A stretch of 64,000 bases of DNA from Bacteroidales bacterium (GTDB lineage Bacteria > Bacteroidota > Bacteroidia > Bacteroidales > VadinHA17): positions 1,530-65,529 of the forward strand of contig JBBSAP010000001.1 in NCBI GenBank assembly GCA_038252165.1, in the 5' to 3' direction. The notes under the pieces were generated by a model. That model had not been told where the DNA came from. It saw only the letters and a program-made list of their open reading frames with translations, and ran no database searches. Within the stretch, counting starts at the first letter, position 1, and the number at the start of each line of letters is the position of its first letter. The position numbers were made by a program, and so were the translations under genes. Of the stretch, positions 1 through 64,000 are shown piece after piece.

Positions 1-560
1 CTTATTATACTTAGGGGAGCAACCCAAAGAAAAACATTACCATTCTATCGGGATGGGAGTGGATTAAAACGAGGTGCAGACAAGAGTGTCGGAATATCTA
101 ACCAGTTGTTAGTAAGTAACATAATTATAATCATAAAACTTGTGTAGACTATCCATAATAAAATTGACAATTGAATTATTTACTTTATATTCAAGTTTAA
201 ATGTGTTATATTTATTAGAACCGCTCCAATAGTCGAATTATATAAGTTCTCTCTGTCAACTATAGTTGATCTGTTCTGCCCTGATTTTGTCTTAAAATGT
301 AAACAAATTATCATTTTTTGTATCCGCAGAATAGCATCTATTATTCTTTATCCATTTTTAACATTTCGTGACATAATCTTCACAAACACTTGACAATTCT
401 GTGACAGTTAGTAAAATGTCATGAACTAACTTCGTTCTTTAAAATGTTGTTACTCCTCATTAGGAGGTTGCCGGTATTCCAGTTTTTCTTGGGAATAGAT
501 AAAAGAATTACTCCAAATATATTCTCTAATCAGGTTTAGGTTCATTTAAAACTTTATCAC

Positions 561-1592
561 ATGAAAGCAATTATCAATTCCTCGAAAAGAATTTATTGGT
601 TCAAGGCCTTAATGGCATTCCTGACATGCCTGTTGTTTCTGATACCTCCCTCCTGTGAAAAGGATGTACTTAACCAGGATTCCTTACCTAATATGGATAA
701 AGTGGCAGTTTCTGCATCAGCAACAAGTAGTACTGCTAAAATGTATTGGGAACATTGGTTTTCAAAAGAATGGGGGGGACCAGGAGCTGTGACCCTAGAT
801 GCCTGGATAAATCCTCCGTGGTACAAAGAGTTTGGTAATTATGTCCTTAAAGTTCAAAGTACGAATATTAGTGCAAAAATCTCAGCATTACAAATCAGAA
901 TCGATGGTGTGCTAATCTTGACAGAAAAGGGCTTAGCCAGGGATTATTATGTAGCAAAAACACTAAGAAGCCTCGCTCAGAACGCGCATTTAACTGTATC
1001 AATGGAAGGTGATCAAGGGAGTAATATTCACGTATGGATTGAAGGGACTCTTAAAATAGGTACAGCTTATGGAAAACACTTATATTATAAAACAAACCAA
1101 CAGATGTCTTTTGATGAAGCAAATGGTTATAGCAATGGGTTGGGTGCTCATCTGGTAATAATAAATGATGCAAAAGAAAACAATTTTTTGTTGAATTTAT
1201 TTCCACATGATTATGACAGAAATTTCTACATTGGATTAGCAGATCGGTATTGGAATAACCAAGAATGGCATTGGGTTAATAATCAGGATAATCCTTTGTG
1301 CCGGGTACTTATTTGGAATGGTACACAATGTCCTGGGCCACCTGATTGGTGTAACAGTAATTGTTTAATAATTAATGATTATGGTTATAATAATTGGATG
1401 AATTGTGAGCCTAATAATGGAAATGGAGTCCAAGAAGAAGACGTTGCTGCTATTGGCAATGATGGCAGATGGTATGATCTTCCCTCCTATGAAAGTCGTA
1501 ATTTTGTCATAGAATGGGACTATATTCCGTCTTCCGGACTTTTAATTAATCTATTTAGGAATGAGTATCCATGGTATCCGTTTCCTCTGTAA
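561..1592 (+). CDS. Secreted or lipoprotein with C-terminal C-type lectin-like domain (EPN motif)
   Basis: ATG ORF of 343 aa. The hydrophobic N-terminus ends in Cys (LFLIPPSC). Residues ~168-322 follow the CTLD pattern: GAHLVIINDAKENNFL, FYIGLAD, EWHWVN, CEPNNGNG..EED, GRWYD, FVIEW. Confidence 0.6.
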   Translation: MKAIINSSKRIYWFKALMAFLTCLLFLIPPSCEKDVLNQDSLPNMDKVAVSASATSSTAKMYWEHWFSKEWGGPGAVTLDAWINPPWYKEFGNYVLKVQSTNISAKISALQIRIDGVLILTEKGLARDYYVAKTLRSLAQNAHLTVSMEGDQGSNIHVWIEGTLKIGTAYGKHLYYKTNQQMSFDEANGYSNGLGAHLVIINDAKENNFLLNLFPHDYDRNFYIGLADRYWNNQEWHWVNNQDNPLCRVLIWNGTQCPGPPDWCNSNCLIINDYGYNNWMNCEPNNGNGVQEEDVAAIGNDGRWYDLPSYESRNFVIEWDYIPSSGLLINLFRNEYPWYPFPL

Positions 1593-1729
1593 ACAGGTCA
1601 TGCCGGGAAAACCAGAACCAAATTAAATAAATTGAAGCCCTCGGAAATCATCTCCACGGGCTGTCAAGGAATTCTGGCGGATGTTGGGAATATGATTTGA
1701 AAATAGAAATCTCAATTTTGAAGATAACA

Positions 1730-1765
1730 GGGGACACAACGGTAGGTCATTGTGCCCCTTTTTAT
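1730..1765 (+). terminator. Rho-independent terminator after the lectin-like gene
   Basis: GGGGaCACAA - 10 nt loop - TTGTGCCCC followed by TTTTT. Same hairpin sequence family as at 7409 and 12458. Confidence 0.6.
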
Positions 1766-1860
1766 TATTGTATAATGCTGTGATTTATTATTATTTGGAA
1801 AGGAGAAAAGTATCTCTTAACTTATGGTACAAAATCTCAGAAATGTTCTGAAAACCTAGT

Positions 1861-3993
1861 ATGGCAATATCAATACATAAGCCTAAAAGGATACCTCTAC
1901 TCTTTCTTATTGGAATTGGGATTCCCTGCATTCTTCTGGGCTATCTGGCTTTCCGCGGTATTCAGAATGATCAGGCATTGCTGGAGAAAGAAAAGGTAAA
2001 CGAACACCGAAAAATTTCAGAATTGGTCACTCAGTCTGTTGAAGAAAATATTTCTGAAGTTGAGCAGGCTTTTTTGTACATCCTCGCCAAACATCAGGAG
2101 ACCGATCAATCCGGTCTGATTCTATCACTTGACAGCTTGAAACAACAGAATCCTTTAGTTGAAGCGGTCTTTTTTTATGAAAATTCCGGAGAAATTCGTC
2201 TGCCTGCAGCAAAGCTTTTGTTTCTTCCCAATGGCAGTATTCAATCATTCACTGTTTCGTCCCGAACTCCAGCTTCGATGAGAAAAGTACAGATTGGGCA
2301 ACAATTCGAATTTCAGAAAAAAAACTATCAAAAAGCCCTTACCAGTTACCAGCAGCAATTTGATCAGGTTTCTGACCCTCAAATGAAAGGAGAACTGCTT
2401 AGCGCAATTGCCAGAGTTCAAAAAAAATCAACTCTCTTTCGGGATGCTGAAAAAACCTATGAGACGATTTCCCGGGATTACAACCATATACAGACCTCAG
2501 GCAGAGTGCCATTAGGATTGGCAGCCCGGTCAGAACTCAGCTCTTTATCTATTGAAACTGGTGACACTTTAACCGCCTTAAAAGCATCCCTTGATCTATA
2601 CAAAGATCTTCTTAACAGGGAATGGATCCTGGACAAAGCTCAATATGATTTTTTTTCCCAGCATATTAAAGAATCGATTGATATTATCTTTTCAAAGACT
2701 TCAATGGCTGGACCTTTGCTTCCATATCAAAGTGCTTATGCAACTTTGAAAGAGGAGGAAAACAAGCAAAGAAATATCACTGAGAGATTGCTCACATTTC
2801 AGGAGAACGCCTCAACAGACCTTAAGGCCAGAGTTCCCCTCAATGCGGAAGAACTTCGAAATTCAGCCAGGCGATTTACATTGGAGAGCGGAGATCAGAC
2901 ATATCTTGTTTCTATATTGAATCAATACACGGGAAATGAAATCCGGGTGAATGAAATCCGGGGTCTCCTTTTAAATGCCGGCTATCTCAGGGATAGCCTT
3001 CTCCGCCAGGTATTGCAGATTAGTGCTCATTCCGGAAAAACCGAGTGGATAATAAAAGGGAGGGATGATCGAACCATTTTGAAGTCGGAGAACTCACCTT
3101 CAGGTTCGGTAACTGTCAGAACAAATTTTGAAGGCAGCTTCCCGCCATGGCCTATCGAGCTCTATCAGCAAACCCCGGACCTTTTTGATACATTTTTAAT
3201 TTCACGACGTGGAATTTATTTCTATGTATTTATTCTGCTGGCGGGTATCCTGGTATTTGGTTTGATCCTGACCAACCGGACCGTTTCTCATGAACTTGAA
3301 CTTTCAAGAATGAAATCTGATTTTGTCTCGACAATTTCACATGAATTTAAGAGTCCTTTATCTTCAATACGGCAGTTATCAGAGATGCTTCAATCGGGAA
3401 GAGTGCCTTCTGAAGAATATCGTCAGCAATATTATGATGTTCTTGTAGAACAAAGTGAAAGACTCTCTTTACTCATCGATAACATTTTGGATTTTTCAAA
3501 AATAGAGGAAGGCAAAAAGAAATTTTATTTTGAGATGATTGATATTGATCCGCTATTGCATGAGATTGTATCAGTCATTCAGGACCAGGTGCGTCATAAA
3601 AATTTCGACATTCAGTTAGAAATTGAAAAGCCCCTGCCATTAATTAAGGTAGACAAAGCAGCTATAGCACAGGCGATTACTAATCTGATAGATAATGCAA
3701 TCAAATATTCCGGGGAAGCCAAAAACATAATTGTTCGGGCGTTTGCGGAAAATCACTACCTGGTCATCACAGTAAAAGACTTCGGTATTGGTATCAGAAA
3801 GGGAGAAACTGATAAAGTATTTGAGCGATTCTATCGAGGGGGTGACGAGTTGACGCGAAAGGTTAAAGGGAGCGGGCTTGGATTGACATTAGTCAAACAA
3901 ATTGTGGAGGTGCATCATGGTACTGTTAACGTTGAAAGCGAACAAGGACATGGGAGCACTTTCTCGGTAACACTACCCCTGCATGGAATATGA
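1861..3993 (+). CDS. Sensor histidine kinase, cassette 1 (large extracytoplasmic TPR-like domain between two TM helices)
   Basis: TM near aa 12-32 and aa ~455-478. H-box SHEFKSPLSSI, N-box LIDNAIKYS, G1 DFGIGI, G2 GSGLGL. Confidence 0.9.
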   Translation: MAISIHKPKRIPLLFLIGIGIPCILLGYLAFRGIQNDQALLEKEKVNEHRKISELVTQSVEENISEVEQAFLYILAKHQETDQSGLILSLDSLKQQNPLVEAVFFYENSGEIRLPAAKLLFLPNGSIQSFTVSSRTPASMRKVQIGQQFEFQKKNYQKALTSYQQQFDQVSDPQMKGELLSAIARVQKKSTLFRDAEKTYETISRDYNHIQTSGRVPLGLAARSELSSLSIETGDTLTALKASLDLYKDLLNREWILDKAQYDFFSQHIKESIDIIFSKTSMAGPLLPYQSAYATLKEEENKQRNITERLLTFQENASTDLKARVPLNAEELRNSARRFTLESGDQTYLVSILNQYTGNEIRVNEIRGLLLNAGYLRDSLLRQVLQISAHSGKTEWIIKGRDDRTILKSENSPSGSVTVRTNFEGSFPPWPIELYQQTPDLFDTFLISRRGIYFYVFILLAGILVFGLILTNRTVSHELELSRMKSDFVSTISHEFKSPLSSIRQLSEMLQSGRVPSEEYRQQYYDVLVEQSERLSLLIDNILDFSKIEEGKKKFYFEMIDIDPLLHEIVSVIQDQVRHKNFDIQLEIEKPLPLIKVDKAAIAQAITNLIDNAIKYSGEAKNIIVRAFAENHYLVITVKDFGIGIRKGETDKVFERFYRGGDELTRKVKGSGLGLTLVKQIVEVHHGTVNVESEQGHGSTFSVTLPLHGI

Positions 3994-3999
3994 AGTCAT

Positions 4000-4050
4000 C
4001 AGTCCACAGTCGGCAGTCCGCAGTCCGCAGTCGGCAATTGGCAGTTGGCA
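4000..4050 (+). repeat. Heptad tandem repeat (CAGTCNN x7), left arm of inverted structure
   Basis: CAGTC cores at 4000, 4007, 4014, 4021, 4028 and degenerate units CAATT (4035) and CAGTT (4042). Starts 7 nt after the HK1 stop. Confidence 0.85.
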
Positions 4051-4084
4051 AAAAAGTAGGGAACGATTAAATAATAATAAGAAA

Positions 4085-4450
4085 ATGGCGACAGGATTTA
4101 GGAACCTGACTGTATATAAAAAAGCATTTGCGCTTGCAATGGATATTTATCACATTAGTAAGAAATTTCCGAAGGATGAGCTTTATTCTTTAACCTCTCA
4201 GATAAGAAGATCCTCAAGATCTGTTTGTTCAAATATTGGCGAAGGATATCGTAAACGTCAGTATGAAGCCCATTTTTTAAGTAAAATTTCTGATTCAGAT
4301 ATGGAAAATACCGAAACTCAAGTCTGGCTCGATTTTGCACTTGCATGTGAATATATAAAAAAAGAAATATTTGACGATTTCAATGAACGATCTGAAGAAA
4401 TTGGACGATTACTTAATCATATGATTCAATCCCCTGAAAAGTATAGATAG
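4085..4450 (+). CDS. Four-helix-bundle protein (23S rRNA intervening-sequence protein / Avd-like family)
   Basis: From M35 of the tracked ORF: FRNLTVYKKAF..DIY..KFPKDELYSLTSQIRRSSRSVCSNIGEGY.. matches the family pattern. The tracked upstream extension (3983-4084) merely translates the heptad repeat. Confidence 0.8.
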   Translation: MATGFRNLTVYKKAFALAMDIYHISKKFPKDELYSLTSQIRRSSRSVCSNIGEGYRKRQYEAHFLSKISDSDMENTETQVWLDFALACEYIKKEIFDDFNERSEEIGRLLNHMIQSPEKYR

Positions 4451-4461
4451 CCTTTTTTTCA

Positions 4462-4546
4462 AATTGCCGACTGAAGACTGGAGATTGAAGACTGGAGACT
4501 GGAGACTGGAGACTGGAGACTGGAGACTGGAGACTGAAGACTGAAA
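4462..4546 (+). repeat. Heptad tandem repeat (AATTGcc then GACTGNN x11), right arm, complementary to 4000-4050
   Basis: GACTG cores every 7 nt from 4469 to 4539 (one unit is GATTG). Ends ~27 nt before the RR1 ATG. Confidence 0.85.
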
Positions 4547-4572
4547 ATCAATAACAATTCAAACAGATACTA

Positions 4573-5253
4573 ATGGAAAAGATACTTATCATAGAGGACG
4601 AGGAAAGTGTCCTGATGGCGTTAGAGATTGACCTCAGGATTGAGGGGTATCAGGTTTCAAGTGCAAAAGACGGAATAACCGGCTTATCTATGGCAAAAGA
4701 GCAAGGATATGACCTCGTCATTCTTGATATTATGTTGCCGGAAATGAATGGATTTGAAGTATGCAAACAATTACGTCAAACTGGGATTACGACACCTGTT
4801 CTGATGTTGACTGCCAAAAGCCAGGAGGTCGATAAAGTCCTGGGACTGGAATTAGGAGCTGATGATTATGTCACTAAACCATTCAGCCCGCGCGAACTTC
4901 GTGCCCGTATAAACGCTCTTTTCAGGAGGATGAAGAAGACTCAGCAGGGAATCGACCAATATCATTTCGGCAATATGGATATTGATTTTAAAAAGCATGA
5001 AGTGCTGAAAAACAGACAGACAGTCTACCTTACAGCCCTTGAATTTGCCATGCTTCATTTTCTAATAAAGTATAAAGACCAGGTAGTCAGTCGTGACTCC
5101 ATCCTTGATAATGTCTGGGGCAGAGATGTGTATGTTTACCCCCGTGCCGTGGATACACATATCGCTCATCTAAGGAAGAAAATTGAAGATGATCCGGAAA
5201 ATCCGAAATATATCATTGGTGTTCGAAGTCTTGGATATAAATTTAAAGGATAA
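4573..5253 (+). CDS. OmpR/PhoB-family response regulator, cassette 1
   Basis: Receiver domain (LVILDIMLPEMNG, LTAKS, GADDYVTKPF) plus winged-helix output (VDTHIAHLRKKIE, GYKF). Confidence 0.92.
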   Translation: MEKILIIEDEESVLMALEIDLRIEGYQVSSAKDGITGLSMAKEQGYDLVILDIMLPEMNGFEVCKQLRQTGITTPVLMLTAKSQEVDKVLGLELGADDYVTKPFSPRELRARINALFRRMKKTQQGIDQYHFGNMDIDFKKHEVLKNRQTVYLTALEFAMLHFLIKYKDQVVSRDSILDNVWGRDVYVYPRAVDTHIAHLRKKIEDDPENPKYIIGVRSLGYKFKG

Positions 5254-5259
5254 TCAATC

Positions 5260-5276
5260 GTAACCAAATCTTAACA
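5260..5276 (+). promoter_or_regulatory. Direct TAAC-core repeats (GTAACC / CTTAACA), 11 bp apart, candidate RR site
   Basis: cgTAACCaaatCTTAACAc immediately after the RR1 stop and upstream of the propeller gene. Homologous to 10378-10394 in cassette 2. Confidence 0.3.
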
Positions 5277-5367
5277 CTATATACACATTAGCTTCATTCA
5301 TCAAAAATATCGAATTAATATGTTTACTCCTGTAAAATAAAAATTATAAAAAGAGGAGGAACTAATC

Positions 5368-7380
5368 ATGAAGTTACATCACTTTATTGCAGTTGTTCTT
5401 GTTTTCATGTTTATAGGTGTATCATCCGGGTACGCCCAGCAAACTGCGGAACAACTTTACCAATCCGGATTGTACAAAGAAGAAATAGAGGGGAAGCTGG
5501 ATGCTGCCATTAAAATTTATGAAACGATTATTAATCAGTATCCGGAAAACCGAGCGGTAGCAGCAAAGACGCATCTCCATATCGGACTATGCCACGAAAA
5601 ACTGGGCAATACAGCGGCCCGTAAGGAATATGAACGTATTGTGAGTGAATATACCGATCAATCTGATATTGTGACTCAGGCAAAGGAGAGGCTGGCGGTA
5701 CTTGGCAGTCCCAGTAATAAAAAAGGATTTATTACACGCAGGATTCTCGAAGATGCAACCGGTGTTGGTGAGGCACTGACCGCAGATGGCAAGTACATTA
5801 TAGGTTTAATCCGGGAAAAGGGTGACGTCTCCAGGTTCGAAATTACCAGTGGACAGACAAGCCAGATTAAAAACAAAGGATTATGGAGTGAGACTGACAT
5901 GAGCTTCATGGGCACGGCTTTATCACGTGACGGAAAACAAATCGCATATGATTCGTATAAGAAGGATTGGGCCCCTCAATTACTGATCAGAAACCTTGAT
6001 GGTTCAGAAGTTCGCACACTATACAGTGAGGTGGGCTATTACGCCCTGCCATTTGACTGGTCGCCTGATGCAGGATCCATCCTTGCACTTCGCAATAAAA
6101 ACGACATTACTGAATTAATACTTATTTCGACATCAGATAGCTCCATACGTGTACTGAGGAATATCCCTTCGAGTATGTTCATGTTTGAAAAGGCTTGTTT
6201 TTCACCTGATGGGCGATATGTCGCGTTCAGTTTTGTTTATGAAGGTAACCCACCCCATGGGGACCTCTTCCTGATGACATCCGATGGCCGTAATGAGATC
6301 GTTGTTGCCGGGCATCCCTCGGAGGATCGACTACTTGGATGGACACCTGATGGGAAAAGTCTTATCTTTCTAAGTGACCGCTCAGGGACATGGGATGTCT
6401 GGACTGTACGCATCATCGCAGGGAAGCAGCAGGGAGAACCGCAACTGCTGAAGAAAGATTTCGGCTATTATTCAGAGGTTATTGGCATTGCACCCATCGG
6501 ATCGTTTTATTACAAGGTTAACAACCCTTTAGGTGGTCTCTACAGCGGTGCAATCGACATTGAAACAGGCAAGATACTTTCACCCCCTTCACCTAAAGCA
6601 ACACGGTATACCGGCCCGCCTTATAATCTGACATGGTCATCCGATGGAAAATACTTGCTCTATCGTTCACGGGTGGGTTCTATGGGTCCCGGGAACAACA
6701 TCCTTACTATCAGGTCCGAATCAACCGGAGAAGAACGTTTTCTGTCGCCTCATCTTCGTTTTGTTAACCAGATCTCCTGGGCGCCTGATGGCCGTTCCAT
6801 CTTCGCTATTGGGTTGACAGAAAAAGAAACCGCAATGTATCAAATTGATGCTGAAACAAGCGCAATCACGAAACTCAAAGGTCACGGGTTTGCACCCCGC
6901 CTATGTCCGGATGGAAAAAGCCTGGTATTCTTAAAGTCGGGGATGGGGATGATAATCACTAGAATGAATATCGCGACAGGGGAAGAGTCGGAAGTTGCTA
7001 AAACGATAACAATGAACTACGACCTCTCGCCGGATGGAAAGGAAGTGGTGTTCCAGAAGGATAGCATTGTAAAAACCGTATCCCTCAGCGGAGGGGAACC
7101 CAAAGAGCTGGTACGCGGATTGGCCCAGTATTACGGACTTAAGTGGACAAGTGATGGCCGATACATCGTAGCCCGGGCGCTACCCTCCAGTGAACTGAAC
7201 AATGAAAACAGTAAAATCTGGCGGATTCCGGCACAGGGGGGGACTCCTCTTAAGTTGGATCTTTCTGTTCCAAATATGGTATCATTTGCGCTTCACCCCG
7301 ATAATAGCCATTTTGTTTTCAGTGTCTCTGGGGAGAACAAAAGTGAGTTGTGGGTTATGGAAAACTTCTTACCGAAATAA
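5368..7380 (+). CDS. Secreted TPR + PD40/TolB-like beta-propeller repeat protein, cassette 1
   Basis: Signal peptide (..GVSSGYAQQ). YbgF/BamD-like TPR (YPENRAVAAKTHLHIGLCHEKLG). Repeated SPDG/TPDGK/SSDGK blades. C-terminus ELWVMENFLPK. Confidence 0.75.
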   Translation: MKLHHFIAVVLVFMFIGVSSGYAQQTAEQLYQSGLYKEEIEGKLDAAIKIYETIINQYPENRAVAAKTHLHIGLCHEKLGNTAARKEYERIVSEYTDQSDIVTQAKERLAVLGSPSNKKGFITRRILEDATGVGEALTADGKYIIGLIREKGDVSRFEITSGQTSQIKNKGLWSETDMSFMGTALSRDGKQIAYDSYKKDWAPQLLIRNLDGSEVRTLYSEVGYYALPFDWSPDAGSILALRNKNDITELILISTSDSSIRVLRNIPSSMFMFEKACFSPDGRYVAFSFVYEGNPPHGDLFLMTSDGRNEIVVAGHPSEDRLLGWTPDGKSLIFLSDRSGTWDVWTVRIIAGKQQGEPQLLKKDFGYYSEVIGIAPIGSFYYKVNNPLGGLYSGAIDIETGKILSPPSPKATRYTGPPYNLTWSSDGKYLLYRSRVGSMGPGNNILTIRSESTGEERFLSPHLRFVNQISWAPDGRSIFAIGLTEKETAMYQIDAETSAITKLKGHGFAPRLCPDGKSLVFLKSGMGMIITRMNIATGEESEVAKTITMNYDLSPDGKEVVFQKDSIVKTVSLSGGEPKELVRGLAQYYGLKWTSDGRYIVARALPSSELNNENSKIWRIPAQGGTPLKLDLSVPNMVSFALHPDNSHFVFSVSGENKSELWVMENFLPK

Positions 7381-7408
7381 AAAAGACTCATAATAAGAGC
7401 ATTCTCAA

Positions 7409-7443
7409 GGGGCACAATGGTAATTCGTTGTGCCCTTTTTTTC
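7409..7443 (+). terminator. Rho-independent terminator after propeller gene 1
   Basis: GGGGCACAA - 10 nt - TTGTGCCC then a T-run. Confidence 0.65.
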
Positions 7444-7451
7444 CTTGTTTG

Positions 7452-7488
7452 ATTCTTAACAGAATTTGTCAAATTCTTAACACGTAAC
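7452..7488 (+). promoter_or_regulatory. Direct repeat ATTCTTAACA x2 (21 bp apart) plus GTAAC, upstream of HK2
   Basis: ATTCTTAACA at 7452-7461 and 7473-7482; GTAAC at 7484-7488. Confidence 0.35.
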
Positions 7489-7534
7489 TGCCTGATTTTT
7501 CTGATATTTGATAATCATAAGTTATGCGGTTCTC

Positions 7535-9562
7535 ATGAAATCCACCCATCACGGATCACGTCGGCAAAGGATCATATTGTATTATGCCCTGGCTGTGGTG
7601 CTACCAGGCATTTTACTGGGTTATATGGCCTACCGTGGTATTCGTAATGACCAGGCACTGCGCGAGAAGGAGAGCCTGAGAAAGCTTGAAATTAACAGTC
7701 AGGTTTTTTTTACTGCAATTGATTCAAGTATTGTTAATTTCTTGAATGAACAGACAGCTGATTCGATGCTTTCCAATTCCAAACCTGGCGATTCTTCAAT
7801 ACTTGTATTTTTTGTCAAAGACTCAAGCGGTTTAAAAAGACTTATAACTCATCAACTGCTTTATCTCCCTGCTGAACTGCTTACTATTGAAACTGAGCAG
7901 CTAAGTACTCCGACCAATATGAAAGAAGGTCTCAGACTGGAGTTTACAGAGCGCAGATACCCGGAAGCATTCAGATTTTATCAGGATAAGATCCTCAAAA
8001 CAACTAATCCTGCTGAAAAAATCCAGGCACTGATAGCTTCGGCCCGGTTGTATAACAAAATGAACCAGCCTGACCGGGCCAAACGCCTATACGATGAGAT
8101 CCGGAAAGATTATCCCAGAAGCCTTCTTAACGGAGAAATACCACTCGGACTTATTTCCACTCTGGAAATTCTGAAGATCAGCAAGGACAGGGGAGAAAAG
8201 GACGAAATGATGAACAATTCCCGGCAATATCTGGAGCTTCTACTTCACCCTCCTGGTGAATACGATAAAAATCAGTTTGACCTGTTTTACCAGTCTTTTA
8301 AAGAGATCATCCGGGAACCAGATCCGATTATTAATTCCCTCTTCAGGGAGCTTGATACTCAGAGGGCCCGTACTGATTATATTATCCAGATACTCATAAG
8401 ACCGGATTTTATCACAACTAATGGCAATAATGGATTCAAAAGTGGCAAAAATGGTATATCCGGTATGCCAATTAATTCATCCGAACTTGCCGCAGTGTAT
8501 TTATCACAGGACAAAAACAATGGCATACAAACAGATATGGTGATTGATTTCCCGGCTTACCTGAAATCCAGATTAGAAATATTAACGCAAAAACTTGATC
8601 CGGACTCTTCAATAAACTTAAAGATTGAAGACAACAACGGGAGACTTATTTTTTCCAGAGTCATTACTGGTGAAACCGGCTATCTTACTTTCCCATTTCC
8701 GGAAAATCTGCCCAAATGGGAACTACTTCTAAGCGAAAATAAGCCAGGGTTCATGGCAACGTTGTTTAAAGCGGGAAGCGGCATATATCTTTTAATCTTT
8801 ATTCTGATCGCACTCTTCATGCTGCTGGGTTTTGTATTTATCATATATACTCTCAACGTGGAACTCAGGCTGAACAAAATGAAATCGGAATTCATTTCCA
8901 ATGTATCGCACGAATTAAAAAGTCCGCTCACTTCCATCCGGATGATGACTGAAATGCTGCATCACAACCGTGTTGAGACGGAAGAGCGCAAATCGGCATA
9001 TTATTCAGTTATGCTGGAGGAAAGTGAACATCTCAGCCATTTAATAGAAAATATTCTGGATTTCTCAAGAATGGAGGATGACCGCAAGAAATACGATTTT
9101 ACCGATCTGGATCTGAATGAACTCATGGAGAAATTTCTTGAATCAATCCATGAAAGACTTACCGAATCAGGTTTTGATATCCAGTATAATCATCCTGACC
9201 GGATACCTTTAATCCAGGCTGACAAGGATTCCATTCTCCAGGTTATATATAATCTGGTGGACAATGCAATAAAATTCTCCGGGACATCCAGGCAAATTGA
9301 CATCAACCTGTTATCAAAAGATTATGAGTTGCAGCTTTGTGTGAAGGATTACGGAATTGGCATTCCCGGAAAAGATCAGGAAAAAATATTCGACCGGTTC
9401 TATCGCTCCGAAGAACCACAACGGATGGGAATCAAGGGAAGCGGAATAGGTCTGACTATTGTGAAAAAAATAACAGAAGCTCATAATGGGCAACTGACGG
9501 TTGAAAGCAGCCCGGGAAAAGGAAGCACGTTCACGGTCAGGATACCATTGTGTGGATTCTGA
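7535..9562 (+). CDS. Sensor histidine kinase, cassette 2
   Basis: Paralog of 1861-3993 (LPGILLGYMAYRGIRNDQALREKE vs IPCILLGYLAFRGIQNDQALLEKE). H-box SHELKSPLTSI, LVDNAIKFS, DYGIGI, GSGIGL. ATG at 7535 preferred over the tracked TTG at 7508. Confidence 0.9.
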   Translation: MKSTHHGSRRQRIILYYALAVVLPGILLGYMAYRGIRNDQALREKESLRKLEINSQVFFTAIDSSIVNFLNEQTADSMLSNSKPGDSSILVFFVKDSSGLKRLITHQLLYLPAELLTIETEQLSTPTNMKEGLRLEFTERRYPEAFRFYQDKILKTTNPAEKIQALIASARLYNKMNQPDRAKRLYDEIRKDYPRSLLNGEIPLGLISTLEILKISKDRGEKDEMMNNSRQYLELLLHPPGEYDKNQFDLFYQSFKEIIREPDPIINSLFRELDTQRARTDYIIQILIRPDFITTNGNNGFKSGKNGISGMPINSSELAAVYLSQDKNNGIQTDMVIDFPAYLKSRLEILTQKLDPDSSINLKIEDNNGRLIFSRVITGETGYLTFPFPENLPKWELLLSENKPGFMATLFKAGSGIYLLIFILIALFMLLGFVFIIYTLNVELRLNKMKSEFISNVSHELKSPLTSIRMMTEMLHHNRVETEERKSAYYSVMLEESEHLSHLIENILDFSRMEDDRKKYDFTDLDLNELMEKFLESIHERLTESGFDIQYNHPDRIPLIQADKDSILQVIYNLVDNAIKFSGTSRQIDINLLSKDYELQLCVKDYGIGIPGKDQEKIFDRFYRSEEPQRMGIKGSGIGLTIVKKITEAHNGQLTVESSPGKGSTFTVRIPLCGF

Positions 9563-9649
9563 AGTCCACAGTCCTCAGTCCTCAGTCTGCAGTCCATCTA
9601 GAGACTGCCTACTGCCGACTGAAGACTGCCGACTGGAGACTGGAGACTA
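9563..9649 (+). repeat. Heptad-repeat hairpin (CAGTCNN x5, apex CATCTAGAG, NNGACTG x7)
   Basis: Starts at the nucleotide after the HK2 stop codon and ends 27 nt before the RR2 ATG. Confidence 0.85.
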
Positions 9650-9675
9650 CTTAAAACCAAGATATTTATAAACCA

Positions 9676-10371
9676 ATGAAAAAGATCCTGATAATAGAGG
9701 ATGCCCGGAACATCCGGATGGCCCTGGAGGATGATTTTAAATTTGAAGGTTATCAGGTCGATGGTGCAGCCACAGGACCAGAAGGGCTCGAAAAGGCAAT
9801 GGACCTGAATCTCGATATTATCATTCTCGACCTGATGCTGCCGGAATTGAACGGACTGGAGATCTGTAAGGAATTGCGCCGTCGTAATATCGGAACTCCG
9901 ATTATCATGTTGACAGCAAAAAGCCAGGAATTCGACAAAGTGCTCGGGCTTGAGCTCGGGGCCGATGATTATATAACCAAACCATTCAGTATGTTCGAGC
10001 TCCATGCCCGTGTCAAAGCCTTGTTACGCCGCTCGGAGATAAGGAACCTGCAAACTGGTGCAGCAACAATACAGCTTGGCCCGTTTGAACTGGATCCTTC
10101 AAAATACCTTTTTACGAAAAACAGGGAACCGGTTCAGCTTACCACTATTGAATTTGCCCTTATGAAGCTTCTTATGCAGCATGCCGGACATGTAATCAAA
10201 CGGGATGATATTCTTCGGAGCGTCTGGGGTGAGGAAGTTTATGTCACACCAAGAACCGTGGATACCCATATTGCCAACCTGCGAAAAAAGATTGAGGATG
10301 ATCCGGAGCAATCGCACTGGATAACCGGCATACGTGGCGTGGGATATAAATTCAATCTGCATGAATCTTAA
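9676..10371 (+). CDS. OmpR/PhoB-family response regulator, cassette 2
   Basis: Receiver plus winged helix. Well over half of receiver positions are identical to RR1 by eye (LTAKSQE.DKVLGLELGADDY.TKPFS). Confidence 0.92.
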   Translation: MKKILIIEDARNIRMALEDDFKFEGYQVDGAATGPEGLEKAMDLNLDIIILDLMLPELNGLEICKELRRRNIGTPIIMLTAKSQEFDKVLGLELGADDYITKPFSMFELHARVKALLRRSEIRNLQTGAATIQLGPFELDPSKYLFTKNREPVQLTTIEFALMKLLMQHAGHVIKRDDILRSVWGEEVYVTPRTVDTHIANLRKKIEDDPEQSHWITGIRGVGYKFNLHES

Positions 10372-10413
10372 CCTGATCTTAACCAAACTTAACATGACTC
10401 CCATATGCTTAAC
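10367..10413 (+). promoter_or_regulatory. Four direct CTTAAC(C/A) repeats, candidate OmpR-type RR binding array
   Basis: CTTAAC at 10367, 10378, 10388 and 10408 (spacings 11, 10, 20 bp). The last repeat lies 40 nt upstream of the propeller-2 ATG. Confidence 0.35.
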
Positions 10414-10452
10414 ACTGGCAGGCGGTACCTTTATTAAAAAATAATTTACATC

Positions 10453-12435
10453 ATGAAGACACATTTGATATTAATTATTGCCCTTGTATTCCTGGCAGGA
10501 TCCCTTTCCGCCCAGGACAACAAGGCATCGGTAGCGCTTGCAGCAGCAATTTATGAGGAAGAAGTAATAGGCAACCTGGATAAGGCTGTAGAATTCTACC
10601 TGAATATTCTCAAAAAATATCCGGATGACCGCCCTGTGGCTGCTAAAACCCTGTATCATCTGGGATTAGTTAATGAAAAAATGGGTAAACAAAAAGCCAG
10701 AGAATATTTCACGCGTCTGGTAAACACATATCCAGATCAAACCGAAATGGCAACCCTTGGAAAGGCAAAGCTGGCCGCACTGGCGGGAGCTGAAGGTGCA
10801 TCGGAGAGTTCAAAATTGGCGGTTAGGAGGATCTGGGAAGGTGATATAACCGGTCAGGTGACACCCGACGGTCGTTTCTTGTCGTTTATGGACTGGGCGT
10901 CAGGCAGTCTTGCCATCCACGATCTCGCAACCAGCCAGAATCGACCTTTGGCCGACAAGGTCATGGCTGAGAACTCTGTACCTTCACCAGACAGCAAGAG
11001 TATTGCTTACAATCCGTACAATGATGATTACTCAAGCAACCTTTGTGTCGTCGGGCTTGATGGCTCGAAGCCGCGGATCCTTCACGCTGCAGGAGATGGA
11101 GTCTTATCACACATTCCTTTGGCATGGTCGCCTGACAGCAGACAACTGCTCGCTGAATACGTGAAGACCGACGGAAGCCGTGACATGATGATGGTAACCG
11201 TAGCTGACGGCTCAACGAGGCTGCTAAAGGCGACAGGAAAAGAATTCTCTCCTGGAGGAGTGTTCTCTCCCGACGGACGATACATCGCGTGGTCTACCAA
11301 GGAAGGAATTTCGCTGTTCGATCTTCTGACTGGAAAAGAATCGCTGCTAATACCGGATCAGTCGAACCATAAAGTCCTGGGCTGGGCACCAGACGGGAAA
11401 TACATTCTGTTCTCCAGCGAGCGATCTGGATCTGCCGATGCATGGCTGATCGAAGTAGCCGGTGGGAAAGCGCTGGGGGAACCGATATTCGTTAAGAAAA
11501 ATTGGGGCTTTTTACCAATGGGTTTCACAAAGTCGGGAGCTTTCTACTATGCGGTCAATAATAACATATGGGATATTAAAATTGCCGAACTCGATCCTGT
11601 AAGCGGAAAAGTTATCTCTCCACTTAGATCTGCATTCAAATATGGTAATATGCGAAGTCCTGACTGGTCTCCTGATGGACGCTCACTTGCAGGAATTGTT
11701 GCCAGCGAACCGAGCCAGGCGGTGATTATCCATTCAATGGATACAGGTGAGGAGCGAGAAATTCCGGTAGGTGGATGGATAATCGGGTTGGGTCAACTAC
11801 GGTGGATTCCTGACGGAAAGGCAGTAGTGGTTCCGGCATCTCATGCTGGGAAGGGAGATAACCTGATACGAATTGATATGGGAACAGGTCAGGTGACTTC
11901 TTTGATGACGCTTCCAGCATTGAGAGGTTGGGCAAACTTCAGATTTTCTCAGGATGGCAACATAATATACTACAACAGACCTGATTCTTCAAACATAAAA
12001 GAATCCGAACTTGTAGCCCACGATCTGCGTTCTGGCAAGGAGACAATAGTCACCGGAGAATCAGGCCTTATGTCGCCAGATGGACAGAAGCAACTAATAA
12101 CCTCGACTCTGGACGAAGACCAGTCTCAGGCGCTGCTCATCATCCCTGCTGGTGGGGGAGAGCCAAGGTTATTAATCAAATCCTTTTGGGGTTTACCATC
12201 GTGGACGCCAGATAGTCGATATATCTTTTTCTTAAAAGGTGTCCAAGGAAATAACAAGCAGTGGCAACTATGGCGGGTAGCAGCTGAGGGCGGAGAACCA
12301 GAGCCACTGGGGCTAAAAGTTACCGGTCAGCTAGCAGGATCCCTGAAGATTAGTCCCGATAGCCGCTGGGTAGTTATTGACGACGTCAGGGTAAACCTGG
12401 AGATGTGGGTAATGGAGAACTTCCTGCCGAAATAG
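10453..12435 (+). CDS. Secreted TPR + PD40/TolB-like beta-propeller repeat protein, cassette 2
   Basis: Signal peptide (..GSLSAQD). TPR YPDDRPVAAKTLYHLGLVNEKMG. SPDG/APDGK blades. C-terminus EMWVMENFLPK. Confidence 0.75.
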   Translation: MKTHLILIIALVFLAGSLSAQDNKASVALAAAIYEEEVIGNLDKAVEFYLNILKKYPDDRPVAAKTLYHLGLVNEKMGKQKAREYFTRLVNTYPDQTEMATLGKAKLAALAGAEGASESSKLAVRRIWEGDITGQVTPDGRFLSFMDWASGSLAIHDLATSQNRPLADKVMAENSVPSPDSKSIAYNPYNDDYSSNLCVVGLDGSKPRILHAAGDGVLSHIPLAWSPDSRQLLAEYVKTDGSRDMMMVTVADGSTRLLKATGKEFSPGGVFSPDGRYIAWSTKEGISLFDLLTGKESLLIPDQSNHKVLGWAPDGKYILFSSERSGSADAWLIEVAGGKALGEPIFVKKNWGFLPMGFTKSGAFYYAVNNNIWDIKIAELDPVSGKVISPLRSAFKYGNMRSPDWSPDGRSLAGIVASEPSQAVIIHSMDTGEEREIPVGGWIIGLGQLRWIPDGKAVVVPASHAGKGDNLIRIDMGTGQVTSLMTLPALRGWANFRFSQDGNIIYYNRPDSSNIKESELVAHDLRSGKETIVTGESGLMSPDGQKQLITSTLDEDQSQALLIIPAGGGEPRLLIKSFWGLPSWTPDSRYIFFLKGVQGNNKQWQLWRVAAEGGEPEPLGLKVTGQLAGSLKISPDSRWVVIDDVRVNLEMWVMENFLPK

Positions 12436-12457
12436 AAGAATAATAAGAGCATTCTAA

Positions 12458-12492
12458 GGGGTATAATGATTGGTTGTTGTGCCCCTTTCTTT
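12458..12492 (+). terminator. Rho-independent terminator after propeller gene 2
   Basis: GGGGTATAA - 10 nt - TTGTGCCCC then TTTCTTTT. The stem is kept by G-U wobbles relative to the 7409 copy. Confidence 0.55.
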
Positions 12493-12605
12493 TCGAAAAA
12501 ATGTACAAAATTATAAACTACTGAGTTTTACCCCATCGCTCCTGCCTTGCTACGCCGAAGCGGCTTCGCGAAGGCGCAGAAGGGGGGCTAACCAGTATCT
12601 TGAAT

Positions 12606-12631
12606 AAAGCCCCCATTAAGGGGTTGGGGGT
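12606..12631 (+). repeat. C5/G4-5 hairpin repeat element (AAAGCCCCC-ATTAA-GGGG-TT-GGGGGT)
   Basis: Same element family as 30823-30852 and 56228-56256. Overlaps the last codons and the stop of RR3. Confidence 0.6.
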
Positions 12632-13320
12632 AATTCTTTCAGGGAATTAAACCTGTAACCAATATCTCTCACACTTTCAATATACCTTGGTTTTGACGGA
12701 TTTTCTTCCAGTTTTTTTCTGAGATCAAGTATAAAATTATCTATTGTCCTCGTTGTGGGTATGGCTTCATAACCCCAGACTTCATTCAGAAGATCATGCC
12801 GGTGAACAGCCTCACCTTCATGTTTGATAAAATATTCCATTATTGCAAATTCCTTCCCTGATAATTTTATTTCATGATTTTCTCTGAAAGCCTTAAATTT
12901 TTTAAAATCAAGAGTTATATTTCCGAATGAATAATATTCAGGAATATCAGGTTCATCTTTTATTCTCCTGAAGGCAGCCCTTATCCTTGCCAAAAGCTCC
13001 GGCAGGCTGAAGGGTTTGGTAACATAATCATCTGCGCCAATATCGAGTCCCGAAACTTTATCCATTTCAGATCCGCGGGCAGTGATCATGATTATGGGTA
13101 GTTCAGGCTTTTCCTTTTTCATTTTCCTGCATATCTCGTACCCATTCATGCCTGGTAACATTATATCAAGTAATATAAGGTCAGTTTTTTTCTCAAGGGC
13201 GAGCTGCAGGCCTTTTTCCCCATTTGTTTCTGTAATAACAGTATAACCTTCGTATGTCAGGTTATCTTTCAATCCCCTGAGAATACTTATATCATCTTCA
13301 ATTATCAGGATTTTCTTCAT
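12616..13320 (-). CDS. OmpR/PhoB-family response regulator, cassette 3
   Basis: Receiver (LILLDIMLPGMNG, GADDYVTKPF) plus winged helix (IDNFILDLRKKLE, GYRF). Confidence 0.92.
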   Translation of the reverse strand: MKKILIIEDDISILRGLKDNLTYEGYTVITETNGEKGLQLALEKKTDLILLDIMLPGMNGYEICRKMKKEKPELPIIMITARGSEMDKVSGLDIGADDYVTKPFSLPELLARIRAAFRRIKDEPDIPEYYSFGNITLDFKKFKAFRENHEIKLSGKEFAIMEYFIKHEGEAVHRHDLLNEVWGYEAIPTTRTIDNFILDLRKKLEENPSKPRYIESVRDIGYRFNSLKELPPTP

Positions 13321-13343
13321 TAGTATTTGTTTGTATCTTAATC

Positions 13344-13447
13344 TAGTCCTCAGTCTTCAGTCTCCAGTCTCCAAATTGCCGACTGCCGACTGCCGACTGC
13401 CGACTGCCGACTGTAGACTGCCAACTGCGGACTGCCGACTGTGGACT
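13344..13447. repeat. Heptad-repeat hairpin between HK3 and RR3 (plus strand: CAGTCNN x4, apex AAATTGCC, GACTGNN x10)
   Basis: Cores at 13344-13369 and 13381-13447. In transcript (minus) sense the order is HK stop, CAGTC units, apex, GACTG units, RR start, as in cassettes 1 and 2. Confidence 0.85.
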
Positions 13448-15461
13448 ATTTTCCAACCAGAGGAATTCTGACTGTAAACCTGCTTCCTTTACCAACTTCG
13501 CTTTCAACATCTATCGTTCCGCCATGAGCTTCAATGATTTCTTTTACAACAGTTAATCCTAGTCCGGTTCCACTGATACTCGTTTTTTGCTCAATCCGGT
13601 AAAATGGTTCAAAAATCTGCGACATTTTTTCAGCAGGAATGCCGATGCCCCTGTCCTCAATCACAATGCATATGTCGTCTGTTTCTCTAAATAACCTGAT
13701 GAAGATCTTTTTTGCATCAGTCGAGTATTTTATGGCATTGCTTAATAGATTCTCAATCATCTGTTTCATTTTTTCGGGATCAACATCAGCAAAAATATTT
13801 TCATCCAGTTCAGTCACAACATCAAATTTTTCTTTTTCAAACCAGTAATTCATATCGTGCAAAGCTACTTTCAGGATGGAGGCCAGATTTGAATTGACAA
13901 AGTGATATTCCGGTTTGCCTTTTTCCATCTTTGAAAATTCCAGGATGTTGTTGATTATACGTTTCAAGCGGTCGCTTTCGTTCACAACCACTGAAAGATA
14001 TTCCTTTTGTATTGAGGCTGATTTTACCCTTCCCATAATAATTGATTCGGCATACATCCGGATTGAGGTCAGCGGTGTTTTTAATTCGTGAGTTACATTC
14101 GAGATAAAATCGGACCTTAAGCGTGCCAGGTATTTTTCCCTTGCGATATCTCTTAAAATCAATACTACTCCCAGGCACATGGCAACAAGCAGCAAAACAG
14201 AGGCAACACCGTAAATCCAGCTTCTGCGTTTTATTAAGTCGTTTACCAGATCTTCGCTACCAGGTTTTATTTCTATTTGTTGATTCGGAAACCAGGGATT
14301 CAGTTGTGAAGTATAAACAAGGTCATCACTGGTTGTATTTGATTTATATAACCCAGGCAGTTCAATTTGGTAATCAAATTCAAGACCAGATTGCAGGTGT
14401 GTTTTTAAGACAGCATCAAATAGTTTGTCACGATCGATTAAAAAACCTGCCGGATCTTTAAAATTTGTGTTGATCAGAAAAAATTTCTGACTGGTTCCTG
14501 AGCCAGAATTAACAACTTTAAAATCATTACCGGCAATAAAATGGTTATCTAAATTTCCTTTTTTCACAAGCTCTGACAGTTCATTCCCATATACATTGAT
14601 AAACTGAACCTGTTGTTTTATGCTGTTGATCATACTAACAATTCCATCTGAATTTGCCCTGGCGTTAAAATTATTTTCATTTAACCAATCTGACACTAGG
14701 GTCAGTAGTTCCTCTGTGCTAAAATTCAGGGGAATTAAACCTGTTTCCATTTTTTCAAGACAATTTTCAACAGCCGGCAGATTTTTTTCAGGTTTATCTG
14801 TTTTAGTTATTTTCAGAAGCTGTGGCAAAGCATAATAAACATAAGGAAATCCGTTTCCGTCTGTTGCATGGAAATAGTCAGATATAATGGCACTGTATGC
14901 GGAAATCGCATCTTCAACAGCATCAAGTTTTAATGAAATCCTCCCTAATGCATTTAATGCCTTGACTGAATCGCTGCTTCCGGTCGAATAACTCAGGCAT
15001 GATAAATAAAAATCTTTTGCCTTTCGTGGATTTTTTTCGGTAAATTCAGCTCTTTCTCCTGCACTGAAAGCAGAGATAAACCTTATTGAAAGTTTTAAAG
15101 CAGATGAATTTTCAGGTATCCCGATAAAATTCGGATATAAAAACTGACCGTTGTTGTTCAGGAGGAATGGCTGTATAATAAAATCATTTTCTACAGCTTT
15201 TTTGATCAATGAGTCGATCATTAAACCTGACTGCCCGATATTATTTTTTAAACCATCGGTTACTTTGCTAATTTTTTTTTCTACTGAGGCTGAAAACTTT
15301 GCTGAAAGTTCCCTCTGTTCCTCAAGGATTCTTTTTTCAGTTAGTTTTTTCAGGTTGGAAATGTTATTAATACTGAAGTAAGTTAATACGCTTCCAGAAA
15401 GGATTACAGCAAGGATAAAAATTATTGTAAGCCTCGAAGCAGGCATTATTTTATGGTTCAT
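13446..15461 (-). CDS. Sensor histidine kinase, cassette 3
   Basis: Two TM helices. H-box THELKTPLTSI, LLSNAIKYS, DRGIGI, GTGLGL. Confidence 0.88.
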   Translation of the reverse strand: MNHKIMPASRLTIIFILAVILSGSVLTYFSINNISNLKKLTEKRILEEQRELSAKFSASVEKKISKVTDGLKNNIGQSGLMIDSLIKKAVENDFIIQPFLLNNNGQFLYPNFIGIPENSSALKLSIRFISAFSAGERAEFTEKNPRKAKDFYLSCLSYSTGSSDSVKALNALGRISLKLDAVEDAISAYSAIISDYFHATDGNGFPYVYYALPQLLKITKTDKPEKNLPAVENCLEKMETGLIPLNFSTEELLTLVSDWLNENNFNARANSDGIVSMINSIKQQVQFINVYGNELSELVKKGNLDNHFIAGNDFKVVNSGSGTSQKFFLINTNFKDPAGFLIDRDKLFDAVLKTHLQSGLEFDYQIELPGLYKSNTTSDDLVYTSQLNPWFPNQQIEIKPGSEDLVNDLIKRRSWIYGVASVLLLVAMCLGVVLILRDIAREKYLARLRSDFISNVTHELKTPLTSIRMYAESIIMGRVKSASIQKEYLSVVVNESDRLKRIINNILEFSKMEKGKPEYHFVNSNLASILKVALHDMNYWFEKEKFDVVTELDENIFADVDPEKMKQMIENLLSNAIKYSTDAKKIFIRLFRETDDICIVIEDRGIGIPAEKMSQIFEPFYRIEQKTSISGTGLGLTVVKEIIEAHGGTIDVESEVGKGSRFTVRIPLVGK

Positions 15462-15511
15462 GAAAGTTTTATCGTTTTTCTGCTTATCTGGTCATTATTG
15501 TATTTATATGT

Positions 15512-17623
15512 TTACTTATCCTTAGAATAAACTTCTGTAACCTTGCTTCCCAGGTTTTCTACTACCCGTATTTCTGCCTGACTGACAGCAGTTGAAAGGG
15601 CAATCCGCTTTCCATAAGGGTGAATGCTTATTCCTGCGATTTGATAATTCTTTGATTGCCAGACTCTTTCCGGCGTGCCTCCTTCTGCAGGAATGCGGCA
15701 TAATATTGATTTTACCATTGGAGCCTGAGCGGAAAAATAAATATATTTTCCGTCAGGTGATAAATTAATTCTCTTGTACATTCCTCCTTCAAAACTGGCA
15801 ACACATAATATTCTGACTTCTCCTCCGTCTTCAGGAATACTCAAAAGATGAGATTCGCCTTCTTTTAACTTTACTGGTCCGTCAGTATTTGCTATACCGT
15901 TGAATAAAAGGTGCTTGCCATCAAAAGATCTCTTTAAAGTCGGGTCGAAGAATAAATCTTTATTTGTAAAAAGGATTTTTTCCTCTCCTGTATTAATATT
16001 ATGTTTTATAATGTGATTGTCACTTATGTAATAAATATTTTCCCCCTCTTTATCCCACTCAACACAGCCACCATTTGTGTTAATTTTTTGCTTAACCTTA
16101 ATTTCAACCGGTAATCCGGTTTTAATATCAATGGAATAGATTCCTCCATGATAGGTTTTATCTTCTGAACGTAGTTTGTCAATCCCGAATGACAGCACTG
16201 ATTTACCATCAGTTGAAATTTTGGGACCTCCTTTAATATCCAGATTATCTGCCAGGATTCGGCTCTCTCCGGATTTGCTGTTGTACACAATAAGTTTGAA
16301 AATCCAGTCCTCTGTGTATTTTCTGCAGATCAGCGATTCTCCGTCAGATAACCAGGTAATATCAAAGATGGGACCTGAAAATGCTGTCCGCGGAGTATCG
16401 GATAATTTTCCGGTGCTTTGATCAAGAGATAAAGCAAAAGATTCGAAAATATCCGATTTTATACCATAATATAGTGATCCATACCGTGTAAAACCTATGA
16501 TGGAGGTTATATCCCCGACATTTGTCAGTATCCGTTCCGGTACATCAACTGGTTTCTCTCCGGTAGTATTTACAGCCCAGATATCGGTTGTGTTTGAACG
16601 ATCGCTGGTAAACAACAATTCATTTCTTCCCGGCATCCAACCAAGAAGCCGGTCATTTGAAGGATTATTAATAAGCGGTTGTTCCTTATTTGAATCTAGT
16701 GACAGCAGGTATATATCATACATGTCTTTGTCAGAAGGATTTGGGAAATCAAAAGCTATCTGTTTTTCATCCGGAGCCAATGATAAATTAACCATTGAAG
16801 AAAGCCCGGGTACTTTTTCTTTCAGCACCTTTACTTCCTTGTTTGTGACATCAATTAAAGATAGTTGCCATTTCTGGTTTTTTTCATCTGACTCCTGGAA
16901 GATAATTTTCTTACCATCTGCAAACCACAATTCAGGAACCGGGTATTCATTTGTACCGCAGAAGTAAATGGAAACATAGGTTTGTGTGCCTAACTCCATT
17001 AATCTTAATTCCCAGACACCTTTTTCATTGTACCAACCATAAGCAACCTTCTTACCATCCGGAGATATCAGACTAAATAAAGCATATTGTACCGGACCTT
17101 TCCAGTTGCCTTCTTTCGTCAGAGGCTTATTCTCACCGGTTTTCAGATTCCTTATTGCCAGGTTCCCGGTATTCCAGTCAGTAAAGGTAAGATATTCCCC
17201 ATCAGCCGATACACTGCCTAACATATCTACCTGTGGTCCTGCCCAGACCTGTCTTAATGCAATTTCTTTGGTTGATCCGATTTTTATTAACCTTGCCAGT
17301 CTTTCCATGGCAGCTGCAACTTCATTTTTTTGTGCCGGGAAATTACTGACCAACCGCTGATATGCTTTTACTGCTTCCTTCGTTCCAAGCTTTTCATAGC
17401 ACATGCCGATATGCAACAGTGCCTTCGCTTGCAGTGATTGATCGGCATTTGAATTATCTGCGATCTGATTATACAGGTTGATTGCATCCAGCAGCGCGCC
17501 TTCACCTTCTTCCTTAACCAGACCTTTCTGATATAATTGTTCTGGAGTCTGGGCTTTTGAAGAATGTACGTTTACAGTAACCAGGGCTGTAACAAGAATG
17601 ATTATAACAAAGATTGGTTTCAT
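15512..17623 (-). CDS. Secreted TPR + PD40/TolB-like beta-propeller repeat protein, cassette 3
   Basis: Signal peptide (..VHSSKAQT). TPR (LQAKALLHIGMCYEKLG). SPDGK/SADGE/STDGK blades. Confidence 0.75.
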   Translation of the reverse strand: MKPIFVIIILVTALVTVNVHSSKAQTPEQLYQKGLVKEEGEGALLDAINLYNQIADNSNADQSLQAKALLHIGMCYEKLGTKEAVKAYQRLVSNFPAQKNEVAAAMERLARLIKIGSTKEIALRQVWAGPQVDMLGSVSADGEYLTFTDWNTGNLAIRNLKTGENKPLTKEGNWKGPVQYALFSLISPDGKKVAYGWYNEKGVWELRLMELGTQTYVSIYFCGTNEYPVPELWFADGKKIIFQESDEKNQKWQLSLIDVTNKEVKVLKEKVPGLSSMVNLSLAPDEKQIAFDFPNPSDKDMYDIYLLSLDSNKEQPLINNPSNDRLLGWMPGRNELLFTSDRSNTTDIWAVNTTGEKPVDVPERILTNVGDITSIIGFTRYGSLYYGIKSDIFESFALSLDQSTGKLSDTPRTAFSGPIFDITWLSDGESLICRKYTEDWIFKLIVYNSKSGESRILADNLDIKGGPKISTDGKSVLSFGIDKLRSEDKTYHGGIYSIDIKTGLPVEIKVKQKINTNGGCVEWDKEGENIYYISDNHIIKHNINTGEEKILFTNKDLFFDPTLKRSFDGKHLLFNGIANTDGPVKLKEGESHLLSIPEDGGEVRILCVASFEGGMYKRINLSPDGKYIYFSAQAPMVKSILCRIPAEGGTPERVWQSKNYQIAGISIHPYGKRIALSTAVSQAEIRVVENLGSKVTEVYSKDK

Positions 17624-17650
17624 TTTTTGGTCCTCCTTTTAATTTTATTA

Positions 17651-17658
17651 CAAAACTA
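17651..17658 (-). promoter_or_regulatory. Bacteroidota -7 box candidate (TAGTTTTG) upstream of propeller gene 3
   Basis: Exact TAnnTTTG on the minus strand, 28 nt upstream of the ATG at 17623. Confidence 0.3.
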
Positions 17659-17865
17659 CGGCGACCAGAAATGCCCGTTGTCACGAAAAAGTATAAGTTA
17701 TGTAAAAATTGTGTCATGGCAAAAACAAATCAACTTGTTTCCAATTCCAAGTGTAAGTGGGTTTTTTGTTTGTAGACAAGACATTTGAAATATCTAACCT
17801 TCTCAAGGATATTACCCAGGTATATAAGCTATTTTATCAGCTCCAATTGTCTGAAAGGGAAGAAA

Positions 17866-18744
17866 CTAATTAAAATATTTTTCGTATTCAGCTGGAAAGG
17901 TTTCCAGATTTCTGATTTTTATATCCTTGTAATATACTTCAGAAGCTTCGCTCTGAATCTGTATTTTGCCTTTTACAAGTTGCAAAAAACTGCCATTCTC
18001 AAAATGCCGCGAGTTTTCAAGTACCATTACCACATGGCCATTTACAATATGCAGGCTCCTGCCATTAAAGCATATAAGGTCGATATTGTTCCATTCACCT
18101 GGCATTTCGTAGTTTGCGCTTCTCATGCAGAAACCTGTCTTAGCACCTTGCCCGAATGGAATAAATGGTTGGGACTCATCTGCCACTGAACACATTACTG
18201 ATTCAGGAATGTAAGCCCGGATATCAATGGCCGACATTTTCTGGCTCCAGAAATCTCCCATATGACCTTCCATTATCTGGAACTCCTGTGAGAGCATCCA
18301 CGAACGCCAGTAGTCTTCTCCTATCGGCCCGATTGAATGATACATGATACCAGAATCTTTTAATAATTTTTTTCTGGGGTCCCATTTTATATCACCCCAT
18401 TTTACCTTAAGTTTCAGATGATAATTGGAATATTCCTCCTTTGAAACCAGGCAACCATAGATTTCCCCGCTGATCCTTATTACAGGTTCATTGTTTTCTT
18501 CTATAATAGTAAAAACATCATACCCCGGCTGGTTAAAACCAACAGGGGCAATTTCATTGCCATCCTTGTCCCTGGGAACCGATCCGTTATATCCGACCAT
18601 GTGACGGTAGCTGAGGTAATTGTCCCAGTTTGACAGCTTTTTATCAATAAGGGTAGTCCATTTCTCTTCCTTTTTGCATGAAAATAAAATTACTGAACTT
18701 AAAATGACGATTGTGAGTCTTCGAAAAAGGATTGATTCTGTCAT
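17866..18744 (-). CDS. DUF1080 (3-keto-disaccharide hydrolase-like) domain protein, secreted
   Basis: Signal or lipoprotein N-terminus (..ILFSC). DUF1080 pattern: LSNWDNY, YHLKLKVKWG, DSGIMYH, EFQIMEG, GEWNNIDLICFNGRSLHIVNG, KGKIQIQSE..VYYKDIKIRNL. Confidence 0.7.
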   Translation of the reverse strand: MTESILFRRLTIVILSSVILFSCKKEEKWTTLIDKKLSNWDNYLSYRHMVGYNGSVPRDKDGNEIAPVGFNQPGYDVFTIIEENNEPVIRISGEIYGCLVSKEEYSNYHLKLKVKWGDIKWDPRKKLLKDSGIMYHSIGPIGEDYWRSWMLSQEFQIMEGHMGDFWSQKMSAIDIRAYIPESVMCSVADESQPFIPFGQGAKTGFCMRSANYEMPGEWNNIDLICFNGRSLHIVNGHVVMVLENSRHFENGSFLQLVKGKIQIQSEASEVYYKDIKIRNLETFPAEYEKYFN

Positions 18745-18971
18745 GTCAAAGATTATTTTACATTAGAAGCAAAACAAAGCTGCGTTCAACAAAATTCAGG
18801 TTAAAGAATTACAAAATCAAAAATAGGAAAAAGTTATAATAAACCCATACATTAACTGAGGGTGTTGAGTATCTTCTCATGATCCTCATGGGGTTACAGC
18901 CTAAGGAAAAAGCCCTGCATCCGCCTTCGGCATATTCTGTGTAGGTAAGGATTTTTCACCCCCCTTCTTTT

Positions 18972-20102
18972 CTAAAGTTGCTTGCCCGTAAGCAGTCTTA
19001 ACATATTTCCCATCATCTTTCGCTTGCTTACTTTGTCGCTCAATATGCCCAGATACAGCATCGCCGCATTCCTGGGAGGAATCGTTTTTTTAGTCTTTTC
19101 CAGAAGACTAAGCGCTTCTTTATTGCAAGTAGTAACACATAGACCACATCCAATGCATCGATCAAGATCAATAATTGCTTTTTTATTTTCAATTTGAATA
19201 GCCTCCATCTGACATCTCTTAACACAAAGCGTGCAGCCATTACACAATTCATCCTCTACTTTTGCATAAAAATTATGCGCAATTAATTCAGCAGGCTTGT
19301 CGTATTTTTTTGCGGAGGTCAATACACCACAGCAACACCCGCAACAAAGGCAGATACAAAATGGTTGAAGTGAATTACCGGGTTGCAAGACCAATCCTTC
19401 CCGTTCAGCCCGGTTAATGATTTCCATGCACTCGTCTTTAGTGATGGTTCTGGCCTTTCCCCTGTCTAAATAACTTTTCGCATCAAACATCAAACAAACT
19501 TCGATATCTTTAGTTTGTTTGCAGGGCTTACCAAGTATTGCCTCCCCTTCCTTGCATACGCAATTTGTCACCTGTATGGACTTGTCTGTCTTCTCCACAA
19601 TTTGCCGCATATTATCGTATGTGGCAATATTAAATTCCGGGACAATAGCCTTCATATGTGGACTTGTACGTAACTGCGGCAATGAAGACCTAAAAAATTC
19701 ATCATTAAAACCCTCATCGAAGTACTGATGAACCAGCTCCATCATTTCTTTGCTTAAGTCACCTAGCTGATATTCAAACATCCCAATGGCAAGCATTGCA
19801 TTACTATATTTGAATGGCTCCATATTGGACCTGCTGATAGCACCTTTCATAAACATATCATGAAGTATTGTTTCTACCTTATCGGGCTCGTACGAAATCT
19901 TGAATTTTTTTTCAAGTCTTTTCCTTACCGTTGCCACGGAAGCATTTCCCAGACTCAAGCAAAGTGCCACTTTTACCTCGATGGATGTAAAAAGTAATTG
20001 TAGGATCCTTATTTCTACTCCTGAATTTGTTTTAGGATACCCAATGGGCATCTTATCGAGATGTTCCTGTAACTGTCTGTAATACGTAATTTCTGAATCC
20101 AT
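18972..20102 (-). CDS. Cys-rich Fe-S protein with C-terminal 2x[4Fe-4S] ferredoxin motifs
   Basis: CNGCTLCVKRC and CIGCGLCVTTC, plus CVCKEGEAILGKPC and FCICLCCGCCCG clusters. Specific function not recognised. Confidence 0.6.
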   Translation of the reverse strand: MDSEITYYRQLQEHLDKMPIGYPKTNSGVEIRILQLLFTSIEVKVALCLSLGNASVATVRKRLEKKFKISYEPDKVETILHDMFMKGAISRSNMEPFKYSNAMLAIGMFEYQLGDLSKEMMELVHQYFDEGFNDEFFRSSLPQLRTSPHMKAIVPEFNIATYDNMRQIVEKTDKSIQVTNCVCKEGEAILGKPCKQTKDIEVCLMFDAKSYLDRGKARTITKDECMEIINRAEREGLVLQPGNSLQPFCICLCCGCCCGVLTSAKKYDKPAELIAHNFYAKVEDELCNGCTLCVKRCQMEAIQIENKKAIIDLDRCIGCGLCVTTCNKEALSLLEKTKKTIPPRNAAMLYLGILSDKVSKRKMMGNMLRLLTGKQL

Positions 20103-20539
20103 GACTTAATGATACGAAATAAAGTATAAAGATCATAAATATAGTCCAGAACCTCAATCTCCACATTTCATATCTATGCTGCCGCTGAAATCGTGGCTCA
20201 ACTTAACCAGAATTTTCATTAACCTCAAAAGTAAACCCCTTGTATCTCGCAAAGTCACAATAAAAGGGGTCTTCAAACCCGAAAGCTTTCGTGGGGCTAA
20301 AAAGAAGAGGATTGCTCTCTACACTAGCGATCCTCTTGGGGGAGCTTAGCAAAGAAAAGGCCTTGCATCCGCCTGTAATTAATGCCATGATCCACTTCTA
20401 CCGGGTGCAAGTTTTGTAACGGAAAACATTTTTGCGAGTATAATTGCAGATCTGATTGTTTTTGATAAAAGATTTGAGGTAAAACTGGTCTGCTGCAATG
20501 GAGTATTTATTTGATTTTTTTAATTTATTGTTAGTTTGA

Positions 20540-20547
20540 TATATTTG
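20540..20547 (+). promoter_or_regulatory. Bacteroidota -7 box candidate (TATATTTG) upstream of ROK-MFS-SIS genes
   Basis: Exact TAnnTTTG 43 nt upstream of the ATG at 20590. TTTG at 20510-20513 could serve as the -33 element. Confidence 0.3.
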
Positions 20548-20589
20548 TAATATTCAGAATAATATTTTCCTACCTTCACCTATTAAACT

Positions 20590-21570
20590 ATGTCATTATT
20601 AGGTATTGACCTGGGAGCAACAAAAATTGCATTTGCCATCTTCGGTGAGGATGGGTCCATTTTATCCAATGAGACTGTTCTTCTGGAACATAGTTCAGGC
20701 AATAAAGTTGGTAAGCTGATTACGGACCGTATTACATATCTTTTATCTTCCTCGGAAAGACTGGGAAGTAAAATTAGTTCTATAGGCATCTCTGTCCCTG
20801 GCATAAATCATGATAAAACCGGGACTGTCTGGGCTCCGAATATTCCGGGATGGAATGATTATCCGCTTTTAAAGGAGGTCAAATCAGTATCAGGCGATAT
20901 CCCTGTTACAATTGACAGTGACAGAGCTTGTTACATTCTTGGAGAGTTATGGCAGGGCAATGCCAGAGGATGTCGTAACGCTATTTTTCTTTCAGTGGGA
21001 ACCGGCATAGGTGCAGGCATTCTGATTAATGGTGAAATACTTCGTGGCAGCAACGATATTGCCGGTGCAATCGGATGGATGGCATTGAACATACCCTATG
21101 ACAAGAAATATAAATCCTGTGGTTGTTTTGAATATAATGCTTCCGGGGAAGGTCTTGCAAAAGTCACTCGTGAGTTTCTCAGGGAACAAAGACATTATGC
21201 AGGTGAACTGAAAAATAAACCTGCCGGTGAAATAACCTCTTATGATATTTTTTCAGCTTATGAGAATAATGACCCTTTGGCAATTAAGGTCATTAACCAG
21301 AGTATTATTTTCTGGGGAATGGCAATAGCAAACATTGTAAGCCTTTTTAATCCCGATAAAATAATAATTGGCGGCGGATTATTCGGTCCGGCGAAACGAT
21401 TTATGCCGGCAATCAGGAAAGAGGCTGCCAGATGGGCACAACCGATCAGCAGTAAACAGGTGGATATCGAAAATTCTGCATTATCAGGCGATGCCGGAGT
21501 TTTTGGTGCAGCATATCTGGCTTTGCAAAAATTAAACAATCTCAGTCAGGATAAAAAAAATAATGTATAA
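20590..21570 (+). CDS. ROK-family sugar kinase
   Basis: LLGIDLGATKIAFAIF phosphate-1 motif, GTGIGAGILINGE, Cys-containing ROK region (KSCGCFEYNASGEG). Confidence 0.85.
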   Translation: MSLLGIDLGATKIAFAIFGEDGSILSNETVLLEHSSGNKVGKLITDRITYLLSSSERLGSKISSIGISVPGINHDKTGTVWAPNIPGWNDYPLLKEVKSVSGDIPVTIDSDRACYILGELWQGNARGCRNAIFLSVGTGIGAGILINGEILRGSNDIAGAIGWMALNIPYDKKYKSCGCFEYNASGEGLAKVTREFLREQRHYAGELKNKPAGEITSYDIFSAYENNDPLAIKVINQSIIFWGMAIANIVSLFNPDKIIIGGGLFGPAKRFMPAIRKEAARWAQPISSKQVDIENSALSGDAGVFGAAYLALQKLNNLSQDKKNNV

Positions 21571-22717
21571 TAAGCGACTTGTTTTCTGGGCAGCATGCAT
21601 CGGGATGCTTTTTTTCGGAGTAGCATTGATCACTCTTGGTTCTGTAGTCCCTGATCTCCGCGAAAAGTTAAAAATTGATGAAGTATCTTCCGGGACGTTG
21701 TTTACAATATTACCATTCGGCATTCTGGCCGGTTCACTACTCTTTGGCCCGATCGTCGACAGGTACGGTTACAAAATTCTGCTGGCTGTTTCGTGCCTGT
21801 TATTGTTTTTCGGATTTGAAGGAATTGCATTTGCACCATCTCAGAACCTGATAAGAATTTTTGTTTTGCTTGTCGGATTCAGCGGTGGTGTGATTAATGG
21901 TGCAACCAATGCTCTGGTGGCTGATATAAGCGATAAGGACAAAGGGGCTAATCTAAGTCTCCTTGGGGTTTTTTTCGGTATCGGCGCTCTGGGAATGCCT
22001 CTGGTGCTTGGGTTGCTTAAAAATCGCTTTAATTTTGAAGTGATAGTAGTTTCAGTAGGGATGATTACCCTTGCTGCCGGAATATTCTTTCTCTTTATTG
22101 CATTCCCTTCTCCCAAGCAAAAGCAGGGATTGCCGCTTACTCACAGTCTGAAACTTTTAAAGGATGATGTTATAATCCTGATTGCTTTTTTTCTTTTCTT
22201 CCAAAGCAGTCTTGAAGGGATTATTAATAACTGGACAACGACTTACCTTATTAACCAACTCGCAATTAAACAAAGCAATGCACTTTATGCACTTTCATCA
22301 TTTGTAGCTGGTATGGCAATAATGAGATTAATTACAGGCAGTATTTTACGAGCTGTTTCAGAGAAGAAAATATTGTTTGTCTCCTTCTTCCTGATATTGC
22401 TGGGATTAATATTATTAAAAACAGCTAATGGAATTAGCATGTCTGTTATAAGTTTATTCATTATGGGTACAGGACTGGCAGGAGGCTTTCCTATTATGCT
22501 GGGATTTACCGGGAATCGTTTTAAGGAACTTTCCGGGACCGCGTTCAGTATGGTGCTCTCTGTCGGGTTGCTTGGCAATATGCTGATCAACTATGGGATG
22601 GGATTGATAGCAAAGAACTTTGGGATTCAGCATCTGACAACTGTAGCATTTATTGAATTTGTTGCTTTGACAGTCCTGGTAATAATTATTGTCAATAAAC
22701 TAGAAAAAAGCAAGTAA
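21563..22717 (+). CDS. MFS sugar transporter
   Basis: About 12 hydrophobic helices; GPIVDRYGYK-type loop motif. Overlaps the ROK gene by 8 nt. Confidence 0.8.
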   Translation: MYNKRLVFWAACIGMLFFGVALITLGSVVPDLREKLKIDEVSSGTLFTILPFGILAGSLLFGPIVDRYGYKILLAVSCLLLFFGFEGIAFAPSQNLIRIFVLLVGFSGGVINGATNALVADISDKDKGANLSLLGVFFGIGALGMPLVLGLLKNRFNFEVIVVSVGMITLAAGIFFLFIAFPSPKQKQGLPLTHSLKLLKDDVIILIAFFLFFQSSLEGIINNWTTTYLINQLAIKQSNALYALSSFVAGMAIMRLITGSILRAVSEKKILFVSFFLILLGLILLKTANGISMSVISLFIMGTGLAGGFPIMLGFTGNRFKELSGTAFSMVLSVGLLGNMLINYGMGLIAKNFGIQHLTTVAFIEFVALTVLVIIIVNKLEKSK

Positions 22718-22738
22718 ATATTTAAATGTCAATTAACT

Positions 22739-23500
22739 ATGTTAGCAAAACAATGGCTTGAAAACGCAAGGGGAGTAATGACCCGGATTGAAGAAACGCA
22801 GATGGATAATATCAGACAATCAGCCGAACTGATGGCAAACACAATTGAATGTAAAAGGTGGGTTCATACATTCGGGTGCGGGCATGCAACATTACCTATA
22901 GAGGAGATGTATCCGAGGATTGGAGGTTTTGTTGGATTTCATCCAATGATCGAATTGCCTCTTTCATTCTTCACTCGAATTACTGGTGAGATGGGAGTTC
23001 ATCAATTTGTTTTTCTCGAGCGTGTTGAGGGTTACGGAAATGAAATAATGAAGGGGTATGATTTTGATACCCGCGATATTATGTGGCTTTTTTCACACTC
23101 GGGGATTAACAATGTGAATATTGATATTGCTCTGGAAGCAAAAAAGAAGGGGATGAAAGTAATAGTATTCGGATCTGCCGCAAATGCAAAAGGGAAGCAG
23201 ACAAGGCACTCTTGCGGAAAAACAATTTTTGACCTGGCAGATATTGTTGTTGACACCTGTGCTCCGCTTGAAGATGCTTCAGTAACACTAAAGAATCACC
23301 AGGATAAGATTGGCCCCGTTTCTACAATGGCATTCATTACCTGTGTCTGGATGACAATAACAACCGTCGCAGAAATCCTGGCCGACAGGGGTGTGAAACT
23401 CTATATCCATCCTTCTCATAATGTACCGGGCGATGGCACTGCAAAACAGCGTCTTGATGAAGCTCTGGCAGAATACAAACAAAGAATAGCTGGGGTATAA
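22739..23500 (+). CDS. SIS-domain protein (UPF0309-like sugar phosphate isomerase/binding)
   Basis: VHTFGCGHATLPIEEMYPRIGGF and SHSGINNVNIDIALEAKKKGMKVI resemble the UPF0309/SIS family. Confidence 0.65.
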   Translation: MLAKQWLENARGVMTRIEETQMDNIRQSAELMANTIECKRWVHTFGCGHATLPIEEMYPRIGGFVGFHPMIELPLSFFTRITGEMGVHQFVFLERVEGYGNEIMKGYDFDTRDIMWLFSHSGINNVNIDIALEAKKKGMKVIVFGSAANAKGKQTRHSCGKTIFDLADIVVDTCAPLEDASVTLKNHQDKIGPVSTMAFITCVWMTITTVAEILADRGVKLYIHPSHNVPGDGTAKQRLDEALAEYKQRIAGV

Positions 23501-23748
23501 TGTCGGGTATGAGAGCGGATTCTGCTGAAGTCATTGATTATATTGACTTTATGTAAAAGGAGCTCAGGTTATACCTGGGAAACCAATGGCACCACTGGAA
23601 CTACATCGACAATCTTGCAAGTATTCATCTTAAAAAAGGATTGCAAACATTCACCATTCACACTGTTGAAATAGGACAGATGAATTATGATTTCATAAAC
23701 TTTCAAAAAGTAAATTAAAAGCAGTTAATTAAATATTAAAATCTGATT

Positions 23749-24765
23749 ATGAAAAAATCGGCAATATTATGTCTAATGCTTATTTGCTTGTTTCCTTTAT
23801 GCTGCAAAATTAATGCACAAGATATCTCAGCTAATGAACAATGCAAAAAACTTGGAAGAGGAGTAAATATCATCGGGTATGACAAGGAATTATGGAAAGA
23901 CTATACCAAAGGTCGTTTCAAAGAAAAGTATTTTAAAATGATCAAAGAGGCAGGGTTTTCTAACATCCGTGTTAATCTGCATCCTTTTTCAAATATGGAC
24001 AGCACATATAAAATCAATTCCAGATGGCTGGAAACTTTGGATTGGGTGGTAAAAAGGGGTATTGAAGCCAACCTCATGATTATTCTTGATATGCACGAAT
24101 ACAATGCTATGGCGGCTGATCCGGTTGCAAAAAAGGAAATGTATCTTTCTGTATGGAAGCAACTGGCTCCAAGATATAAAGACCAGCCAAACAATGTGTT
24201 ATTTGAAATACTAAACGAACCAAATCAGAAGCTTACTCCGGAGCTATGGAATGCGTTTCTGATTGATGCAATAAAAATAATCCGTAAGACCAACCTCAAC
24301 CGGACACTTATAATTGGTCCTGCTAACTGGAACGGAATAGAGTCTTTACCGACCCTGGTTTTGCCTGAGGAGGATAAAAACATAATTGTTACTGTCCATT
24401 TTTATCACCCGATGAAATTTACACATCAGGGTGCACCCTGGTCTAAAGAAAATGTGATATATAATGGTATAACATGGACTGGCACGAAGGAGGAAAAAGC
24501 AGATGTTGACAAGAGATTGCAGGTAGCTGCTGATTGGTCAGAAGCAAATAACCGTCCGATATTTTTAGGTGAATTTGGGTCTTATGATAAAGGTGACATG
24601 GAATCCCGTGCCCGTTACACGGCCTATGTTTCCCGCACAGCTGAAAGATTAGGATTTAGCTGGGCTTACTGGCAGTTTGACAGCGATTTTATCGTTTATG
24701 ATATTGATAAAGAAAAATGGGTTGTGCCTATTTTGAATACCCTGACAGATAAATTGTCCAAATAG
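23749..24765 (+). CDS. Glycoside hydrolase family 5 (endoglucanase/mannanase type), secreted
   Basis: Signal peptide. Acid/base FEILNEPN. Nucleophile FLGEFGS. WAYWQF near the C-terminus. Confidence 0.85.
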   Translation: MKKSAILCLMLICLFPLCCKINAQDISANEQCKKLGRGVNIIGYDKELWKDYTKGRFKEKYFKMIKEAGFSNIRVNLHPFSNMDSTYKINSRWLETLDWVVKRGIEANLMIILDMHEYNAMAADPVAKKEMYLSVWKQLAPRYKDQPNNVLFEILNEPNQKLTPELWNAFLIDAIKIIRKTNLNRTLIIGPANWNGIESLPTLVLPEEDKNIIVTVHFYHPMKFTHQGAPWSKENVIYNGITWTGTKEEKADVDKRLQVAADWSEANNRPIFLGEFGSYDKGDMESRARYTAYVSRTAERLGFSWAYWQFDSDFIVYDIDKEKWVVPILNTLTDKLSK

Positions 24766-24976
24766 AATAAGTTTAAGTTAGCTTAGCACATCCATCTGGG
24801 CATGCTAAACAAAGAAAAAGCCCTGCATCTCCCTTTTACATCTACATAAATAAACCAAGTGTATTTTCCCCCTCTTTACGAAGTAGAGAGGGGGAGAAAG
24901 GGGGTGAGTTCATGAACTTAAAGAGGATTACAGTTCGCTTCGCTCACTGTGATCCTCTAAGGTGGTGCTTAACACC

Positions 24977-25010
24977 GAAAAAGCCCTGCCGTTTCACGGC
25001 AAGGCTTTTT
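24977..25010. terminator. Bidirectional hairpin terminator downstream of tRNA-Met
   Basis: AGCCCTGCCG - TTTCA - CGGCAAGGCT (9 of 10 bp) flanked by A5 and T5 runs. Confidence 0.6.
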
Positions 25011-25015
25011 CTTTG

Positions 25016-25087
25016 TAGCGGAGGGAGGATTCGAACCTCCGACCTTTGGGTTATGAGCCCAACGAGCTGCCACTGCTCCACCCCGCA
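25016..25087 (-). tRNA. tRNA-Met (anticodon CAT), initiator-like
   Basis: Reverse complement reads TGCGGGGTGGAGCAGTGGCAGCTCGTTGGGCTCATAACCCAAAGGTCGGAGGTTCGAATCCTCCCTCCGCTA. It forms a cloverleaf with three G:C pairs closing the anticodon stem and a 1:72 mismatch. CCA is not encoded. Confidence 0.88.
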
Positions 25088-25173
25088 ATATATTTGAGGT
25101 GCAAATTTAATACTTAAGGCGCAATAACCAAAAGAATTAATGATTTTTTCAATAATAAAATTTGTAAGTTTGC

Positions 25174-25282
25174 AGGAAGACGGAAGACCGAAGTCCGGAA
25201 CACGTTAATGGTTTCGGATTCAGGATTCGGGATTTCAGGATTTTAAGACTGCAAGACCGCAAGACTGCAAGACCGCAAGACA
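25174..25282 (+). repeat. Three adjacent blocks of 7-8 nt tandem repeats (GGAAGAC-type, GGATTC-type, AAGACYGC x4.5)
   Basis: The clearest block is aagactgc aagaccgc aagactgc aagaccgc aagaca at 25245-25282. Confidence 0.8.
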
Positions 25283-25350
25283 ATAGCCCTAATACATCAG
25301 CTATCGATTTTAATTGACATATCAGAATTAGTAATTAAATTATAAACACC

Positions 25351-25734
25351 ATGCCAAGAGTATTCAAAGCCAGCGATATTGAAAATGAGGAGAAAGAAGT
25401 AAAGCGTGACTATCTCGACCGCCATATGCCTCATGTGATCTGTCCCGATCAGGTTAACAGGGGAGAGAAATTTGCAGTAAAAGTGAAGCTTGGTGAAGAA
25501 TATCCCCACCCCGATGAATATGATCATTCAATAAGCATGATACAGTTATGGAACCGCGAAACTCTTCTTGCCGAAGCCCGCTATACTCCGGGGGTATATG
25601 GTAATCTTCCTTCCCATGTCGAAATAGATTTTTATATTGTTGCCCCGGATGTATCAATGAACCTTTCGGCAATGTCGGTCTGCTCTAAGCACGGCCTGTG
25701 GCAAAGTGAAGATAAACCTGTAAAGGTTATTTAA
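25351..25734 (+). CDS. Class II superoxide reductase-like (neelaredoxin/desulfoferrodoxin Fe-centre domain) protein
   Basis: 127 aa. Candidate ligand pattern: HMPHV, HPDEYDH, CSKHGLW. Confidence 0.55.
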   Translation: MPRVFKASDIENEEKEVKRDYLDRHMPHVICPDQVNRGEKFAVKVKLGEEYPHPDEYDHSISMIQLWNRETLLAEARYTPGVYGNLPSHVEIDFYIVAPDVSMNLSAMSVCSKHGLWQSEDKPVKVI

Positions 25735-25771
25735 GGTTTATTATCTTTGCACGCCAATCATGTAAAGGATT

Positions 25772-26635
25772 ATGCCCAAAAACGATAAGAAAAAACGCAA
25801 CTGGCGCGATAAATACAGGTTTTCCGTAAGCAATGATACAACTTTTGAGGAGGTTTGGAGAATAAGACTTACACAGTATAATGCCTTCCTGCTTATCACG
25901 CTTCTTATGTTTTTCATTATCGGTGCAACAGCTTCTCTTATTGCGTTTACAAATCTCAGGGAATCTATTCCGGGTTATCCCGACATTACCATGAGGCGCA
26001 ACATTCTTGTAAACGCCATCCGTCTTGACTCTCTTGAAAAAGAGCTTATCCTGAGAGACAAGTATTTCGAAAATCTTAGTTCCATCATAGCCGGAAATCA
26101 ACCCCTTAGTTCTTTGGCCCTGAGGGATACCACGAGAAACTATAACTCAATCACATTCCGCTCTTCACCTGAAGATTCAGCCCTGAGAGCCCAGATTGAA
26201 AAAGATGACAGGTATAATCTTACCCTCGGTTCTGTGACAGCCGAAACGGGTACCAGCCTTGCGGGTCTTCATTTTTTCCCTCCGGTTAAAGGTATTGTAT
26301 CAGGGAAATTCGATCCCCGGTCAAGCCATTTTGGCACAGACATAGTTACAAAGCCCAAATCGCCTGTTGATGCGGCTCTCGACGGCACAGTAATATTTAC
26401 GGGCTGGACCAGGGAGACAGGATTTGTAATTGAGCTTCAGCATTCGAACAATATTGTCTCAGTGTACAAGCATAATGCCTCTCTTCTTAAGGAGACAGGA
26501 GACCTTGTCCGGACAGGCGAAGCAATCGCGATAGTGGGCGATTCTGGTGAACTCTATACCTCAGGTCCTCATCTTCACTTTGAAATCTGGTACAAGGGAA
26601 GTCCTCTTGATCCTGAAAAACATATAATTTTCTAA
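25772..26635 (+). CDS. M23-family peptidoglycan metalloendopeptidase (membrane anchored)
   Basis: N-terminal TM. HFGTDIV (HxxxD) and GPHLHFEIW (HxH). Confidence 0.85.
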   Translation: MPKNDKKKRNWRDKYRFSVSNDTTFEEVWRIRLTQYNAFLLITLLMFFIIGATASLIAFTNLRESIPGYPDITMRRNILVNAIRLDSLEKELILRDKYFENLSSIIAGNQPLSSLALRDTTRNYNSITFRSSPEDSALRAQIEKDDRYNLTLGSVTAETGTSLAGLHFFPPVKGIVSGKFDPRSSHFGTDIVTKPKSPVDAALDGTVIFTGWTRETGFVIELQHSNNIVSVYKHNASLLKETGDLVRTGEAIAIVGDSGELYTSGPHLHFEIWYKGSPLDPEKHIIF

Positions 26636-26650
26636 AACCGGGAGTGCCCT

Positions 26651-27820
26651 ATGCCAAAGAGAATTGCTTTGTTGGGATCGACCGGATCGATCGGCACACA
26701 GACCCTGGATGTCATTTCAAGGTTTCCGGGAGAATATAAGGTTGAGGTTCTTACAGCAGGGAATAATATCAGGCTTCTGGTACAGCAGGCAGAGAAATAT
26801 CTGCCTGATTCCGTGGTTATCGGAAATTCCCTTCATTATCATCAGCTGAAGGAAGCTCTTAAGGATATTCCGGTTAAGGTATATGCTGGTGATGAAGCTA
26901 TTGAACAGGTCGTAAGAGGTTCAAACATCGACATGGTGGTTGTTGCCATGGTTGGCTATTCAGGACTTAGGCCAACTATCTCGGCTATAAAGTCCGGAAA
27001 GAAAATTGCCCTGGCAAACAAGGAAACTCTTGTGGTTGCAGGCGAAATAATAAAAAAACTGGTCAAAGAATCAGGTAGTAAGATCATTCCTGTTGATTCT
27101 GAGCATTCAGCGATTTTTCAATGCCTTGCCGGCGAGTCGGGGAATCCGGTCGAAAAGATCACACTGACTGCTTCCGGAGGCCCTTTTCTCAATTTTACGG
27201 AAGAGATGCTAAAGAAAGTAAAACCTCATGAAGCGCTTAAACATCCAAACTGGGAGATGGGCAATAAAGTAACTGTCGATTCTGCCTCGCTGATGAACAA
27301 AGGGCTTGAGGTTATTGAGGCAAGATGGCTTTTCGATCTTCCTCCTGAACAAATAGAAGTTATAATTCATCCCCAGTCAATCATTCATTCCCTGGTCCAT
27401 TTTGCCGACGGGTCGGTGAAAGCCCAACTTGGTATGCCTGATATGAGGATCCCGATCCTGTATGCATTAAGCTATCCTGACAGGTTATCCTCAAATCTTC
27501 CAAAGCTTGATCTGAGCAAATGTCCGACGCTCAATTTTATCGAACCTGATCCTTCAAGATTCCGTAACCTTGCACTGGCTTATAACGCACTCAGGCAGGG
27601 AGGTAATATGCCCTGTATAATGAATGCAGCAAATGAGGTTGCCGTGAACGCATTTCTTTCAGGGAAAATTGGCTTTCTGCAGATGTCGGATGTGGTTGAA
27701 TTCACTATGGAAAAAACGGAATATTTTGTATCCCCCGGACTGGGCTTCCTTGAAACATCTAATTCAAGGGCAAGAACAGTTGCACAAAACTACATTAACG
27801 AACTTTTAAAGAAATCATGA
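26651..27820 (+). CDS. dxr: 1-deoxy-D-xylulose-5-phosphate reductoisomerase
   Basis: LGSTGSIGTQTLDVI, DSEHSAIFQC, NKGLEVIEA. Confidence 0.95.
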   Translation: MPKRIALLGSTGSIGTQTLDVISRFPGEYKVEVLTAGNNIRLLVQQAEKYLPDSVVIGNSLHYHQLKEALKDIPVKVYAGDEAIEQVVRGSNIDMVVVAMVGYSGLRPTISAIKSGKKIALANKETLVVAGEIIKKLVKESGSKIIPVDSEHSAIFQCLAGESGNPVEKITLTASGGPFLNFTEEMLKKVKPHEALKHPNWEMGNKVTVDSASLMNKGLEVIEARWLFDLPPEQIEVIIHPQSIIHSLVHFADGSVKAQLGMPDMRIPILYALSYPDRLSSNLPKLDLSKCPTLNFIEPDPSRFRNLALAYNALRQGGNMPCIMNAANEVAVNAFLSGKIGFLQMSDVVEFTMEKTEYFVSPGLGFLETSNSRARTVAQNYINELLKKS

Positions 27821-29148
27821 CAATACTAATAAAGATACTGCAGTTTCTCCTGAGTCTTTCAATCATAGTGATCATACACGAATTTGGTCATTTTATTTTT
27901 GCGAAGCTCTTTAAAACAAGAGTTGAAAAATTCTATCTCTTTTTCGATGCCTGGTTCGCACTTTTCAAACGTAAGATAGGTGAAACTGAATATGGGATAG
28001 GCTGGATCCCTCTTGGCGGCTATGTAAAGATTTCGGGAATGATTGATGAGTCGATGGACAAGGAACAGATGAAGCAGCCTCCCCAGCCATATGAATTCAG
28101 GTCAAAAACTTCCGGTCAGAGACTTATGATAATGACTGCCGGAGTTATCTTTAATTTTATTTCCGCATTGTTAATATATGTATGCGTACTCTATACATGG
28201 GGAATAACATATCTTCCTACAGCCAATGTGAAATATGGTATTGTGACTGATTCGGCGGGTTACTCTATAGGCCTCAGAAACGGAGATAAAATAATTTCAA
28301 TCGACAATCAGAAAATTGATAACTTTAACGAGATTACCTCCGATATAGTTCTGAATGACAGGAAAACAATCCAGGTTGACAGGAACGGAGAAATAATGAA
28401 TATTCCAATCCCGGTGGAGTTTATCGCCAGGTTACTTAAGGGAAACGGAAAGATTGAACCCAGAACACCATTCAGGCCATATATAATTTCTGCTTTTGGG
28501 AAGGTATCTCCCGGCAGGACGGCTGGATTGCAGGAAGGGGATGAGCTCGTGGGTTTAAATGGAAATAATTTTGAATGGTTTGATCAATTTCAGAAATATC
28601 TCTCAGATAACAGGACCATGACGATCGCAGTAAATATCCTGCGAAAAGGGGAACAGATCGATATCCCTGTTGTGCCAACAGCCGAAGGCATGCTCGGAAT
28701 AGGAAGCTCAAGGACATATGACCAGATTTTTGAACTGAAAACTATAAATTACGGGTTCCTTGCATCAATTCCTGCCGGAATAAGCAAAGGCTTTAAAACG
28801 ATTGGAGACTATCTGAAGCAGTTCAAGGTAATATTCTCAAGGCATACAAAAGCTTATGAATCATTGGGTGGTTTTATTACAATCGGGAGCATTTTCCCGG
28901 GTGTCTGGGACTGGCAGTCTTTCTGGAACCTGACCGCTCTGTTGTCGATCATACTTGCGGTAATGAATATACTTCCGATTCCGGCGCTCGACGGCGGACA
29001 TGTTATGTTTTTGTTATATGAAGTGATCACCGGAAGGAAGCCAAGCGACAAGTTCCTTGAGTATGCGCAGATCACAGGAATGGTCATTCTCTTTGCGCTT
29101 CTGATCCTTGCAAACGGGAACGATATCATAAGGCTTATAAAGAAATGA
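27817..29148 (+). CDS. rseP: RIP site-2 metalloprotease RseP
   Basis: HEFGHF zinc motif, PDZ region, NILPIPALDGGH. ATGA overlap with dxr. Confidence 0.9.
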   Translation: MTILIKILQFLLSLSIIVIIHEFGHFIFAKLFKTRVEKFYLFFDAWFALFKRKIGETEYGIGWIPLGGYVKISGMIDESMDKEQMKQPPQPYEFRSKTSGQRLMIMTAGVIFNFISALLIYVCVLYTWGITYLPTANVKYGIVTDSAGYSIGLRNGDKIISIDNQKIDNFNEITSDIVLNDRKTIQVDRNGEIMNIPIPVEFIARLLKGNGKIEPRTPFRPYIISAFGKVSPGRTAGLQEGDELVGLNGNNFEWFDQFQKYLSDNRTMTIAVNILRKGEQIDIPVVPTAEGMLGIGSSRTYDQIFELKTINYGFLASIPAGISKGFKTIGDYLKQFKVIFSRHTKAYESLGGFITIGSIFPGVWDWQSFWNLTALLSIILAVMNILPIPALDGGHVMFLLYEVITGRKPSDKFLEYAQITGMVILFALLILANGNDIIRLIKK

Positions 29149-29289
29149 GATAGAATACCGAAGACGGAACAGAAGATTGACGAACGAAATGAGGAAATTC
29201 CGCAAGGCGGAACAGAAGTACTTTATCCGGTCATCGGATTTCTGACAAAAGAAATATTTTTCTATTATTGTGAATAAACAAAGTATTTA

Positions 29290-29297
29290 TACCTTTG
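29290..29297 (+). promoter_or_regulatory. Bacteroidota -7 box candidate (TACCTTTG) upstream of tatA
   Basis: Exact TAnnTTTG 24 nt upstream of the ATG at 29321. Confidence 0.3.
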
Positions 29298-29320
29298 CAT
29301 AAATTCAAAAACTTAAAGAG

Positions 29321-29494
29321 ATGGGAAAGATTGGAGTAACTGAGATAATTCTTATTTTGCTTGTTGTTGTGCTATTGTTCGGAGGTCGGAAAATACCTGA
29401 ATTAATGAAAGGCATAGGCCAGGGAATGAAGGAATTCAAAAAAGCTTCAAAGGTTGACATCGATGATCAAAAAGAAGGCGAAAAGATAAAGTAG
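29321..29494 (+). CDS. tatA: Twin-arginine translocase subunit TatA/E (57 aa, below the ORF-track cutoff)
   Basis: My own translation: [57 protein letters not shown]. It has the TM helix plus the FGG.K.PEL...G.....FKKA hallmark. Confidence 0.8.
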
Positions 29495-29637
29495 TATTTT
29501 TAAAATACTGTTACTGAAGAGGGTGTCTCAAAAGGCACTCTCTTTTCTTTTATTTAAGTTGTTGATAATTAGTGAAAAGAAAGGGGATGCCCAAGTTATC
29601 ATCCCAGGCTTCTGCTCAAGGTTCTGGTATATGGTTT

Positions 29638-30729
29638 TTAAGAGTAAAAGGGTTCGTATTTCTGATTTCTTCTTACCGGAATCAAGCCGGCTTCCCTGAT
29701 TATGTTCTGAATCTCATCTGCATTAAACCGGTTATTTGATCCTGCCGCACTTACAACATTCTCTTCTATCATTATTGATCCGAGATCATTTGCCCCCGAA
29801 TGAAGCGACAGCATTGCAACCTCTTTTCCTACAGTAAGTAAAGAGGACTGAAGGTTTGAAATATTATTAAGCATTATCCTGCTGACTGCAACCAGGCGGA
29901 TATAATCAGGCCCATTGTAGGCGCTTTTAATTCCGTGCCTTTTTGAAAGCACAGTTCCTTCATCCTGGAAAGGCCATGGTATAAACGCAACAAATCCGTA
30001 GTTGCCTTCCGGCTTTTCAGCCTGGAGTTCCCTGATCCTTACAAGGTGCTCAACCCTTTCAGCAACTGTTTCAAGATGTCCGTACATCATAGTGGCTGAT
30101 GTTGGCAGATTGAGACGGTGTGCTTCTCTCATCACATCAAGCCATTCTCCGGTCGTGGCTTTGCCTGGTGAAACAATCTTCCTGACCCTGCCGGCAAGGA
30201 TTTCGGCACCGGCGCCGGGAAAACTGTCGAGACCAGCAGCTATTAGCCTGCTGAGTATTTCACCATACGGGAGTCTCTCTTTTTTTGCCAGAAAGACAAC
30301 CTCGGGCGGTCCAAGGGCGTGAAGCTTTAGGGCAGGATATAGTTCCTTGAGTTTCCTGAAAAGGCCGGTATAGAATTCAAGTCCGAGATCGGGATTCATA
30401 CCACCCTGAAGAAGAAGCTGATCACCTCCAAGATTGATGAGCTCATCAATCTTTTTTATATAATCACCGATTGAAGTCACATATGTATCAGGCGAATCCT
30501 TCCTGCGGCAGAAATTACAGAATTTGCACTGGGAAAAACAGACATTGGTTATGTTTACATTTCTATCGATAATCCAGCCGGCTTTATTCCCGGGTACATG
30601 GATCTGCCTGATTTTATCACCAATAAACATCAACTCCTCAAGAGGGGCTTCATGATAAAGTGCAGTTCCCTCCTCAGCGGTCAGTGGTACCAGGCTGAGG
30701 GCTTTTTTGTATAGTTTTTTTAAATCCAT
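29638..30729 (-). CDS. Radical SAM enzyme of the MqnC/MqnE (CofH-like, futalosine menaquinone pathway) family
   Basis: IDRNVNITNVCFSQCKFCNFCR (CxxxCxxC), GGMNPDL, FIPWPFQ. I cannot separate MqnC from MqnE by eye. Confidence 0.65.
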   Translation of the reverse strand: MDLKKLYKKALSLVPLTAEEGTALYHEAPLEELMFIGDKIRQIHVPGNKAGWIIDRNVNITNVCFSQCKFCNFCRRKDSPDTYVTSIGDYIKKIDELINLGGDQLLLQGGMNPDLGLEFYTGLFRKLKELYPALKLHALGPPEVVFLAKKERLPYGEILSRLIAAGLDSFPGAGAEILAGRVRKIVSPGKATTGEWLDVMREAHRLNLPTSATMMYGHLETVAERVEHLVRIRELQAEKPEGNYGFVAFIPWPFQDEGTVLSKRHGIKSAYNGPDYIRLVAVSRIMLNNISNLQSSLLTVGKEVAMLSLHSGANDLGSIMIEENVVSAAGSNNRFNADEIQNIIREAGLIPVRRNQKYEPFYS

Positions 30730-30779
30730 CTGATAACACTAATATCACAGTCAAATGAAACAAATTAACCTTTTCTTTT

Positions 30780-30852
30780 ACCCCTAAATCCCCCAAAGGG
30801 GGACTTTTAATTCTACCCTGTTAAAGCCCCCCTATGGGGGGTTTGGGGGTGG
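30780..30852. repeat. Two inverted copies of the C5-6/G5-6 hairpin repeat element
   Basis: ACCCCTAAATCCCCCAAAGGGGGACTTT (30780-30807, reverse orientation) and AAAGCCCCCCTATGGGGGGTTTGGGGGTGG (30823-30852). Confidence 0.65.
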
Positions 30853-30963
30853 ATCACTTTTTAAAAGCAGGAGAATTTAAACAAATACAAAGGTAACTCT
30901 TTAGAAACTAAACAATCAATAATTTAATTAACTTTACATTCTTAAAAAATCCGGATAAAATCT

Positions 30964-32418
30964 ATGAAACCCGCGATAAATAAAATAACCCAAATACTTC
31001 CTGATCAGTCTGTTATATGTATCCTTGGCAAGGATGAGATTCCCGAATGGCTTAAGCTTACCAAATCAGAAAAGGAATTCGCATTGAAACAGTTGATGGC
31101 AAAGGAAGAGTATGCAATTATCAACTCATACTACAAAAACACTTACATAATAAGGATAAATAAAACAGGTTCTGAATATAAGTTAAAGGAGGAGCTGAGA
31201 AAGACCGCATTCAATCTCCGGAAAGTTATCAGATCGAATAACCACTCTGAGCTCGTAATAGCTTCACACAAGGCATTTAAGGGAGCAGTTGAAGCTTTTA
31301 CTGAAGGATTACTGCTCAGCTTCTATTCTTTCGATAAATACAAAACAAAAAAAGAGAGCGGGGAGAAAAAGGATTATCCTTCACAGCTACTGTTGTACCA
31401 GGGGCCAGATGATGAAGATCTCAAGTGGCTGATTGACCTTACTGATTCGGTTTATTTCGTGCGCGACCTTATAAATGAACCTGTTAACCATCTGAATGCT
31501 ACTGCCCTGGCAGAAGAGATAAAAAAGATTGGCAATTCGGCAGGATTCAGTGTTGAGGTCCTTAATAAGGGAAAGATAGAAACCCTTAAGATGGGCGGAT
31601 TGATTGCAGTCAATAAGGGAAGTGTGGATCCTCCGGTTTTCTGTATTTTGGAGTGGAAGCCTGAAAAGGCCCTTAATGCGAGCCCTCTGGTCCTTGTCGG
31701 GAAAGGTATTGTATATGATACGGGCGGACTGAATATCAAGACTGGCGATTATATGGATAATATGAAAGCTGATATGGCCGGAGCGGCAGCTGTTACCGGT
31801 GTCCTCTGCACAATAGCCAGGACCGGAATTCCGCTTCATGTTATTGGCCTTATCCCTGCCACGGACAACCGTCCTGGCGGAAATGCCTACACTCAGGGAG
31901 ATATTATCACAATGTACAACAAGATGAATGTTGAAGTTGGCAATACCGATGCCGAAGGAAGGATGATACTTGCCGATGCAATCAGCTATGCGTCAAAATT
32001 CAAGCCTGAGCTTATTATCGATATTGCAACACTTACAGGTTCAGCTGTTATGACTTTTGGCGTTCAGGCCATAGCAGTCATGGGCAACGCTGACAGGAAG
32101 TATTTCAGGCTTCTTGAGGAGTGTGGCAACGAGGTTTATGAAAGGACAGCCGAACTGCCATTCTGGGAGGAGTACGGGGAACTTATTAAATCTGATATAG
32201 CTGATATTAAGAATGTTGGCGGAAGGGAGGCCGGTGCCATTACAGCAGGCAAATTCCTGGAGAAATTTGCTGAATATCCAATGATTCATATGGATATAGC
32301 CGGAACAGGGTCACTTAAAAAAGATGATTTTTACAGGTTAAAGGATGGACCAGGGTCCGGAGTAAGACTGCTTTCAACGTTTCTGAAAAAGTATGCAGCT
32401 GACCTGATGGTTAAGTAA
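30964..32418 (+). CDS. pepA: Leucyl aminopeptidase (M17)
   Basis: VGKGIVYDTGGLNIK, NTDAEGRMILADA. Confidence 0.9.
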   Translation: MKPAINKITQILPDQSVICILGKDEIPEWLKLTKSEKEFALKQLMAKEEYAIINSYYKNTYIIRINKTGSEYKLKEELRKTAFNLRKVIRSNNHSELVIASHKAFKGAVEAFTEGLLLSFYSFDKYKTKKESGEKKDYPSQLLLYQGPDDEDLKWLIDLTDSVYFVRDLINEPVNHLNATALAEEIKKIGNSAGFSVEVLNKGKIETLKMGGLIAVNKGSVDPPVFCILEWKPEKALNASPLVLVGKGIVYDTGGLNIKTGDYMDNMKADMAGAAAVTGVLCTIARTGIPLHVIGLIPATDNRPGGNAYTQGDIITMYNKMNVEVGNTDAEGRMILADAISYASKFKPELIIDIATLTGSAVMTFGVQAIAVMGNADRKYFRLLEECGNEVYERTAELPFWEEYGELIKSDIADIKNVGGREAGAITAGKFLEKFAEYPMIHMDIAGTGSLKKDDFYRLKDGPGSGVRLLSTFLKKYAADLMVK

Positions 32419-32428
32419 TGACAGTATT

Positions 32429-33535
32429 ATGGAGAAAAAAACAATAATTGCAGGAATCACGCAAGGCGATATAAATGGTATTGGATATGAGGTTATCATA
32501 AAAGCCCTCATGGATGATGAAATTAATGATATCTGCGTTCCGGTGGTCTATGGCTCGCCTAAGGTGGCAGCATACCATCGCAAAGCCTTGAATATTAATA
32601 ATTTCAGTTTTAATAATATACGTTCTGCGGAAGAAGCAAATAATAATAAAATCAACCTTATAAACTGCCTTGATGATAATATAAGGGTTGAACTTGGAAA
32701 ATCGACACCTCAGGGTGGTGAAGCGGCATTTGCCTCACTCGAAAAAGCTGTGGCCGATCTGAAAAGCGGTAAGATAGATGTGCTGATTACAGCACCTATT
32801 GACAAGCAGAATATTCAGTCGGATAATTTCCGGTTCAGCGGGCATACTGAATATCTAAAATCAGTGGCCGGAGCCGATGATGTGCTTATGTTCATGGTAA
32901 GTGAAAGTGTTAAGATTGGAGTGGCAACCGGCCATGTGCCACTGAGACAAGTTCCTGATCTCATAACAACGGATCTTCTTCTTAGGAAATTCAGGCTGAT
33001 GAACCAATCCCTTATCCTTGATTTCGGTATTCGCCGGCCGAGAATTGCAGTTCTGGGGCTTAATCCGCATGCAGGAGACAATTCCCTCCTGGGAAAGGAG
33101 GAGGCTGAAATTATTTCTCCGGCAATACAGCAGGCGATTAAGGAAAACATCCTAATCTTCGGGCCCTTCCCTGCTGATGGATTTTTCGGGGCAGGATCAT
33201 TTACCAAATTTGACGGGATACTGGCAATGTATCACGACCAGGGTCTCGCGCCTTTTAAGGCATTATCCTTCGACACCGGGGTGAATTTTACTGCAGGACT
33301 ACCATTCATCAGGACATCCCCTGTTCATGGCACTGCTTTCCAGATAGCCGGAAAAGGAGAAGCTTCGGAAAGCTCCTTTCGCCATGCAATTTACCTTGCC
33401 TGCGATATTTTCAGGAACAGGCAGATGTACTCTGAAATAGCCCGCAATCCGCTAAAGCACCAGGATATTGAAATTCATAATGAACGGGTTGATGAACTTC
33501 CGCCTGAAATTCCTAACTCTGAACAACATATATGA
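32429..33535 (+). CDS. pdxA: 4-hydroxythreonine-4-phosphate dehydrogenase
   Basis: GDINGIGYEV, FSGHTEYL, LGLNPHAGD, RTSPVHGTAF. Confidence 0.9.
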   Translation: MEKKTIIAGITQGDINGIGYEVIIKALMDDEINDICVPVVYGSPKVAAYHRKALNINNFSFNNIRSAEEANNNKINLINCLDDNIRVELGKSTPQGGEAAFASLEKAVADLKSGKIDVLITAPIDKQNIQSDNFRFSGHTEYLKSVAGADDVLMFMVSESVKIGVATGHVPLRQVPDLITTDLLLRKFRLMNQSLILDFGIRRPRIAVLGLNPHAGDNSLLGKEEAEIISPAIQQAIKENILIFGPFPADGFFGAGSFTKFDGILAMYHDQGLAPFKALSFDTGVNFTAGLPFIRTSPVHGTAFQIAGKGEASESSFRHAIYLACDIFRNRQMYSEIARNPLKHQDIEIHNERVDELPPEIPNSEQHI

Positions 33536-34113
33536 TCGATTATATTAAAGGGAACCTGGCAGAACTGACCCCTGCATTTATTATTATTGAAAATGGAGGT
33601 ATAGGTTATTTTATCAGCATTTCTCTTTCAACATTTACAAAGCTTGAGGGTAAAACAGAGTGCAGGATACTCGTGCATGAAGTCATAAGGGAAGACAGCC
33701 ATCAGCTCTTTGGATTTGCAGATAAGGCGGAACGTGATATTTTCAGGTTGCTTATATCTGTGTCCGGCGTTGGTTCGAGCACAGCGAGAATGATGCTCTC
33801 CTCACTTAGCCATGACGAAATTGAGAAGGCTATCCTTGAATCAGATGTAAATACTTTAAAGAGTATTAAAGGGATAGGTTTGAAGAGTGCACAGAGGATC
33901 ATTGTTGACCTGAAAGACAAGCTTGGAAAACAATCCGGAACCGGCGAAATATTTGCATTTACAGACAATACCAAGCGTGAAGAGGCGTTATCAGCTCTAG
34001 TGATGCTTGGGTTTGGCAAAAGTGCTGTCTTAAAAGTTCTTGAGAGGATAATCAGAGAGGAGAAATATCTGACTGTCGAGGACCTGATTAAGAAAGCCCT
34101 TAAAAGCCTGTAA
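33532..34113 (+). CDS. ruvA: Holliday junction DNA helicase RuvA
   Basis: MIDYIKGNL..GGIGYFI, HhH motifs (VSGVGSSTARMML, IKGIGLKSAQRI). Confidence 0.93.
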   Translation: MIDYIKGNLAELTPAFIIIENGGIGYFISISLSTFTKLEGKTECRILVHEVIREDSHQLFGFADKAERDIFRLLISVSGVGSSTARMMLSSLSHDEIEKAILESDVNTLKSIKGIGLKSAQRIIVDLKDKLGKQSGTGEIFAFTDNTKREEALSALVMLGFGKSAVLKVLERIIREEKYLTVEDLIKKALKSL

Positions 34114-34129
34114 ATACATATAATTTCAT

Positions 34130-37100
34130 TTGGGATCAGGGATATCATATAATCATCTGCTGAAATTATCATATTTTGTACTATTCGCTTCTCTCTTTCT
34201 TATTTCTGCAGAAGTCAATAGTCAGGTCCCTGTGACGTCTGCAGCAACAGATACAATAAGAAAATCCCCTTTGAAACTTAACGATGTTTCAGGAAATCCG
34301 TGGGAGCCGGTCCGGAAGGCCCCATTGTACCTGAACAACCCTTCAAATATCACATCAACTGTTATCTACGTTCCCGAAAAGAATGAATATGTGATTTATC
34401 AGAAAGTCGGAGCTTTTGATTATCGCACTCCTGTACATATGTCACCCGAAGAATTTCGCAAATACCAGTTTAACAAAGAAATGCGTGATTACTGGCAATC
34501 AAGGGTCTCGGGGGAAGCAGGAGGTTTCAAATCGAACCTCATTCCCCAGATAGAGATCGGGGGTGCCACCTTTGATAAAGTATTCGGCAGCAATGTTATT
34601 AATATTGTACCTCAGGGATCGGCAGAACTGGTGTTTGGCATCAACATTTCACGCACTCAGAATCCGACCCTTTCGGAAAAGCTAAGGACAATCCCGACTT
34701 TCGACTTCAAGGAAAAGATCCAGATGAATGTTACAGGGACAATCGGTGATAAGATGCAGCTTGGAGTGAATTATAACACTGATGCCATGTTCGAGTTTGA
34801 GAACCGGACCAAGCTTCAGTACGCGGGGAAAGAAGACGAGATAATCAAGAAAGTAGAGGTTGGAGATGTCACTCTTCCTCTGCCGGGTACCCTGATCACC
34901 GGAAGCTACAGTCTTTTCGGGCTCAAAACAGAGATGCAGTTCGGGAAATTGAACCTTACTACTGTTCTGTCGCAGCAGAAAGGCGAAACTTCAACTATTG
35001 ATGTGAAAGGAGGAGCCCAGATAAGCGAATTTGAGGTCTATGCTGATGATTATGAGGCAAACCGCCATTTCTTTCTTTCACATCATTTCAGGGATATTTA
35101 CAACGATGCCCTGAAAAACCTTCCAGCCGTCAGCAGCGGACTGAATATCACTCGTATTGAGGTGTGGATAACAAATAAGACAAGCAGCTATAACGAGACA
35201 AGGAACATTGTTGCATTTGCCGATCTCGCTGAGAACAGCAGTCATATTTATAACAAGGTCCCTGCTTTCCAGGCATCACCGGGAGCAGTCAGATTCCCTG
35301 ACAATATGGCCAACCCTCTTTATCAACAACTGCTTTCCAATTATAACTCGATGAGGGATGTGGATCAGGTCACAACTGCCTTCAGTTCATTGTACCCGGC
35401 ATTCCAGATCGGACGCGATTTTGAGAAAATTGAAAATGCCCGGAAGCTCAATGACAGGGAATTCACTCTTAACAGCCTGCTGGGATATATTTCTCTTAAC
35501 ACCGCATTGAATAATGATGAGGTACTGGCTATCGCATATGAATATACTATGAACGGACAGGTTTACAAAGTTGGAGAATTCTCAACCGACGGTATATCAG
35601 CTCCACAGGCACTTATCCTTAAACTTATCAAAGGAACCACCCTGAGCCCCAGATACCCCACATGGAACCTGATGATGAAAAATATCTATTCACTGGGTTC
35701 AGGAAGACTTGAAAGCAATGATTTTCAGCTCAACATTCTCTATGAAGATGACAAAACCGGGAATTCAATAAATTACCTTCCCGAAGGAAAAATTGCAAAC
35801 AAGATACTCCTACAGGTTCTTGGACTTGATAATCTTAATTCGCAGCATGATCATGTCCCGGATGGCTATTTTGACTTTATTGACGGTATTACAATAAATG
35901 TAAGCAGGGGTAAAATAATATTTCCTGTAATTGAGCCTTTTGGAAGTTACCTGAGAAGCCAGATCGGGGACAATCTTATTGCAGAAAAATATGTCTTCCA
36001 GGAGCTTTATGATTCAACCCAGACTATTGCCAGACAGATGGCCGAGAGGAACAAGTTCAAAATGACAGGGCAATACACTTCGCAGTCAGGTTCCGAGATC
36101 AGGCTCAATGCAACAAATATCCCTGCCGGATCGATTATCGTTACAGCAGGAGGAGTGACTCTGAATGAAAACACCGATTACACGGTCGATTATAACATGG
36201 GAGTTGTAACTATAATTAACTCCGCCCTTATAGAATCACAGACACCCATTAAGGTATCACTTGAGAGCAACCAGTTTTTCGGATTTCAGACCAAGACACT
36301 CCTTGGCACCCATCTCGATTACAGGTTCTCCGATAATTTCAATATCGGAGGCACCCTTTTGCATCTGAATGAAAGACCATATACCCAGAAAGTTAATTTC
36401 GGAGAGGAACCAATATCAAATACTATCTGGGGACTAAATACTTCCTACAGGGGAGAATCTCAGCTTCTGACGAAGCTTATTGACAAGATCCCCCTTCTCG
36501 AAACCAAAACCCCCTCAAGCATCTCATTCAACGGGGAGTTTGCAGAGCTGATCCCGGGCCACTCACGCGCAATTTCAAATGCAGGCAATTCCTATATTGA
36601 CGATTTTGAATCGAGTGAAATCCCTCTTGATCTCAAATCGTTTAATGCCTGGTCAATATCAAGCATCCCGCAAGGCCAGGATCAGCTTTTTCCTGAAGCA
36701 TCATTGAATAACAGCCTGACGACAGGGACCAACAGAGCTAAAATAGCCTGGTATGTCATCGATCCCCTGTTTCTGAGAAACGGGTCTTCAACTCCCTCTC
36801 ATATTAAACAGGATCCTGCAACACAATCAAGTCACTTTGTCAGGGAGATCTATGAAAATGAGATCTTTCCGAACAGGGAAAGCACAAGCGGGATCCCGAC
36901 TACCATTTCAATACTTAACGTGGCTTACTATCCTGGTGAGAAAGGACCGTACAATTTCGACACCGATCCTAATTCATTCTCAAGGGGAATGAATTCTGGC
37001 GGGAAGCTTAATGATCCTCAATCGAGGTGGGGCGGAATAATGAGGGAGGTTCTTACGAGTGATTTTGAAACAGCCAATATTCAGTACATTGAATTCTGGC

Positions 37101-40100
37101 TGATGGACCCCTTTGTTGAAGATCCTACACATCAGGGAGGCGATCTGTACTTTAACCTGGGAAATATCTCGGAAGATATTTTAAAAGATTCACGTAAAAG
37201 CTTCGAAAACGGTCTTCCTGGTTCACCAATTCTTCAGAATATTGATACAACTGCATGGGGAAGAGTTCCTACTGTCCAGTCGGTTGTGCATGCATTCGAC
37301 AACAGCTCCGAATCAAGGATGTATCAGGATGTGGGACTTGATGGACTGAGAAACCAGGATGAGCAGTCATTTTTTATAAATTACCTTCAGAGAACACAGG
37401 CTATTGTATCTCCTGATGCGTATAGCGAAATACTCAAGGACCCTTCAAATGATGATTTTCACTATTTCAGGGGATCGGACTATGATTTTGACCAGCTGAG
37501 TATTCTTGACAGGTACAAAAGATATAACGGACAGGACGGTAACTCCCCGACCGCAGAAATGTCAACCGAATCGTACCCGACAACCGGCTCTACACTGCCC
37601 GACATGGAGGATATCAACCGCGACAACACCCTGAGCGAAACTGAAAGCTATTATCAGTACAAGATCAGCCTGAGACCTGAGAACATGAAGATCGGGTCGA
37701 ACTATATTGTTGATGAGATAGAGCCCACCGTCAAGCTGGCAGACAAGTCGGAATCGAAGGTTAAATGGTATCAGTTCAAGATACCGGTGACCGAATATCA
37801 ACGGGCAGTAGGGGTGATCAGCGATTTTAAGTCAATACGGTTCATGAGAATGTTCCTGAAGAATTTCAACCAGCCTGTCATCATGCGTTTTGCTGAGCTT
37901 AATCTTGTGAGGGCGGAATGGAGAAAATACAATATCACTTTCATGGAGGGAGGAGAGAGGATAACAATTCCCGAACCTGAAGATGGCACGTTTGAAATAA
38001 GCTCAGTAAGCATCGAAGACAATGCAGGCAAAAAGCCTGTTAATTATGTTCTGCCTCCGGGATTTGACAGGGTTGTTGATCCTCAGAATCCACAGCTGCG
38101 CCAGCTCGATGAGCAATCGATGGTCCTGAAAGTGCAGGATCTGGCTGATGGCGATGCCCGTGCGGCTTACAGGAATGTGAATCTTGATGTCCGGCAGTAC
38201 CGCCGGCTGAGGATGGAGGTTCACGCCGAGGCGCTGATAGGTCAGCCATTGTACAATAACGAACTCACGGCATTCATCAGAATAGGATCGGACTATAAAT
38301 CAAATTTCTATGAATATGAAGTTCCTCTGAAACTCACTCCTCCGAGCGATAAATATAGTAATGATTCGGATGAATACAGGGCAATCGTATGGCCTGCAGA
38401 TAACAAATTCAATATAGATCTGTCAGTGCTGCAGGAGGCTAAAAAGGAGCGGAACAGGCAATTACAGGCTAATGGCTCTTCACTGAGCATTTCTGATGTC
38501 TTTGCCTTCAAAGACGATTCAAACAGGGTGTATGTTTGCGGTAATCCCAATCTTAGCAATGTGAAGGTTATAATGATTGGTATCAGGAACCCTATAAAAA
38601 CAAGAAACCCTGATGCTGACAATGGTGAAAGCAGATCGGCGGAGGTATGGGTGAATGAGTTAAGACTCAGCGACTTCGTTGAGAATGGAGGCTGGGCTGC
38701 AAACAGCCACCTACAGGCTCGTCTGGCTGACCTGGGAACTATTGATGTTGTTGGCCAGGCCAGCACTCCGGGTTGGGGAAGCATTGATAAGAAAGTTAAC
38801 GGAAGAAGCAAAGAAGATATTCTGAAGTATGATGTTTCCGCAACAATGGAACTTGGAAAATTTTTCCCTGAGAAGGCAGGTGTCCGTCTTCCGGTATATG
38901 CAGGTTTTTCTGAGACGCGAATCAAACCTCAGTATAATCCCCTTGACCCCGACATCAAACTAAAGGATGCACTGAACGAAGCCAAAAGCAAGGAAGCCAG
39001 GGATTCGATAAGATCGATTTCAGAGGATTATTCAAGACGAAAAACAATATCAATTAACAATGCAGGCATCACGAAACGGGGTGAGAAGCCGCATGTATGG
39101 GATCTGGCCAACTTCAGTGTCAACTATACTTTTAACGAAAATTACAGAAGTAATACCAGGACTGAGATAGACCTTGAGAGGAATTACAGGGGAGGTATCA
39201 ATTATAATTACGATGCACAGCCTAAGAACATTACCCCTTTTAAGAATGTAAAATTTCTGAACTCACCCCTTTTCAGAATAATAAAGGACTTTAATTTCTA
39301 TCCTTTCCCGAAAAGCATATCGTTCAGGACAGATGTTTCAAGGTATTACAATGAGGTAAAAACAAGGAATATAAATAATCCTAATCTCCTGATATCGCCT
39401 ACTTTCAGGAAGGACTTTGAATGGACAAGGATCTTTGATGTAAAATATGACCTTACACGCCAGCTGAAAATCGATTTTACATCGACCAACATAGCAAGGA
39501 TCGATGAACCCGAAGGAGCGGCCGACCGCAAAAGATACCGGAGTGATTATGAAAACTGGCGCGATTCAGTGATGACTAATCTTAAGCAGCTTGGGAGGAC
39601 CACTTCCTACAATCATTTTTTCAATGTCACTTACAATATTCCAATAAACAAGCTTCCGTTGCTTTCGTGGGTCACTGCCAATGCCAGGCTCGGATCGGAT
39701 TATTCATGGATGGCCGGCGCACTGTATCCTGATTCCATGAACATTAATCTGGGGAATTCGATAAAGAATCATAGTGAGCTCACATTTTCAGGAACAGCCA
39801 ACCTGTCATCCCTTTACAGCAAGTCGAAATTTCTGAAGAACATTGAAAACAACGCAAGACCAGATGCTGTTCAGAGGATGAAGATCGAATACAAGACTGA
39901 AACATTCACAAGAAACAATGTCAATTTCAGGACGGATGTTATGAGGCCGCTTGTCCATAACCTGAGAACAAAGGATGTAAAGGTAAAGATCATCAAAAAG
40001 GATGGATCGGAGCTTAAGGGGAAACTGGAAATAATCAGCGAGAACAGGGTAAATTTCACATCGGCAGAAGCTGCTGACGGGACCCAGGTAACAATCGAAG

Positions 40101-41563
40101 GCAGGATCCCCAAAAAGCGTAATCCGCTTACTGTCACCGGCGAATATATGCTGCGTGCATTAATGGGAGTCAGGTCGGTGAGCCTTACTTATACATCGGC
40201 ACAGGGACAGTACCTGCCCGGATTCACCCCTGAAGCAAAATTTTTGGGAATGTCAAGGACTAATAATGTCATGGCCCCCGGACTGCCATTTATCCTTGGT
40301 TACAGCAACAGGAACTTCTTTGAAAAAGCTGCTGCCAATGGATGGCTGACTACCGACACTCTCCTAAACACCCCTGCCATTTACAACAATAAGATTGACC
40401 TTTCCCTGAGAAGTGTGGTGGAACCTTTCCCGGGCTTAAAAATTGACATAAATGCCGACAGAAGATTCCTGGAAAATGAAAGCTCATATTACACAGCAGA
40501 TTACAACGGGAATTTTCCTGATAGCACCCGGAACAGGGTTATTACGGGAAACTTCTCAATATCAATAATCTCATGGGGAACAGCATTTGAAAAAGTCTCA
40601 AAAAAGAACAATTATATCTCAACCACATTTGAAGAGTTCAAGAAAAATGCGGTGATAATATCCGGCAGACGAGCCGAGGCACGCAGGCAACTGGACCCGG
40701 GATATGATCCTGATCTTGATCCTGACACCGGTCTGCCTCTCAAAGGTGATTATAAGAACGGATATGGCAGATCCTCGCGCGAGGTTCTTATTCCGGCCTT
40801 TTATGCAGCATACACCAAAACGGACCCGCACAAGGTTGATCTGGCCACTTTCCCGTCAGCCTTCAAGATGATGCCAAACTGGAGAATAAGCTTTGACGGA
40901 TTTTCGAAATTTGAATTTGTGAAGAGAGTATTCCGGTCGGTGAATATCACGCACCAGTACCGAAGCGTCTATCAGATCGGCTCATATACAACAAATCTCA
41001 ATTATTTTGTCGACGGCAACGGGGTGAACAATATAAGGGATCTCCAGAATAACTACATCCAGAAGTATGAAATAAATACTATAACTGTCAGTGAGCAGTT
41101 CAGTCCTTTGATCAATATTGACATGAACTGGAAAAGCAATCTGACATCCCGGTTTGAATGGCGGAAATCACGAACAATCTCCCTTAACCTGACAGGTAAC
41201 CAGATAACTGATTACCGCATCAACGAACTGGTTCTGGGAGCAGGTTACAGGTTTGATGATGTAAAAATAACAATTAAGACCGGCGGTGCGCAGAAATCGC
41301 TTAACAGCGACCTGAACCTCAGGCTCGATTTTTCACTCAGGGATGATAAAACTGTTATCAGGAAGCTGATTGAGGATGTAAACCAGCCTGTTGCAGGGAT
41401 AAAAAGACTTACAATCGGTGCCACGGCGGATTATGTTCTTAGCGATAGGTTTAACCTTCAGATATTTGCTGATCATACAATGAATAACCCTTTTGTTGCC
41501 AATACTTTTCCCACATCCAACACTAATTTTGGATTCAGCCTTAAATTTACTCTTGCCCAGTAG
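34130..41563 (+). CDS. sprA: T9SS translocon / gliding motility protein SprA
   Basis: 2477-aa ORF with a signal-like N-terminus, beta-rich composition and the conserved ruvA-sprA synteny of Bacteroidota. The start is a TTG and is uncertain. Confidence 0.85.
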   Translation: MGSGISYNHLLKLSYFVLFASLFLISAEVNSQVPVTSAATDTIRKSPLKLNDVSGNPWEPVRKAPLYLNNPSNITSTVIYVPEKNEYVIYQKVGAFDYRTPVHMSPEEFRKYQFNKEMRDYWQSRVSGEAGGFKSNLIPQIEIGGATFDKVFGSNVINIVPQGSAELVFGINISRTQNPTLSEKLRTIPTFDFKEKIQMNVTGTIGDKMQLGVNYNTDAMFEFENRTKLQYAGKEDEIIKKVEVGDVTLPLPGTLITGSYSLFGLKTEMQFGKLNLTTVLSQQKGETSTIDVKGGAQISEFEVYADDYEANRHFFLSHHFRDIYNDALKNLPAVSSGLNITRIEVWITNKTSSYNETRNIVAFADLAENSSHIYNKVPAFQASPGAVRFPDNMANPLYQQLLSNYNSMRDVDQVTTAFSSLYPAFQIGRDFEKIENARKLNDREFTLNSLLGYISLNTALNNDEVLAIAYEYTMNGQVYKVGEFSTDGISAPQALILKLIKGTTLSPRYPTWNLMMKNIYSLGSGRLESNDFQLNILYEDDKTGNSINYLPEGKIANKILLQVLGLDNLNSQHDHVPDGYFDFIDGITINVSRGKIIFPVIEPFGSYLRSQIGDNLIAEKYVFQELYDSTQTIARQMAERNKFKMTGQYTSQSGSEIRLNATNIPAGSIIVTAGGVTLNENTDYTVDYNMGVVTIINSALIESQTPIKVSLESNQFFGFQTKTLLGTHLDYRFSDNFNIGGTLLHLNERPYTQKVNFGEEPISNTIWGLNTSYRGESQLLTKLIDKIPLLETKTPSSISFNGEFAELIPGHSRAISNAGNSYIDDFESSEIPLDLKSFNAWSISSIPQGQDQLFPEASLNNSLTTGTNRAKIAWYVIDPLFLRNGSSTPSHIKQDPATQSSHFVREIYENEIFPNRESTSGIPTTISILNVAYYPGEKGPYNFDTDPNSFSRGMNSGGKLNDPQSRWGGIMREVLTSDFETANIQYIEFWLMDPFVEDPTHQGGDLYFNLGNISEDILKDSRKSFENGLPGSPILQNIDTTAWGRVPTVQSVVHAFDNSSESRMYQDVGLDGLRNQDEQSFFINYLQRTQAIVSPDAYSEILKDPSNDDFHYFRGSDYDFDQLSILDRYKRYNGQDGNSPTAEMSTESYPTTGSTLPDMEDINRDNTLSETESYYQYKISLRPENMKIGSNYIVDEIEPTVKLADKSESKVKWYQFKIPVTEYQRAVGVISDFKSIRFMRMFLKNFNQPVIMRFAELNLVRAEWRKYNITFMEGGERITIPEPEDGTFEISSVSIEDNAGKKPVNYVLPPGFDRVVDPQNPQLRQLDEQSMVLKVQDLADGDARAAYRNVNLDVRQYRRLRMEVHAEALIGQPLYNNELTAFIRIGSDYKSNFYEYEVPLKLTPPSDKYSNDSDEYRAIVWPADNKFNIDLSVLQEAKKERNRQLQANGSSLSISDVFAFKDDSNRVYVCGNPNLSNVKVIMIGIRNPIKTRNPDADNGESRSAEVWVNELRLSDFVENGGWAANSHLQARLADLGTIDVVGQASTPGWGSIDKKVNGRSKEDILKYDVSATMELGKFFPEKAGVRLPVYAGFSETRIKPQYNPLDPDIKLKDALNEAKSKEARDSIRSISEDYSRRKTISINNAGITKRGEKPHVWDLANFSVNYTFNENYRSNTRTEIDLERNYRGGINYNYDAQPKNITPFKNVKFLNSPLFRIIKDFNFYPFPKSISFRTDVSRYYNEVKTRNINNPNLLISPTFRKDFEWTRIFDVKYDLTRQLKIDFTSTNIARIDEPEGAADRKRYRSDYENWRDSVMTNLKQLGRTTSYNHFFNVTYNIPINKLPLLSWVTANARLGSDYSWMAGALYPDSMNINLGNSIKNHSELTFSGTANLSSLYSKSKFLKNIENNARPDAVQRMKIEYKTETFTRNNVNFRTDVMRPLVHNLRTKDVKVKIIKKDGSELKGKLEIISENRVNFTSAEAADGTQVTIEGRIPKKRNPLTVTGEYMLRALMGVRSVSLTYTSAQGQYLPGFTPEAKFLGMSRTNNVMAPGLPFILGYSNRNFFEKAAANGWLTTDTLLNTPAIYNNKIDLSLRSVVEPFPGLKIDINADRRFLENESSYYTADYNGNFPDSTRNRVITGNFSISIISWGTAFEKVSKKNNYISTTFEEFKKNAVIISGRRAEARRQLDPGYDPDLDPDTGLPLKGDYKNGYGRSSREVLIPAFYAAYTKTDPHKVDLATFPSAFKMMPNWRISFDGFSKFEFVKRVFRSVNITHQYRSVYQIGSYTTNLNYFVDGNGVNNIRDLQNNYIQKYEINTITVSEQFSPLINIDMNWKSNLTSRFEWRKSRTISLNLTGNQITDYRINELVLGAGYRFDDVKITIKTGGAQKSLNSDLNLRLDFSLRDDKTVIRKLIEDVNQPVAGIKRLTIGATADYVLSDRFNLQIFADHTMNNPFVANTFPTSNTNFGFSLKFTLAQ

Positions 41564-41574
41564 CCTTTGGATCT

Positions 41575-41621
41575 GCCCCCGGGTGACACCGGGGCTATTG
41601 GAAGTCAATGCCGCTGGCATT
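41575..41621 (+). terminator. Two GC-rich hairpins after sprA (possible terminator)
   Basis: GCCCC(c)GG..CCGGGGC and AATGCC-gct-GGCATT. There is no adjacent T-run. Confidence 0.3.
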
Positions 41622-41823
41622 GTGATGCAGTAATTTTTTAACGAATTTTTATAAAAGTTTGTCAGCATGCAATGAAATGTTGATAATGGATACCATTTAG
41701 GGGAAGGAGCAAATACATTTCAGAAAACGTTTGAAACATAGTCCTAATTATTTTTAACCTGAAAATCAATGAATCTCTGTGAAAATAAATGAAATACGGA
41801 GATTGAAATACCAATGCTTTTTT

Positions 41824-41831
41824 TATTTTTG
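41824..41831 (+). promoter_or_regulatory. Bacteroidota -7 box candidate (TATTTTTG) upstream of maltose cluster
   Basis: Exact TAnnTTTG 52 nt upstream of the ATG at 41883. Confidence 0.3.
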
Positions 41832-41882
41832 ATAGATTTACCTATACTTCTGACCTATTCTCTTCGAACTAAATCAGTCAAT

Positions 41883-43412
41883 ATGAAAAAAACAAAACCG
41901 CGATTGTCCTTCTGGCAAATATGGAACATGAGCTTTGGATTTTTAGGGATCCAGATCGGATTTGCCCTTCAGAATGCAAATGTCAGCCGGATCTTCGAAA
42001 CCCTGGGTGCAAAGGTTGATGATATTCCAATACTCTGGATCGCAGCCCCGGTCACCGGTCTGATAATTCAGCCAATCATTGGCCACATGAGTGACAGGAC
42101 CTGGACCCGTCTGGGAAGGCGGCGTCCTTATTTCCTTATCGGAGCTCTCCTGGCTTCAATTGCTTTATGTGTCATTACAAATTCTCCGACATGGCTCTTT
42201 GCAGCAGGGATACTATGGATAATGGATGCTTCAATAAATGTATCAATGGAACCTTTCAGAGCTTTTGTGGGCGACATGCTTGTATCAGAACAGCGCACTA
42301 CAGGGTTTGCCATGCAAAGCTTTTTTATCGGCATTGGGGCAGTAATAGGATCATTTCTTCCATGGGTCCTTGTCAACTGGTTTAATGTTCCGGAGCTTCC
42401 TGCACCCGGTAAGCTGATTCCCCTTAATCTGAAACTTTCATTCTATCTGGGAGCTGGCATTTTCTTCCTGGCAGTTTTATGGACTGTTTTGCGAACCAGG
42501 GAGTACTCACCGGAAGAGCTGAAGGAGTTTGCAGAATCAGAATCTCCGGAGGACAAAAGGCAGAATGCAGTAAGTGAAGTGCAGGGATCTGAAAGAATAC
42601 TGAATTTTTATATGCCCGGATTGATTTGGCTTGGAATAGGATTGATATTAACCTTCATATTGTCAGTGGTTAATCTTGAAAAAGAGCTCTATGTTATTAC
42701 CGGGGGTGTTTCGCTTTTCGGTATTCTTCAGATAATTGCAGGCGCTTTGCAATCTTCGGGCAGGGGTCAGAATGGTCTTAATTCAATTCTCACCGACCTG
42801 CGGCATATGCCCGCAACAATGGGGCAGCTTGCAGTAGTACAGTTTTTTACATGGTTTGCCCTCTTTTCAATGTGGATATATACTACATCAGCAGTCACTT
42901 CACGCCTGTATGGTACAACCGATACTACATCCCTGGCATATAACGAGGGTGCCAACTGGGTAGGTGTCCTTTTTGGAATATATAACGGGTGTGCTGCTCT
43001 GATAGCCTTCCTGCTGCCTGTAATGGCAAAAGCAACAAGCAGGAAAATAACACATTCTGTCTGTCTTGTCATCGGGGGCATCAGTCTGATTTCGATTAAC
43101 CTGGTAAGTGTTCCCTGGCAGCTTGTATTTCCGATGGCCGGTATAGGTATTGCATGGGCCAGCATACTTTCAATGCCTTATGCTATACTCACGGGTGCCC
43201 TGCCTCAGAACAAGATGGGCATATACATGGGCATCTTCAACTTCTTCATCGTCATTCCCCAGATACTTGCTGCAAGCATTCTTGGAAGCATGGTGAAACA
43301 CATGTTCAATGGAAATACAATGAATGCCCTCATAGCAGGAGGTGTTTCAATGATGATTGCCTCCCTGATGGTCAGATTTGTCAAAGATGTCGATGACAGG
43401 AGGCTCAGATGA
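41883..43412 (+). CDS. MFS/GPH-type disaccharide (maltose-like) transporter
   Basis: 12-TM protein with the motif GHMSDRTWTRLGRRRPY. Sits in an operon with pgmB and GH65. Start moved to MKKTKPRLSFW (ATG 41883) from the tracked 41814. Confidence 0.8.
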   Translation: MKKTKPRLSFWQIWNMSFGFLGIQIGFALQNANVSRIFETLGAKVDDIPILWIAAPVTGLIIQPIIGHMSDRTWTRLGRRRPYFLIGALLASIALCVITNSPTWLFAAGILWIMDASINVSMEPFRAFVGDMLVSEQRTTGFAMQSFFIGIGAVIGSFLPWVLVNWFNVPELPAPGKLIPLNLKLSFYLGAGIFFLAVLWTVLRTREYSPEELKEFAESESPEDKRQNAVSEVQGSERILNFYMPGLIWLGIGLILTFILSVVNLEKELYVITGGVSLFGILQIIAGALQSSGRGQNGLNSILTDLRHMPATMGQLAVVQFFTWFALFSMWIYTTSAVTSRLYGTTDTTSLAYNEGANWVGVLFGIYNGCAALIAFLLPVMAKATSRKITHSVCLVIGGISLISINLVSVPWQLVFPMAGIGIAWASILSMPYAILTGALPQNKMGIYMGIFNFFIVIPQILAASILGSMVKHMFNGNTMNALIAGGVSMMIASLMVRFVKDVDDRRLR

Positions 43413-44068
43413 GATTAAAAGGATGCATTTTTGATCTTGACGGCGTAATTGTCGATACCGCCAAATACCATTATCTGGCCTGGAAAAAACTTGCCACGAT
43501 GCTGAACATCGATTTTACAGAAGAAGATAATGAGCGGCTTAAGGGCGTCAGCAGAATGGCATCGCTTGATATTATCCTTGAGATCGGGAACAGGATTCCC
43601 GATGACAAAACAAAAGAAGAATATGCCTCTCTCAAGAATAAATGGTATCTCGATTACATAAACCGGATGATGCCGGATGAGATATTGCCCGGAAGTCTTG
43701 AATTCATTTCTGAACTTAAAAATTCCGGGATAAAAGTTGCCCTGGGATCAGCAAGCAGGAACACACCCCTGATCCTTGAACGGCTGGGTATAGGAATACT
43801 GTTTGACGGAGTTGCCGATGGTAATATTGTCAGCAAAGCAAAACCTGATCCGGAAGTGTTTATTATTGCGGCAAAGATGCTTGGCGTGCCACCTGAAGAG
43901 TGCATTGTATTCGAAGATGCGGTGGCGGGAGTGGAGGCTGCACTTAACGCAGGGATGCATTGTGTCGGAATAGGTTCGGAAAAAACGCTGAAAGATGCTC
44001 ATTTTGTTGTTTCCGGGTTGGATAAGATGAACCTTAGAAAAATAAAAGTATTAGCAAAACAATTTTAA
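43409..44068 (+). CDS. pgmB: Beta-phosphoglucomutase
   Basis: HAD motifs FDLDGVIVDT, GSASRN, FEDAVAGVEAA. Confidence 0.9.
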   Translation: MRLKGCIFDLDGVIVDTAKYHYLAWKKLATMLNIDFTEEDNERLKGVSRMASLDIILEIGNRIPDDKTKEEYASLKNKWYLDYINRMMPDEILPGSLEFISELKNSGIKVALGSASRNTPLILERLGIGILFDGVADGNIVSKAKPDPEVFIIAAKMLGVPPEECIVFEDAVAGVEAALNAGMHCVGIGSEKTLKDAHFVVSGLDKMNLRKIKVLAKQF

Positions 44069-44069
44069 T

Positions 44070-46406
44070 ATGAACAACTGTTATAAACTGGATGAATGGC
44101 TTATTATTGAGGAGGGATTTCACCCTGAGTCTAACAGGGAATCGGAAAGCATATTTTCGATCGGGAACGGATATATGGGACAGAGAGCGAATTTTGAAGA
44201 GCATTATTCAGGCGATTCACTGACCGGCAGTTATATCGGAGGGGTTTATTACCCCGATAAGACCAGGGTGGGATGGTGGAAAAACGGCTACCCGGAATAC
44301 TTTGCCAAGGTCCTGAATGCTCCGAAATGGATAGGTATAGATATTTGTATAAATAATATTCCTGTCGATCTTTCTTCGGCGAAGATCAACTCCTTCACCA
44401 GAACCCTGAACATGAAAGAGGGATATCTTGACAGGAAATTCACAATTGCAGTTGCCAGGCATAAAACTCTTGAATTCAATGCCAGGAGGTTTCTCAGTAT
44501 GTCGGAGCCAGATACGGGGGTAATAAAGTATTCAATTTGCTCAATTGACTTTGAAGGTGTAATTGATTTTACAGTATACCTTGATGCCGATGTGAGGAAT
44601 GAAGATGCAAATTATGGCAAGAAATTCTGGAAAGAGGTTTCGAGGGAAATAGATGCGGAACACGGAATAATTATTGCACGCACCTTAAAGACCGATTTCC
44701 ATGTTGCAACAGGAATGACCTTCATCCTTTTAAGAAACGGGAAAGAAATCGATGTAAATTCCAGTGCAATTGACCGTAATAAATATGTTGGAAATGCTTT
44801 TTCGGAAGAAATAAAACCTGGTGATGAACTGACACTGATAAAATATACCTCAGTCCTCTTTTCCCTTAACAATTCAAAGGAGGATTTAATGGGTGACGTT
44901 AAAAAACGTCTTAAGGAAGTGTCGTCCGAAGGATACAACATGCTTTTTTCCAGACACATTAAGGAGTGGGAAAAGATATGGAAGGCTTCGGATATTGTGA
45001 TTGAAGGTGATATTGCAGCCCAGCAGGCTATCAGGTTCAATATTTTCCAGCTCAACCAGACTTACACAGGGAAGGATGAACGGCTTAATATCGGTCCGAA
45101 GGGTTTTACCGGCGAAAAATACGGGGGAAGCACCTATTGGGATACAGAGGCTTTTGTCCTGCCGTTTTTTCTGAAAACAGCAGATCAGAAAGTGGTCAGG
45201 AACCTGTTGCTTTACAGGTATAAGCATCTTGAAGCCAGTATCAGAAACGCCTCAACGCTTGGTTTTAAGAACGGTGCAGCCCTTTACCCCATGGTTACAA
45301 TGAATGGTGAAGAGTGCCATAATGAATGGGAAATAACCTTCGAGGAAATCCACAGGAATGGCGCAATTGCTTTTGCCATCTTCAACTATATAAGGCATAC
45401 AGGCGACGATGATTATCTTGCCGATTACGGGCTGGAGGTCCTGATAGCAATCTCGAGGTTCTGGAGCCAGCGGGCAACCTGGTCGGATAACCTGAAAAGG
45501 TATGTCATATTAGGCGTTACAGGGCCTAATGAGTATGAAAACAATGTCAGCAATAACTGGCATACAAATTCAATGGCGTCATGGACATTGTCATATACTA
45601 TGGAATGTCTGCTGAAAGTCCGGAAGGAGGCGCCTGTTAAGTACAATGAACTTATCAGTAAAACCTGCTTTGACTTTGCGGGAGAGACCACTCTCTGGCA
45701 GAAGATAATTGATAAACTTCACATGCCGTTTGACAGCAGGAGAAAAGTTTTTCTTCAGCAGGATGGGTTTCTTGATAAGGAATTAATGCCTGCTGATAAA
45801 ATTCCTTCAGGGGAGCGGCCGATAAACCAGCACTGGTCGTGGGACAGGATCTTACGGTCGTGCTTTATAAAGCAGGCTGACGTACTTCAAAGCCTGTACG
45901 TATTTGAAGATAAATATGATACAGAAACCATAAGGCGGAATTTTGATTTCTATGAACCGATGACTGTTCATGAATCTTCACTATCAGCCTGCATACATTC
46001 CATTCTTGCTTCCCGGATAGGGAATATTGATAAGGCTTATGAGCTTTATCTTAGAACTGCAAGGCTCGACCTCGACGATTACAACAATGAAGTAGGCGAC
46101 GGCCTCCACATAACAAGCATGGCAGGCACCTGGCTGGCAATAGTTGAAGGTTTTGGCGGCATGCGGATAAATGATGGTAAGGTTTGCATAAATCCGCTTA
46201 TCCCCGGTCGATGGAAATCGTATTCATTCCATGCACGGTTCCGGGGGATCCTTTTTGAAGTAAAAGTGAATCACAAAGAAATAATTGTAAATAATTTGTC
46301 GGCGAAGAATCTGATTATGGTCGTCCATGGGAATGAATACATATTTTCCGGATATGAGATTAAGTCTGTTGAATTGATTCCCCCTTCTAAAAGGGCCAAA
46401 GTTTAA
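44070..46406 (+). CDS. GH65 maltose (or kojibiose/trehalose) phosphorylase
   Basis: 778 aa with the typical GH65 layout. GPNEYENNVSNNWHTN region. Adjacent to pgmB. Confidence 0.88.
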   Translation: MNNCYKLDEWLIIEEGFHPESNRESESIFSIGNGYMGQRANFEEHYSGDSLTGSYIGGVYYPDKTRVGWWKNGYPEYFAKVLNAPKWIGIDICINNIPVDLSSAKINSFTRTLNMKEGYLDRKFTIAVARHKTLEFNARRFLSMSEPDTGVIKYSICSIDFEGVIDFTVYLDADVRNEDANYGKKFWKEVSREIDAEHGIIIARTLKTDFHVATGMTFILLRNGKEIDVNSSAIDRNKYVGNAFSEEIKPGDELTLIKYTSVLFSLNNSKEDLMGDVKKRLKEVSSEGYNMLFSRHIKEWEKIWKASDIVIEGDIAAQQAIRFNIFQLNQTYTGKDERLNIGPKGFTGEKYGGSTYWDTEAFVLPFFLKTADQKVVRNLLLYRYKHLEASIRNASTLGFKNGAALYPMVTMNGEECHNEWEITFEEIHRNGAIAFAIFNYIRHTGDDDYLADYGLEVLIAISRFWSQRATWSDNLKRYVILGVTGPNEYENNVSNNWHTNSMASWTLSYTMECLLKVRKEAPVKYNELISKTCFDFAGETTLWQKIIDKLHMPFDSRRKVFLQQDGFLDKELMPADKIPSGERPINQHWSWDRILRSCFIKQADVLQSLYVFEDKYDTETIRRNFDFYEPMTVHESSLSACIHSILASRIGNIDKAYELYLRTARLDLDDYNNEVGDGLHITSMAGTWLAIVEGFGGMRINDGKVCINPLIPGRWKSYSFHARFRGILFEVKVNHKEIIVNNLSAKNLIMVVHGNEYIFSGYEIKSVELIPPSKRAKV

Positions 46407-46519
46407 GTCCCGGCATGTTATGGCAGGATAGTGAAGGAGCCAGACTGCTGAGGAGAGTGAGGTGGAGTAAGGTGGATGTAAGAAATAGAAGACAATATAC
46501 AAAAGTAAAAAGCTAAATT

Positions 46520-47905
46520 ATGGAAAGACTACCTGTAAGTGTTCTTGTACTGTTACTGGCAATCGCAATCGCTCTTATGATAGCCGGCTGTTCACTTTTT
46601 GGGAAAAAGAAAGAGCTTAAGCCTTTTATTTCGGAAGTTGTACATCCGGAATGGTCGAAAAATGCCGTCATTTATGAAGTGAATGTCAGGCAATATACCG
46701 ATTCCGGCACATTCAAAGCGTTTGAGAAACATCTTCCCAGGCTGAGGCAAATGGGTATTGACATTCTCTGGTTTATGCCTTTACACCCGATAGGCCTTCC
46801 TAATCGTAAAGGTGAGCTGGGGAGTTATTATTCAGTTGCTGATTATCTGGGAGTTAATCCTGAATTCGGAACCATCGAAGATTTCAGGAGGATTATTTAC
46901 AAGGCTCATGGGCTGGGAATGCATGTTATCATGGACTGGGTGCCGAACCATACCTCATGGGATAATCCTCTTACAATATCACATCCGGAATGGTATAAGA
47001 GAGACTCAACCGGCAAGTTTACACCACCAACAGGCACAGACTGGACCGATGTCATTCAGCTGGACTGGTCACAGACGGGGCTGCAGGATTATATGATAGA
47101 TGCTTTCAAATTCTGGGTCAATATTGGAGCAGACGGTTTCCGGGTCGATCATCCGCACAATACTCCTAAAGAGTTCTGGGAAAGGGCAAGAAACGAGCTT
47201 GAGATGATAAAACCTGTTTTTATGCTTGCCGAATATGAGGGAGACAAAGGATTCACAGAGAAGGGTTTTGATATGGATTATGCATGGGAGATGCACCATC
47301 TTATGAACAGCATAGCTCAGGGAAAGGATAGTGCAAGTGCATTACTTAAGTATTTCCGTAAGGAGTGGGCAGTCTCTCCGGATAATGCATACCGTCTTAT
47401 GTTCCTTACAAATCATGATGAAAATTCATGGGCTGGTACAATCGATTCATTGATGGGTGATTCACAGAGGGCATTCGCGACACTGATATTTACAGCTCAT
47501 GGAATGCCACTCATCTATAGCGGACAGGAAGCATGTCTCGATAAAAAGCTTAAATTCTTCTTCCGTGATCCAATTGAATGGGATTCCTGCGGGATGACTG
47601 GTTTCTATTCAGACCTTATAAAGCTGAAGAAAAACAATCATTCCCTCTGGAATGGTGCGTTTGGTGGTAAAATGAACAGTATAAAGACAAACAAGGGCAA
47701 TAAGATCTTTGCGTTTTACAGGGAAAAGGATGAAAACAGGGTTGTTGTAGTGCTTAATCTTACTAAAAAGCCGGTTTCATTTAAACCTGTTATAAAAGGC
47801 ATTGAGGGAGATTACACTGAATATTTCACAGGTCAGAAAACAGAATTCAATAAAAGTTTAAACATTGCACTTGATCCATGGGGTTATAAGGTTTACCTAA
47901 GATAA
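46520..47905 (+). CDS. GH13 alpha-amylase family lipoprotein
   Basis: Lipobox MIAGC. DWVPNH, GADGFRVDH, MLAEYEG, FLTNHDEN. Confidence 0.85.
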   Translation: MERLPVSVLVLLLAIAIALMIAGCSLFGKKKELKPFISEVVHPEWSKNAVIYEVNVRQYTDSGTFKAFEKHLPRLRQMGIDILWFMPLHPIGLPNRKGELGSYYSVADYLGVNPEFGTIEDFRRIIYKAHGLGMHVIMDWVPNHTSWDNPLTISHPEWYKRDSTGKFTPPTGTDWTDVIQLDWSQTGLQDYMIDAFKFWVNIGADGFRVDHPHNTPKEFWERARNELEMIKPVFMLAEYEGDKGFTEKGFDMDYAWEMHHLMNSIAQGKDSASALLKYFRKEWAVSPDNAYRLMFLTNHDENSWAGTIDSLMGDSQRAFATLIFTAHGMPLIYSGQEACLDKKLKFFFRDPIEWDSCGMTGFYSDLIKLKKNNHSLWNGAFGGKMNSIKTNKGNKIFAFYREKDENRVVVVLNLTKKPVSFKPVIKGIEGDYTEYFTGQKTEFNKSLNIALDPWGYKVYLR

Positions 47906-47910
47906 AAGTT

Positions 47911-49758
47911 ATGACAAGATCACTCAGATTTCAGGCTCTTTTCATGCTGATCACAGCATGTACCAGTTTAATCTCAGCCCAGAAGATTGACCGTATTGAA
48001 CCTCCCTCATGGTTCACCGGGATGAAGGAAACCTCTCTTCAGCTGATGGTTTATGGCAAAGAAATAGGATCGTTCAAGGTTACTGCTGATTATCCCGGCG
48101 TTAAGATCACCACACTTGTAACAACTGAAAATCCGAATTACCTGTTCGTCAACATGGATATCAGCCAGCGGGCAGTTCCAGGCGACATCAGGCTGACTTT
48201 CACCCGCGGCAAACTGAAACTGACGCACAATTATCCGCTTCTGGCACACCCTTCTGAATCCGCCAGGGGCTTCGACGCTTCTGATGTTATCTATCTCCTT
48301 ATGCCCGACCGGTTCTCAAATGGTGATCCGGGAAATGACAATGTAGCAGGTATGCTTGAGCAGGCAAACAGGAGCAATCCCAACGGCCGGCACGGAGGAG
48401 ACCTCAAAGGCATATCAGAACATCTCGATTATATCAAGGACCTGGGTGCAACAGGCATCTGGTTAAATCCTTTCCTTGAGAACAACCAGCAGGCTTATTC
48501 ATATCACGGTTATTCAATAACCGATCTTTACCGTGTTGATCCGAGGTACGGAAGCAATGATGAATTTAAGAATCTGATCTCAAAGGCACATAATGTGGAT
48601 TTGAAGCTGATGATGGATATGATAAACAACCATATAGGATCGGGGCACTGGTGGATGAAGGACCTGCCCTCGGCTGACTGGCTGCATCAGTTCAGTGAGT
48701 TCACACGTACCAACTACCGGGCTTCAACCCTGATGGATCCGTATGCTTCCGCAGGCGATGAGGAATTAATGGAAAAAGGCTGGTTCGACAGAACCATGCC
48801 TGACCTCAATCAGAGCAATCCGCTTGTTGAGACGTACCTTACCCAGAACAGCCTTTGGTGGATAGCTTACTTTGGCATCGACGGCATAAGAATGGATACC
48901 TATCCTTACCCCGAAAAGAATATGATGTCGAGATGGGCAAAAAGGATCACTGATGAATTTCCCGGTTTCTTTGTAGTTGGAGAGGTATGGTATCAGCAGG
49001 AGGCGCTCACAGCCTATTGGGCACTTGATAAGATCAACCAGGATGGCTATCAGTCGAACCTTCCGTCATTGACCGATTTCCCGCTTTCGCTGGCCACCCA
49101 CAGGGCTTTCAATGAGCCTGACAACTGGACAGACGGATTAGCAAGACTGTATCTGATACTTTCACAGGATTTTCTCTATCCGCATCCGCTTCGTAACGTT
49201 ATCTTTCTTGATAACCACGATCTCACAAGGTTCTTTACCCAGACAGGCATACGGCTTGATATCTACAGGATGGCTCTTTCATTTATCCTTACAACCAGGG
49301 GCATACCTCAATTTTATTATGGTACTGAAATCGTAATGCAGGGAGACAAAAACCGTGGAGACGGATTTCTGAGAGAAGATTTTCCGGGAGGATGGCAGGG
49401 AGATTTAAAAAATGCCTTTTCGGGACAAAACCTTACACCAACAGAAAAAGAAGCTTACGATTTCACCAAAAAGCTTTTAAACTGGAGAAAAGGGAAAGAT
49501 GTTATCCATACCGGAATGCTTAAACATTTTATACCTGAGAATAATCTGTATGTTTATTTCAGGTATAATGACAAAGAAACTGTTATGATTGTCCTTAATA
49601 ACAGCGATAAGGAGACCCGTACAATAACCAGTAAAAGGTATGCTGAAGGAATGAATGGGTTTACAAGAGGTACAGAAATAATTACGGGAACTGAGATTAA
49701 TAATCTGACATCATTTGAGATTTCCCCGAAAACGGCAATGATAATTGAATTGAAATAA
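47911..49758 (+). CDS. GH13 cyclomaltodextrinase/neopullulanase-like enzyme, secreted
   Basis: Signal peptide. N-terminal cyclomaltodextrinase-type domain. DMINNH, GIDGIRMDT, VVGEVW, FLDNHD. Confidence 0.85.
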   Translation: MTRSLRFQALFMLITACTSLISAQKIDRIEPPSWFTGMKETSLQLMVYGKEIGSFKVTADYPGVKITTLVTTENPNYLFVNMDISQRAVPGDIRLTFTRGKLKLTHNYPLLAHPSESARGFDASDVIYLLMPDRFSNGDPGNDNVAGMLEQANRSNPNGRHGGDLKGISEHLDYIKDLGATGIWLNPFLENNQQAYSYHGYSITDLYRVDPRYGSNDEFKNLISKAHNVDLKLMMDMINNHIGSGHWWMKDLPSADWLHQFSEFTRTNYRASTLMDPYASAGDEELMEKGWFDRTMPDLNQSNPLVETYLTQNSLWWIAYFGIDGIRMDTYPYPEKNMMSRWAKRITDEFPGFFVVGEVWYQQEALTAYWALDKINQDGYQSNLPSLTDFPLSLATHRAFNEPDNWTDGLARLYLILSQDFLYPHPLRNVIFLDNHDLTRFFTQTGIRLDIYRMALSFILTTRGIPQFYYGTEIVMQGDKNRGDGFLREDFPGGWQGDLKNAFSGQNLTPTEKEAYDFTKKLLNWRKGKDVIHTGMLKHFIPENNLYVYFRYNDKETVMIVLNNSDKETRTITSKRYAEGMNGFTRGTEIITGTEINNLTSFEISPKTAMIIELK

Positions 49759-49816
49759 TTCCGTAAGAAGAAACATCACTATTCCTTCCGGCAATTAAAC
49801 GTTTAAAAAAAATCTC

Positions 49817-49824
49817 TACATTTG
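49817..49824 (+). promoter_or_regulatory. Bacteroidota -7 box candidate (TACATTTG) upstream of gcvH
   Basis: Exact TAnnTTTG 51 nt upstream of the ATG at 49875. Confidence 0.3.
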
Positions 49825-49874
49825 ACCTGATAAGACAATTTGAGTTTAATTTTTATTCACTAATACGATAGGAT

Positions 49875-50249
49875 ATGAATGTACCTGCAGATTTACTTTA
49901 CACCAAGGACCATGAATGGCTACGCATTGAAGGTGAATTCGGTTTTGTCGGAATAACTGATTTTGCCCAGGGAGAGCTTGGGGATATAGTTTTTCTTGAG
50001 ATCGAAACAATGGGAGAGACCCTTAAAATAGAAGAGGTATTCGGAACCATTGAGGCAGTGAAAACAGTATCTGATATATTCATGCCGGTCGGAGGTGAGA
50101 TTCTTGAAGTAAATCCTGTGCTCGAAGAATCTCCCGATGTGATCAACAAGGATCCTTACGGGAAGGGATGGCTGATCAAAATAAAGATTGCTGATCCTTC
50201 GGAAACAAAAGCTCTTCTTTCGGCTGAAAAATATCAGGAGCTTTTATAA
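49875..50249 (+). CDS. gcvH: Glycine cleavage system protein H
   Basis: Lipoyl-lysine motif IEAVKTVSDI; typical length of 124 aa. Confidence 0.93.
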   Translation: MNVPADLLYTKDHEWLRIEGEFGFVGITDFAQGELGDIVFLEIETMGETLKIEEVFGTIEAVKTVSDIFMPVGGEILEVNPVLEESPDVINKDPYGKGWLIKIKIADPSETKALLSAEKYQELL

Positions 50250-53225
50250 GGTCTTTTTTACTTCCACCTGCTGGTAGCCCTCTACAATGTCTCCCACTTT
50301 AATGTCGTTGAAGTTGGAGATGTTAAGTCCGCATTCATAACCGCCGACAACCTCTTTAACATCATCCTTGAACCGTTTCAGGGAACCGAGCTCACCGGTA
50401 TAAATAACAATACCGTCGCGTATTACCCGCACTTTTGTGTTCCTGGTAATTTTTCCCTCCTTGACATAACAACCGGCAACAGTTCCTACTTTTGTAACCT
50501 TGAATATGTCGCGGATTTCGAGTGTGGCTATAATCTCTTCTTTCATCTCGGGGGAAAGCATACCCTCCATAGCCGCTCTGATCTCCTCGATGGCATCATA
50601 GATAATTGAATAGAGCCTTACGTCAATTTCCTCCTTTTCAGCAAGTTTACGGGCGCTGAGCGAGGGACGCACCTGGAATCCCACTATAATGGCATTTGAA
50701 GCAGCTGCAAGCAGGACATCTGATTCAGATATCTGGCCGACAGCCTTATGTATAATATTCAGCTCTATTTCAGGAGTTGAGAGCTTAATAAGTGAATCGC
50801 TTAATGCTTCAACCGATCCGTCAACATCGCCTTTCACTATAATATTAAGTTCCTGGAAGTTGCCGATTGCAATTCGTCTTCCTATCTCGTCCAGGGTAAT
50901 ATGCTTCTGGGTGCGGAGGCCCTGTTCTCTTTGAAGCTGTGCTCTTTTTGTAGCAATATCCTTGGCCTCACGGTCATTATCCATTACGTTGAACTTATCG
51001 CCTGCCTGCGGGGCCCCGTTCAATCCAAGAATAAGGGACGGAGTGGCAGGGCCAACTTCATCAACCTTGACACCTCTTTCATTATACATTGCCTTTATAT
51101 GCCCGAAACTGGCACCGGCAATCATTATGTCACCGATGCGCAGTGTACCGGCTTTAACAAGTACGGTTGCTGTATATCCACGTCCCTTGTCGAGTGAGGA
51201 TTCAATAATTGTACCGATTGCAGGCTTGTTGGGATTGGCTTTAAGATCAAGCATTTCAGCTTCGAGCAGAACTTTTTCAAGAAGAAGATCAATATTGAGT
51301 CCTGTCTTCGCGGAGATCTCCTGCGACTGATATTTGCCTCCCCAGTCTTCTACCAGGTAGTTCATATTCGCCAAGGCCTCCTTTATCTTTTCCGGATTTG
51401 AACTAGGCTTATCGATCTTGTTTATTGCAAATACTATTGGAACACCAGCTGCAGAGGCATGGTTTATAGCTTCCGTAGTCTGAGGCATTACACCGTCATC
51501 AGCCGCTACAACAATAATTGCGATATCTGTTATCTGGGCTCCCCTGGCACGCATAGCGGTAAATGCTTCATGACCAGGCGTATCAAGGAATGTTATCTGG
51601 CGCCCGTCGTCAAGGATAACTCCGTAAGCTCCTATATGCTGTGTTATTCCTCCTGCTTCTCCGGCAATAACATTTGTCCGCCTGATGTAATCGAGGAGTT
51701 TTGTTTTTCCATGGTCAACATGACCCATTACAGTAACTATCGGTGGCCGCGGCACGAGATCTTCCTCACTGTCTTCAACCTCCCTTACTGTCTCCTGCAA
51801 TTCGGCACTAACGAATTCAACCTTATAACCGAATTCATCTGCAAGCAGGGCAAGTGTTTCAGCATCGAGACGCTGATTTATCGATACAAAGAGACCGAGG
51901 TTCATGCATGTCGAGATAATTTCCGTTACTGGTGTCTTCATCATTGAAGCCAGTTCATTAACGGAAACAAATTCGGTGACTTTCAGGATATTCTTTTCAA
52001 GTTCTATCCTGTCTTCATCCTCACGGTGCTTCTGGCTTATTGCCTCCCTTTTCTCACGGCGGTACCTTGAACCTTTCGATTTTCCCTTTGTAGTCAGACG
52101 GGCAAGGGTTTCCTTTATCTGCTTCTGAACCTCTTCTTCATCTACTTCAGCACGGACCGATCTTTTCTTTATAACTCTCTTGACAGGTTTATTATCCTTC
52201 TTGTCCGCAAGTACCGGTTTGACAACGGGAACCTGATCCTTTTCCTTGGAAATCCTCTTTCTTTTCTTCTTTCTCCTGAAATCAGATTCCCCGTTAACGT
52301 TGACCTGCTGATATGAAACTGTCTTTTTCCGGTCGCCGGCAGGAAGATCAATCTTCCCAACAACCGTCAATCCGGATAATTTTTCAATTGGCGGCTTGAA
52401 CAGTTCAACAACGTCTTCCTCCTTTTCCAGCAGGATATCTTTTTTAATATCTTCATCAACAGTTACTTCAGGGATTATTGTTTCTGAGACTGTTTCTTCA
52501 GCGGCCACTTTTTCTTTCCCGGCAACATCCTTTTTCTCCTCCTTCGGTGATTCATCTTTTTTTGCCGGCTTTTCCTTTGGTTTATCCTCTTTTTTCGGAG
52601 CTTTGGTCTCCCTGGTAACTGTTTCCAGGTCGATTTTGCCGACAATATGGATATCCAACGGTGGTTTTGCCTTTTTATCAATTACATCTTCAGGTACGGA
52701 TTGCTTTGTCTTTTCTTCAGCTGTTTTTTTCTTTTCTGTCTCCTTCACTTCAGGAGCCACTTTCTGGACTCTCTTTTCCTCAGCCGGCTTTGGAGGTTCA
52801 GGCTTGGTAATTTTGGGTTTAAGGGTTTTTTCAAGATCAATCTTCCCGATAAGTTTGATGTCAGGCTTTCTGATCTCAGTCTTGATAACTACTGTTTTCT
52901 GGGTAAGTGAAGTATCCTTAATCAGAATCTCCTCATCTCTTTCCTGATCCTCACTATTGCTGCTTTCCGGAACGTCGTCAATTGAAACAGACTCTTTTTT
53001 CCTGTGCAGATCTTTCAGAATAAGCTTTTCAGATTCCTTTTTAACATTAAGATCGCTGCTGTATTCTTTCAGAAGAAGAATGTATGCTTCGTGAGGTAAT
53101 TTGGTGTTTGGATTTGGATCAAGATCAAAACCCTTCCTGTGCAGGAATTCCACGATGGTGGAGATTCCTACATTGAATTCACGGGCTGCTTTGCTTAATC
53201 TTGTTGCCTTAATATCTTCAGTCAT
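50244..53225 (-). CDS. infB: Translation initiation factor IF-2
   Basis: GHVDHGKTKLLD, DTPGHEAF, NKIDK. K/E/P-rich N-terminal region. Confidence 0.97.
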   Translation of the reverse strand: MTEDIKATRLSKAAREFNVGISTIVEFLHRKGFDLDPNPNTKLPHEAYILLLKEYSSDLNVKKESEKLILKDLHRKKESVSIDDVPESSNSEDQERDEEILIKDTSLTQKTVVIKTEIRKPDIKLIGKIDLEKTLKPKITKPEPPKPAEEKRVQKVAPEVKETEKKKTAEEKTKQSVPEDVIDKKAKPPLDIHIVGKIDLETVTRETKAPKKEDKPKEKPAKKDESPKEEKKDVAGKEKVAAEETVSETIIPEVTVDEDIKKDILLEKEEDVVELFKPPIEKLSGLTVVGKIDLPAGDRKKTVSYQQVNVNGESDFRRKKKRKRISKEKDQVPVVKPVLADKKDNKPVKRVIKKRSVRAEVDEEEVQKQIKETLARLTTKGKSKGSRYRREKREAISQKHREDEDRIELEKNILKVTEFVSVNELASMMKTPVTEIISTCMNLGLFVSINQRLDAETLALLADEFGYKVEFVSAELQETVREVEDSEEDLVPRPPIVTVMGHVDHGKTKLLDYIRRTNVIAGEAGGITQHIGAYGVILDDGRQITFLDTPGHEAFTAMRARGAQITDIAIIVVAADDGVMPQTTEAINHASAAGVPIVFAINKIDKPSSNPEKIKEALANMNYLVEDWGGKYQSQEISAKTGLNIDLLLEKVLLEAEMLDLKANPNKPAIGTIIESSLDKGRGYTATVLVKAGTLRIGDIMIAGASFGHIKAMYNERGVKVDEVGPATPSLILGLNGAPQAGDKFNVMDNDREAKDIATKRAQLQREQGLRTQKHITLDEIGRRIAIGNFQELNIIVKGDVDGSVEALSDSLIKLSTPEIELNIIHKAVGQISESDVLLAAASNAIIVGFQVRPSLSARKLAEKEEIDVRLYSIIYDAIEEIRAAMEGMLSPEMKEEIIATLEIRDIFKVTKVGTVAGCYVKEGKITRNTKVRVIRDGIVIYTGELGSLKRFKDDVKEVVGGYECGLNISNFNDIKVGDIVEGYQQVEVKKTL

Positions 53226-53277
53226 AGATATGTCCTTAGTCTTTCTTAAATCTTAAGCTGGTTTACTGTGATAATTA

Positions 53278-54516
53278 TTATTCAAATTCAGCTTTGAGTA
53301 TATTCACAACTTCCTTCACTGTTTCTTCTTCAAGATCGGTACGTTTAACGAGATCGCTTATTGAAAGGTTCAAAACGCTCCTGGCAGTGTCGCACCCGAT
53401 AGCTTTAAGTTCCTCGATTATCCAGTCTTCAATTTCATCGCCGAACTCCTCAAGATTGACATCCTCTTCATCTTCCCCTCCGGGTTCCCTGTAAACATCA
53501 ATCTCATATCCGGTCAGCTGGCTGGCCAGCTTGATGTTAAGGCCGCCTTTTCCAATAGCCAGCGATACCTCATTAGGCTTCAGGTATATCTCGGCCCTTT
53601 TTGTTTCTTCCATAAGCTTGATTGAAGTTATCTTAGCGGGACTCAGGGCTCTCTGAATGAACAACTGATTATTGGATGTATAGTTTATGACATCGATATT
53701 TTCGTTTCGAAGTTCCCTTACAATACCATGGATCCTTGATCCTTTCATGCCAACGCATGCTCCAACAGGATCAATCCTTTCATCATATGATTCCACAGCC
53801 ACTTTGGCACGCTCTCCGGGAACCCTGACAATCTTTTTTATAGTTATCAGGCCGTCAAAAATCTCGGGCACCTCAAGTTCGAAGAGCCTTTCAAGGAAGA
53901 CAGGCGAAGTACGGCTGAGGATTATGAACGGGGTATTGTTCCGCATTTCAACCTTTATAACAACTGCCCTTATCGAATCGCCCTTACGGAAGTGATCCGA
54001 TGGTATCTGCTCGCTTTTAGGAATGATAAGCTCATTTCCGTCATCGTCAAGCACCAGTATTTCCCTTTTCCAAACCTGGTAAACCTCTCCGGTTACTATT
54101 TCACCGATCCTGTCCTTATATTTGATATAAATATTGTTCTTTTCAAGATCAAGAATTCTTGCAGTAAGGTTCTGTCTTAGTGAGAGAATTGCCCTTCTGC
54201 CGAAATCAAGAAATTTAACCTCATCGGAAACTTCTTCACCAGCCTCGTAATCTTCATCAATCTCCTTGGCTTTTGAAAGGGGTATCTGCAGGTTGGGATC
54301 AACCAGTTCATCATCCTCCACCACAACCCTGTTTCTCCATATTTCAAAGTCGCCCTTGTCGATGTTGACAATAATATCGAAATTGTCAGCTGAACCAAAT
54401 TTTTTTGCCAGCGTGCTCCTGAATACATCCTCCAGCACACTCATCATCGTGGGACGGTCGATATTCTTAAGCTCTTTGAACTCTGAAAAGGTATCGATCA
54501 AATTAATATTTTCCAT
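53278..54516 (-). CDS. nusA: Transcription termination/antitermination factor NusA
   Basis: S1 and KH domains (GACVGMKGSRI, LAIGKGGLNIKLAS). Confidence 0.97.
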   Translation of the reverse strand: MENINLIDTFSEFKELKNIDRPTMMSVLEDVFRSTLAKKFGSADNFDIIVNIDKGDFEIWRNRVVVEDDELVDPNLQIPLSKAKEIDEDYEAGEEVSDEVKFLDFGRRAILSLRQNLTARILDLEKNNIYIKYKDRIGEIVTGEVYQVWKREILVLDDDGNELIIPKSEQIPSDHFRKGDSIRAVVIKVEMRNNTPFIILSRTSPVFLERLFELEVPEIFDGLITIKKIVRVPGERAKVAVESYDERIDPVGACVGMKGSRIHGIVRELRNENIDVINYTSNNQLFIQRALSPAKITSIKLMEETKRAEIYLKPNEVSLAIGKGGLNIKLASQLTGYEIDVYREPGGEDEEDVNLEEFGDEIEDWIIEELKAIGCDTARSVLNLSISDLVKRTDLEEETVKEVVNILKAEFE

Positions 54517-54536
54517 CTGCTAAAATCTTCTATATA

Positions 54537-54989
54537 TTATTTTATCGTTAATACAATTCTTGTCGATTTGATCTGGTCAAAATTGAAGGGAACATCCTTA
54601 ACCTCTTTTGCCTTTCCCTTAATTTTAAATTCAGTTTCAAGATCAAAGCCTCCTTTTGTGACGTTTTTTAAAATCCCTGTATACTTTAATCCTTCGTTGT
54701 CAACAACAGAGACTTTCTGACCTTCATTCTTGTAGTACTGCTCAATAACACCAAAGGGTATATCCAGTCCGGGAGAAGATACCTGAAGTTCAAAATCCTC
54801 AACGTCGCGGTCGAACCCTTTTTCAATGTGACGGTGCAGCAAGGCGCATTCATCGATCGTTATTCCTTTCTTTGTGTCAGCAAGCACGGTTATTTTATTT
54901 GAAGCGCTTACTTTAACAGCAACAAGAAACAGGTCCGTCCCATGGATGTACTCCCTTACCGATTCCTCTATCTTTGTCCTGTCGATCAT
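54537..54989 (-). CDS. rimP: Ribosome maturation factor RimP
   Basis: 150 aa, VSSPGLDIPF motif, conserved rimP-nusA-infB order. Confidence 0.9.
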   Translation of the reverse strand: MIDRTKIEESVREYIHGTDLFLVAVKVSASNKITVLADTKKGITIDECALLHRHIEKGFDRDVEDFELQVSSPGLDIPFGVIEQYYKNEGQKVSVVDNEGLKYTGILKNVTKGGFDLETEFKIKGKAKEVKDVPFNFDQIKSTRIVLTIK

Positions 54990-55011
54990 TCCCTGAAAAC
55001 TTATAATAAAA

Positions 55012-55031
55012 TAGGGGACTCTGGTCCCCTA
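55012..55031 (-). promoter_or_regulatory. Perfect 8-bp GC-rich hairpin in the rimP-nusA-infB leader
   Basis: TAGGGGAC-tctg-GTCCCCTA, 23 nt upstream of the rimP ATG. A TATCTTTG -7 box candidate lies on the minus strand at 55059-55066. Confidence 0.35.
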
Positions 55032-55282
55032 GGTATCAATTGCCCCTCAATTCGGTTGCAAAGATAATTAATGTTTTAATATAATCAAGGTATAAAAGCA
55101 GATTTTTTTATTTTATTACAAAGTAACACAAAGGTAATCACCAAGTAACACTAATGTTTTTCATTATAAGCACCCCTTTGTTTACATTTGTGATTTTCTT
55201 CGTGAACCTTTGGGGTAAAAAGCTAAGAGCTGACAGATATTGAATAACTCAATGTGTCAAGCTCATTATTTATGTCTTACAG

Positions 55283-56224
55283 ATGACCAGGGATATATAT
55301 ACAGAAGACGAGATTAACCTTCTGTCCAACTGCACCCTTTGTCCCCGTGAATGCGGAGTGAACAGGTTTGAGGGAGGCACAGGATACTGCAGGGCTGACG
55401 CCGGCATGAACATTGGTTCGATCTGCATCCACCGGGGCGAGGAACCGGCAATAAGCGGACCAGGCGGAATCTGCAATGTTTTCTTTTTGGGATGCAACCT
55501 CAGGTGTATCTATTGTCAGAACTACGATATAAGCAGACCGGGAGGGGATCGCAGAAGGAGTGTCTCCAGCCTGAATGAAACCCTTGATCATATAGAAGAG
55601 ATCCTTTCCGATGATATCAAGGCGATCGGATTTGTTTCGCCTTCCCATGTTGTGCCCCAGGTAAAAGCCATTATAAGAGGATTAAATGCAAGAGGATTGA
55701 ACCCTGCCACTGTCTATAATACAAACAGTTATGACAAGCCTGAAGTGATTGATAGCCTTGACGGTATGATTGATGTGTATCTTCCCGATTATAAATATGT
55801 TACCGCTTCTCTGGCGGAAGAACTTTCAGATGCTTCCGATTATCCGCTGGTAGCACTCAGGGCGATTAAAAGGATGTATTATCAGAAAGGATCAGCACTT
55901 CCCCTGGATAAAGAGGGCAGGGCAGAAAACGGGATGCTGATAAGGCACCTTGTTCTGCCAGGACATACTGAGGAGAGCGAACAAATGCTGAAAATTCTTG
56001 CTGAAGAACTTTCACCCGGAGTTAGCCTGTCTCTTATGTCGCAGTACCATCCTACTCCTTATGTCAGTGGCCATGCCAATCTGAAAAGGACCCTGTATAA
56101 GGCAGAATACGGAGTCGTTGTCAAAGCTATGGAAGATCTGGGATTTCGTAACGGATGGATCCAGGATATGGAGAGCTACCGGAACTACAGACCGGATTTC
56201 AGGAGGAAACATCCGTTTGAATAA
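55283..56224 (+). CDS. Radical SAM protein, PflX-like (glycyl-radical activase-related)
   Basis: NCTLCPRECGVNR..GTGYCRA N-terminal Cys motif plus CNLRCIYCQN (CxxxCxxC). Confidence 0.75.
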   Translation: MTRDIYTEDEINLLSNCTLCPRECGVNRFEGGTGYCRADAGMNIGSICIHRGEEPAISGPGGICNVFFLGCNLRCIYCQNYDISRPGGDRRRSVSSLNETLDHIEEILSDDIKAIGFVSPSHVVPQVKAIIRGLNARGLNPATVYNTNSYDKPEVIDSLDGMIDVYLPDYKYVTASLAEELSDASDYPLVALRAIKRMYYQKGSALPLDKEGRAENGMLIRHLVLPGHTEESEQMLKILAEELSPGVSLSLMSQYHPTPYVSGHANLKRTLYKAEYGVVVKAMEDLGFRNGWIQDMESYRNYRPDFRRKHPFE

Positions 56225-56227
56225 ATG

Positions 56228-56298
56228 GCCCCCCAACCCCCCTGAAGGGGGGCTTTCATAATGACTGCAAAACTGCAAAACTGCATGACTGCATGACT
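56228..56298. repeat. C6/G6 hairpin repeat element followed by an ACTGCAWR 8-mer tandem repeat (x4)
   Basis: GGCCCCCCAACCCCCCTGAAGGGGGGCTTT (56228-56256), then actgcaaa actgcaaa actgcatg actgcatg act (56264-56298). Confidence 0.75.
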
Positions 56299-56306
56299 TA
56301 TTTCCC

Positions 56307-57023
56307 TTACATGAATTTTTCCCTTTTCTGCAGATTGAAAAGTGCGGCGAGCAGAAACAATATTGTTCCGGTTATCATTATTATCCTGTTCTTCAGTGTT
56401 ATGATAGCCCATGTTGTTTCATTAACGTCGTAAGCCGGATCGAATGGATTCAGAAAAATATTCCATTGACTTTTGCGCAGCGGTTCCTCAAGGATCAGAA
56501 AAAAGATTCCAAATATTATCATTATCACCGCGGTCCCATTGCCGTTTCTGATTACGGTGGAGAGCATGAATGCCATCATCCCCAGGAAAAGGACCGGAAT
56601 CATTACCTGTACCGTTACCATGAAAAACCGGAATTTGACAATCAGAACTGAAGAAAGAAATGTGAATACCAGCATAATCAGGAATGCAATTACAAAAATA
56701 AGTATTATCCTGACCAGCCAAACTTTGTACCTGTAATTTGGAATGCCGAAGAGTATTTCGATGGTCCTTGCATCCTGGTCGTTCTGAATTCCGAAAACTG
56801 ACGGGTAAAATACAAGCAGGATGCCGGAAAAGAGAAAAACACCATAAAGATGCGACATCCTTGAAACATCATTTGAAAAAACATAGATTACAGAAAGTCC
56901 CAGGTAGAATACCAGGGATCCGGTGAGGAACCAGATAAATTTATTTGCAAAAATGATTCTCAGATTATAGAGTATCATCTTCTGTATTAAAGTGAAGTAA
57001 TTATATAAAGTGTTGGTTTTCAT
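56307..57023 (-). CDS. ABC-2-type transporter permease (6 TM)
   Basis: Six hydrophobic helices. DQDARTIEILFGIP resembles the E..GT.E.L motif of ABC-2 permeases. Lies directly downstream of the fused ABC ATPase. Confidence 0.6.
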   Translation of the reverse strand: MKTNTLYNYFTLIQKMILYNLRIIFANKFIWFLTGSLVFYLGLSVIYVFSNDVSRMSHLYGVFLFSGILLVFYPSVFGIQNDQDARTIEILFGIPNYRYKVWLVRIILIFVIAFLIMLVFTFLSSVLIVKFRFFMVTVQVMIPVLFLGMMAFMLSTVIRNGNGTAVIMIIFGIFFLILEEPLRKSQWNIFLNPFDPAYDVNETTWAIITLKNRIIMITGTILFLLAALFNLQKREKFM

Positions 57024-57130
57024 AATGATGTTTTAAAACCATGGACTTATGCAGAATTACAAGGATTCCAGTGAGTTATACAATGTAATTACAATGTAAT
57101 TACGTGTTTTCTGAAGACTTAATTGTTTTT

Positions 57131-60100
57131 TCATTCAACCTGATTTTTGTCTTTTTTTCTAAGCAGCCACAAATATGCATCTTCCAGATTCGGAGTTGCA
57201 TTTACAGCGTTTTCCCTGGGTTTTAATTCTGAAATGACTCTCATTCTTACATTTTCACCCTCCGACATATGATGCACTACAAGATGTTCCTCTACGAATT
57301 TGCCGAATTCGCCGGCAGGTATCTTAAACTGCCATACATGTCCTTCGGCCTCTTTTGTCATATCCGATGGCTTCCCAAGGAATCTCAGCTTTCCCTTGTT
57401 CAGAACTGCCACCTGATTGCACGAGCTTGAGATATCCTCAATTATATGTGTCGAAAAGATCACAATACGTTCACGGCTCAGTTCGACAAGCAGGTTCCTG
57501 AACCTTATCCTTTCCCTGGGATCGAGTCCGGCGGTAGGTTCATCAACCACCAGGATCCTTGGCAGGTGAAGCAGGATGAGGGCAATACCCATTCTCTGTT
57601 TCATACCTCCTGAGTACGACCCAATATATTCATGCCTCCGCTCTTCCATATGAACGGCTTTCAGAACATATGTGACCCTCTCTTCCCTTGACCGGGCATC
57701 AATATTATTCTTAAGCATTGCCTGGTAATGAAGATATTCGTGAGCGGTCATGTTTTCATAGCTTCCGAATTCCTGGGGAAGATAGCCAATAAGTCCCTGC
57801 AGCTCCTCGCGTTTTTTCTGGGTATCAAGCCCATTGATCCAGACTTTTCCATAGCTCTGTTCAAGAATTCCACAGATGATCCTCATAAGCGTGGTTTTTC
57901 CTGCTCCGTTTGGTCCAAGCAGACCAAACATCCCGTTACCGATATTGAGTGAGACACAGCTCAGGGCTTTAAATGGCTTCTTCTTTTTACCGATCAGAGG
58001 AACAGCTGCAACCAACCTATAGATAGTTTTTCTTATCTCCCTGAACTTTCCTTCCAGCCTGTATATATCAATGTTTTCCTCACCCAGCTTAATACCGGTT
58101 TTATATATAAACAGTCCGGTAAACCATAGAAATCCGAGTATAAGCACCACTGCAATGTTGTTCCATTTAAGCTGGAACATTACAAGGTTCAGCAGGGGGA
58201 TTATCCAGAAGACAATGAAATCGATAGCCGGAATAAGTCTCTTCAGATGCTTTCTGTTCCCTTTTGCAGAAAGGTTTGTAAAGAGTTCTCTGAACTGGTT
58301 CCAGACCGCTGAAAGAAAGAACCAGGTTCCGAGGCTGAAAAGGAATATCCAGAATCCTTTCTGAAGGTAGAAATACGTGAAATAGATCATAAATACAATA
58401 AGCGGGAACTGCCATGATACCTGGGTCATGTCTTTCCATTTCCTGAAATGCTTTTCGAGCCCCAGCCTCTCCCTGATTCTTGCACCTGCTTTCCATTCAC
58501 GCGACCACCTGTTTTCTCTTTCGTATATCTTGACAAGACTCTGCACATAAATGTTTATTGGCTCATCAGGGGGGATCACTGTCTCTCTGGCCTTTCTGAG
58601 ACTGTTCATCACGAACCATGTTGATGCAGGCACGAGTATTACTGAAAGGATAGTGGTTATAAGTTTCCAGAGGAATTTATCAATATGGTTGTAGATAAGA
58701 AATATAAGCAAGCTAAAGATTATCAGCTGAAAAGCTTTGTTCTTCCAGCTGAGCGATCGGAACCAATCAAGCGAATTTTCAAGTCCGGAATAAAACGTCG
58801 GAATGAAGATCAGTGTCAGGAGTGTGCTGAGGGTCAGTCCGCCGATAACGGTAATTGCAAATGATGCTCCGATGACTGATACAAACTCAGCCTTCCCCAT
58901 GGCCAGCGGGAACATAGCAATAACGGTCGTAGAGGCGGTTATTAGAATAGGTCTTATTCTTGCCATGCCTGCTGTCATTAATGCTCTTGAACGCCTGTAA
59001 CCCCGTTTCCGAAGTATGTTTGTATAGTCAATCAGTATTATGCCATTATTTACCACAACTCCCAGAAGGATAAGGAAGCCTGTCAGTGTATTGGCGCTGA
59101 GGAGAGTATTTCCGGTGATGATCAGGGCAATAAGAGATCCAAGCGCTGCCAGTGGGATGCTGAACAACAGGACAAATGGTATGGAGAGCGACTCGAAAAC
59201 AGCCGCCAGGATCATGAATATCAGGAGGAATGCTATCCCGATCAGATTGTAGAATTCCTTAAGCTGGTTCTCTTCATGGACAACTTCGACAGCAATCCCT
59301 GAAGGTATATTTAATCTTGATACGACTGATTCTATTTCAGCACGGGCACCTTCAAGCAGATCTTTCGAAGACTTTATTTCATCCTTGAAATTGTAGGTAA
59401 CTGTTACTCTCTTTTCCTGGTTTTCCCTGTGAATATTACCCATCCCGTATGAGAAAATGATATTTGCAAGCTCTTCCATTTCCATCACAGCCCCGGTGGC
59501 GCTTGTCACCTCCAGGCTCTTAAGATCGTCAATTGTTTTTTCCCTGTTCAGGCCTGCCGTGGCATCCTCTTCCGAATATTTGATTATTATGTCATAGCTT
59601 TCTGTACCCTGCTTGAAGGTGGCGCCTGAAGAGTATTCCCTTCCGAATGTTGAAAGAGCAGCTCCCAGATTGGCCAGTGTGAAATTATTCCTGCCGATAA
59701 AATCCATATCAAAATTCAGCCTTACCTCGGGTGTATTATCCTGCACATTTATATTGACATTATTAATTGTCTCCAGATCATCAATGTACGACCTGATATC
59801 ATCAGCAAGGTTCTTCATCTGTTCAAAATTCTGGCCCTTGATTATCACGCTTTCGGGCTGTGAACCTATACCGAGAAGGATGCTAAAATCGGCTCCGGGA
59901 TTTCCGCCCCCTGCACCGCCGTCTCCGCCGGTAAAACCTCCGCTGGCAGAAATTTCATCCATGCTGATCTCGGCAGAGGAGATCTTCTTAGTCTTTTCTG
60001 AGATATCATTTTTAATCTCAGGTAGGCTCCTTTTACTTGTCTTGTCCCATTCTTTGTAAAGATTGATTGTTACCGTAGCCTTATCTTCTTCAATCCGGCT

Positions 60101-61879
60101 CACCAGATCCTCCTTTTCGGGGATTGAAGCAAGCCTCGATTCAATTTCTGCGACCAGGGCATCGGTTTTCGCAAGTGTTGACCCGGCTGGCATTGTAACG
60201 CTTAGTCTGAACTCAGGTGTCTCGATTTCACTGTTTGTGGTCAGGCTCAGCGTGAGGCTTATCAGAAGAGCTGCAAAGAACACTACCAGCGTCCCGATGA
60301 TAGTAGATGCAGGGTTTCTCATGCTTGCCTTAAGCACGAGGTGGTATGCCTGTATCAGCCTGTCGTGGATGGAGAGTTTTTTGAAAACTTCTGATTTACC
60401 CTCGGAGGGACCCGACAGAATATAAAATGTTGCCATCGGGATGATAAGCATGGCAACTGCAAGCGAAACCAGAAGAGTTGAAATAATGGAGACACTTATG
60501 TTCTTTCCGATTAGTTTAATAAGGAAATTGGTCGTAAAGATAAATGGGAAAAAGACGATCACAGTTGTAAGGGTTGATGCAAAAATTGCACGGATAACCT
60601 CTTTGGTCCCTTGCTTTACAGCTTTTTCCGGATCCCTGCCCGATCCGGCCAGACGGTAAATATTTTCCAGGACCACTACCGAGTTATCGACAAGCATCCC
60701 TATGGCAAGGGCTATTCCGACAAGGGTAAGGCTGTTGATCGTAATGTTGAAAGCATAGAAGAAATTGAATGCTGTATAGACTGAAACCGGTATTGAAATT
60801 GCAATCACAGTAACAAGCCTGATATTCCTCAGAAAGAACCATAGGATCAGAATCGCCAGCAAACCACCTGTTATTGCCAGGTTGATTATCTGATTTATGT
60901 TCTTTTCCATTGTCTCGGCACTGTTGTTCTGAACGACTATTTCGATCCCGGAGGCAGCCAGATCCCTGTTAAGCTTCTTAACCTGGTCAGTGGCAGTGTG
61001 TGAAAGTCCTATAAGATTGGCCTGTTTATCATTTACAAGGTTGATCGTTACCTCGTCCATCCCGTTAACCCTGCTGTAAGAACTTGGTTCCTTGACTCCA
61101 TAAAAAATCTCAGCAATATCCCTGAGCAGAACCGGCCCGTCCCGTTTGACAATAATATTTCCTATATCCCTGACATCGGTATAGTTGGAAGTTATGTTGA
61201 CATACACTTCATTATTGCCGTCATAAACTTTACCGGCAAAGGTCTTATCCTTTCCGTTATTGTTCAGCAGGGTACTTACCTGGTTCATAGTGATGCCAAG
61301 GGACTTGCATGCTTTTTTATTCAGCCTTACCTCAATTGAGCTTTCCTTTCCCCCGTAAACCTGGACGCCGGCAATACCGTCGATATTCTCAAATTCAGGT
61401 TTGATCTCTCTGTCAGTTATGTTTCTTATCCTGTCGACGCCTCCTTCTCCTCTCACCTGAAGCGACATAAACTGATTTGTCAGCTGTTCAAGATCGAGTT
61501 TTATCACATTAATAATAAACTCTTCAGGGATAGAGCTTTTTATAAGGTCGATTTTCTCCTGGAGCTTGAGATTTGCATATTTAAGGTCGGAATTTTTGAC
61601 ATAATAGACTATTATTGTCCCGTACCTTGAAGTGATGTTTGATTCTATCTTTTCGACACCTTCCAGTGTCCCGATAGCTCCTTCGATAGGAATGATTGCC
61701 TGGCTCTCAATATATGAAGGGTCAACCTCAAGCGGAGTTCCCACCTGTACGAAAAGAGTTGGAAACTCAGCATTGGGTATCAGCTCGACAGCAAGCTTTT
61801 TATAGGAAACAAACCCGAGCAGTGACAGCCCGAGGAACAGCATACTGATGAGGATCCTTCTTTTAAGTATAAAATCCAT
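57131..61879 (-). CDS. Fusion protein: complete RND (AcrB-type) permease + 2 TM + ABC ATPase interrupted by a 4-TM insertion
   Basis: 1582-aa uninterrupted ORF. RND motifs GMLVDNSVVVLEN (TM4) and VVVNNGIILID (TM10). ABC motifs GPNGAGKTT, LPQE, YSGGMKQR, ILVVDEPTAGLD, STH. Confidence 0.85.
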   Translation of the reverse strand: MDFILKRRILISMLFLGLSLLGFVSYKKLAVELIPNAEFPTLFVQVGTPLEVDPSYIESQAIIPIEGAIGTLEGVEKIESNITSRYGTIIVYYVKNSDLKYANLKLQEKIDLIKSSIPEEFIINVIKLDLEQLTNQFMSLQVRGEGGVDRIRNITDREIKPEFENIDGIAGVQVYGGKESSIEVRLNKKACKSLGITMNQVSTLLNNNGKDKTFAGKVYDGNNEVYVNITSNYTDVRDIGNIIVKRDGPVLLRDIAEIFYGVKEPSSYSRVNGMDEVTINLVNDKQANLIGLSHTATDQVKKLNRDLAASGIEIVVQNNSAETMEKNINQIINLAITGGLLAILILWFFLRNIRLVTVIAISIPVSVYTAFNFFYAFNITINSLTLVGIALAIGMLVDNSVVVLENIYRLAGSGRDPEKAVKQGTKEVIRAIFASTLTTVIVFFPFIFTTNFLIKLIGKNISVSIISTLLVSLAVAMLIIPMATFYILSGPSEGKSEVFKKLSIHDRLIQAYHLVLKASMRNPASTIIGTLVVFFAALLISLTLSLTTNSEIETPEFRLSVTMPAGSTLAKTDALVAEIESRLASIPEKEDLVSRIEEDKATVTINLYKEWDKTSKRSLPEIKNDISEKTKKISSAEISMDEISASGGFTGGDGGAGGGNPGADFSILLGIGSQPESVIIKGQNFEQMKNLADDIRSYIDDLETINNVNINVQDNTPEVRLNFDMDFIGRNNFTLANLGAALSTFGREYSSGATFKQGTESYDIIIKYSEEDATAGLNREKTIDDLKSLEVTSATGAVMEMEELANIIFSYGMGNIHRENQEKRVTVTYNFKDEIKSSKDLLEGARAEIESVVSRLNIPSGIAVEVVHEENQLKEFYNLIGIAFLLIFMILAAVFESLSIPFVLLFSIPLAALGSLIALIITGNTLLSANTLTGFLILLGVVVNNGIILIDYTNILRKRGYRRSRALMTAGMARIRPILITASTTVIAMFPLAMGKAEFVSVIGASFAITVIGGLTLSTLLTLIFIPTFYSGLENSLDWFRSLSWKNKAFQLIIFSLLIFLIYNHIDKFLWKLITTILSVILVPASTWFVMNSLRKARETVIPPDEPINIYVQSLVKIYERENRWSREWKAGARIRERLGLEKHFRKWKDMTQVSWQFPLIVFMIYFTYFYLQKGFWIFLFSLGTWFFLSAVWNQFRELFTNLSAKGNRKHLKRLIPAIDFIVFWIIPLLNLVMFQLKWNNIAVVLILGFLWFTGLFIYKTGIKLGEENIDIYRLEGKFREIRKTIYRLVAAVPLIGKKKKPFKALSCVSLNIGNGMFGLLGPNGAGKTTLMRIICGILEQSYGKVWINGLDTQKKREELQGLIGYLPQEFGSYENMTAHEYLHYQAMLKNNIDARSREERVTYVLKAVHMEERRHEYIGSYSGGMKQRMGIALILLHLPRILVVDEPTAGLDPRERIRFRNLLVELSRERIVIFSTHIIEDISSSCNQVAVLNKGKLRFLGKPSDMTKEAEGHVWQFKIPAGEFGKFVEEHLVVHHMSEGENVRMRVISELKPRENAVNATPNLEDAYLWLLRKKDKNQVE

Positions 61880-61887
61880 CTGCTTCC

Positions 61888-64000
61888 TTATAAAATAGTT
61901 ACAGGATCAGGGGAGCTCTTTTTCTTTCCGCTTACAAAATCTCCAAAGCTGTCGAATACCCAGTAAACACACGGTATCACTATCAGTGTGAGCAGTGTGG
62001 AGGATATTAATCCGCCGATCACTGCCAGAGCCATTGGTGATCTCAGCGATGCGCTTTCGCCAATCCCTATTGTCAGAGGAAGAAGAGCAAGTATCGTAGT
62101 AAGGCTTGTCATAATGATCGGCCTTATACGCTGTGATCCTGCAATTAATATTGCGTCTCTTTTGTTTATTCCGGCCTCCCTGAGCTGATTTATGCGGTCG
62201 ATAAGGATAATTGCATTGTTGACCGCAATACCAGCGAGCATAATGATCCCGATATATGCCATCATATTCAATGGTTTACCCAGAAGAAAAAAAGCGAAGA
62301 CTGTTCCCACGCCAGCAAGGGGGATTGTGAGCATTATGACGAAGGGTTGTATTATCGATTCAAATTGCGAGGCCAGAACCATAAATACAAGTACCAGTGA
62401 AAGGATAAGCGCAAACGTAAGATTCGAAATTGACTCCTTCCTTTTAAGTTCCTCTCCCGTGAATTCCATCTTATAGTCAACCGGGAGAGCGATTGATCTC
62501 AGGGAAGATTCTGCCTCTCTTACAACCTTATCAAAGGGCTGGTTGCTTTTTGCCATGGCATATACATAGCAGGTCCTTGCCTGGTTGCGTCGTGTTATTT
62601 CCCGGGGACTTGTTACTGTCCTTATTTCAGCAAGCTCGCTGAGAGGCACCTTAATATTTCCCGCTGTAATAATCAGATCATTAAGCTGGTTAAGCGATAT
62701 TTTTCCCAGCTTAATGGTTATATCCTTAAGTTCACCATCCTTTTCAAAGGTTCCGGCAGAGGAACCTTCAAGATAACTCCTGATCTGGTTTATGACGCTC
62801 TCAACAGTAACATTATAATAGCTGGTCTTAAACCGGTCAATTGCTACTTCAACCTCAGGGGTACCTTCATCCATCGAAGTAGTAACATTATAGAGCCCTT
62901 TGTTCTGCTCAAGAATTGCTTTTGACTCTTTAAGAATTCTTTCAAGTTCAATATATTCTTTCCCTGATATTTCCAGGGCAAAAGGCGCCTCTGATGTTCC
63001 AAGCGCCGACTCAAGAGCGGTCTCTTCCCGTGTAAAAGTTGCTTCAAGGCCCGGAACCGTTTTAAGGTAATTTTCCACAAGGCTTATTGCATTTTCAGTT
63101 TCCGATGCAAATTCATCAGCAAGAATTACTTTAAGTGAAGCCGTATTTTCGCCTTTTACGTTAGATGTCTGACTTAAAGTTGAAGTATTGTCTTCACCTG
63201 ATTGGGTATATATCAATTTAAGCTTTTCACCGAGAAGGTCTTTTATTATTTCTTCAGTTTTTATTGCCGTGCTGTTTGTCCTGTAAAGGCTTGTGCCTTC
63301 CGGAAGCTTTAGTCCTACAGTAAATTGTGCTGATTCTGATCGGGGCATGAACTCGCTTCCAAGGCGGGGGACCATTAATCCTGCTATTGTTAAAACAATA
63401 ACAGAAAGCAGGATTACCAGGTTGCGTTTTTCAAGTATTTTTCCAAGGAATCCCTTGTACCATCTGAACTGTAAGGCCGTGATAGTAACGTTTTTTTTGC
63501 TTTTTTCCGGAAACAGAGTTGATACAAGCATAGGGATAACCAGCATTGCCACTAATAGAGATGACAGTAATGCAAAAGCGACTGTCCATGCCTGATCACG
63601 GAACATCTCGCTCGACGCTCCATGCAGGTACACTATTGGCAGGAAAACAACAATTGTCGTCACAGTTGAGGCTATGATTGCTCCTCCGACCTGGCCAGTA
63701 CCTGTTATTACAGCTTCATGCAAAGGCATACCCTCCTCCCTGTTCCTGGTTATATTTTCGAGTACCACAATAGCATTATCCACAAGCATCCCGGCACCAA
63801 GCGCCAATCCTCCAAGAGTCATTATGTTCAGAGTCAGATGGCTGAAATACATAAGATTAAAGGTTGCAATGATCGAAATGGGAATTGCAATGCTTATCAC
63901 CAGGGTTGTGCCTATCCTTCTCAGGAAAACAAAAAGAATGACAACAGCGAGTATGATACCTATTATGAGTGTATTTTTTACTTCACCGATTGCATTATTA
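61888..64000 (-). CDS. RND (AcrB-type) efflux permease, N-terminus beyond the window edge
   Basis: The frame stays open to nt 64000 (..NNAIGEVKNTLIIGIILAVVILFVFLRRIGTTLV upstream of the tracked GTG). GMLVDNAIVVLEN, IAVNNAIILID. Stop lies 8 nt before the next gene. Confidence 0.9.
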   Translation of the reverse strand, partial: NNAIGEVKNTLIIGIILAVVILFVFLRRIGTTLVISIAIPISIIATFNLMYFSHLTLNIMTLGGLALGAGMLVDNAIVVLENITRNREEGMPLHEAVITGTGQVGGAIIASTVTTIVVFLPIVYLHGASSEMFRDQAWTVAFALLSSLLVAMLVIPMLVSTLFPEKSKKNVTITALQFRWYKGFLGKILEKRNLVILLSVIVLTIAGLMVPRLGSEFMPRSESAQFTVGLKLPEGTSLYRTNSTAIKTEEIIKDLLGEKLKLIYTQSGEDNTSTLSQTSNVKGENTASLKVILADEFASETENAISLVENYLKTVPGLEATFTREETALESALGTSEAPFALEISGKEYIELERILKESKAILEQNKGLYNVTTSMDEGTPEVEVAIDRFKTSYYNVTVESVINQIRSYLEGSSAGTFEKDGELKDITIKLGKISLNQLNDLIITAGNIKVPLSELAEIRTVTSPREITRRNQARTCYVYAMAKSNQPFDKVVREAESSLRSIALPVDYKMEFTGEELKRKESISNLTFALILSLVLVFMVLASQFESIIQPFVIMLTIPLAGVGTVFAFFLLGKPLNMMAYIGIIMLAGIAVNNAIILIDRINQLREAGINKRDAILIAGSQRIRPIIMTSLTTILALLPLTIGIGESASLRSPMALAVIGGLISSTLLTLIVIPCVYWVFDSFGDFVSGKKKSSPDPVTIL

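Follow-up and report, generated by a model that had tools for sequence, protein, structure and literature searches.

Organization of the locus

The window, i.e. the whole stretch of 64,000 nucleotides from a Bacteroidales bacterium analysed here, contains three cassettes, each with genes for a histidine kinase (HK), a response regulator (RR) and an exported TPR/propeller protein (BP). An earlier sequence-only reading had delimited these nine genes (three HK, three RR, three BP), and the ORF list places them at identical coordinates. Cassettes 1 and 2 show the order HK-RR-BP; in cassette 3, on the minus strand, the order is permuted to BP-HK-RR with BP3 first, as already described in that reading.

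The kinases HK1 (1861..3993, plus strand), HK2 (7535..9562, plus) and HK3 (13446..15461, minus) all possess HisKA and HATPase_c domains (Pfam). For HK2 the frame can also be read from a TTG at 7508, and 7535 is the start in the public gene call. The proposed plan with two TM helices is found by hydropathy in each of them: the segments comprise residues 13-31 and 447-471 in HK1, 13-31 and 419-437 in HK2, and 13-31 and 418-436 in HK3. In the AF2 model of HK1 (pLDDT 82) a helical-repeat/alpha-beta domain of about 415 amino acids forms the periplasmic part between TM1 and TM2; TM2 runs straight into the DHp, HAMP being absent, and the H-box reads SHEFKSPL. HK2 and HK3 follow this HK1-like plan (Pfam, BLASTP, hydropathy), HK3 with a divergent sensor domain. 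A search for recognisable relatives of the HK sensor domain returned none. The N-terminal string GILLGY.A.RGI.NDQAL.EKE, described before as conserved, is indeed common to HK1 and HK2 but not to HK3, whose N-terminus differs. The regulators RR1 (4573..5253, plus), RR2 (9676..10371, plus) and RR3 (12616..13320, minus) are of OmpR/PhoB type, all three with Response_reg and Trans_reg_C domains (8e-32 and 6e-25, respectively, for RR1; Pfam).

The HK-RR spacer of all three cassettes carries a heptamer-repeat hairpin. In cassette 1 the left arm of the inverted array, (CAGTCNG)n, begins directly after the HK1 stop codon (3994..4056, plus), and repeats of the type (GACTGNA)n form the right arm (4462..4545, plus). 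The loop between both arms is occupied by an inserted ORF of 121 amino acids (4085..4450, plus) for a 23S rRNA IVS protein / bAvd-like four-helix bundle (Pfam PF05635, 2.3e-33). The orthologous HK1-RR1 junctions of the other loci fetched lack this ORF, and in one of them (L006) the HK1-RR1 gap amounts to 5 nt. The hairpins of the HK2-RR2 spacer (9562..9649, plus; RNA fold -40.3 kcal/mol, z -5.3), with a loop devoid of an ORF, and of the HK3-RR3 spacer (13344..13440, minus; -50.8 kcal/mol, z -6.0) are of the same kind. Neither the hairpins nor the inserted ORF had been mentioned in the sequence-only reading.

The exported proteins share a signal peptide, a TPR region and PD40 blades, in agreement with what had been claimed; PD40 matches lie above the Pfam gathering score, those to TPR_6 only about at this threshold. 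Hydropathy shows a single hydrophobic signal segment at the N-terminus of each BP, with an A/Q site behind it. The head of BP1 (5368..5718, plus) comprises the signal peptide, three TPR-like helical hairpins (residues 27-112; AF2 model, TPR_6) and a disordered linker (113-120) which is a low-confidence stretch of the model; we propose it as an HK-docking adaptor. The remaining part (5719..7380, plus; residues ~120-670) is a tandem PD40 propeller (Pfam, AF2 model) with 48 strands in about 12 blades that ends in ELWVMENFLPK and is proposed to be an exchangeable sensor module. Foldseek retrieved only generic tandem-propeller matches for it. BP2 (10453..12435, plus) and BP3 (15512..17623, minus), the first gene of cassette 3, show the same succession of signal peptide, TPR head and tandem propeller (Pfam, BLASTP), the propeller of BP2 differing in type from that of BP1 (30% identity). 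At the C-terminus E660, V663, E665 and N666 are invariant among 47-60 homologs. The WVMENFLPK tail is thus a real C-terminal motif; it is family-wide, so that it gives no evidence of recent duplication.

Cassette 1 is closed by the 3' motif ATAATAAGAGCATTCT with an intrinsic-terminator hairpin (7389..7438, plus) and cassette 2 by a copy of both (12439..12487, plus). The motif occurs exactly at 7392-7412 and with 2 mismatches at 12442-12462, with 0.01 copies expected by chance. A third hairpin of this type is located at 1731-1758. No terminator is predicted between RR and BP.

Paralogy and occurrence in other genomes

Pairwise BLASTP relates the three sets far beyond chance, as had been supposed: identities are 28-36% among HKs (E 1e-62 to 1e-111), 43-56% among RRs (1e-67 to 1e-92) and 27-31% among BPs (1e-60 to 1e-85). 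Judged by these values (27-56%) the three cassettes are clear but old paralogs. The view of cassettes 1 and 2 as tandem duplicates is not borne out for any recent event: their proteins are 30-56% identical, and each of the two cassettes has orthologs in other genomes with 64-93% identity.

A gene-neighbourhood survey, proposed in the sequence-only reading, covered 77 loci from MAGs of Bacteroidota, Acidobacteriota (including Aminicenantes), Planctomycetota and Gemmatimonadota, and about 80 other genomes were compared; all homologs listed derive from MAGs or metagenomes. It confirmed that the propeller co-occurs with HK and RR beyond this locus. Upstream DNA of 3.2 kb or more was available for 61 BP genes; 43 of these display the canonical HK-RR-BP order, and by reading of the maps the remaining 18 are adjacent or fused to a signalling protein. 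Reciprocally, kinases of the HK1 family had RR and propeller next door in four of four cases. The exported TPR/propeller protein can therefore be addressed as a third component dedicated to the HK-RR pair, as had been suspected. The trio is present in at least four phyla and tandem arrays, often of 2-3 cassettes, are common in the surveyed loci; the BP-first order of cassette 3 is also kept in locus L069. No other conserved flanking gene family was detected beside BP in this survey.

These data bear on the idea that a recent tandem duplication produced look-alike cassettes with propellers as unrelated neighbours. The common 3' motif and terminator after BP1 and BP2 and the like gene order of the first two cassettes speak for such a local accident, but the low identity of the paralogs, their closer orthologs elsewhere and the maintenance of the trio in four or more phyla contradict it. 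Further, the 3' motif was not found in any related locus fetched: the shared 3' UTR is real in that the motif is present twice, but it is local to this genome and does not support a recent duplication. We consider this explanation extremely improbable, and the neighbourhood survey refutes it.

Search for a curated family, a solved structure or a paper describing an HK-RR-TPR/propeller system yielded none, in line with the former statement that no characterised system was recognised. Together with the survey, this suggests an uncharacterised but widespread system.

Exchange and fusion of the propeller

Per-domain distances were compared by a mirror-tree approach in 40 non-redundant cassettes. 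The distances of the TPR region follow those of HK sensor, HK core and RR (Pearson 0.77-0.80, Spearman 0.48-0.56, Mantel p = 0.0005); between the propeller and these three domains Pearson is only 0.10-0.13, and between the propeller and the TPR region of its own protein 0.27. In pairs with RRs at least 60% and propellers less than 40% identical the TPR regions are 52% identical; in pairs with RRs below 55% and propellers at least 50% identical this value is 37%, with a background of 34%. The cassette-2 orthologs of three sister genomes (L006, L025 and L040) illustrate this discordance: HK2 sensor (59-66%), RR2 (84-89%) and TPR region (71-74%) resemble those of the window, and their propellers are 30-31% identical to that of BP2 and 57-59% to that of BP1. 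The breakpoint of the swap lies at BP2 residues ~110-120 and matches both the linker 113-120 of the BP1 model and the fusion junction GGLVTRRVL described below. Over evolutionary time the propeller has been exchanged between cassettes. It was not simply kept through duplication, as formerly assumed; it is the TPR head that remains with its HK-RR pair. However, the TPR-coding 5' end adjoins the RR gene in most cassettes, so that co-adaptation need not explain the whole correlation between TPR and HK-RR: linkage, combined with a hot spot of recombination in the linker, could account for part of it.

The same module is found fused to other signalling proteins. Among 19 N-terminally extended representatives 10 contain M56, three a Ser/Thr kinase domain and one ECF sigma regions. 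In the BlaR1-type M56 proteins the propeller, which matches BP1 residues 120-670 with 60-66% identity, forms the C-terminal extracytoplasmic domain; the HELAH motif is intact and the last TM segment precedes the propeller. Directly upstream of every fusion checked (L024, L032) is a gene for the repressor BlaI, and BlaI clusters with the fusion in all six fusion loci. The Ser/Thr kinase fusions consist of kinase domain, one TM segment and propeller. The fused module begins at BP1 residue ~120, with the junction sequence GGLVTRRVL. Whether the BPs are concerned with sensing (input) or responding (output) had been left open; the domain fusions favour sensing.

Proposed mode of signalling

Beside the observed gene content, synteny, domain architecture, fusions, domain-wise discordance and breakpoint, TPR-HK contact, ligand binding by the propeller, direction of regulation and regulon are the parts that we infer. 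On balance it appears fairly probable that the cassettes are extracytoplasmic sensing units of three components each, with the propeller as swappable ligand sensor and a TPR head that docks on its own kinase. In the BP, exported via its Sec signal peptide, a flexible linker joins the small TPR head to the tandem PD40 beta-propeller; the head would dock the protein on the large periplasmic domain of the cognate HK and the propeller would bind a signal, probably a peptide or other macromolecular ligand. Occupancy of the propeller may then shift the kinase/phosphatase balance of the HK, with TM2 continuous with the DHp helix and no HAMP in between, and the OmpR/PhoB-type RR, according to its phosphorylation state, would set transcription of a regulon not encoded beside the cassette. 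In evolutionary terms the propeller acts as a cartridge, exchanged at the TPR-propeller linker and also fused directly to other membrane transducers. Since the old paralogs carry three different propeller types, the three cassettes probably report three different signals.

Against this reading stands that no conserved gene other than BP is predicted to be co-transcribed and that linked target genes are lacking, so that BP could be an output, or an output and feedback inhibitor as with CpxP. As pure output, BP would be an effector switched on by the two-component system with no sensing role, serving e.g. as a scaffold in the periplasm, in the binding or chaperoning of damaged envelope proteins or in envelope maintenance in the manner of TolB/CpoB, and the kinase would sense via its own periplasmic domain. 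That BP alone is consistently co-located with HK-RR, that its TPR head weakly resembles CpoB/YbgF and BamD and its propeller TolB, and that the HK with its own periplasmic domain of ~400 amino acids could sense alone are consistent with this. But the propeller takes the sensor-domain position in BlaR1-type, Ser/Thr-kinase and ECF-sigma fusions, its shuffling independently of HK-RR with the TPR head retained is hard to fit to a plain effector, and the TolB equivalog score (96 bits, cutoff 343), the missing TolB N-terminal domain and the absence of tol/pal neighbours argue against a TolB-like factor. An exclusive output role thus seems quite unlikely.

Alternatively, BP could be both product and periplasmic inhibitor of the system, anchored to the kinase through its TPR head, as for CpxP or ExoR; the signal would then be its titration or degradation (e.g. 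by unfolded proteins, or by proteases acting on the propeller) instead of a conformational change upon binding of a small ligand. PD40 propellers of TolB and of peptidases bind peptides, which would suit this model. BP is predicted, from spacing and the lack of an RR-BP terminator, to be co-transcribed with HK-RR, which would imply autoregulation, and ExoR has the same architecture of signal peptide and TPR-like kinase-binding repeats, with release by periplasmic proteolysis (PMC3460628). However, in the fusions with BlaR1, Ser/Thr kinase and ECF sigma proteins titration cannot remove the propeller from its transducer, so that at least there it must signal conformationally. We regard feedback inhibition as rather unlikely. 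If the sensing-unit reading is true, an exchangeable propeller sensor outside the cell feeds a widespread, uncharacterised three-part signalling system.

Comparison with known systems

ExoR is a periplasmic TPR/Sel1 protein that binds and controls the kinase ChvG/ExoS (PMC3460628). The ExoR-ExoS(ChvG)/ChvI system of Sinorhizobium and Agrobacterium resembles the arrangement proposed for the cassettes: an exported protein with signal peptide and TPR/Sel1-like repeats touches the large periplasmic domain of a two-TM HK and controls an OmpR-type regulator, three components acting as one switch. Unlike the BPs, ExoR lacks a propeller or any other module for ligand binding and acts through degradation, and exoR lies outside the kinase operon; in the BPs the TPR part is a head of ~90 residues on a 550-residue tandem propeller, a module exchanged between cassettes, and the Pfam search gave no Sel1 or ExoR-type match. 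QseG, whose role for QseE is similar to that of ExoR for its kinase, has its gene with or near those of the QseE/QseF two-component system and, as an accessory protein in the periplasm, delivers the signal to the kinase or gates it (PMC6075780, PMC12691602). In contrast with the BPs it is an outer-membrane lipoprotein. LuxP-LuxQ, TorT-TorS and ChvE-VirA represent periplasmic-binding-protein co-sensors of kinases, and LuxP, TorT and ChvE are Venus-flytrap binding proteins, unlike the BPs. To our knowledge none of QseG, LuxP, TorT and ChvE combines a TPR adaptor with a beta-propeller or is a shuffled cartridge.

TolB and CpoB (YbgF) provide the best sequence and PDB matches, with six-bladed PD40 propeller repeats and a short TPR domain, respectively, and the public label of the BP family is "Tol biopolymer transport system component". 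Nevertheless, the BPs differ in having two propellers instead of one, besides the deviations from TolB given above; tolQRA/pal neighbours are missing, and a genome contains several diversified copies, every one of them linked to an HK-RR pair.

In BlaR1/MecR1-BlaI/MecI the position of the extracellular penicillin-binding sensor domain of BlaR1 corresponds to that of the BP1-like propeller in the fusion relatives, which also share the intact HEXXH motif and the upstream BlaI gene. The sensor fold is a propeller rather than a penicillin-binding domain, and the BPs of the window, with neither M56 nor BlaI, would signal, if at all, via a separate kinase. Mycobacterium tuberculosis PknD is a receptor Ser/Thr kinase with an extracellular beta-propeller. 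In such receptors the propeller is the extracytoplasmic sensor of a membrane kinase, and three representatives of the BP propeller family are built in this way; PD40-containing kinases have been described (PMC2877116). The propellers of the window, by contrast, belong to soluble proteins of their own, and a histidine kinase takes the place of the Hanks-type kinase as output.

Gene inventory and two-component core

The nine genes that the sequence-only reading had assigned to three cassettes of a histidine kinase (HK), a response regulator (RR) and a propeller protein (BP) were verified by the ORF list and Pfam. Cassettes 1 and 2 lie on the plus strand (HK1 1861-3993, RR1 4573-5253 and BP1 5368-7380; HK2 7535-9562, RR2 9676-10371 and BP2 10453-12435) and cassette 3 on the minus strand (BP3 17623-15512, HK3 15461-13446 and RR3 13320-12616). 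They are embedded in chromosomal Bacteroidota DNA with genes for IF-2, NusA, RuvA, Dxr and SprA of the type IX secretion system; the gene for this translocon (2477 aa, 34130-41563, plus strand) places the contig in the Bacteroidota. Cassette 1 is directly preceded by a gene (561-1592, plus strand) for a secreted C-type lectin-domain protein of 343 aa, which is not conserved beside cassettes elsewhere. The ORF at 57131-61879 (minus strand, 1582 aa) encodes a complete AcrB/RND transporter (residues 2-1031) and also an ATPase domain of the ABC-transporter type (1311-1450); either this is an uncommon fusion of RND and ABC parts, or a stop codon has been lost. A second RND ORF (61888-63900, minus strand) is located upstream of it.

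The HK-RR pairs are classical two-component systems (TCSs) of a HisKA kinase and an OmpR/PhoB-type regulator. All kinases contain HisKA (PF00512, 64-72 bits) and HATPase_c (PF02518, 99-115 bits) above the Pfam cutoffs, with the H-boxes SHEFKSPL, SHELKSPL and THELKTPL, and the regulators show Response_reg (PF00072, 102-110 bits), Trans_reg_C (PF00486, 86-93 bits) and the LDxMLP motif. Hydropathy reveals two transmembrane (TM) segments in each kinase with 387-415 residues between them. In the AF2 model of HK1 (mean pLDDT 82) TM1 is prolonged as a long helix followed by a small alpha/beta element, helical repeats (residues 137-324) and a beta-rich element (337-436), and TM2 runs on into the DHp helix without a HAMP domain. 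This sensor domain has no relative in Pfam, NCBIfam or PDB (the PDB sequence search gave nothing below E = 0.07), and Foldseek with HK1 retrieved kinase-core matches only, with no clue to the sensor fold. Of its 424 homologs 120 were listed, and each of these has the histidine-kinase core domains and a similar length.

Architecture and family assignment of the propeller proteins

BP1-3 contain PD40 repeats above the Pfam gathering score and TPR_6 just about at it. Each has one N-terminal signal segment with an A/Q cleavage-type site and is thus predicted to be exported to the compartment of the HK sensor domain. The AF2 model of BP1, built from a 47-sequence alignment (mean pLDDT 81), begins with a signal helix, followed by three TPR-like hairpins made of six helices (27-112; the TPR head), a low-confidence linker (113-120) and 48 beta-strands over 122-665. 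The strands correspond to about 12 blades, which fits two propellers of six blades each, and the propeller part accounts for about 80% of the modelled protein. There are longer variants of about 1280-1320 aa with two tandem double-propeller units (L018 8874-12719, L045 8001-11855 and L047 4970-8932; L-numbers denote related loci from other genomes), as well as variants with a Laminin_G_3 (ConA-like lectin) domain added at either end (L037 4595-7879, L043 5226-7904 and L064 7182-9992), which give a hint at glycans as ligand.

Public labels of these proteins are limited to “tetratricopeptide repeat protein” or “Tol biopolymer transport system component”. Foldseek with BP1 yields generic tandem propellers and TolB, with no ligand clue, and the PDB sequence search finds TolB only (E around 1e-10). 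Nevertheless the BPs are not TolB, as they score 71-98 bits with TIGR02800 versus a cutoff of 343; no Pfam match to TolB_N was obtained and tol/pal genes are not among the cassette neighbours in the window. Membership in the ExoR family was rejected as well, since at E<=0.01 Pfam detects in BP1-3 only TPR_6/TPR_14 and PD40 and no Sel1. They are also no BlaR1/MecR1 proteins, as they carry the TPR head in place of M56 and have no BlaI gene; M56 with HEXXH and an adjacent BlaI gene are found in relatives (L012, L024, L032). Precomputed matches to tricorn protease comprise only the Tricorn_N and Tricorn_2nd propellers, and the protein stops at the second propeller with no catalytic part. The features of S9 peptidases were not found. 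An assignment to anti-phage defence was rejected too: PADLOC gave no match for any BP and only generic ATPase/REC matches for HK and RR. Full-text literature searches turned up neither TPR-PD40 partners of two-component systems nor M56-PD40 fusions.

Conservation of the trio

One genome per GTDB species was scanned with the BP alignment, the C-terminal WVMENFLPK motif being specific enough to act as scan pattern. This survey returned 281 relatives, and 77 loci, all from metagenome-assembled genomes (MAGs), were fetched. The nearest relatives of the window are uncultured Bacteroidales MAGs, and the fetched loci range from Bacteroidales/Bacteroidota over Aminicenantes, Bryobacteraceae, Solibacter and other Acidobacteriota to Phycisphaerae, Sedimentisphaerales, Pirellulales, Gemmatimonadota and Krumholzibacteriia. 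ORFs called in the fetched loci were compared with the window proteins by BLAST, and the count was limited to BP genes preceded by 3.2 kb of DNA or more. Directly upstream of 43 out of 61 such genes HK and then RR follow on the same strand, so the trio that had been proposed from this one locus recurs well beyond it. According to map reading the remaining 18 are fused to or located beside signalling proteins: five are BlaR1 fusions, three have the BP-HK-RR order of cassette 3, three are the second BP of HK-RR-BP-BP units, two stand beside an HK only and several have frameshifted HK/RR ORFs on long-read contigs. Conversely, starting from kinases of the HK1 family on long contigs, an RR and a TPR-propeller gene adjoin in four of four cases. 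Cassettes often stand in arrays of two or three (L002, L013, L015, L018, L058, L062, L066, L073, L081). The BP gene is an accessory gene kept in synteny with the HK-RR pair.

All-versus-all clustering of 430 flanking ORFs revealed no other recurrent neighbour family save BlaI and shadow ORFs, which rules out a conserved regulon beside the cassette. In Aminicenantes and Phycisphaerae some cassettes lie close to peptidase genes (L002 1-1259 and 16813-20103; L004 6785-12782), with an M56-PD40 fusion, a full tricorn protease, M28, M20 and M2/M3 peptidases and an OPT oligopeptide transporter among the neighbours. They are a weak hint at peptide or protein sensing, but do not recur in the clustering of flanking ORFs. 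With the propeller alone as query, 2,453 clusters at 50% identity were obtained at E<=1e-30 from 1.84 billion cluster representatives, and propeller identity across phyla amounts to 60-79%.

History of the cassettes and exchange of the propeller

The suggested paralogy of the three sets is confirmed, since full-length BLASTP comparisons give values far above chance for HK1-3 (28-36% identity, E 1e-62 to 1e-111), RR1-3 (43-56%, 1e-67 to 1e-92) and BP1-3 (27-31%, 1e-60 to 1e-85). In contrast, the view of cassettes 1 and 2 as tandem duplicates had to be abandoned. Their proteins are just 30-56% identical and far closer relatives exist in other genomes (up to 79% identity for BP1 and for the HK1 sensor domain, 93% for RR2 and 86% for RR3), which rules out a recent duplication. 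The WVMENFLPK tail common to BP1 and BP2 is real, but it is a motif of the whole BP family with E660, V663, E665 and N666 invariant and no sign of recent duplication. The data support a corrected history of old paralogs with exchange of the propeller cartridge.

This exchange becomes visible in a mirror-tree comparison of pairwise distance matrices from 40 non-redundant cassettes. The HK sensor correlates closely with the HK core and the RR (Pearson 0.93-0.94, Spearman 0.72-0.78), and the TPR head follows sensor, core and RR (Pearson 0.77-0.80, Mantel p = 0.0005; Spearman 0.48-0.56). The propeller correlates with these three at Pearson 0.10-0.13 (Spearman 0.06-0.23) and with the TPR head of the same protein at 0.27 (Spearman 0.18). 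Likewise, in 99 cassette pairs with at least 60% RR identity and less than 40% propeller identity the TPR heads are 52% identical; in 138 pairs with RR below 55% and propeller at least 50% they are 37% identical, against a background of 34%.

The clearest case of a swap is seen in the orthologs of cassette 2 from three further MAGs of Bacteroidales (L006/L066, L025 and L040). Compared with the window, identity is 59-66% in the HK2 sensor, 71-76% in the HK2 core, 84-89% in RR2 and 71-74% in the TPR head of BP2, whereas their propellers are 30-31% identical to BP2 and 57-59% to BP1. A 30-column sliding comparison locates the switch at BP2 residues ~110-120, i.e. at the linker that is disordered in the BP1 model and is the junction in BlaR1 fusions. 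The propeller is exchanged between cassettes at this linker while the TPR head stays with HK and RR. Part of the pattern could arise without functional co-adaptation from linkage (in HK-RR-BP cassettes the TPR-coding end adjoins the RR gene) together with a hot spot at the linker.

Propellers fused to other signal transducers

In six loci of Planctomycetota a BlaR1-type Peptidase_M56 protein ends in a fused C-terminal propeller that shares 60-66% identity with residues 120-670 of BP1. These fusions retain the HELAH zinc motif, and their last TM segment is followed by a low-complexity linker and the propeller, which begins with GGLVTRRVL, exactly the first residues past the TPR linker in free BPs. 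A BlaI gene is located directly upstream of all four fusions inspected (L024 and L032, pairs in tandem), and BlaI-like ORFs cluster in six of six fusion loci. Among 19 N-terminally extended representatives scanned (out of the 2,453 at E<=1e-30), ten carry M56, three a Ser/Thr protein kinase and one ECF sigma regions 2 and 4. The three kinase fusions run from a kinase domain with HRD and DFG motifs over one TM segment to the propeller, and in all seven proteins with inspected topology (four M56 and three kinase fusions) the propeller comes after the last predicted TM segment. The fused propeller thereby occupies the place of the sensor domain in BlaR1 and receptor kinases. In view of this position of the fused propeller, a pure output role of the BPs seems improbable.

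Transcription units and intercistronic elements

Intergenic gaps measure 50-154 nt, the exception being HK1-RR1 with 579 nt. Strong terminator-like hairpins are found 3' of BP1 and of BP2 and a weaker terminator-like site at the RR3 stop, and in the window none was seen between any RR and the BP of the same cassette; as far as can be told from sequence, the cassettes therefore represent three separate transcription units. The reported 3' UTR of cassettes 1 and 2 is truly shared, comprising ATAATAAGAGCATTCT and a hairpin, but it is confined to this genome. Hairpins with the common stem GGGGCACAA...TTGTGCCCC occur at 1731-1758, 7407-7438 and 12456-12487, the first of them 3' of the unrelated lectin gene, and the upstream ATAATAAGAGCATTCT is limited to the BP1 and BP2 copies and not found in any of 80 other fetched loci. 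This rules out a family-wide regulatory element; the hairpins may represent a repeated terminator, or a REP-like element, specific to this genome.

A second type of hairpin is found inside the cassettes. In the window, inverted 7-nt arrays of (CAGTCNG)n followed by (GACTGNA)n are present in each of the three HK-RR spacers (arms at 3994-4056 and 4462-4545 in cassette 1, 9562-9649 in cassette 2 and 13344-13440 on the minus strand in cassette 3). Across the 64 kb the pattern matches 21 times and only at these three junctions, against a chance expectation of none. The fold of the HK2-RR2 spacer is a long stem in which 5-bp helices alternate with internal loops of 2x2 (-40.3 kcal/mol, z -5.3), and the HK3-RR3 spacer folds in a like manner (-50.8 kcal/mol, z -6.0). 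Related Bacteroidales loci (L005, L011, L033, L035, L042, L056, L069, L082) contain such heptamers too, and their 12 clusters all lie between HK stop and RR start (15 of 15 with the window), with none in fetched loci from other phyla. A known RNA family was ruled out, as Rfam gave no match at E<=1 across 1-18500.

In cassette 1 the two arms are parted by a 121-aa ORF (4085-4450, plus strand) of the 23S rRNA intervening-sequence (IVS) protein or bAvd-like four-helix-bundle family, which thus lies in the hairpin loop; a longer call starts at 3983, crosses the HK1 stop and translates the repeats. The ORF is absent at orthologous HK1-RR1 junctions of other fetched loci. Hairpin and ORF resemble in layout an rRNA intervening sequence such as the Coxiella IVS (PMC4990558). 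Since the paralogous cassettes are too diverged for passive inheritance of this DNA, the heptamer element is either selected at the HK-RR position or a mobile IVS-like element targeting it. If selected, it could serve between the two cistrons as a hairpin for processing or stabilisation and thereby set the HK:RR ratio.

Proposed function and relation to known systems

Although accessory periplasmic proteins are known in two-component systems, few such systems are understood, and their input is usually the part hardest to identify. Conserved synteny and domain fusions support the core proposal of a three-component module. The BP is probably a co-sensor that acts through the kinase: the propeller would bind the stimulus, the TPR head would dock on the periplasmic domain of the cognate HK and the kinase would pass the stimulus to the OmpR-type RR. 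Docking is proposed by analogy with the TPR/Sel1 repeats of ExoR, which dock on ChvG/ExoS (PMC3460628); the co-variation of the TPR head with HK and RR is indirect evidence for such binding. An inhibitory version of the BP role, i.e. a feedback inhibitor like CpxP or ExoR, would fit these data as well as an activating co-sensor does; we consider it less probable. For the co-sensor, the ligand of the propeller may be a peptide or another polymer as in TolB and peptidase propellers.

A wider and more tentative proposal is that the tandem PD40 propeller might be a horizontally mobile, plug-and-play extracytoplasmic sensor cartridge on four unrelated chassis (HK via the TPR adaptor, BlaR1/BlaI, Hanks-type kinases and ECF sigma factors), that recombination at the linker might rewire the pairing of signal and kinase, and that in Bacteroidales the heptamer hairpin might process or tune the operon transcript.

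Here the input module is separate from the kinase, highly conserved and naturally re-assorted among kinases and other transducers, so that the family can be considered a natural experiment on the separation of sensor specificity from kinase specificity. As the propeller is expressible on its own, ligand discovery becomes tractable. Moreover, the design is a possible template for modular sensor engineering and provides a functional hypothesis for thousands of proteins that now carry no label beyond “TPR protein” or “Tol biopolymer transport system component”. By function the system can be grouped with ExoR-ExoS/ChvI, QseG-QseE/F, CpxP-CpxA and LuxP-LuxQ, in all of which the two-component system relies on an accessory protein of the periplasm. 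This accessory-protein principle is already known; the design of a TPR adaptor with an exchangeable tandem propeller, its wide occurrence and its repeated use on four signalling chassis seem not to have been described.

Follow-up and report, generated by a model that had tools for sequence, protein, structure and literature searches.

Heptad-repeat hairpins between histidine kinase and response regulator genes of a Bacteroidales bacterium as probable arms of a PF05635 insertion cassette

The intervening sequence (IVS) of the Coxiella 23S rRNA contains an S23p ORF, is closed by a stem of terminal inverted repeats that is cut by RNase III and carries tandem heptamers in variable number (PMC4990558). 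These heptamers, GACAGAT, stand beside the ORF in two to three copies and their copy number varies between strains; IVSs bearing S23p are also found in the 23S rRNA of Leptospira and others (PMC4990558). Heptanucleotide repeats of intergenic regions comprise inverted pairs of GGGAATC in Xanthomonas (70–75 convergent pairs per genome, potential stem-loops) and GGGGA(C/T)T in Nostoc (PMC4692102), as well as TAACTGA repeats and heptanucleotide repeats in Beggiatoaceae, cyanobacteria and Bacteroidetes (PMC4679880). We analysed a 64-kb stretch of Bacteroidales DNA (the window) in which inverted heptad arrays occupy the gaps between histidine kinase (HK) and response regulator (RR) genes. The closest relatives of the cassette described below are the S23p-bearing 23S IVS elements, followed by the intergenic heptanucleotide repeats. 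The cyanobacterial STRR reportedly belong to the intergenic heptanucleotide repeats as well. REP/BIME elements of Enterobacteria and Pseudomonas are dispersed intergenic palindromic units with an associated RAYT Y1 transposase, RNase III processing hairpins separate cistrons in the early mRNA of phage T7 and in E. coli operons, and Avd is a nucleic-acid and reverse transcriptase partner. REP/RAYT, MITEs, the Avd protein of DGRs and T7-type RNase III sites are analogies only; the defining features of REP/RAYT and of DGR Avd are absent here.

The overall explanation that we favour, and consider likely, is that the heptad hairpins are the inverted array arms of an insertion cassette of operon junctions. 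For the window itself we are highly confident that they belong as arms to a PF05635 cassette, which entered an HK/RR junction whose genes once overlapped, with a complete copy in cassette 1 and gene-less copies in cassettes 2 and 3. The cassette represents a form of the IVS/S23p element that occupies operon junctions and is delimited on both sides by cognate inverted heptad arrays. It shares with the 23S IVS a protein of the PF05635 family, an ORF in the loop of a terminal-inverted-repeat stem (a predicted stem in the window) and heptamers in variable number next to the ORF. Both are regarded as selfish insertions into units with high transcription. In contrast to the IVS, whose host is helix 25/45 of the 23S rRNA, the window cassette resides in an intercistronic gap with HK and RR as flanks, and its arms are long tandem arrays. 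Like LSSR and STRR repeats, the window arrays consist of tandem 7-nt units in at least 3 and variable copies, are transcribed and lie in intergenic gaps between co-oriented ORFs; the (GGGGACT)n repeat of Nostoc even contains the GACTG core of the window arrays. They differ from these repeats in that they are paired, gene-flanking and insertion-polymorphic. Furthermore, their CAGTCNN/GACTGNN units are free of G-tracts (no GGG runs), by which a G-quadruplex was rejected, whereas the repeats in PMC4692102 and PMC4679880 were read there as G-quadruplexes or regulator sites, with no mention of PF05635.

Chains of at least three CAGTC/GACTG cores in 7-nt phase were found at three loci of the window only (3994–4056/4451–4545, 9563–9649 and 13345–13448), and on re-reading the sequence we found the letters of these arrays to agree with a preliminary description of the same DNA. 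The layout is (CAGTCNN)n followed by (GACTGNN)m and is confined to the three HK-to-RR gaps of the window. Each unit is made up of a conserved 5-nt core and a variable 2-nt spacer. Tandem Repeats Finder (TRF) likewise reported period-7 arrays at the three HK-to-RR loci. A scan for the three-unit pattern CAGTCNNCAGTCNNCAGTC with at most one mismatch yielded 31 matches, all of them in the three HK-to-RR gaps; the null consisted of 100 dinucleotide shuffles, with 0.00 matches expected and none found. Each array begins at the HK stop codon or overlaps with it (TGA followed by AGTC in cassettes 1 and 2, T-AGTC in cassette 3). The arrays at 25245 and 56264, which had been named as related repeats, are built of 8-nt units in a different layout. 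Coordinates of all features are listed in Table 1.

Table 1. Position of genes, array arms and terminator-like hairpins in the window
Feature	Position	Strand	Evidence and remarks
HK1, histidine kinase of cassette 1	1861..3993	+	Pfam HisKA + HATPase_c; tail ...LPLHGI-stop, type of element-bearing junctions (tail comparison)
Cassette 1 left (5') arm	3994..4056	+	About 8 heptads (AGTCATC, CAGTCNN..., CAATTGG, CAGTTGG), then A-tract pairing with right-arm T-tract
A-rich leader of four-helix-bundle gene	4057..4084	+	Conserved among copies at unrelated loci; DNA alignment with L001, L003-L007
121-aa four-helix-bundle gene, cassette cargo (PF05635 23S_rRNA_IVP / TIGR02436, Avd-like)	4085..4450	+	Pfam E 1.3e-33; TIGR02436 E 1.5e-30
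Cassette 1 right (3') arm	4451..4545	+	T-tract, CAAATTGCC, then about 11 GACTGNN heptads
RR1, OmpR-type response regulator	4573..5253	+	Domain search; 27-nt A-rich leader in front
Terminator-like hairpin closing operon 1 (HK-RR-TPR/PD40)	7407..7438	+	Terminator scan
HK2, histidine kinase of cassette 2	7508..9562	+	HisKA + HATPase_c; tail ...IPLCGF-stop
Cassette 2 left arm	9563..9597	+	AGTCCAC AGTCCTC AGTCCTC AGTCTGC AGTCCAT
Cassette 2 apex of gene-less hairpin (CTA)	9598..9600	+	Sequence and fold
Cassette 2 right arm, 7 heptads	9601..9649	+	GAGACTG CCTACTG CCGACTG AAGACTG CCGACTG GAGACTG GAGACTA
RR2, OmpR-type response regulator	9676..10371	+	Domain search; 89% identical to L007 RR
Twin terminator-like hairpin closing operon 2	12456..12487		Terminator scan
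RR3, OmpR-type response regulator	12616..13320	-	ATG start; pristine orthologues: overlapping GTG
Cassette 3 right (3') arm, 4 GACTGNN heptads	13345..13372	-	Apex CAATTTG between both arms
Cassette 3 left (5', transcript sense) arm, about 10 CAGTCNN/CAGTTGG heptads	13379..13448	-	Overlaps HK3 stop codon (TAG-TCCACAGTC)
HK3, histidine kinase of cassette 3	13446..15461	-	HisKA + HATPase_c; tail ...IPLVGK-stop

RNA folding predicted stable hairpins for the junctions of cassette 2 (−40.3 kcal/mol, z −5.26) and cassette 3 (−52.7 kcal/mol, z −5.19), with 0 of 200 shuffles being as stable. For cassette 1 a long-range stem was predicted in which the left array pairs with the right array around the gene, the z-score of the whole region being only −1.65. 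The folds of all three junctions agree with the earlier proposal that the heptad arms are complementary and form stable stems, as far as prediction goes. That the hairpin fills the gap in all three cassettes holds for cassettes 2 and 3 but not for cassette 1, where about 400 nt separate the two arms and contain the ORF 4085–4450. Arms are often unequal (10 versus 4 units in cassette 3) and spacers are often mismatched. Rfam detected no known RNA family at the hairpins, the sole match in the window being a tRNA. In transcript sense the terminator scan flagged none of the heptad stems, and these do not combine a GC-rich stem with a U-run as intrinsic terminators do. The scan did flag two hairpins, at 7407 and 12456, that close the operons downstream of the stems. 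This places the heptad stems within transcription units; they are not terminators. Two further candidates were rejected: binding sites of OmpR-type RRs, since the period is 7 and not 10–11 and arrays also occur at sites unrelated to two-component systems, and a phase-variation switch, since the arrays are located outside promoters and ORFs.

The ORF between the arms of cassette 1 had been overlooked in the preliminary description. Its 121-aa product belongs to PF05635, “23S rRNA-intervening sequence protein”, in Pfam and to TIGR02436, “four helix bundle protein”, in NCBIfam. By sequence and by predicted fold the closest solved relatives are PDB 2RLD and 2GSC, followed by 4DWL (bAvd). Both 2RLD and 2GSC contain 5 chains and are pentamers, and a toroid has been described (PMC4990558). 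Thousands of homologues of the cassette 1 protein were found at 70–92% identity, mostly on short contigs. The dN/dS of the protein is 0.06–0.11, which indicates strong purifying selection, whereas S23p of Coxiella decays. The protein shares a homologous fold with DGR Avd (bAvd), likewise a small basic pentamer-forming accessory protein; the difference is that neither a reverse transcriptase nor a TR/VR pair adjoins the window gene. We rejected an assignment to the DGR accessory Avd itself, because the NCBIfam equivalog NF033474 scores 29.7 bits against a cut-off of 80. No reverse transcriptase, transposase or Y1_Tnp was present among the 30 of 39 major window ORFs that were annotated, and PADLOC matched no defence family. 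On viral contigs we found no relative of the cassette 1 PF05635 subfamily and thus no sign of phage carriage. In cassettes 2 and 3 there is no ORF between the arms; the orthologous junctions L007, L161 and L162 carry a PF05635 gene.

The state of orthologous junctions was compared for HK2 and HK3. Among the orthologues of HK3, those with 71–73% identity (L161, L162) show the order HK, arms with gene, RR; those with 61–66% identity (L164–L166) have no arrays, and the HK stop overlaps the RR GTG or is separated by a 4-nt gap. L163 is likewise devoid of arrays. Among the orthologues of HK2, HK and RR overlap by ATGA in the closest one (L167, 81% identity) and are 11 nt apart in L171, both junctions being without arrays; L168 and L169 have gene-less hairpins resembling that of the window, and L007 a full cassette of arms and gene. 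Pristine, filled and empty states thus occur at orthologous sites, which identifies the window hairpins as insertions. The three cassettes of the window are old paralogues (HK 28–36% identity, RR 43–56%), so that the arrays must have been acquired later. The insertion next to HK3 took place after the paralogues had split, and the occupation of all three cassettes is therefore not a simple inheritance from one ancestral cassette.

Every occupied junction shows the same alteration of both flanks: the HK tail ...NQQKENM-stop or ...YKNKET-stop is changed to ...PLxG(I/F/K)-stop, and the overlapping GTG or ATG start of the RR to an ATG behind an A-rich leader. The empty hairpins have inverted arms. 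Comparing pristine with occupied junctions we could not recognise a target-site duplication; the HK tail is replaced, not duplicated. Neither did we find a gene-conversion tract, i.e. raised DNA identity by the junction between paralogous cassettes, beyond the shared PLxGx-stop tail. Since the insertion replaces the ancestral overlap of HK stop and RR start, translation of HK and RR is physically uncoupled, and in this respect the preliminary description was right.

It had also been suggested that the hairpins are specific to HK-RR junctions. In this reading they would be a dedicated regulatory stem-loop of the HK-RR operon family, serving as RNase III site, stabiliser or translational uncoupler and selected for signalling stoichiometry. 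Such a role would fit their presence in all three paralogous cassettes of the window, the stable predicted stems, their location within the operon and the occupation of further independent HK-RR junctions (L006, L021, L024). However, orthologous HK-RR junctions without arrays exist (L164–L167, L171), and in L164–L166 as well as in the closest HK2 orthologue, L167, both genes overlap or nearly abut. The paralogues are old and acquired their arrays later, cassette 1 has a PF05635 gene between its arms, and identical architecture, always with such a gene, is found at unrelated operon junctions (nuoH-nuoI, atpH-atpA, fadB-fadA, moxR-DUF58). We therefore consider a dedicated device very improbable. 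The hairpins are arms of a widespread insertion cassette and hence a mobile-element footprint, not a purpose-built switch of signalling operons. As all three window cassettes and L006, L021 and L024 are occupied, some site preference or host benefit at HK-RR junctions is possible.

In its complete form the proposed cassette would consist of a left arm, an A-rich leader, a four-helix-bundle gene of the PF05635 family encoding about 120 aa and a right arm. It would enter tight junctions of co-transcribed genes in sense orientation, in the window an HK/RR junction whose stop and start originally overlapped. Cassettes 2 and 3 are probably gene-less derivatives, their gene having most likely been lost by recombination or slippage between arrays of the same orientation. 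In L042, L007 and L162 one and the same array stands in direct orientation on either side of the gene; recombination between the two copies would yield just the empty hairpin. On a metatranscriptome contig related to L042 precisely the leader and the gene are missing, between direct repeats of 26 nt. We rejected RNA splicing as the cause of this gap, since the contig is 93% identical and is read as a related genome with an empty site. From full to empty, as opposed to the gain of a gene by an empty hairpin, is the direction that we infer.

To assess flanking arrays on a larger scale we used two sets of PF05635 loci, 160 altogether. Set 1 contained 80 loci of the subfamily represented in cassette 1; the source genomes carried the labels Bacteroidota/Bacteroidales, Ignavibacteria, Calditrichaceae, Cloacimonadota and Thermodesulfobacteriota. 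Set 2 contained a second PF05635 subfamily from metagenomes that is about 41% identical to the first. A period-7 array was located within 250 nt of the gene in 70 of 79 evaluable loci of set 1, on both sides in 39, and arrays were 13-fold denser beside the gene than in the rest of the same loci. In both sets 55–56% of the gene flanks had period 7, versus 2–4% of control windows. When testing periods of 4–12 we found no comparable enrichment besides 7; period 8 alone showed a slight increase, in set 2 (10% vs 1.4%). Upstream arms of set 1 have the form CAGT(C/T/A)NN, and the downstream arms are the reverse complement of it. Consensus heptamers were reverse-complementary with at most one mismatch in 62% of cognate versus 29% of non-cognate pairs of set 1, and in set 2 reverse complementarity of the arms amounted to 70% in cognate versus 5% in mixed pairs. 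Cognate pairs of arms reached lower duplex energies than non-cognate pairs did (p = 7e-9). A wide variety of heptamers occurs in set 2 (AGTAGTT, GTGTGAG, CAGGGGT, AGAAGGC, GTGAGGC, GTCGTTG and others), and some loci of other subfamilies have heptamers with G-tracts (CAGGGGT). Heptamers vary but arms match, which means that the 7-nt period and the complementarity of the arms are conserved, not the sequence.

Similarity of the heptamers tracks similarity of the proteins (Mantel r = 0.34, reached by 0 of 999 permutations), and two paralogues within one genome carry different heptamers. When copies from unrelated sites were aligned at the DNA level, arms, leader and gene were conserved and similarity stopped at the outer ends of the arrays. 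Judging from these sequence comparisons, gene and arms behave as one unit. Arrays comprise 2 to more than 30 unit copies and are unequal between arms. Unit numbers shift fast between orthologous loci, in keeping with the slippage-like changes noted before.

One could argue that the arrays are ordinary heptanucleotide SSRs, arising from replication slippage and template switching in quasi-palindromes, and that they are the target in which a PF05635 gene lands or is retained. Among the long SSRs of prokaryotes, heptanucleotide repeats form the most frequent class, as PMC4679880 summarises from Mrazek 2007; gene-less inverted heptamer pairs are common in Xanthomonas (PMC4692102) and likewise in our loci, unit numbers are labile and a pairing signal specific to RNA was not found (see below). 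This explanation is nevertheless improbable in our view: the type of heptamer goes with the protein subfamily in different phyla and is not the same in paralogues of one genome, leader and arms are conserved together at unrelated loci, and arrays are present in 55% of flanks versus 2–4% of background windows.

The same co-variation of heptamer and protein would be expected if the arrays were cognate binding sites. The pentameric ring would then bind the cores, spaced at 7 nt, of its own transcript or DNA, which might serve autoregulation, protection or mobility. The conserved core with variable spacer in each unit, a periodicity that is conserved where the sequence is not, and the pentameric solved relatives (2RLD, 2GSC; toroid in PMC4990558) are compatible with binding. 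A further hint comes from the related fold of the window protein. Avd, as mentioned, is known as a nucleic-acid and reverse transcriptase partner. On the other hand, arms contain anywhere from 2 to more than 30 units and differ from each other in unit number, gene-less copies persist, and co-inheritance explains the co-variation equally well, which leaves binding rather unlikely. A still broader idea, which we put forward as a speculation and judge unlikely as well, is that PF05635 genes and their cognate 7-nt inverted arrays form a hitherto unrecognised class of enzyme-less self-propagating cassettes in tight operon junctions and 23S rRNA of many phyla. The pentameric ring would recognise its own arrays as RNA or DNA, similar to HutP and TRAP on periodic RNA motifs, and the class would be a major source of the heptanucleotide-repeat excess in prokaryotes.

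Regarding the genomic setting, both neighbours had the same orientation as the cassette gene in 58 of 73 copies, the median gap being 91 bp. Host junctions included fadB-like/thiolase (fadB-fadA), nuoH-nuoI, atpH-atpA, MoxR/DUF58-VWA, ExbD, GNAT/amino-acid kinase and HK/RR; the same architecture surrounds PF05635 genes at junctions other than HK-RR in several phyla. Candidate carriers that can be cultivated are Flavobacterium columnare, for which PMC5524665 lists a four-helix-bundle gene between guanylate kinase and nadD, and Bacteroides thetaiotaomicron (BT_0352). The cassette appears to be widespread and little described. A search of the open literature yielded no description of PF05635 genes in connection with inverted heptad arrays at operon junctions. 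Spread between loci would probably make use of the arrays or of the conserved flanking codons as portable homology, homologous exchange being the simplest idea.

Alternatively, the arms could be terminal inverted repeats or DNA hairpins that are worked in trans by an unlinked enzyme, as REP/BIME units are by RAYT (Y1 transposase), or as MITEs are. REP/BIME units, too, are dispersed inside operons and affect mRNA stability, and the combination of a small gene between inverted repeat copies with many gene-less copies is found in both systems. Pristine, filled and empty states at orthologous sites would suit a trans-acting enzyme, as would the spread of arrays over many contigs of the sample and a Y1_Tnp ORF beside one empty-hairpin locus (L168). 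However, no transposase was present among the annotated window ORFs or found consistently near PF05635 loci, a target-site duplication is not evident, and the ends of transposons are defined, in contrast to tandem arrays, whose length varies. With respect to REP/BIME-RAYT in particular, the window has tandem heptads instead of a single palindrome of about 35 nt, and the flanked gene encodes a non-enzymatic four-helix bundle (PF05635) instead of a Y1 transposase; no Y1_Tnp was detected among the scanned window ORFs, and we rejected an assignment to this system. We regard mobilisation in trans as quite improbable.

Transcripts of such cassettes were found in metatranscriptomes. A 476-nt contig from peat comprises arm, gene and arm with 100% identity to L099, and the 5’ part of the L042 gene is also present on a metatranscriptome contig. 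In two runs contigs started at position 1422/1423 of L099. We rejected this start as an RNA 5’ end, as it is probably explained by branching of the de Bruijn graph, the strains diverging behind the conserved end of the ORF. Stability was better for the sense than for the antisense strand in 52 of 76 loci, with shuffles showing most of the same bias due to base composition. The consensus heptamers of the arms showed no RNA-level signature in the asymmetry of G.U versus A.C pairs (9 sense vs 9 antisense wobble differences). As no RNA-specific G.U signal was observed, the arms could be kept at the DNA level; complementarity could be maintained by a function of the RNA, by hairpin-templated correction of the DNA or by both.

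For the insertion cassette we propose that the arms pair in the polycistronic RNA as a long imperfect stem, which would be a substrate of RNase III as in the rRNA IVS of the same family. For the rRNA IVS cleavage is experimental, whereas for the window cassette it is drawn by analogy only. We put pairing of the arms in the operon transcript followed by RNase III cleavage forward tentatively, as plausible but somewhat short of probable. Long imperfect intercistronic stems in a polycistronic transcript and stable products capped by stems are also typical of the RNase III sites of phage T7 and E. coli. Those sites are single-copy and sequence-defined, whereas the window stems are built of repeats, variable and mobile. 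Cleavage would free the mRNA of the cargo, or nothing in the case of an empty copy, and would leave HK and RR on separate stem-capped RNAs. The effect on the host operon would be a tolerated side-effect, with lost translational coupling and possibly an altered HK:RR stoichiometry, and not an evolved switch.

These observations join three puzzles that have been treated separately, namely an S23p/IVS protein family without known function, the overrepresentation of heptanucleotide repeats in bacterial genomes and the paired inverted heptamers in gaps of co-transcribed genes. An element that breaks translational coupling is tolerated as a recurrent insertion by essential operons (nuo, atp, fad, two-component systems). 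This is of relevance for operon annotation and for the reading of intergenic “regulatory” hairpins, and the arms could be used as element boundaries in annotation pipelines. A protein together with its cognate repeat is an experimentally approachable system for the function of a widespread family as well as of heptanucleotide repeats.

Short-read assemblies are broken by the arrays. The window was found in one DNA run only, and the contigs of this run contained no variants in repeat number. They broke inside arrays, where more than 100 other contigs piled up. In the right arm of cassette 1 Logan DNA contigs break within the arm, and other contigs of the sample share its sequence; arrays are dispersed over many contigs of the sample.

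In peat organisms, finally, the junction between two ABC-permease genes was found in the same three states. Several heptamer types are present there, including the Coxiella heptamer GACAGAT, which thus also occurs at a homologous junction in peat transcripts.

The heptad arrays are dispersed repeats. In the source sample, contigs assembled from short reads break off within them (window 4516–4518 and 13384–13406). Over the arrays the depth rises to 3–8 times that of the flanking sequence, since they recur in more than 100 other contigs. The arrays are one cause of assembly fragmentation.

We compared the kinase C-termini of the three window cassettes, the HK3 orthologues L161 and L162 and the HK2 orthologues L168 and L169 with those at the array-free junctions of orthologues L164–L167 and L171. 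At all element-bearing junctions of the three paralogue families the kinase ends in ...PLxG(I/F/K)*, shortened to ...PLC* in L168, whereas array-free orthologues end in ...NQQKENM*, ...YKNKET* or similar. Judging from these sequences, a short coding tail and the stop codon may be brought in by the left end of the insert. Alternatively, the cassette may spread among paralogous junctions, carrying a few flanking codons with it. The cassette paralogues themselves are old (HK identity 28–36%), and the third is inverted. In P0240, an 899-aa HK3 homologue, Response_reg and Trans_reg_C domains are present, a sign that HK and RR may be fused at the HK3-type junction in another organism.

Array-free, empty-hairpin and filled variants were also found at one junction between two ABC-permease genes in peat organisms (L099 1431–1913 and related peat metatranscriptome contigs). 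The heptamers vary by relative (CAGGGGT, CAGTTCA, CTGTTAG, GACAGAT), and the last of these is the heptamer of the Coxiella IVS, the 23S rRNA intervening sequence.

In L168, where the junction behind the HK2 orthologue holds an empty heptad hairpin, an IS200-like Y1_Tnp ORF (PF01797; L168 525–959) lies directly upstream of the kinase gene. L167, with an array-free junction, has an IS110 transposase upstream. Both placements may be coincidence.

Features of the window discussed in this part
Feature	Position	Strand	Description
Three paralogous three-gene cassettes	1861–17623		HK, OmpR-type RR, TPR + PD40/Tricorn-like beta-propeller protein
HK tails	3976–3993, 9545–9562, 13446–13463		
Terminator-like hairpins	7407–7438, 12456–12487		close first two cassettes
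Mixed period-7/8 tandem arrays	25175–25281		GGAAGAC x2–3, GGATTCR, AAGACTGC/AAGACCGC x4.6
Very large ORF	34130–41563	+	2477 aa
GC-rich hairpin, then 8-mer array	56228–56298		GGCCCCCCAACCCCCCTGAAGGGGGGC; ATGACTGC/AAAACTGC x4.8
Very large ORF	57131–61879	-	1582 aa

The window holds further tandem arrays. Those of mixed period lie between a tRNA gene (25016–25087, minus strand) and a desulfoferrodoxin ORF (25351–25734); they are built from other units than the CAGTC heptads and showed no inverted partner. The GC-rich hairpin and its 8-mer array are flanked by converging ORFs (55283–56224, plus strand; 56307–57023, minus strand).

What the first reader, a model, noticed from the sequence alone, without database searches (positions are those of the whole stretch)
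57131..61879. One polypeptide fuses a complete RND permease to an ABC ATPase
A single uninterrupted 1582-codon ORF on the minus strand carries both transporter types. Residues 1 to ~1040 form a full 12-TM RND/AcrB-type permease with two large periplasmic loops (TM4 GMLVDNSVVVLEN, TM10 VVVNNGIILID). The ORF then continues through two more hydrophobic helices (aa ~1049-1092). It ends in a complete ABC nucleotide-binding domain: Walker A GPNGAGKTT at nt 57890-57916, Q-loop LPQE, signature YSGGMKQR, Walker B ILVVDEPTAGLD and H-loop STH. The extra helices number 2 + 4, an even count, so the ATPase stays on the cytoplasmic side like the RND C-terminus. The fusion is therefore topologically coherent and not a simple read-through of two adjacent genes. 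RND pumps use proton-motive force and ABC pumps use ATP. I know of no characterised transporter that joins both engines in one chain.
Basis: partly seen in the sequence, partly recalled or inferred. Interest (0 to 1): 0.85.

Follow-up and report, generated by a model that had tools for sequence, protein, structure and literature searches.

The report
Efflux pump permease fused to ABC ATPase
One 1582-residue membrane protein joins a complete proton-driven RND efflux permease to a working-looking ATP-driven ABC motor domain; the fusion is conserved across several bacterial phyla within a fixed seven-gene cluster, and I found no published study of it.

Summary
ORF 57131-61879 (-) encodes a full RND permease (Pfam ACR_tran, aa 2-1031, E 4e-159) followed by an ABC nucleotide-binding domain (NBD) with every catalytic motif. 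It is not an artefact: more than 150 database clusters and 25 of 26 complete genomic loci keep one open frame, including four cultured isolates.

Its first beta-strand (aa 1108-1119) lies between the 2 and the 4 extra helices, so the four helices are an insertion inside the NBD. A shorter subfamily of about 1440 aa, seen in MAGs labelled Omnitrophota and Sumerlaeota/BRC1, has no extra helices.

The gene always sits in the same seven-gene cluster:
- a free paralogous NBD
- a large ABC-2 permease, tentatively with an M1-aminopeptidase-like periplasmic domain
- an outer-membrane factor
- a membrane-fusion protein
- a second, unfused RND permease
- the fusion itself
- a small ABC-2 permease

Most likely a tripartite RND pump is covalently tethered to an ABC-2 exporter, giving two-step, two-energy export. 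This is inferred, not shown. The substrate is unknown. I found no literature on it.

Verdict: a real, uncharacterised new variant. Interest is high.

The parts
61888..64000 (-). RND1: the second, unfused RND permease. It runs off the window end; the full length is 1050 aa in the 94%-identical locus L001. Its stop codon lies 8 nt upstream of the fusion's ATG.
   Evidence: Pfam ACR_tran E 1.2e-144, profile positions 362-1020. Full gene seen in L001. About 28% identical to the RND part of the fusion. Adjacent to the fusion in every locus that extends far enough upstream.
57131..61879 (-). RND2::NBD fusion gene, 1582 aa plus stop.
58775..61879 (-). RND permease domain, aa 1-1035: 12 TM helices and two large periplasmic loops.
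   Evidence: ACR_tran 2-1031, E 3.7e-159. Nearest solved structures are MdtB (9lyq) and ZneA. Invariant D398/N399 in TM4, N944 in TM10 (N945 nearly invariant) and R974.
58607..58735 (-). Extra helical hairpin TM13-TM14, aa 1049-1091. It returns the chain to the cytoplasm.
   Evidence: Hydropathy. AF2 helices 10-30 and 34-63 of the model. Positive-inside charge pattern. No Pfam or ABC-2 similarity.
58523..58558 (-). NBD strand beta1 with the A-loop tyrosine, aa 1108-1119 (INIYVQSLVKIY).
   Evidence: I1110 and K1117 are invariant and Y1119 nearly invariant. It aligns with the contiguous beta1 of the free paralogue, IKIENLNKIY. AF2 strand at model residues 75-84.
57974..58522 (-). Insertion inside the NBD, aa 1120-1302: an amphipathic helix, four TM helices (aa ~1154-1259, nt 58103-58420) and a return helix.
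   Evidence: AF2 helices. Least conserved segment, 25% identity, but length and hydrophobicity are kept. Absent from the ~1440-aa subfamily, which has a ~45-aa soluble insert at the same site. No PDB counterpart.
57350..57973 (-). NBD core from beta2 onward, aa 1303-1510. Walker A is at nt 57890-57916; Walker B with the catalytic Glu is at nt 57521-57556.
   Evidence: ABC_tran E 1.2e-26. K1328, Q1369, S1423-M1426, D1446, E1447 and H1478 are invariant in 15 sequences at 34-54% identity. Most conserved part of the protein, 70%. Closest to ABCA4/3/1 NBDs, TM_1403, NosF and LptB.
57134..57349 (-). C-terminal accessory domain of the NBD, aa 1511-1582.
   Evidence: Modelled as a beta-rich domain. 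It matches the NBD-plus-C-terminal-domain fold of TM_1403 (4yer) and NosF. It is shared with the free paralogue, ending in ...PNLE[DH]AY....
56307..57023 (-). Small 6-TM ABC-2-type permease, 238 aa, 107 nt downstream of the fusion.
   Evidence: Six hydrophobic helices. Present directly after the fusion in all 25 loci that include the fusion's 3' flank, overlapping or within tens of nt in most. ABC2_membrane_2/3/4 give 6 family matches among the 19 orthologues, best E 4.9e-6. hhalign to the TM domain of the large permease: E 2e-4 over 216 columns, but probability only 46%.
56229..56249 (-). Terminator-like GC-rich hairpin just after the small permease gene; probable operon end.
   Evidence: This is a consensus scan only.

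Best explanation
The ORF encodes the RND2 subunit of a conserved seven-gene envelope machine. A tripartite RND efflux pump is covalently tethered, through the cytoplasmic C-terminus of RND2, to one ATPase subunit (NBD-B) of an ABC-2-type transporter.

The pump consists of an outer-membrane factor, a membrane-fusion protein and two paralogous permeases, RND1 and RND2. The other parts of the ABC transporter are encoded in the same cluster:
- a free paralogous ATPase (NBD-A)
- the small 6-TM permease immediately downstream
- a large permease with 6-7 TM helices and an ~860-aa periplasmic domain

Proposed mechanism (inferred). The ABC module uses ATP to move or extract a substrate from the cytoplasm or inner leaflet to the periplasmic side. 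The RND module, using proton-motive force, captures it there and expels it through the outer-membrane channel. The covalent tether, reinforced in the Bacteroidota/Latescibacterota branch by six extra anchoring helices, fixes co-assembly, stoichiometry and proximity.

Shown: the fusion, its conservation, the intact ATPase motifs, the split NBD, and the invariant gene set.

Inferred: that the fused NBD docks on the ABC-2 permeases and not on the RND, that RND1 and RND2 form a heterotrimer, and that substrate is handed over. The substrate is unknown.
For: 1. The fusion is real and under selection. Pfam finds both domains. All 120 listed clusters at 78-94% identity are 1540-1604 aa with both domains. 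The frame is open in 25 of 26 complete loci, isolates included.
2. The linker exists only in fused proteins. A search of 1.84 billion representatives with the linker alone gave 95 hits, and every full-length one is about 1550-1585 aa with the linker at about 1033-1290.
3. The ATPase looks functional. Walker A Lys, Q-loop Gln, signature, Walker B Asp-Glu and H-loop His are invariant. The NBD core is the best conserved region, at 70%.
4. A normal set of ABC partners is always co-encoded. The free NBD, large permease, OMF, MFP, RND1, fusion and small permease are syntenic across Bacteroidota wherever the contig extends far enough. Latescibacterota locus L026 has the same order but no OMF hit in the fetched stretch.
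5. Both permeases hit Pfam ABC-2 families in several orthologues: 9 of 16 for the large one (best E 3.3e-7) and 6 family matches among 19 for the small one.
6. In the distant ~1440-aa subfamily the same parts recur, but the NBD/permease adjacencies are swapped: free NBD next to the small permease, large permease next to the fusion. This fits all four acting together.
7. The free and fused NBDs are sister paralogues at 41-44% identity and share family-specific motifs.
8. The RND parts keep the same TM4/TM10 residues as their unfused relatives, so nothing suggests the RND has lost its own energy coupling.
Against: - No complex was modelled or measured, so who contacts whom is inference from gene content.
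- RND pumps are trimers and NBDs work as dimers. The stoichiometry is unresolved: it could be one fused chain plus the free NBD, or two fused chains per trimer.
- Support for the small permease being ABC-2 is modest (best E 4.9e-6; 6 family matches among 19 members; hhalign probability 46%).
- Both NBDs are fully canonical, so there is no degenerate site pointing to an obligate heterodimer.
- Nothing identifies a substrate.
- The fused RND2 is highly diverged from RND1 (28% identity) and carries an unusual Gly-rich periplasmic loop, so it may not be a conventional drug-binding protomer.
Confidence: 0.55

Rival explanations
1. ATP-driven or ATP-gated RND. The fused NBD acts directly on RND2, either powering its conformational cycle or licensing it. 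It would dimerise with a second fused chain or with the free NBD beneath the RND trimer. The RND would then be partly or wholly ATP-dependent.
For: The covalent link is to the RND, not to an ABC permease. In the short subfamily only about 40 residues separate RND TM12 from NBD strand beta1, which puts the ATPase right under the RND membrane domain. Both RNDs lack the AcrB D408 and K940 equivalents, having D-N in TM4 and N-N in TM10.
Against: The D-N/N-N pattern also occurs in 42 ordinary unfused RND relatives, so it is not linked to the fusion. D398 (the AcrB D407 equivalent) and R974 remain invariant, as does a TM11 Thr that I read as the T978 equivalent. Two ABC-2 permeases, the normal partners of this NBD class, are always co-encoded. 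No RND element resembling a coupling helix was identified.
Confidence: 0.2
2. Co-assembly tether without hand-off. Two independent transporters, an ABC-2 exporter and an RND pump, share a regulon. The fusion only ensures co-localisation or equal dosage, with no substrate channelling.
For: Gene fusions often mark no more than shared pathway membership. All parts are individually complete.
Against: The fusion and the seven-gene set persist from Bacteroidota to Latescibacterota. The distant ~1440-aa subfamily (MAGs labelled Omnitrophota, Sumerlaeota/BRC1) keeps the same parts in a different order. One lineage elaborated the link with six extra helices. Both points argue that physical coupling matters.
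Confidence: 0.2
3. Artefact: a misassembly, frameshift or read-through of two adjacent genes, or a decayed non-functional NBD remnant.
For: The window is probably from a metagenome-assembled genome, and reads could not be mapped here. One related locus, L019, has a broken frame.
Against: Independent assemblies from many projects and four isolates keep the single frame. The linker is found only in fused proteins. Catalytic residues are invariant and the NBD is the most conserved region.
Confidence: 0.01

Closest known systems
MdtABC-TolC of E. coli (tripartite RND pump with two paralogous permeases forming a heterotrimer)
   Same: Two tandem RND permease genes share one membrane-fusion protein and use an outer-membrane factor. 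MdtB is the nearest solved structure to the RND part (9lyq, E 6e-65). The review PMC8277102 cites MdtBC as an example of the rare heterotrimers.
   Different: No Mdt subunit carries an ATPase. RND1 and RND2 here are only about 28% identical. TM4 and TM10 carry D-N/N-N where MdtB has DD/K. Heterotrimer formation was not tested here.
ABC-2 / type V exporters with separate NBDs (DrrAB, GldAFG, NosDFY, YbhFSR, ABCA family)
   Same: The NBD is closest to ABCA4/3/1 NBDs, TM_1403, NosF and LptB in sequence and fold, including the C-terminal accessory domain. The best NCBIfam NBD models are GldA and DrrA. The partner permeases are 6-TM ABC-2-like. As with NosDFY, one component has a large periplasmic part. 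The NosDFY comparison is from my own knowledge of that family.
   Different: The NBD is fused to an RND permease and split by a four-helix membrane insertion. Scores fall below the GldA and DrrA family cut-offs (166.7 against 402.6 bits; 163 against 312 bits). One permease carries a tentative M1-aminopeptidase-like periplasmic domain.
MacAB-TolC (ABC-driven tripartite efflux pump)
   Same: ATP hydrolysis in the cytoplasm is linked to export through an MFP and an OMF.
   Different: MacB has an N-terminal NBD fused to a 4-TM permease with a periplasmic domain between TM1 and TM2, and no RND component (review PMC8277102). Here the NBD is C-terminal to a 12-TM RND, and the ABC permeases are of the ABC-2 type.
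SecYEG-SecA with SecDF (an ATP motor and an RND-superfamily proton-driven device working on one substrate)
   Same: This is a precedent for ATP-driven and proton-driven modules cooperating in sequence on the same cargo. The proton-driven part belongs to the RND superfamily (review text).
   Different: The Sec components are separate proteins and move unfolded polypeptides. There is no MFP or OMF, no ABC fold and no fusion.
Functional cooperation between single-component inner-membrane pumps and tripartite RND pumps (two-step efflux; from my own knowledge, not tested here)
   Same: The logic is the same as the proposed relay: one transporter clears the cytoplasm into the periplasm and an RND pump clears the periplasm.
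   Different: In the known cases the pumps are unlinked proteins encoded at separate loci. Here the two modules are one chain in one operon.

Membership tests
RND permease, AcrB/HAE-like (Pfam ACR_tran) | Twelve TM helices with two large periplasmic loops, matching the family profile end to end. | tested here: met
   ACR_tran aa 2-1031 on profile positions 3-1018 of 1021, E 3.7e-159. Hydropathy agrees.
RND permease, AcrB/HAE-like (Pfam ACR_tran) | AcrB-type proton relay: TM4 Asp-Asp, TM10 Lys, TM11 Arg. | tested here: not met
   D398 and R974 are kept, but the D408 equivalent is N399 and the K940 equivalent is N944; all are invariant in the family. RND1 has the same pattern, as do 42 unfused relatives. 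This is a subfamily variant and gives no evidence of lost coupling. AcrB residue numbering is from my own knowledge.
RND permease, AcrB/HAE-like (Pfam ACR_tran) | Operon partners: a membrane-fusion protein and an outer-membrane factor. | tested here: met
   An OEP (493 aa) and a HlyD-type MFP (350 aa) lie upstream in L001. Both are conserved in the Bacteroidota loci that extend far enough upstream. The OMF is not seen in the fetched part of the Latescibacterota locus L026.
NCBIfam RND_permease_2 (NF033617) subfamily | Score above the curated cut-off of 1250 bits. | tested here: not met
   451.3 bits. It is the best RND model but far below the cut-off.
ABC ATPase (Pfam ABC_tran) | Walker A, Q-loop, ABC signature, Walker B with catalytic Glu, and H-loop. 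| tested here: met
   GPNGAGKT, LPQE, SGGMKQR, VVDEPTAGLD and STH are all invariant across 15 sequences at 34-54% identity. ABC_tran E 1.2e-26.
ABC ATPase (Pfam ABC_tran) | A contiguous soluble domain, with beta1 and beta2 joined by a short turn. | tested here: not met
   About 180 residues, including four TM helices, separate beta1 (aa 1108-1119) from beta2 (aa 1303-1313). No PDB chain covers the insert.
GldA (TIGR03522, gliding-motility ABC ATPase) and DrrA (TIGR01188) | Score above the curated cut-offs of 402.6 and 312.45 bits. | tested here: not met
   166.7 and 163.1 bits. It has the same NBD class but is not a member.
ABC-2-type exporter (NBD plus 6-TM ABC-2 permeases) | Co-encoded 6-TM permeases that match the ABC2_membrane families. 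| tested here: inconclusive
   The window's own 238-aa protein has no Pfam or NCBIfam hit. Among its 19 orthologues there are 6 ABC2_membrane family matches (best E 4.9e-6), and 9 of 16 large-permease N-termini hit them (best E 3.3e-7). The two families align at hhalign E 2e-4 but probability 46%.
MdtBC-type heteromeric RND pump | Two different RND permeases in one trimer. | not testable with these tools
   Only the gene arrangement is met: tandem RND1 and RND2 with a single MFP.
MacB-type (type VII) tripartite ABC pump | An N-terminal NBD fused to a 4-TM permease with a periplasmic domain between TM1 and TM2. | tested here: not met
   The architecture here is RND, then 2 TM, then a split NBD. 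The permeases are 6-7 TM and ABC-2-like, and the large periplasmic domain is C-terminal to them.

The most novel reading that the evidence does not exclude
The cluster builds one physical machine that couples ATP hydrolysis and proton-motive force. A heteromeric ABC-2 transporter (free NBD plus RND-fused NBD, small plus large permease) is docked on an RND1/RND2 heterotrimer. A cytoplasmic or inner-leaflet substrate would then pass directly into the RND entry and out through the outer-membrane channel. That would be a continuous cytoplasm-to-exterior efflux route with two energy inputs. An alternative form of the same reading is an RND pump whose cycle is gated by ATP. Either would be a transporter class not described so far.
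Probability: 0.35. Interest if true: 0.9.

Novelty: new variant of a known kind. Interest (0 to 1): 0.74.

Why it matters
RND pumps are driven by protons and take substrate mainly from the periplasm or outer leaflet. ABC exporters are driven by ATP and take it from the cytoplasm or inner leaflet. They are treated as separate efflux classes that cooperate only loosely.

A conserved covalent link between the two, inside a fixed seven-gene cluster found in several phyla, would be a natural experiment in coupling them. It makes three questions directly testable:
- whether two-step efflux can be hard-wired
- how a dimeric ATPase is matched to a trimeric RND
- whether ATP can gate an RND pump

Cultured carriers exist (Prolixibacter, Draconibacterium, Parabacteroides massiliensis, Marivirga), so genetics and cryo-EM are feasible. 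The membrane insertion inside an ABC NBD is also structurally unusual; no solved structure covers it.

Tried and rejected
1. The fused RND has lost its proton relay and is ATP-driven. Rejected as an argument: the D-N/N-N pattern is shared by the unfused RND1 and by 42 unfused relatives.
2. The six extra helices are a cryptic ABC-2 membrane domain. Rejected: hhalign probability is below 1% against both permease families, and there is no Pfam hit.
3. The neighbouring radical-SAM gene (55283-56224, +) belongs to the system. Rejected: it is syntenic only in close relatives.
4. The NBD is a GldA or DrrA orthologue. Rejected: scores are far below the cut-offs.
5. Exact-sequence look-up of the window protein found nothing, so context was taken from the 94%-identical P0001 and from P0044.
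It was rerun with permitted rows, but the 1143-aa model is of low confidence (pLDDT 62.6), so the M1-like assignment is tentative.
7. Closest unfused NBDs (43-47% identity, in Anaerolineae, Bacillota, Acidobacteriota and others) are about 290-320 aa. The ORFs that follow them (411-687 aa) were not annotated. They gave no functional clue.
8. Seven literature searches found no description of an RND-ABC fusion. The library covers open-access papers and bioRxiv only, so absence is not proof.
Full report
**1. The observation**

The minus-strand ORF 57131..61879 is uninterrupted for 1582 codons. Pfam places a complete AcrB-type RND permease at aa 2-1031, covering profile positions 3-1018 of 1021 (E 3.7e-159). 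It places an ABC ATPase domain at aa 1311-1450 (E 1.2e-26). NCBIfam agrees. The best RND model is RND_permease_2 and the best NBD models are GldA and DrrA, all below their curated cut-offs.

The Walker A coordinates (nt 57890-57916) are exact by codon arithmetic.

A hydropathy scan scores peaks for four of the six extra helices after the RND domain: TM13-14 (aa 1049-1091) and TM17-18 (aa 1215-1259). TM15-16 (about aa 1154-1199) are aromatic-rich and fall below the scan's threshold; they come from the AF2 secondary structure. Charges follow the positive-inside rule, and the periplasmic loops are only 4-7 residues long.

**2. It is not an artefact**

- A search of 5.8 billion proteins returned, as its best 120 clusters, proteins of 1540-1604 aa at 78-94% identity. 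All carry both Pfam domains. They come from NCBI, JGI, ENA and Logan assemblies.
- A scan of one genome per GTDB species found the fused gene in cultured organisms: Prolixibacter bellariivorans ATCC BAA-1284, Draconibacterium mangrovi, Parabacteroides massiliensis and Marivirga tractuosa. It also found it in many Bacteroidales, Marinilabiliales and Rikenellaceae MAGs, and at 32-34% identity in Candidatus Latescibacterota.
- In 25 of 26 complete loci the frame is open across both domains. Only L019, a generally broken locus, is interrupted.
- A search of 1.84 billion representative proteins with the 261-aa linker alone gave only 95 hits. Every full-length hit is about 1550-1585 aa with the linker at residues about 1033-1290. 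The rest are fragments, and no clearly stand-alone form was found; 526-aa P0139 could be a fragment or a stand-alone form.

**3. Anatomy, refined**

An alignment of the window protein with 14 full-length representatives at 34-54% identity (A1) shows these residues invariant:
- Walker A Lys1328
- Q-loop Gln1369
- signature S1423-G-G-M
- Walker B Asp1446 and catalytic Glu1447
- H-loop His1478

The NBD core is the most conserved segment (70% mean identity). The RND membrane domains are at 56-63%, the periplasmic domains at 34-42%, helices 13-14 at 31% and the four-helix block at 25%.

A motif of the form P-I-x-I-x-x-x-N-L-x-K-I-Y...R-E-W (aa 1107-1129) lies between helix 14 and helix 15. In it I1110 and K1117 are invariant and Y1119 is nearly so. 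The free paralogous ATPase of the same cluster has the contiguous sequence IKIENLNKIYPNGNYAIKDLTLDIPNGMFGLLGPNGAGKS. The motif is therefore NBD strand beta1 with the A-loop tyrosine. The four helices are an insertion of about 180 residues between beta1 and beta2.

An AlphaFold2 model of aa 1036-1582 (pLDDT 82.7, pTM 0.66) gives exactly this order: two helices, a strand, an amphipathic helix, four long helices, a return helix, and then a standard NBD with a C-terminal beta-rich domain. I could not read the coordinates, so the beta1-beta2 pairing itself is not verified.

Foldseek matches only the NBD and its C-terminal domain (TM_1403, ABCA7/4/3, NosF, LptB). Nothing in the PDB covers the insertion. 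The extra helices have no detectable relation to ABC-2 permeases or to any Pfam family.

**4. A second, simpler subfamily**

Loci L027 and L029 encode 1438- and 1437-aa fusions. In these the RND's last helix is followed, after about 40 residues, by beta1 (PLQIEIDHLTRIY). A soluble insert of about 45 aa follows, and then the rest of the NBD. There are no extra helices.

A search with this protein found about 45 clusters of 1408-1470 aa. The few that carry source names are labelled Candidatus Omnitrophota, Hinthialibacter and candidate division BRC1/Sumerlaeota. It also found further forms of about 1530-1620 aa. Where my scan could locate the junction, the linker is either about 85 aa with no helices or about 240-300 aa with several.

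The fusion itself is therefore the conserved feature. The six helices are an elaboration in one branch.

**5. Context**

In the window, RND1 ends 8 nt before the fusion's ATG. The 238-aa gene starts 107 nt after the fusion's stop. A terminator-like hairpin follows that gene.

Related contigs show the full cluster: free ABC ATPase (about 297 aa), 1143-aa protein, OMF (493 aa), MFP (350 aa), RND1 (1050 aa), RND2::NBD, and the 238-aa protein.

tblastn shows this order in every Bacteroidota locus that extends far enough. The Latescibacterota chromosome L026 has the same order, but no OMF hit in the fetched stretch.

*The small permease.* The 238-aa protein has six hydrophobic helices. ABC2_membrane families give 6 matches among its 19 orthologues (best E 4.9e-6).

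*The large permease.*
- It has seven N-terminal helices, and 9 of 16 orthologues hit ABC2_membrane_2 (best E 3.3e-7).
- It aligns with the small permease over 216 columns at hhalign E 2e-4, but with probability only 46%.
- Its periplasmic part was modelled with low confidence (pLDDT 62.6).
- All 50 top Foldseek hits are M1 aminopeptidases: IRAP at E 3e-12, and a Deinococcus M1 with target-normalised TM-score about 0.43.
- Reading the sequences, I see no HExxH zinc motif.
- I therefore treat it, tentatively, as an inactive M1-like binding domain.

*The distant subfamily.* L029 has the same seven kinds of parts, but the adjacencies differ: MFP, free NBD, small ABC-2 permease, RND1, large permease, fusion, OMF.

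*Excluded.* The radical-SAM neighbour is syntenic only among close relatives and is not part of the system.

**6. What it most likely is**

The cluster always contains two sister NBDs (41-44% identical, both canonical), two ABC-2-type permeases, two RND permeases, one MFP and usually one OMF. The simplest reading is a tripartite RND pump, possibly an RND1/RND2 heterotrimer as in MdtBC, tethered through RND2 to an ABC-2 transporter.

Swapped NBD-permease adjacencies in the two subfamilies suggest that all four ABC parts act together. A heterodimeric NBD pair, one free and one fused, would also reconcile a dimeric ATPase with one fused chain per RND trimer. Two fused chains per trimer is equally possible.

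The proposed mechanism is a relay. ATP-driven movement of a substrate to the periplasmic side is followed by proton-driven expulsion through the OMF. The steps from 'the NBD docks on the ABC-2 permeases' onward are inference.

**7. Rivals**

*Direct ATP drive or gating of the RND.* This remains possible. The tether is short in the simple subfamily, and both RNDs have Asn in place of AcrB D408 and K940. However, the same D-N/N-N pattern occurs in RND1 and in 42 unfused relatives. D398 and R974 are invariant. The normal ABC partners are always present.

*A mere co-localisation tether without hand-off.* This cannot be excluded.

*Artefact or decay.* This is excluded by sections 2 and 3.

**8. Comparison with what is known**

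- The RND part works like, and is most similar to, MdtB-type HAE pumps. It falls below NCBIfam subfamily cut-offs and lacks the full AcrB relay.
- The NBD belongs to the ABCA/DrrA/NosF class. It is not a GldA or DrrA member by score, and it is not contiguous.
- It is not MacB-like.
- SecDF with SecA is a conceptual precedent for sequential ATP and proton-driven action. It is unfused and handles different cargo.
- Public annotations are generic: 'efflux RND transporter permease subunit', 'ABC transporter ATP-binding protein', and JGI's double COG name.
- Seven full-text searches and the comprehensive 2021 review of tripartite systems gave no description of an RND-ABC fusion. The library is limited to open-access papers and bioRxiv.

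**9. Verdict**

This is a real, widely conserved and apparently unstudied architecture: a new variant built from two known kinds of transporter. It has an unusual membrane insertion inside the ATPase. Function and substrate are unknown. The tethered two-step model is the best-supported hypothesis, at about 0.55. Interest is high, because specialists would not expect the combination and because cultured carriers make it testable.

Noticed in passing
window 59864-59944 (-), aa 646-672 of the fusion: A Gly-rich, probably flexible loop (SGGFTGGDGGAGGGNPGADFSILLGIG) lies in the second periplasmic domain of RND2. A Gly-rich stretch followed by an invariant G-I-G (G670, G672) occurs in all family members. 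MdtB aligns poorly there.
   Followed up: partly
L001 717-4148 (outside the window, upstream in the same cluster): A 1143-aa protein has a 7-helix ABC-2-like membrane domain, an ~860-aa periplasmic region and a Golvesin_C domain at its end. The top 50 Foldseek hits of the periplasmic region are all M1 aminopeptidases, and no HExxH motif is visible. Most sources call it 'hypothetical protein'. The model is low-confidence (pLDDT 62.6).
   Followed up: partly
L029 9989-14302 and L027 15035-19351: A shorter RND::NBD subfamily (about 1440 aa) has no extra membrane helices. The cluster has a different gene order: MFP, NBD, small ABC-2 permease, RND1, 922-aa permease, fusion, OMF. Related MAGs are labelled Omnitrophota, Hinthialibacter and BRC1/Sumerlaeota.
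   Followed up: partly
L022 (Marivirga tractuosa ac6) 2449-5773 and 8509-11608; L019: In Marivirga strain ac6 the large permease and RND1 each match in two different frames, while the fusion is intact. This could be frameshifts, pseudogenes or sequencing errors. In MAG locus L019 several cluster genes, including the fusion, are broken.
   Followed up: no
window 1861-17623: Three pairs of a ~670-710-aa histidine kinase (HisKA + HATPase_c) and a ~660-703-aa TPR + PD40 beta-propeller protein. Two pairs are on the + strand and one on the - strand. This is an expanded paralogous sensor module.
   Followed up: no
window 34130-41563 (+): A 2477-aa SprA homologue (SprA_N, E 6e-205), the type IX secretion translocon. 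It fits a Bacteroidota origin and is also a neighbour of the cluster in L003.
   Followed up: no
window 41814-49758 (+): A maltose/maltodextrin utilisation block: an MFS transporter, a GH65 phosphorylase-type enzyme, a 461-aa ORF that was not examined, and a cyclomaltodextrinase-like alpha-amylase.
   Followed up: no
window 55277-55648 (-) and L001 14710-14958: Short ORFs that are probably spurious. The 123-aa ORF lies antisense within the radical-SAM gene. The 82-aa ORF called in L001 overlaps the end of the fusion. Neither has family hits.
   Followed up: partly
protein P0128 (representative library): A 442-aa database protein joins an unrelated N-terminus beginning MTGVQTCALPIY to a linker-like segment and an unrelated C-terminus. 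It looks like a chimeric or low-quality assembly product and was ignored.
   Followed up: no
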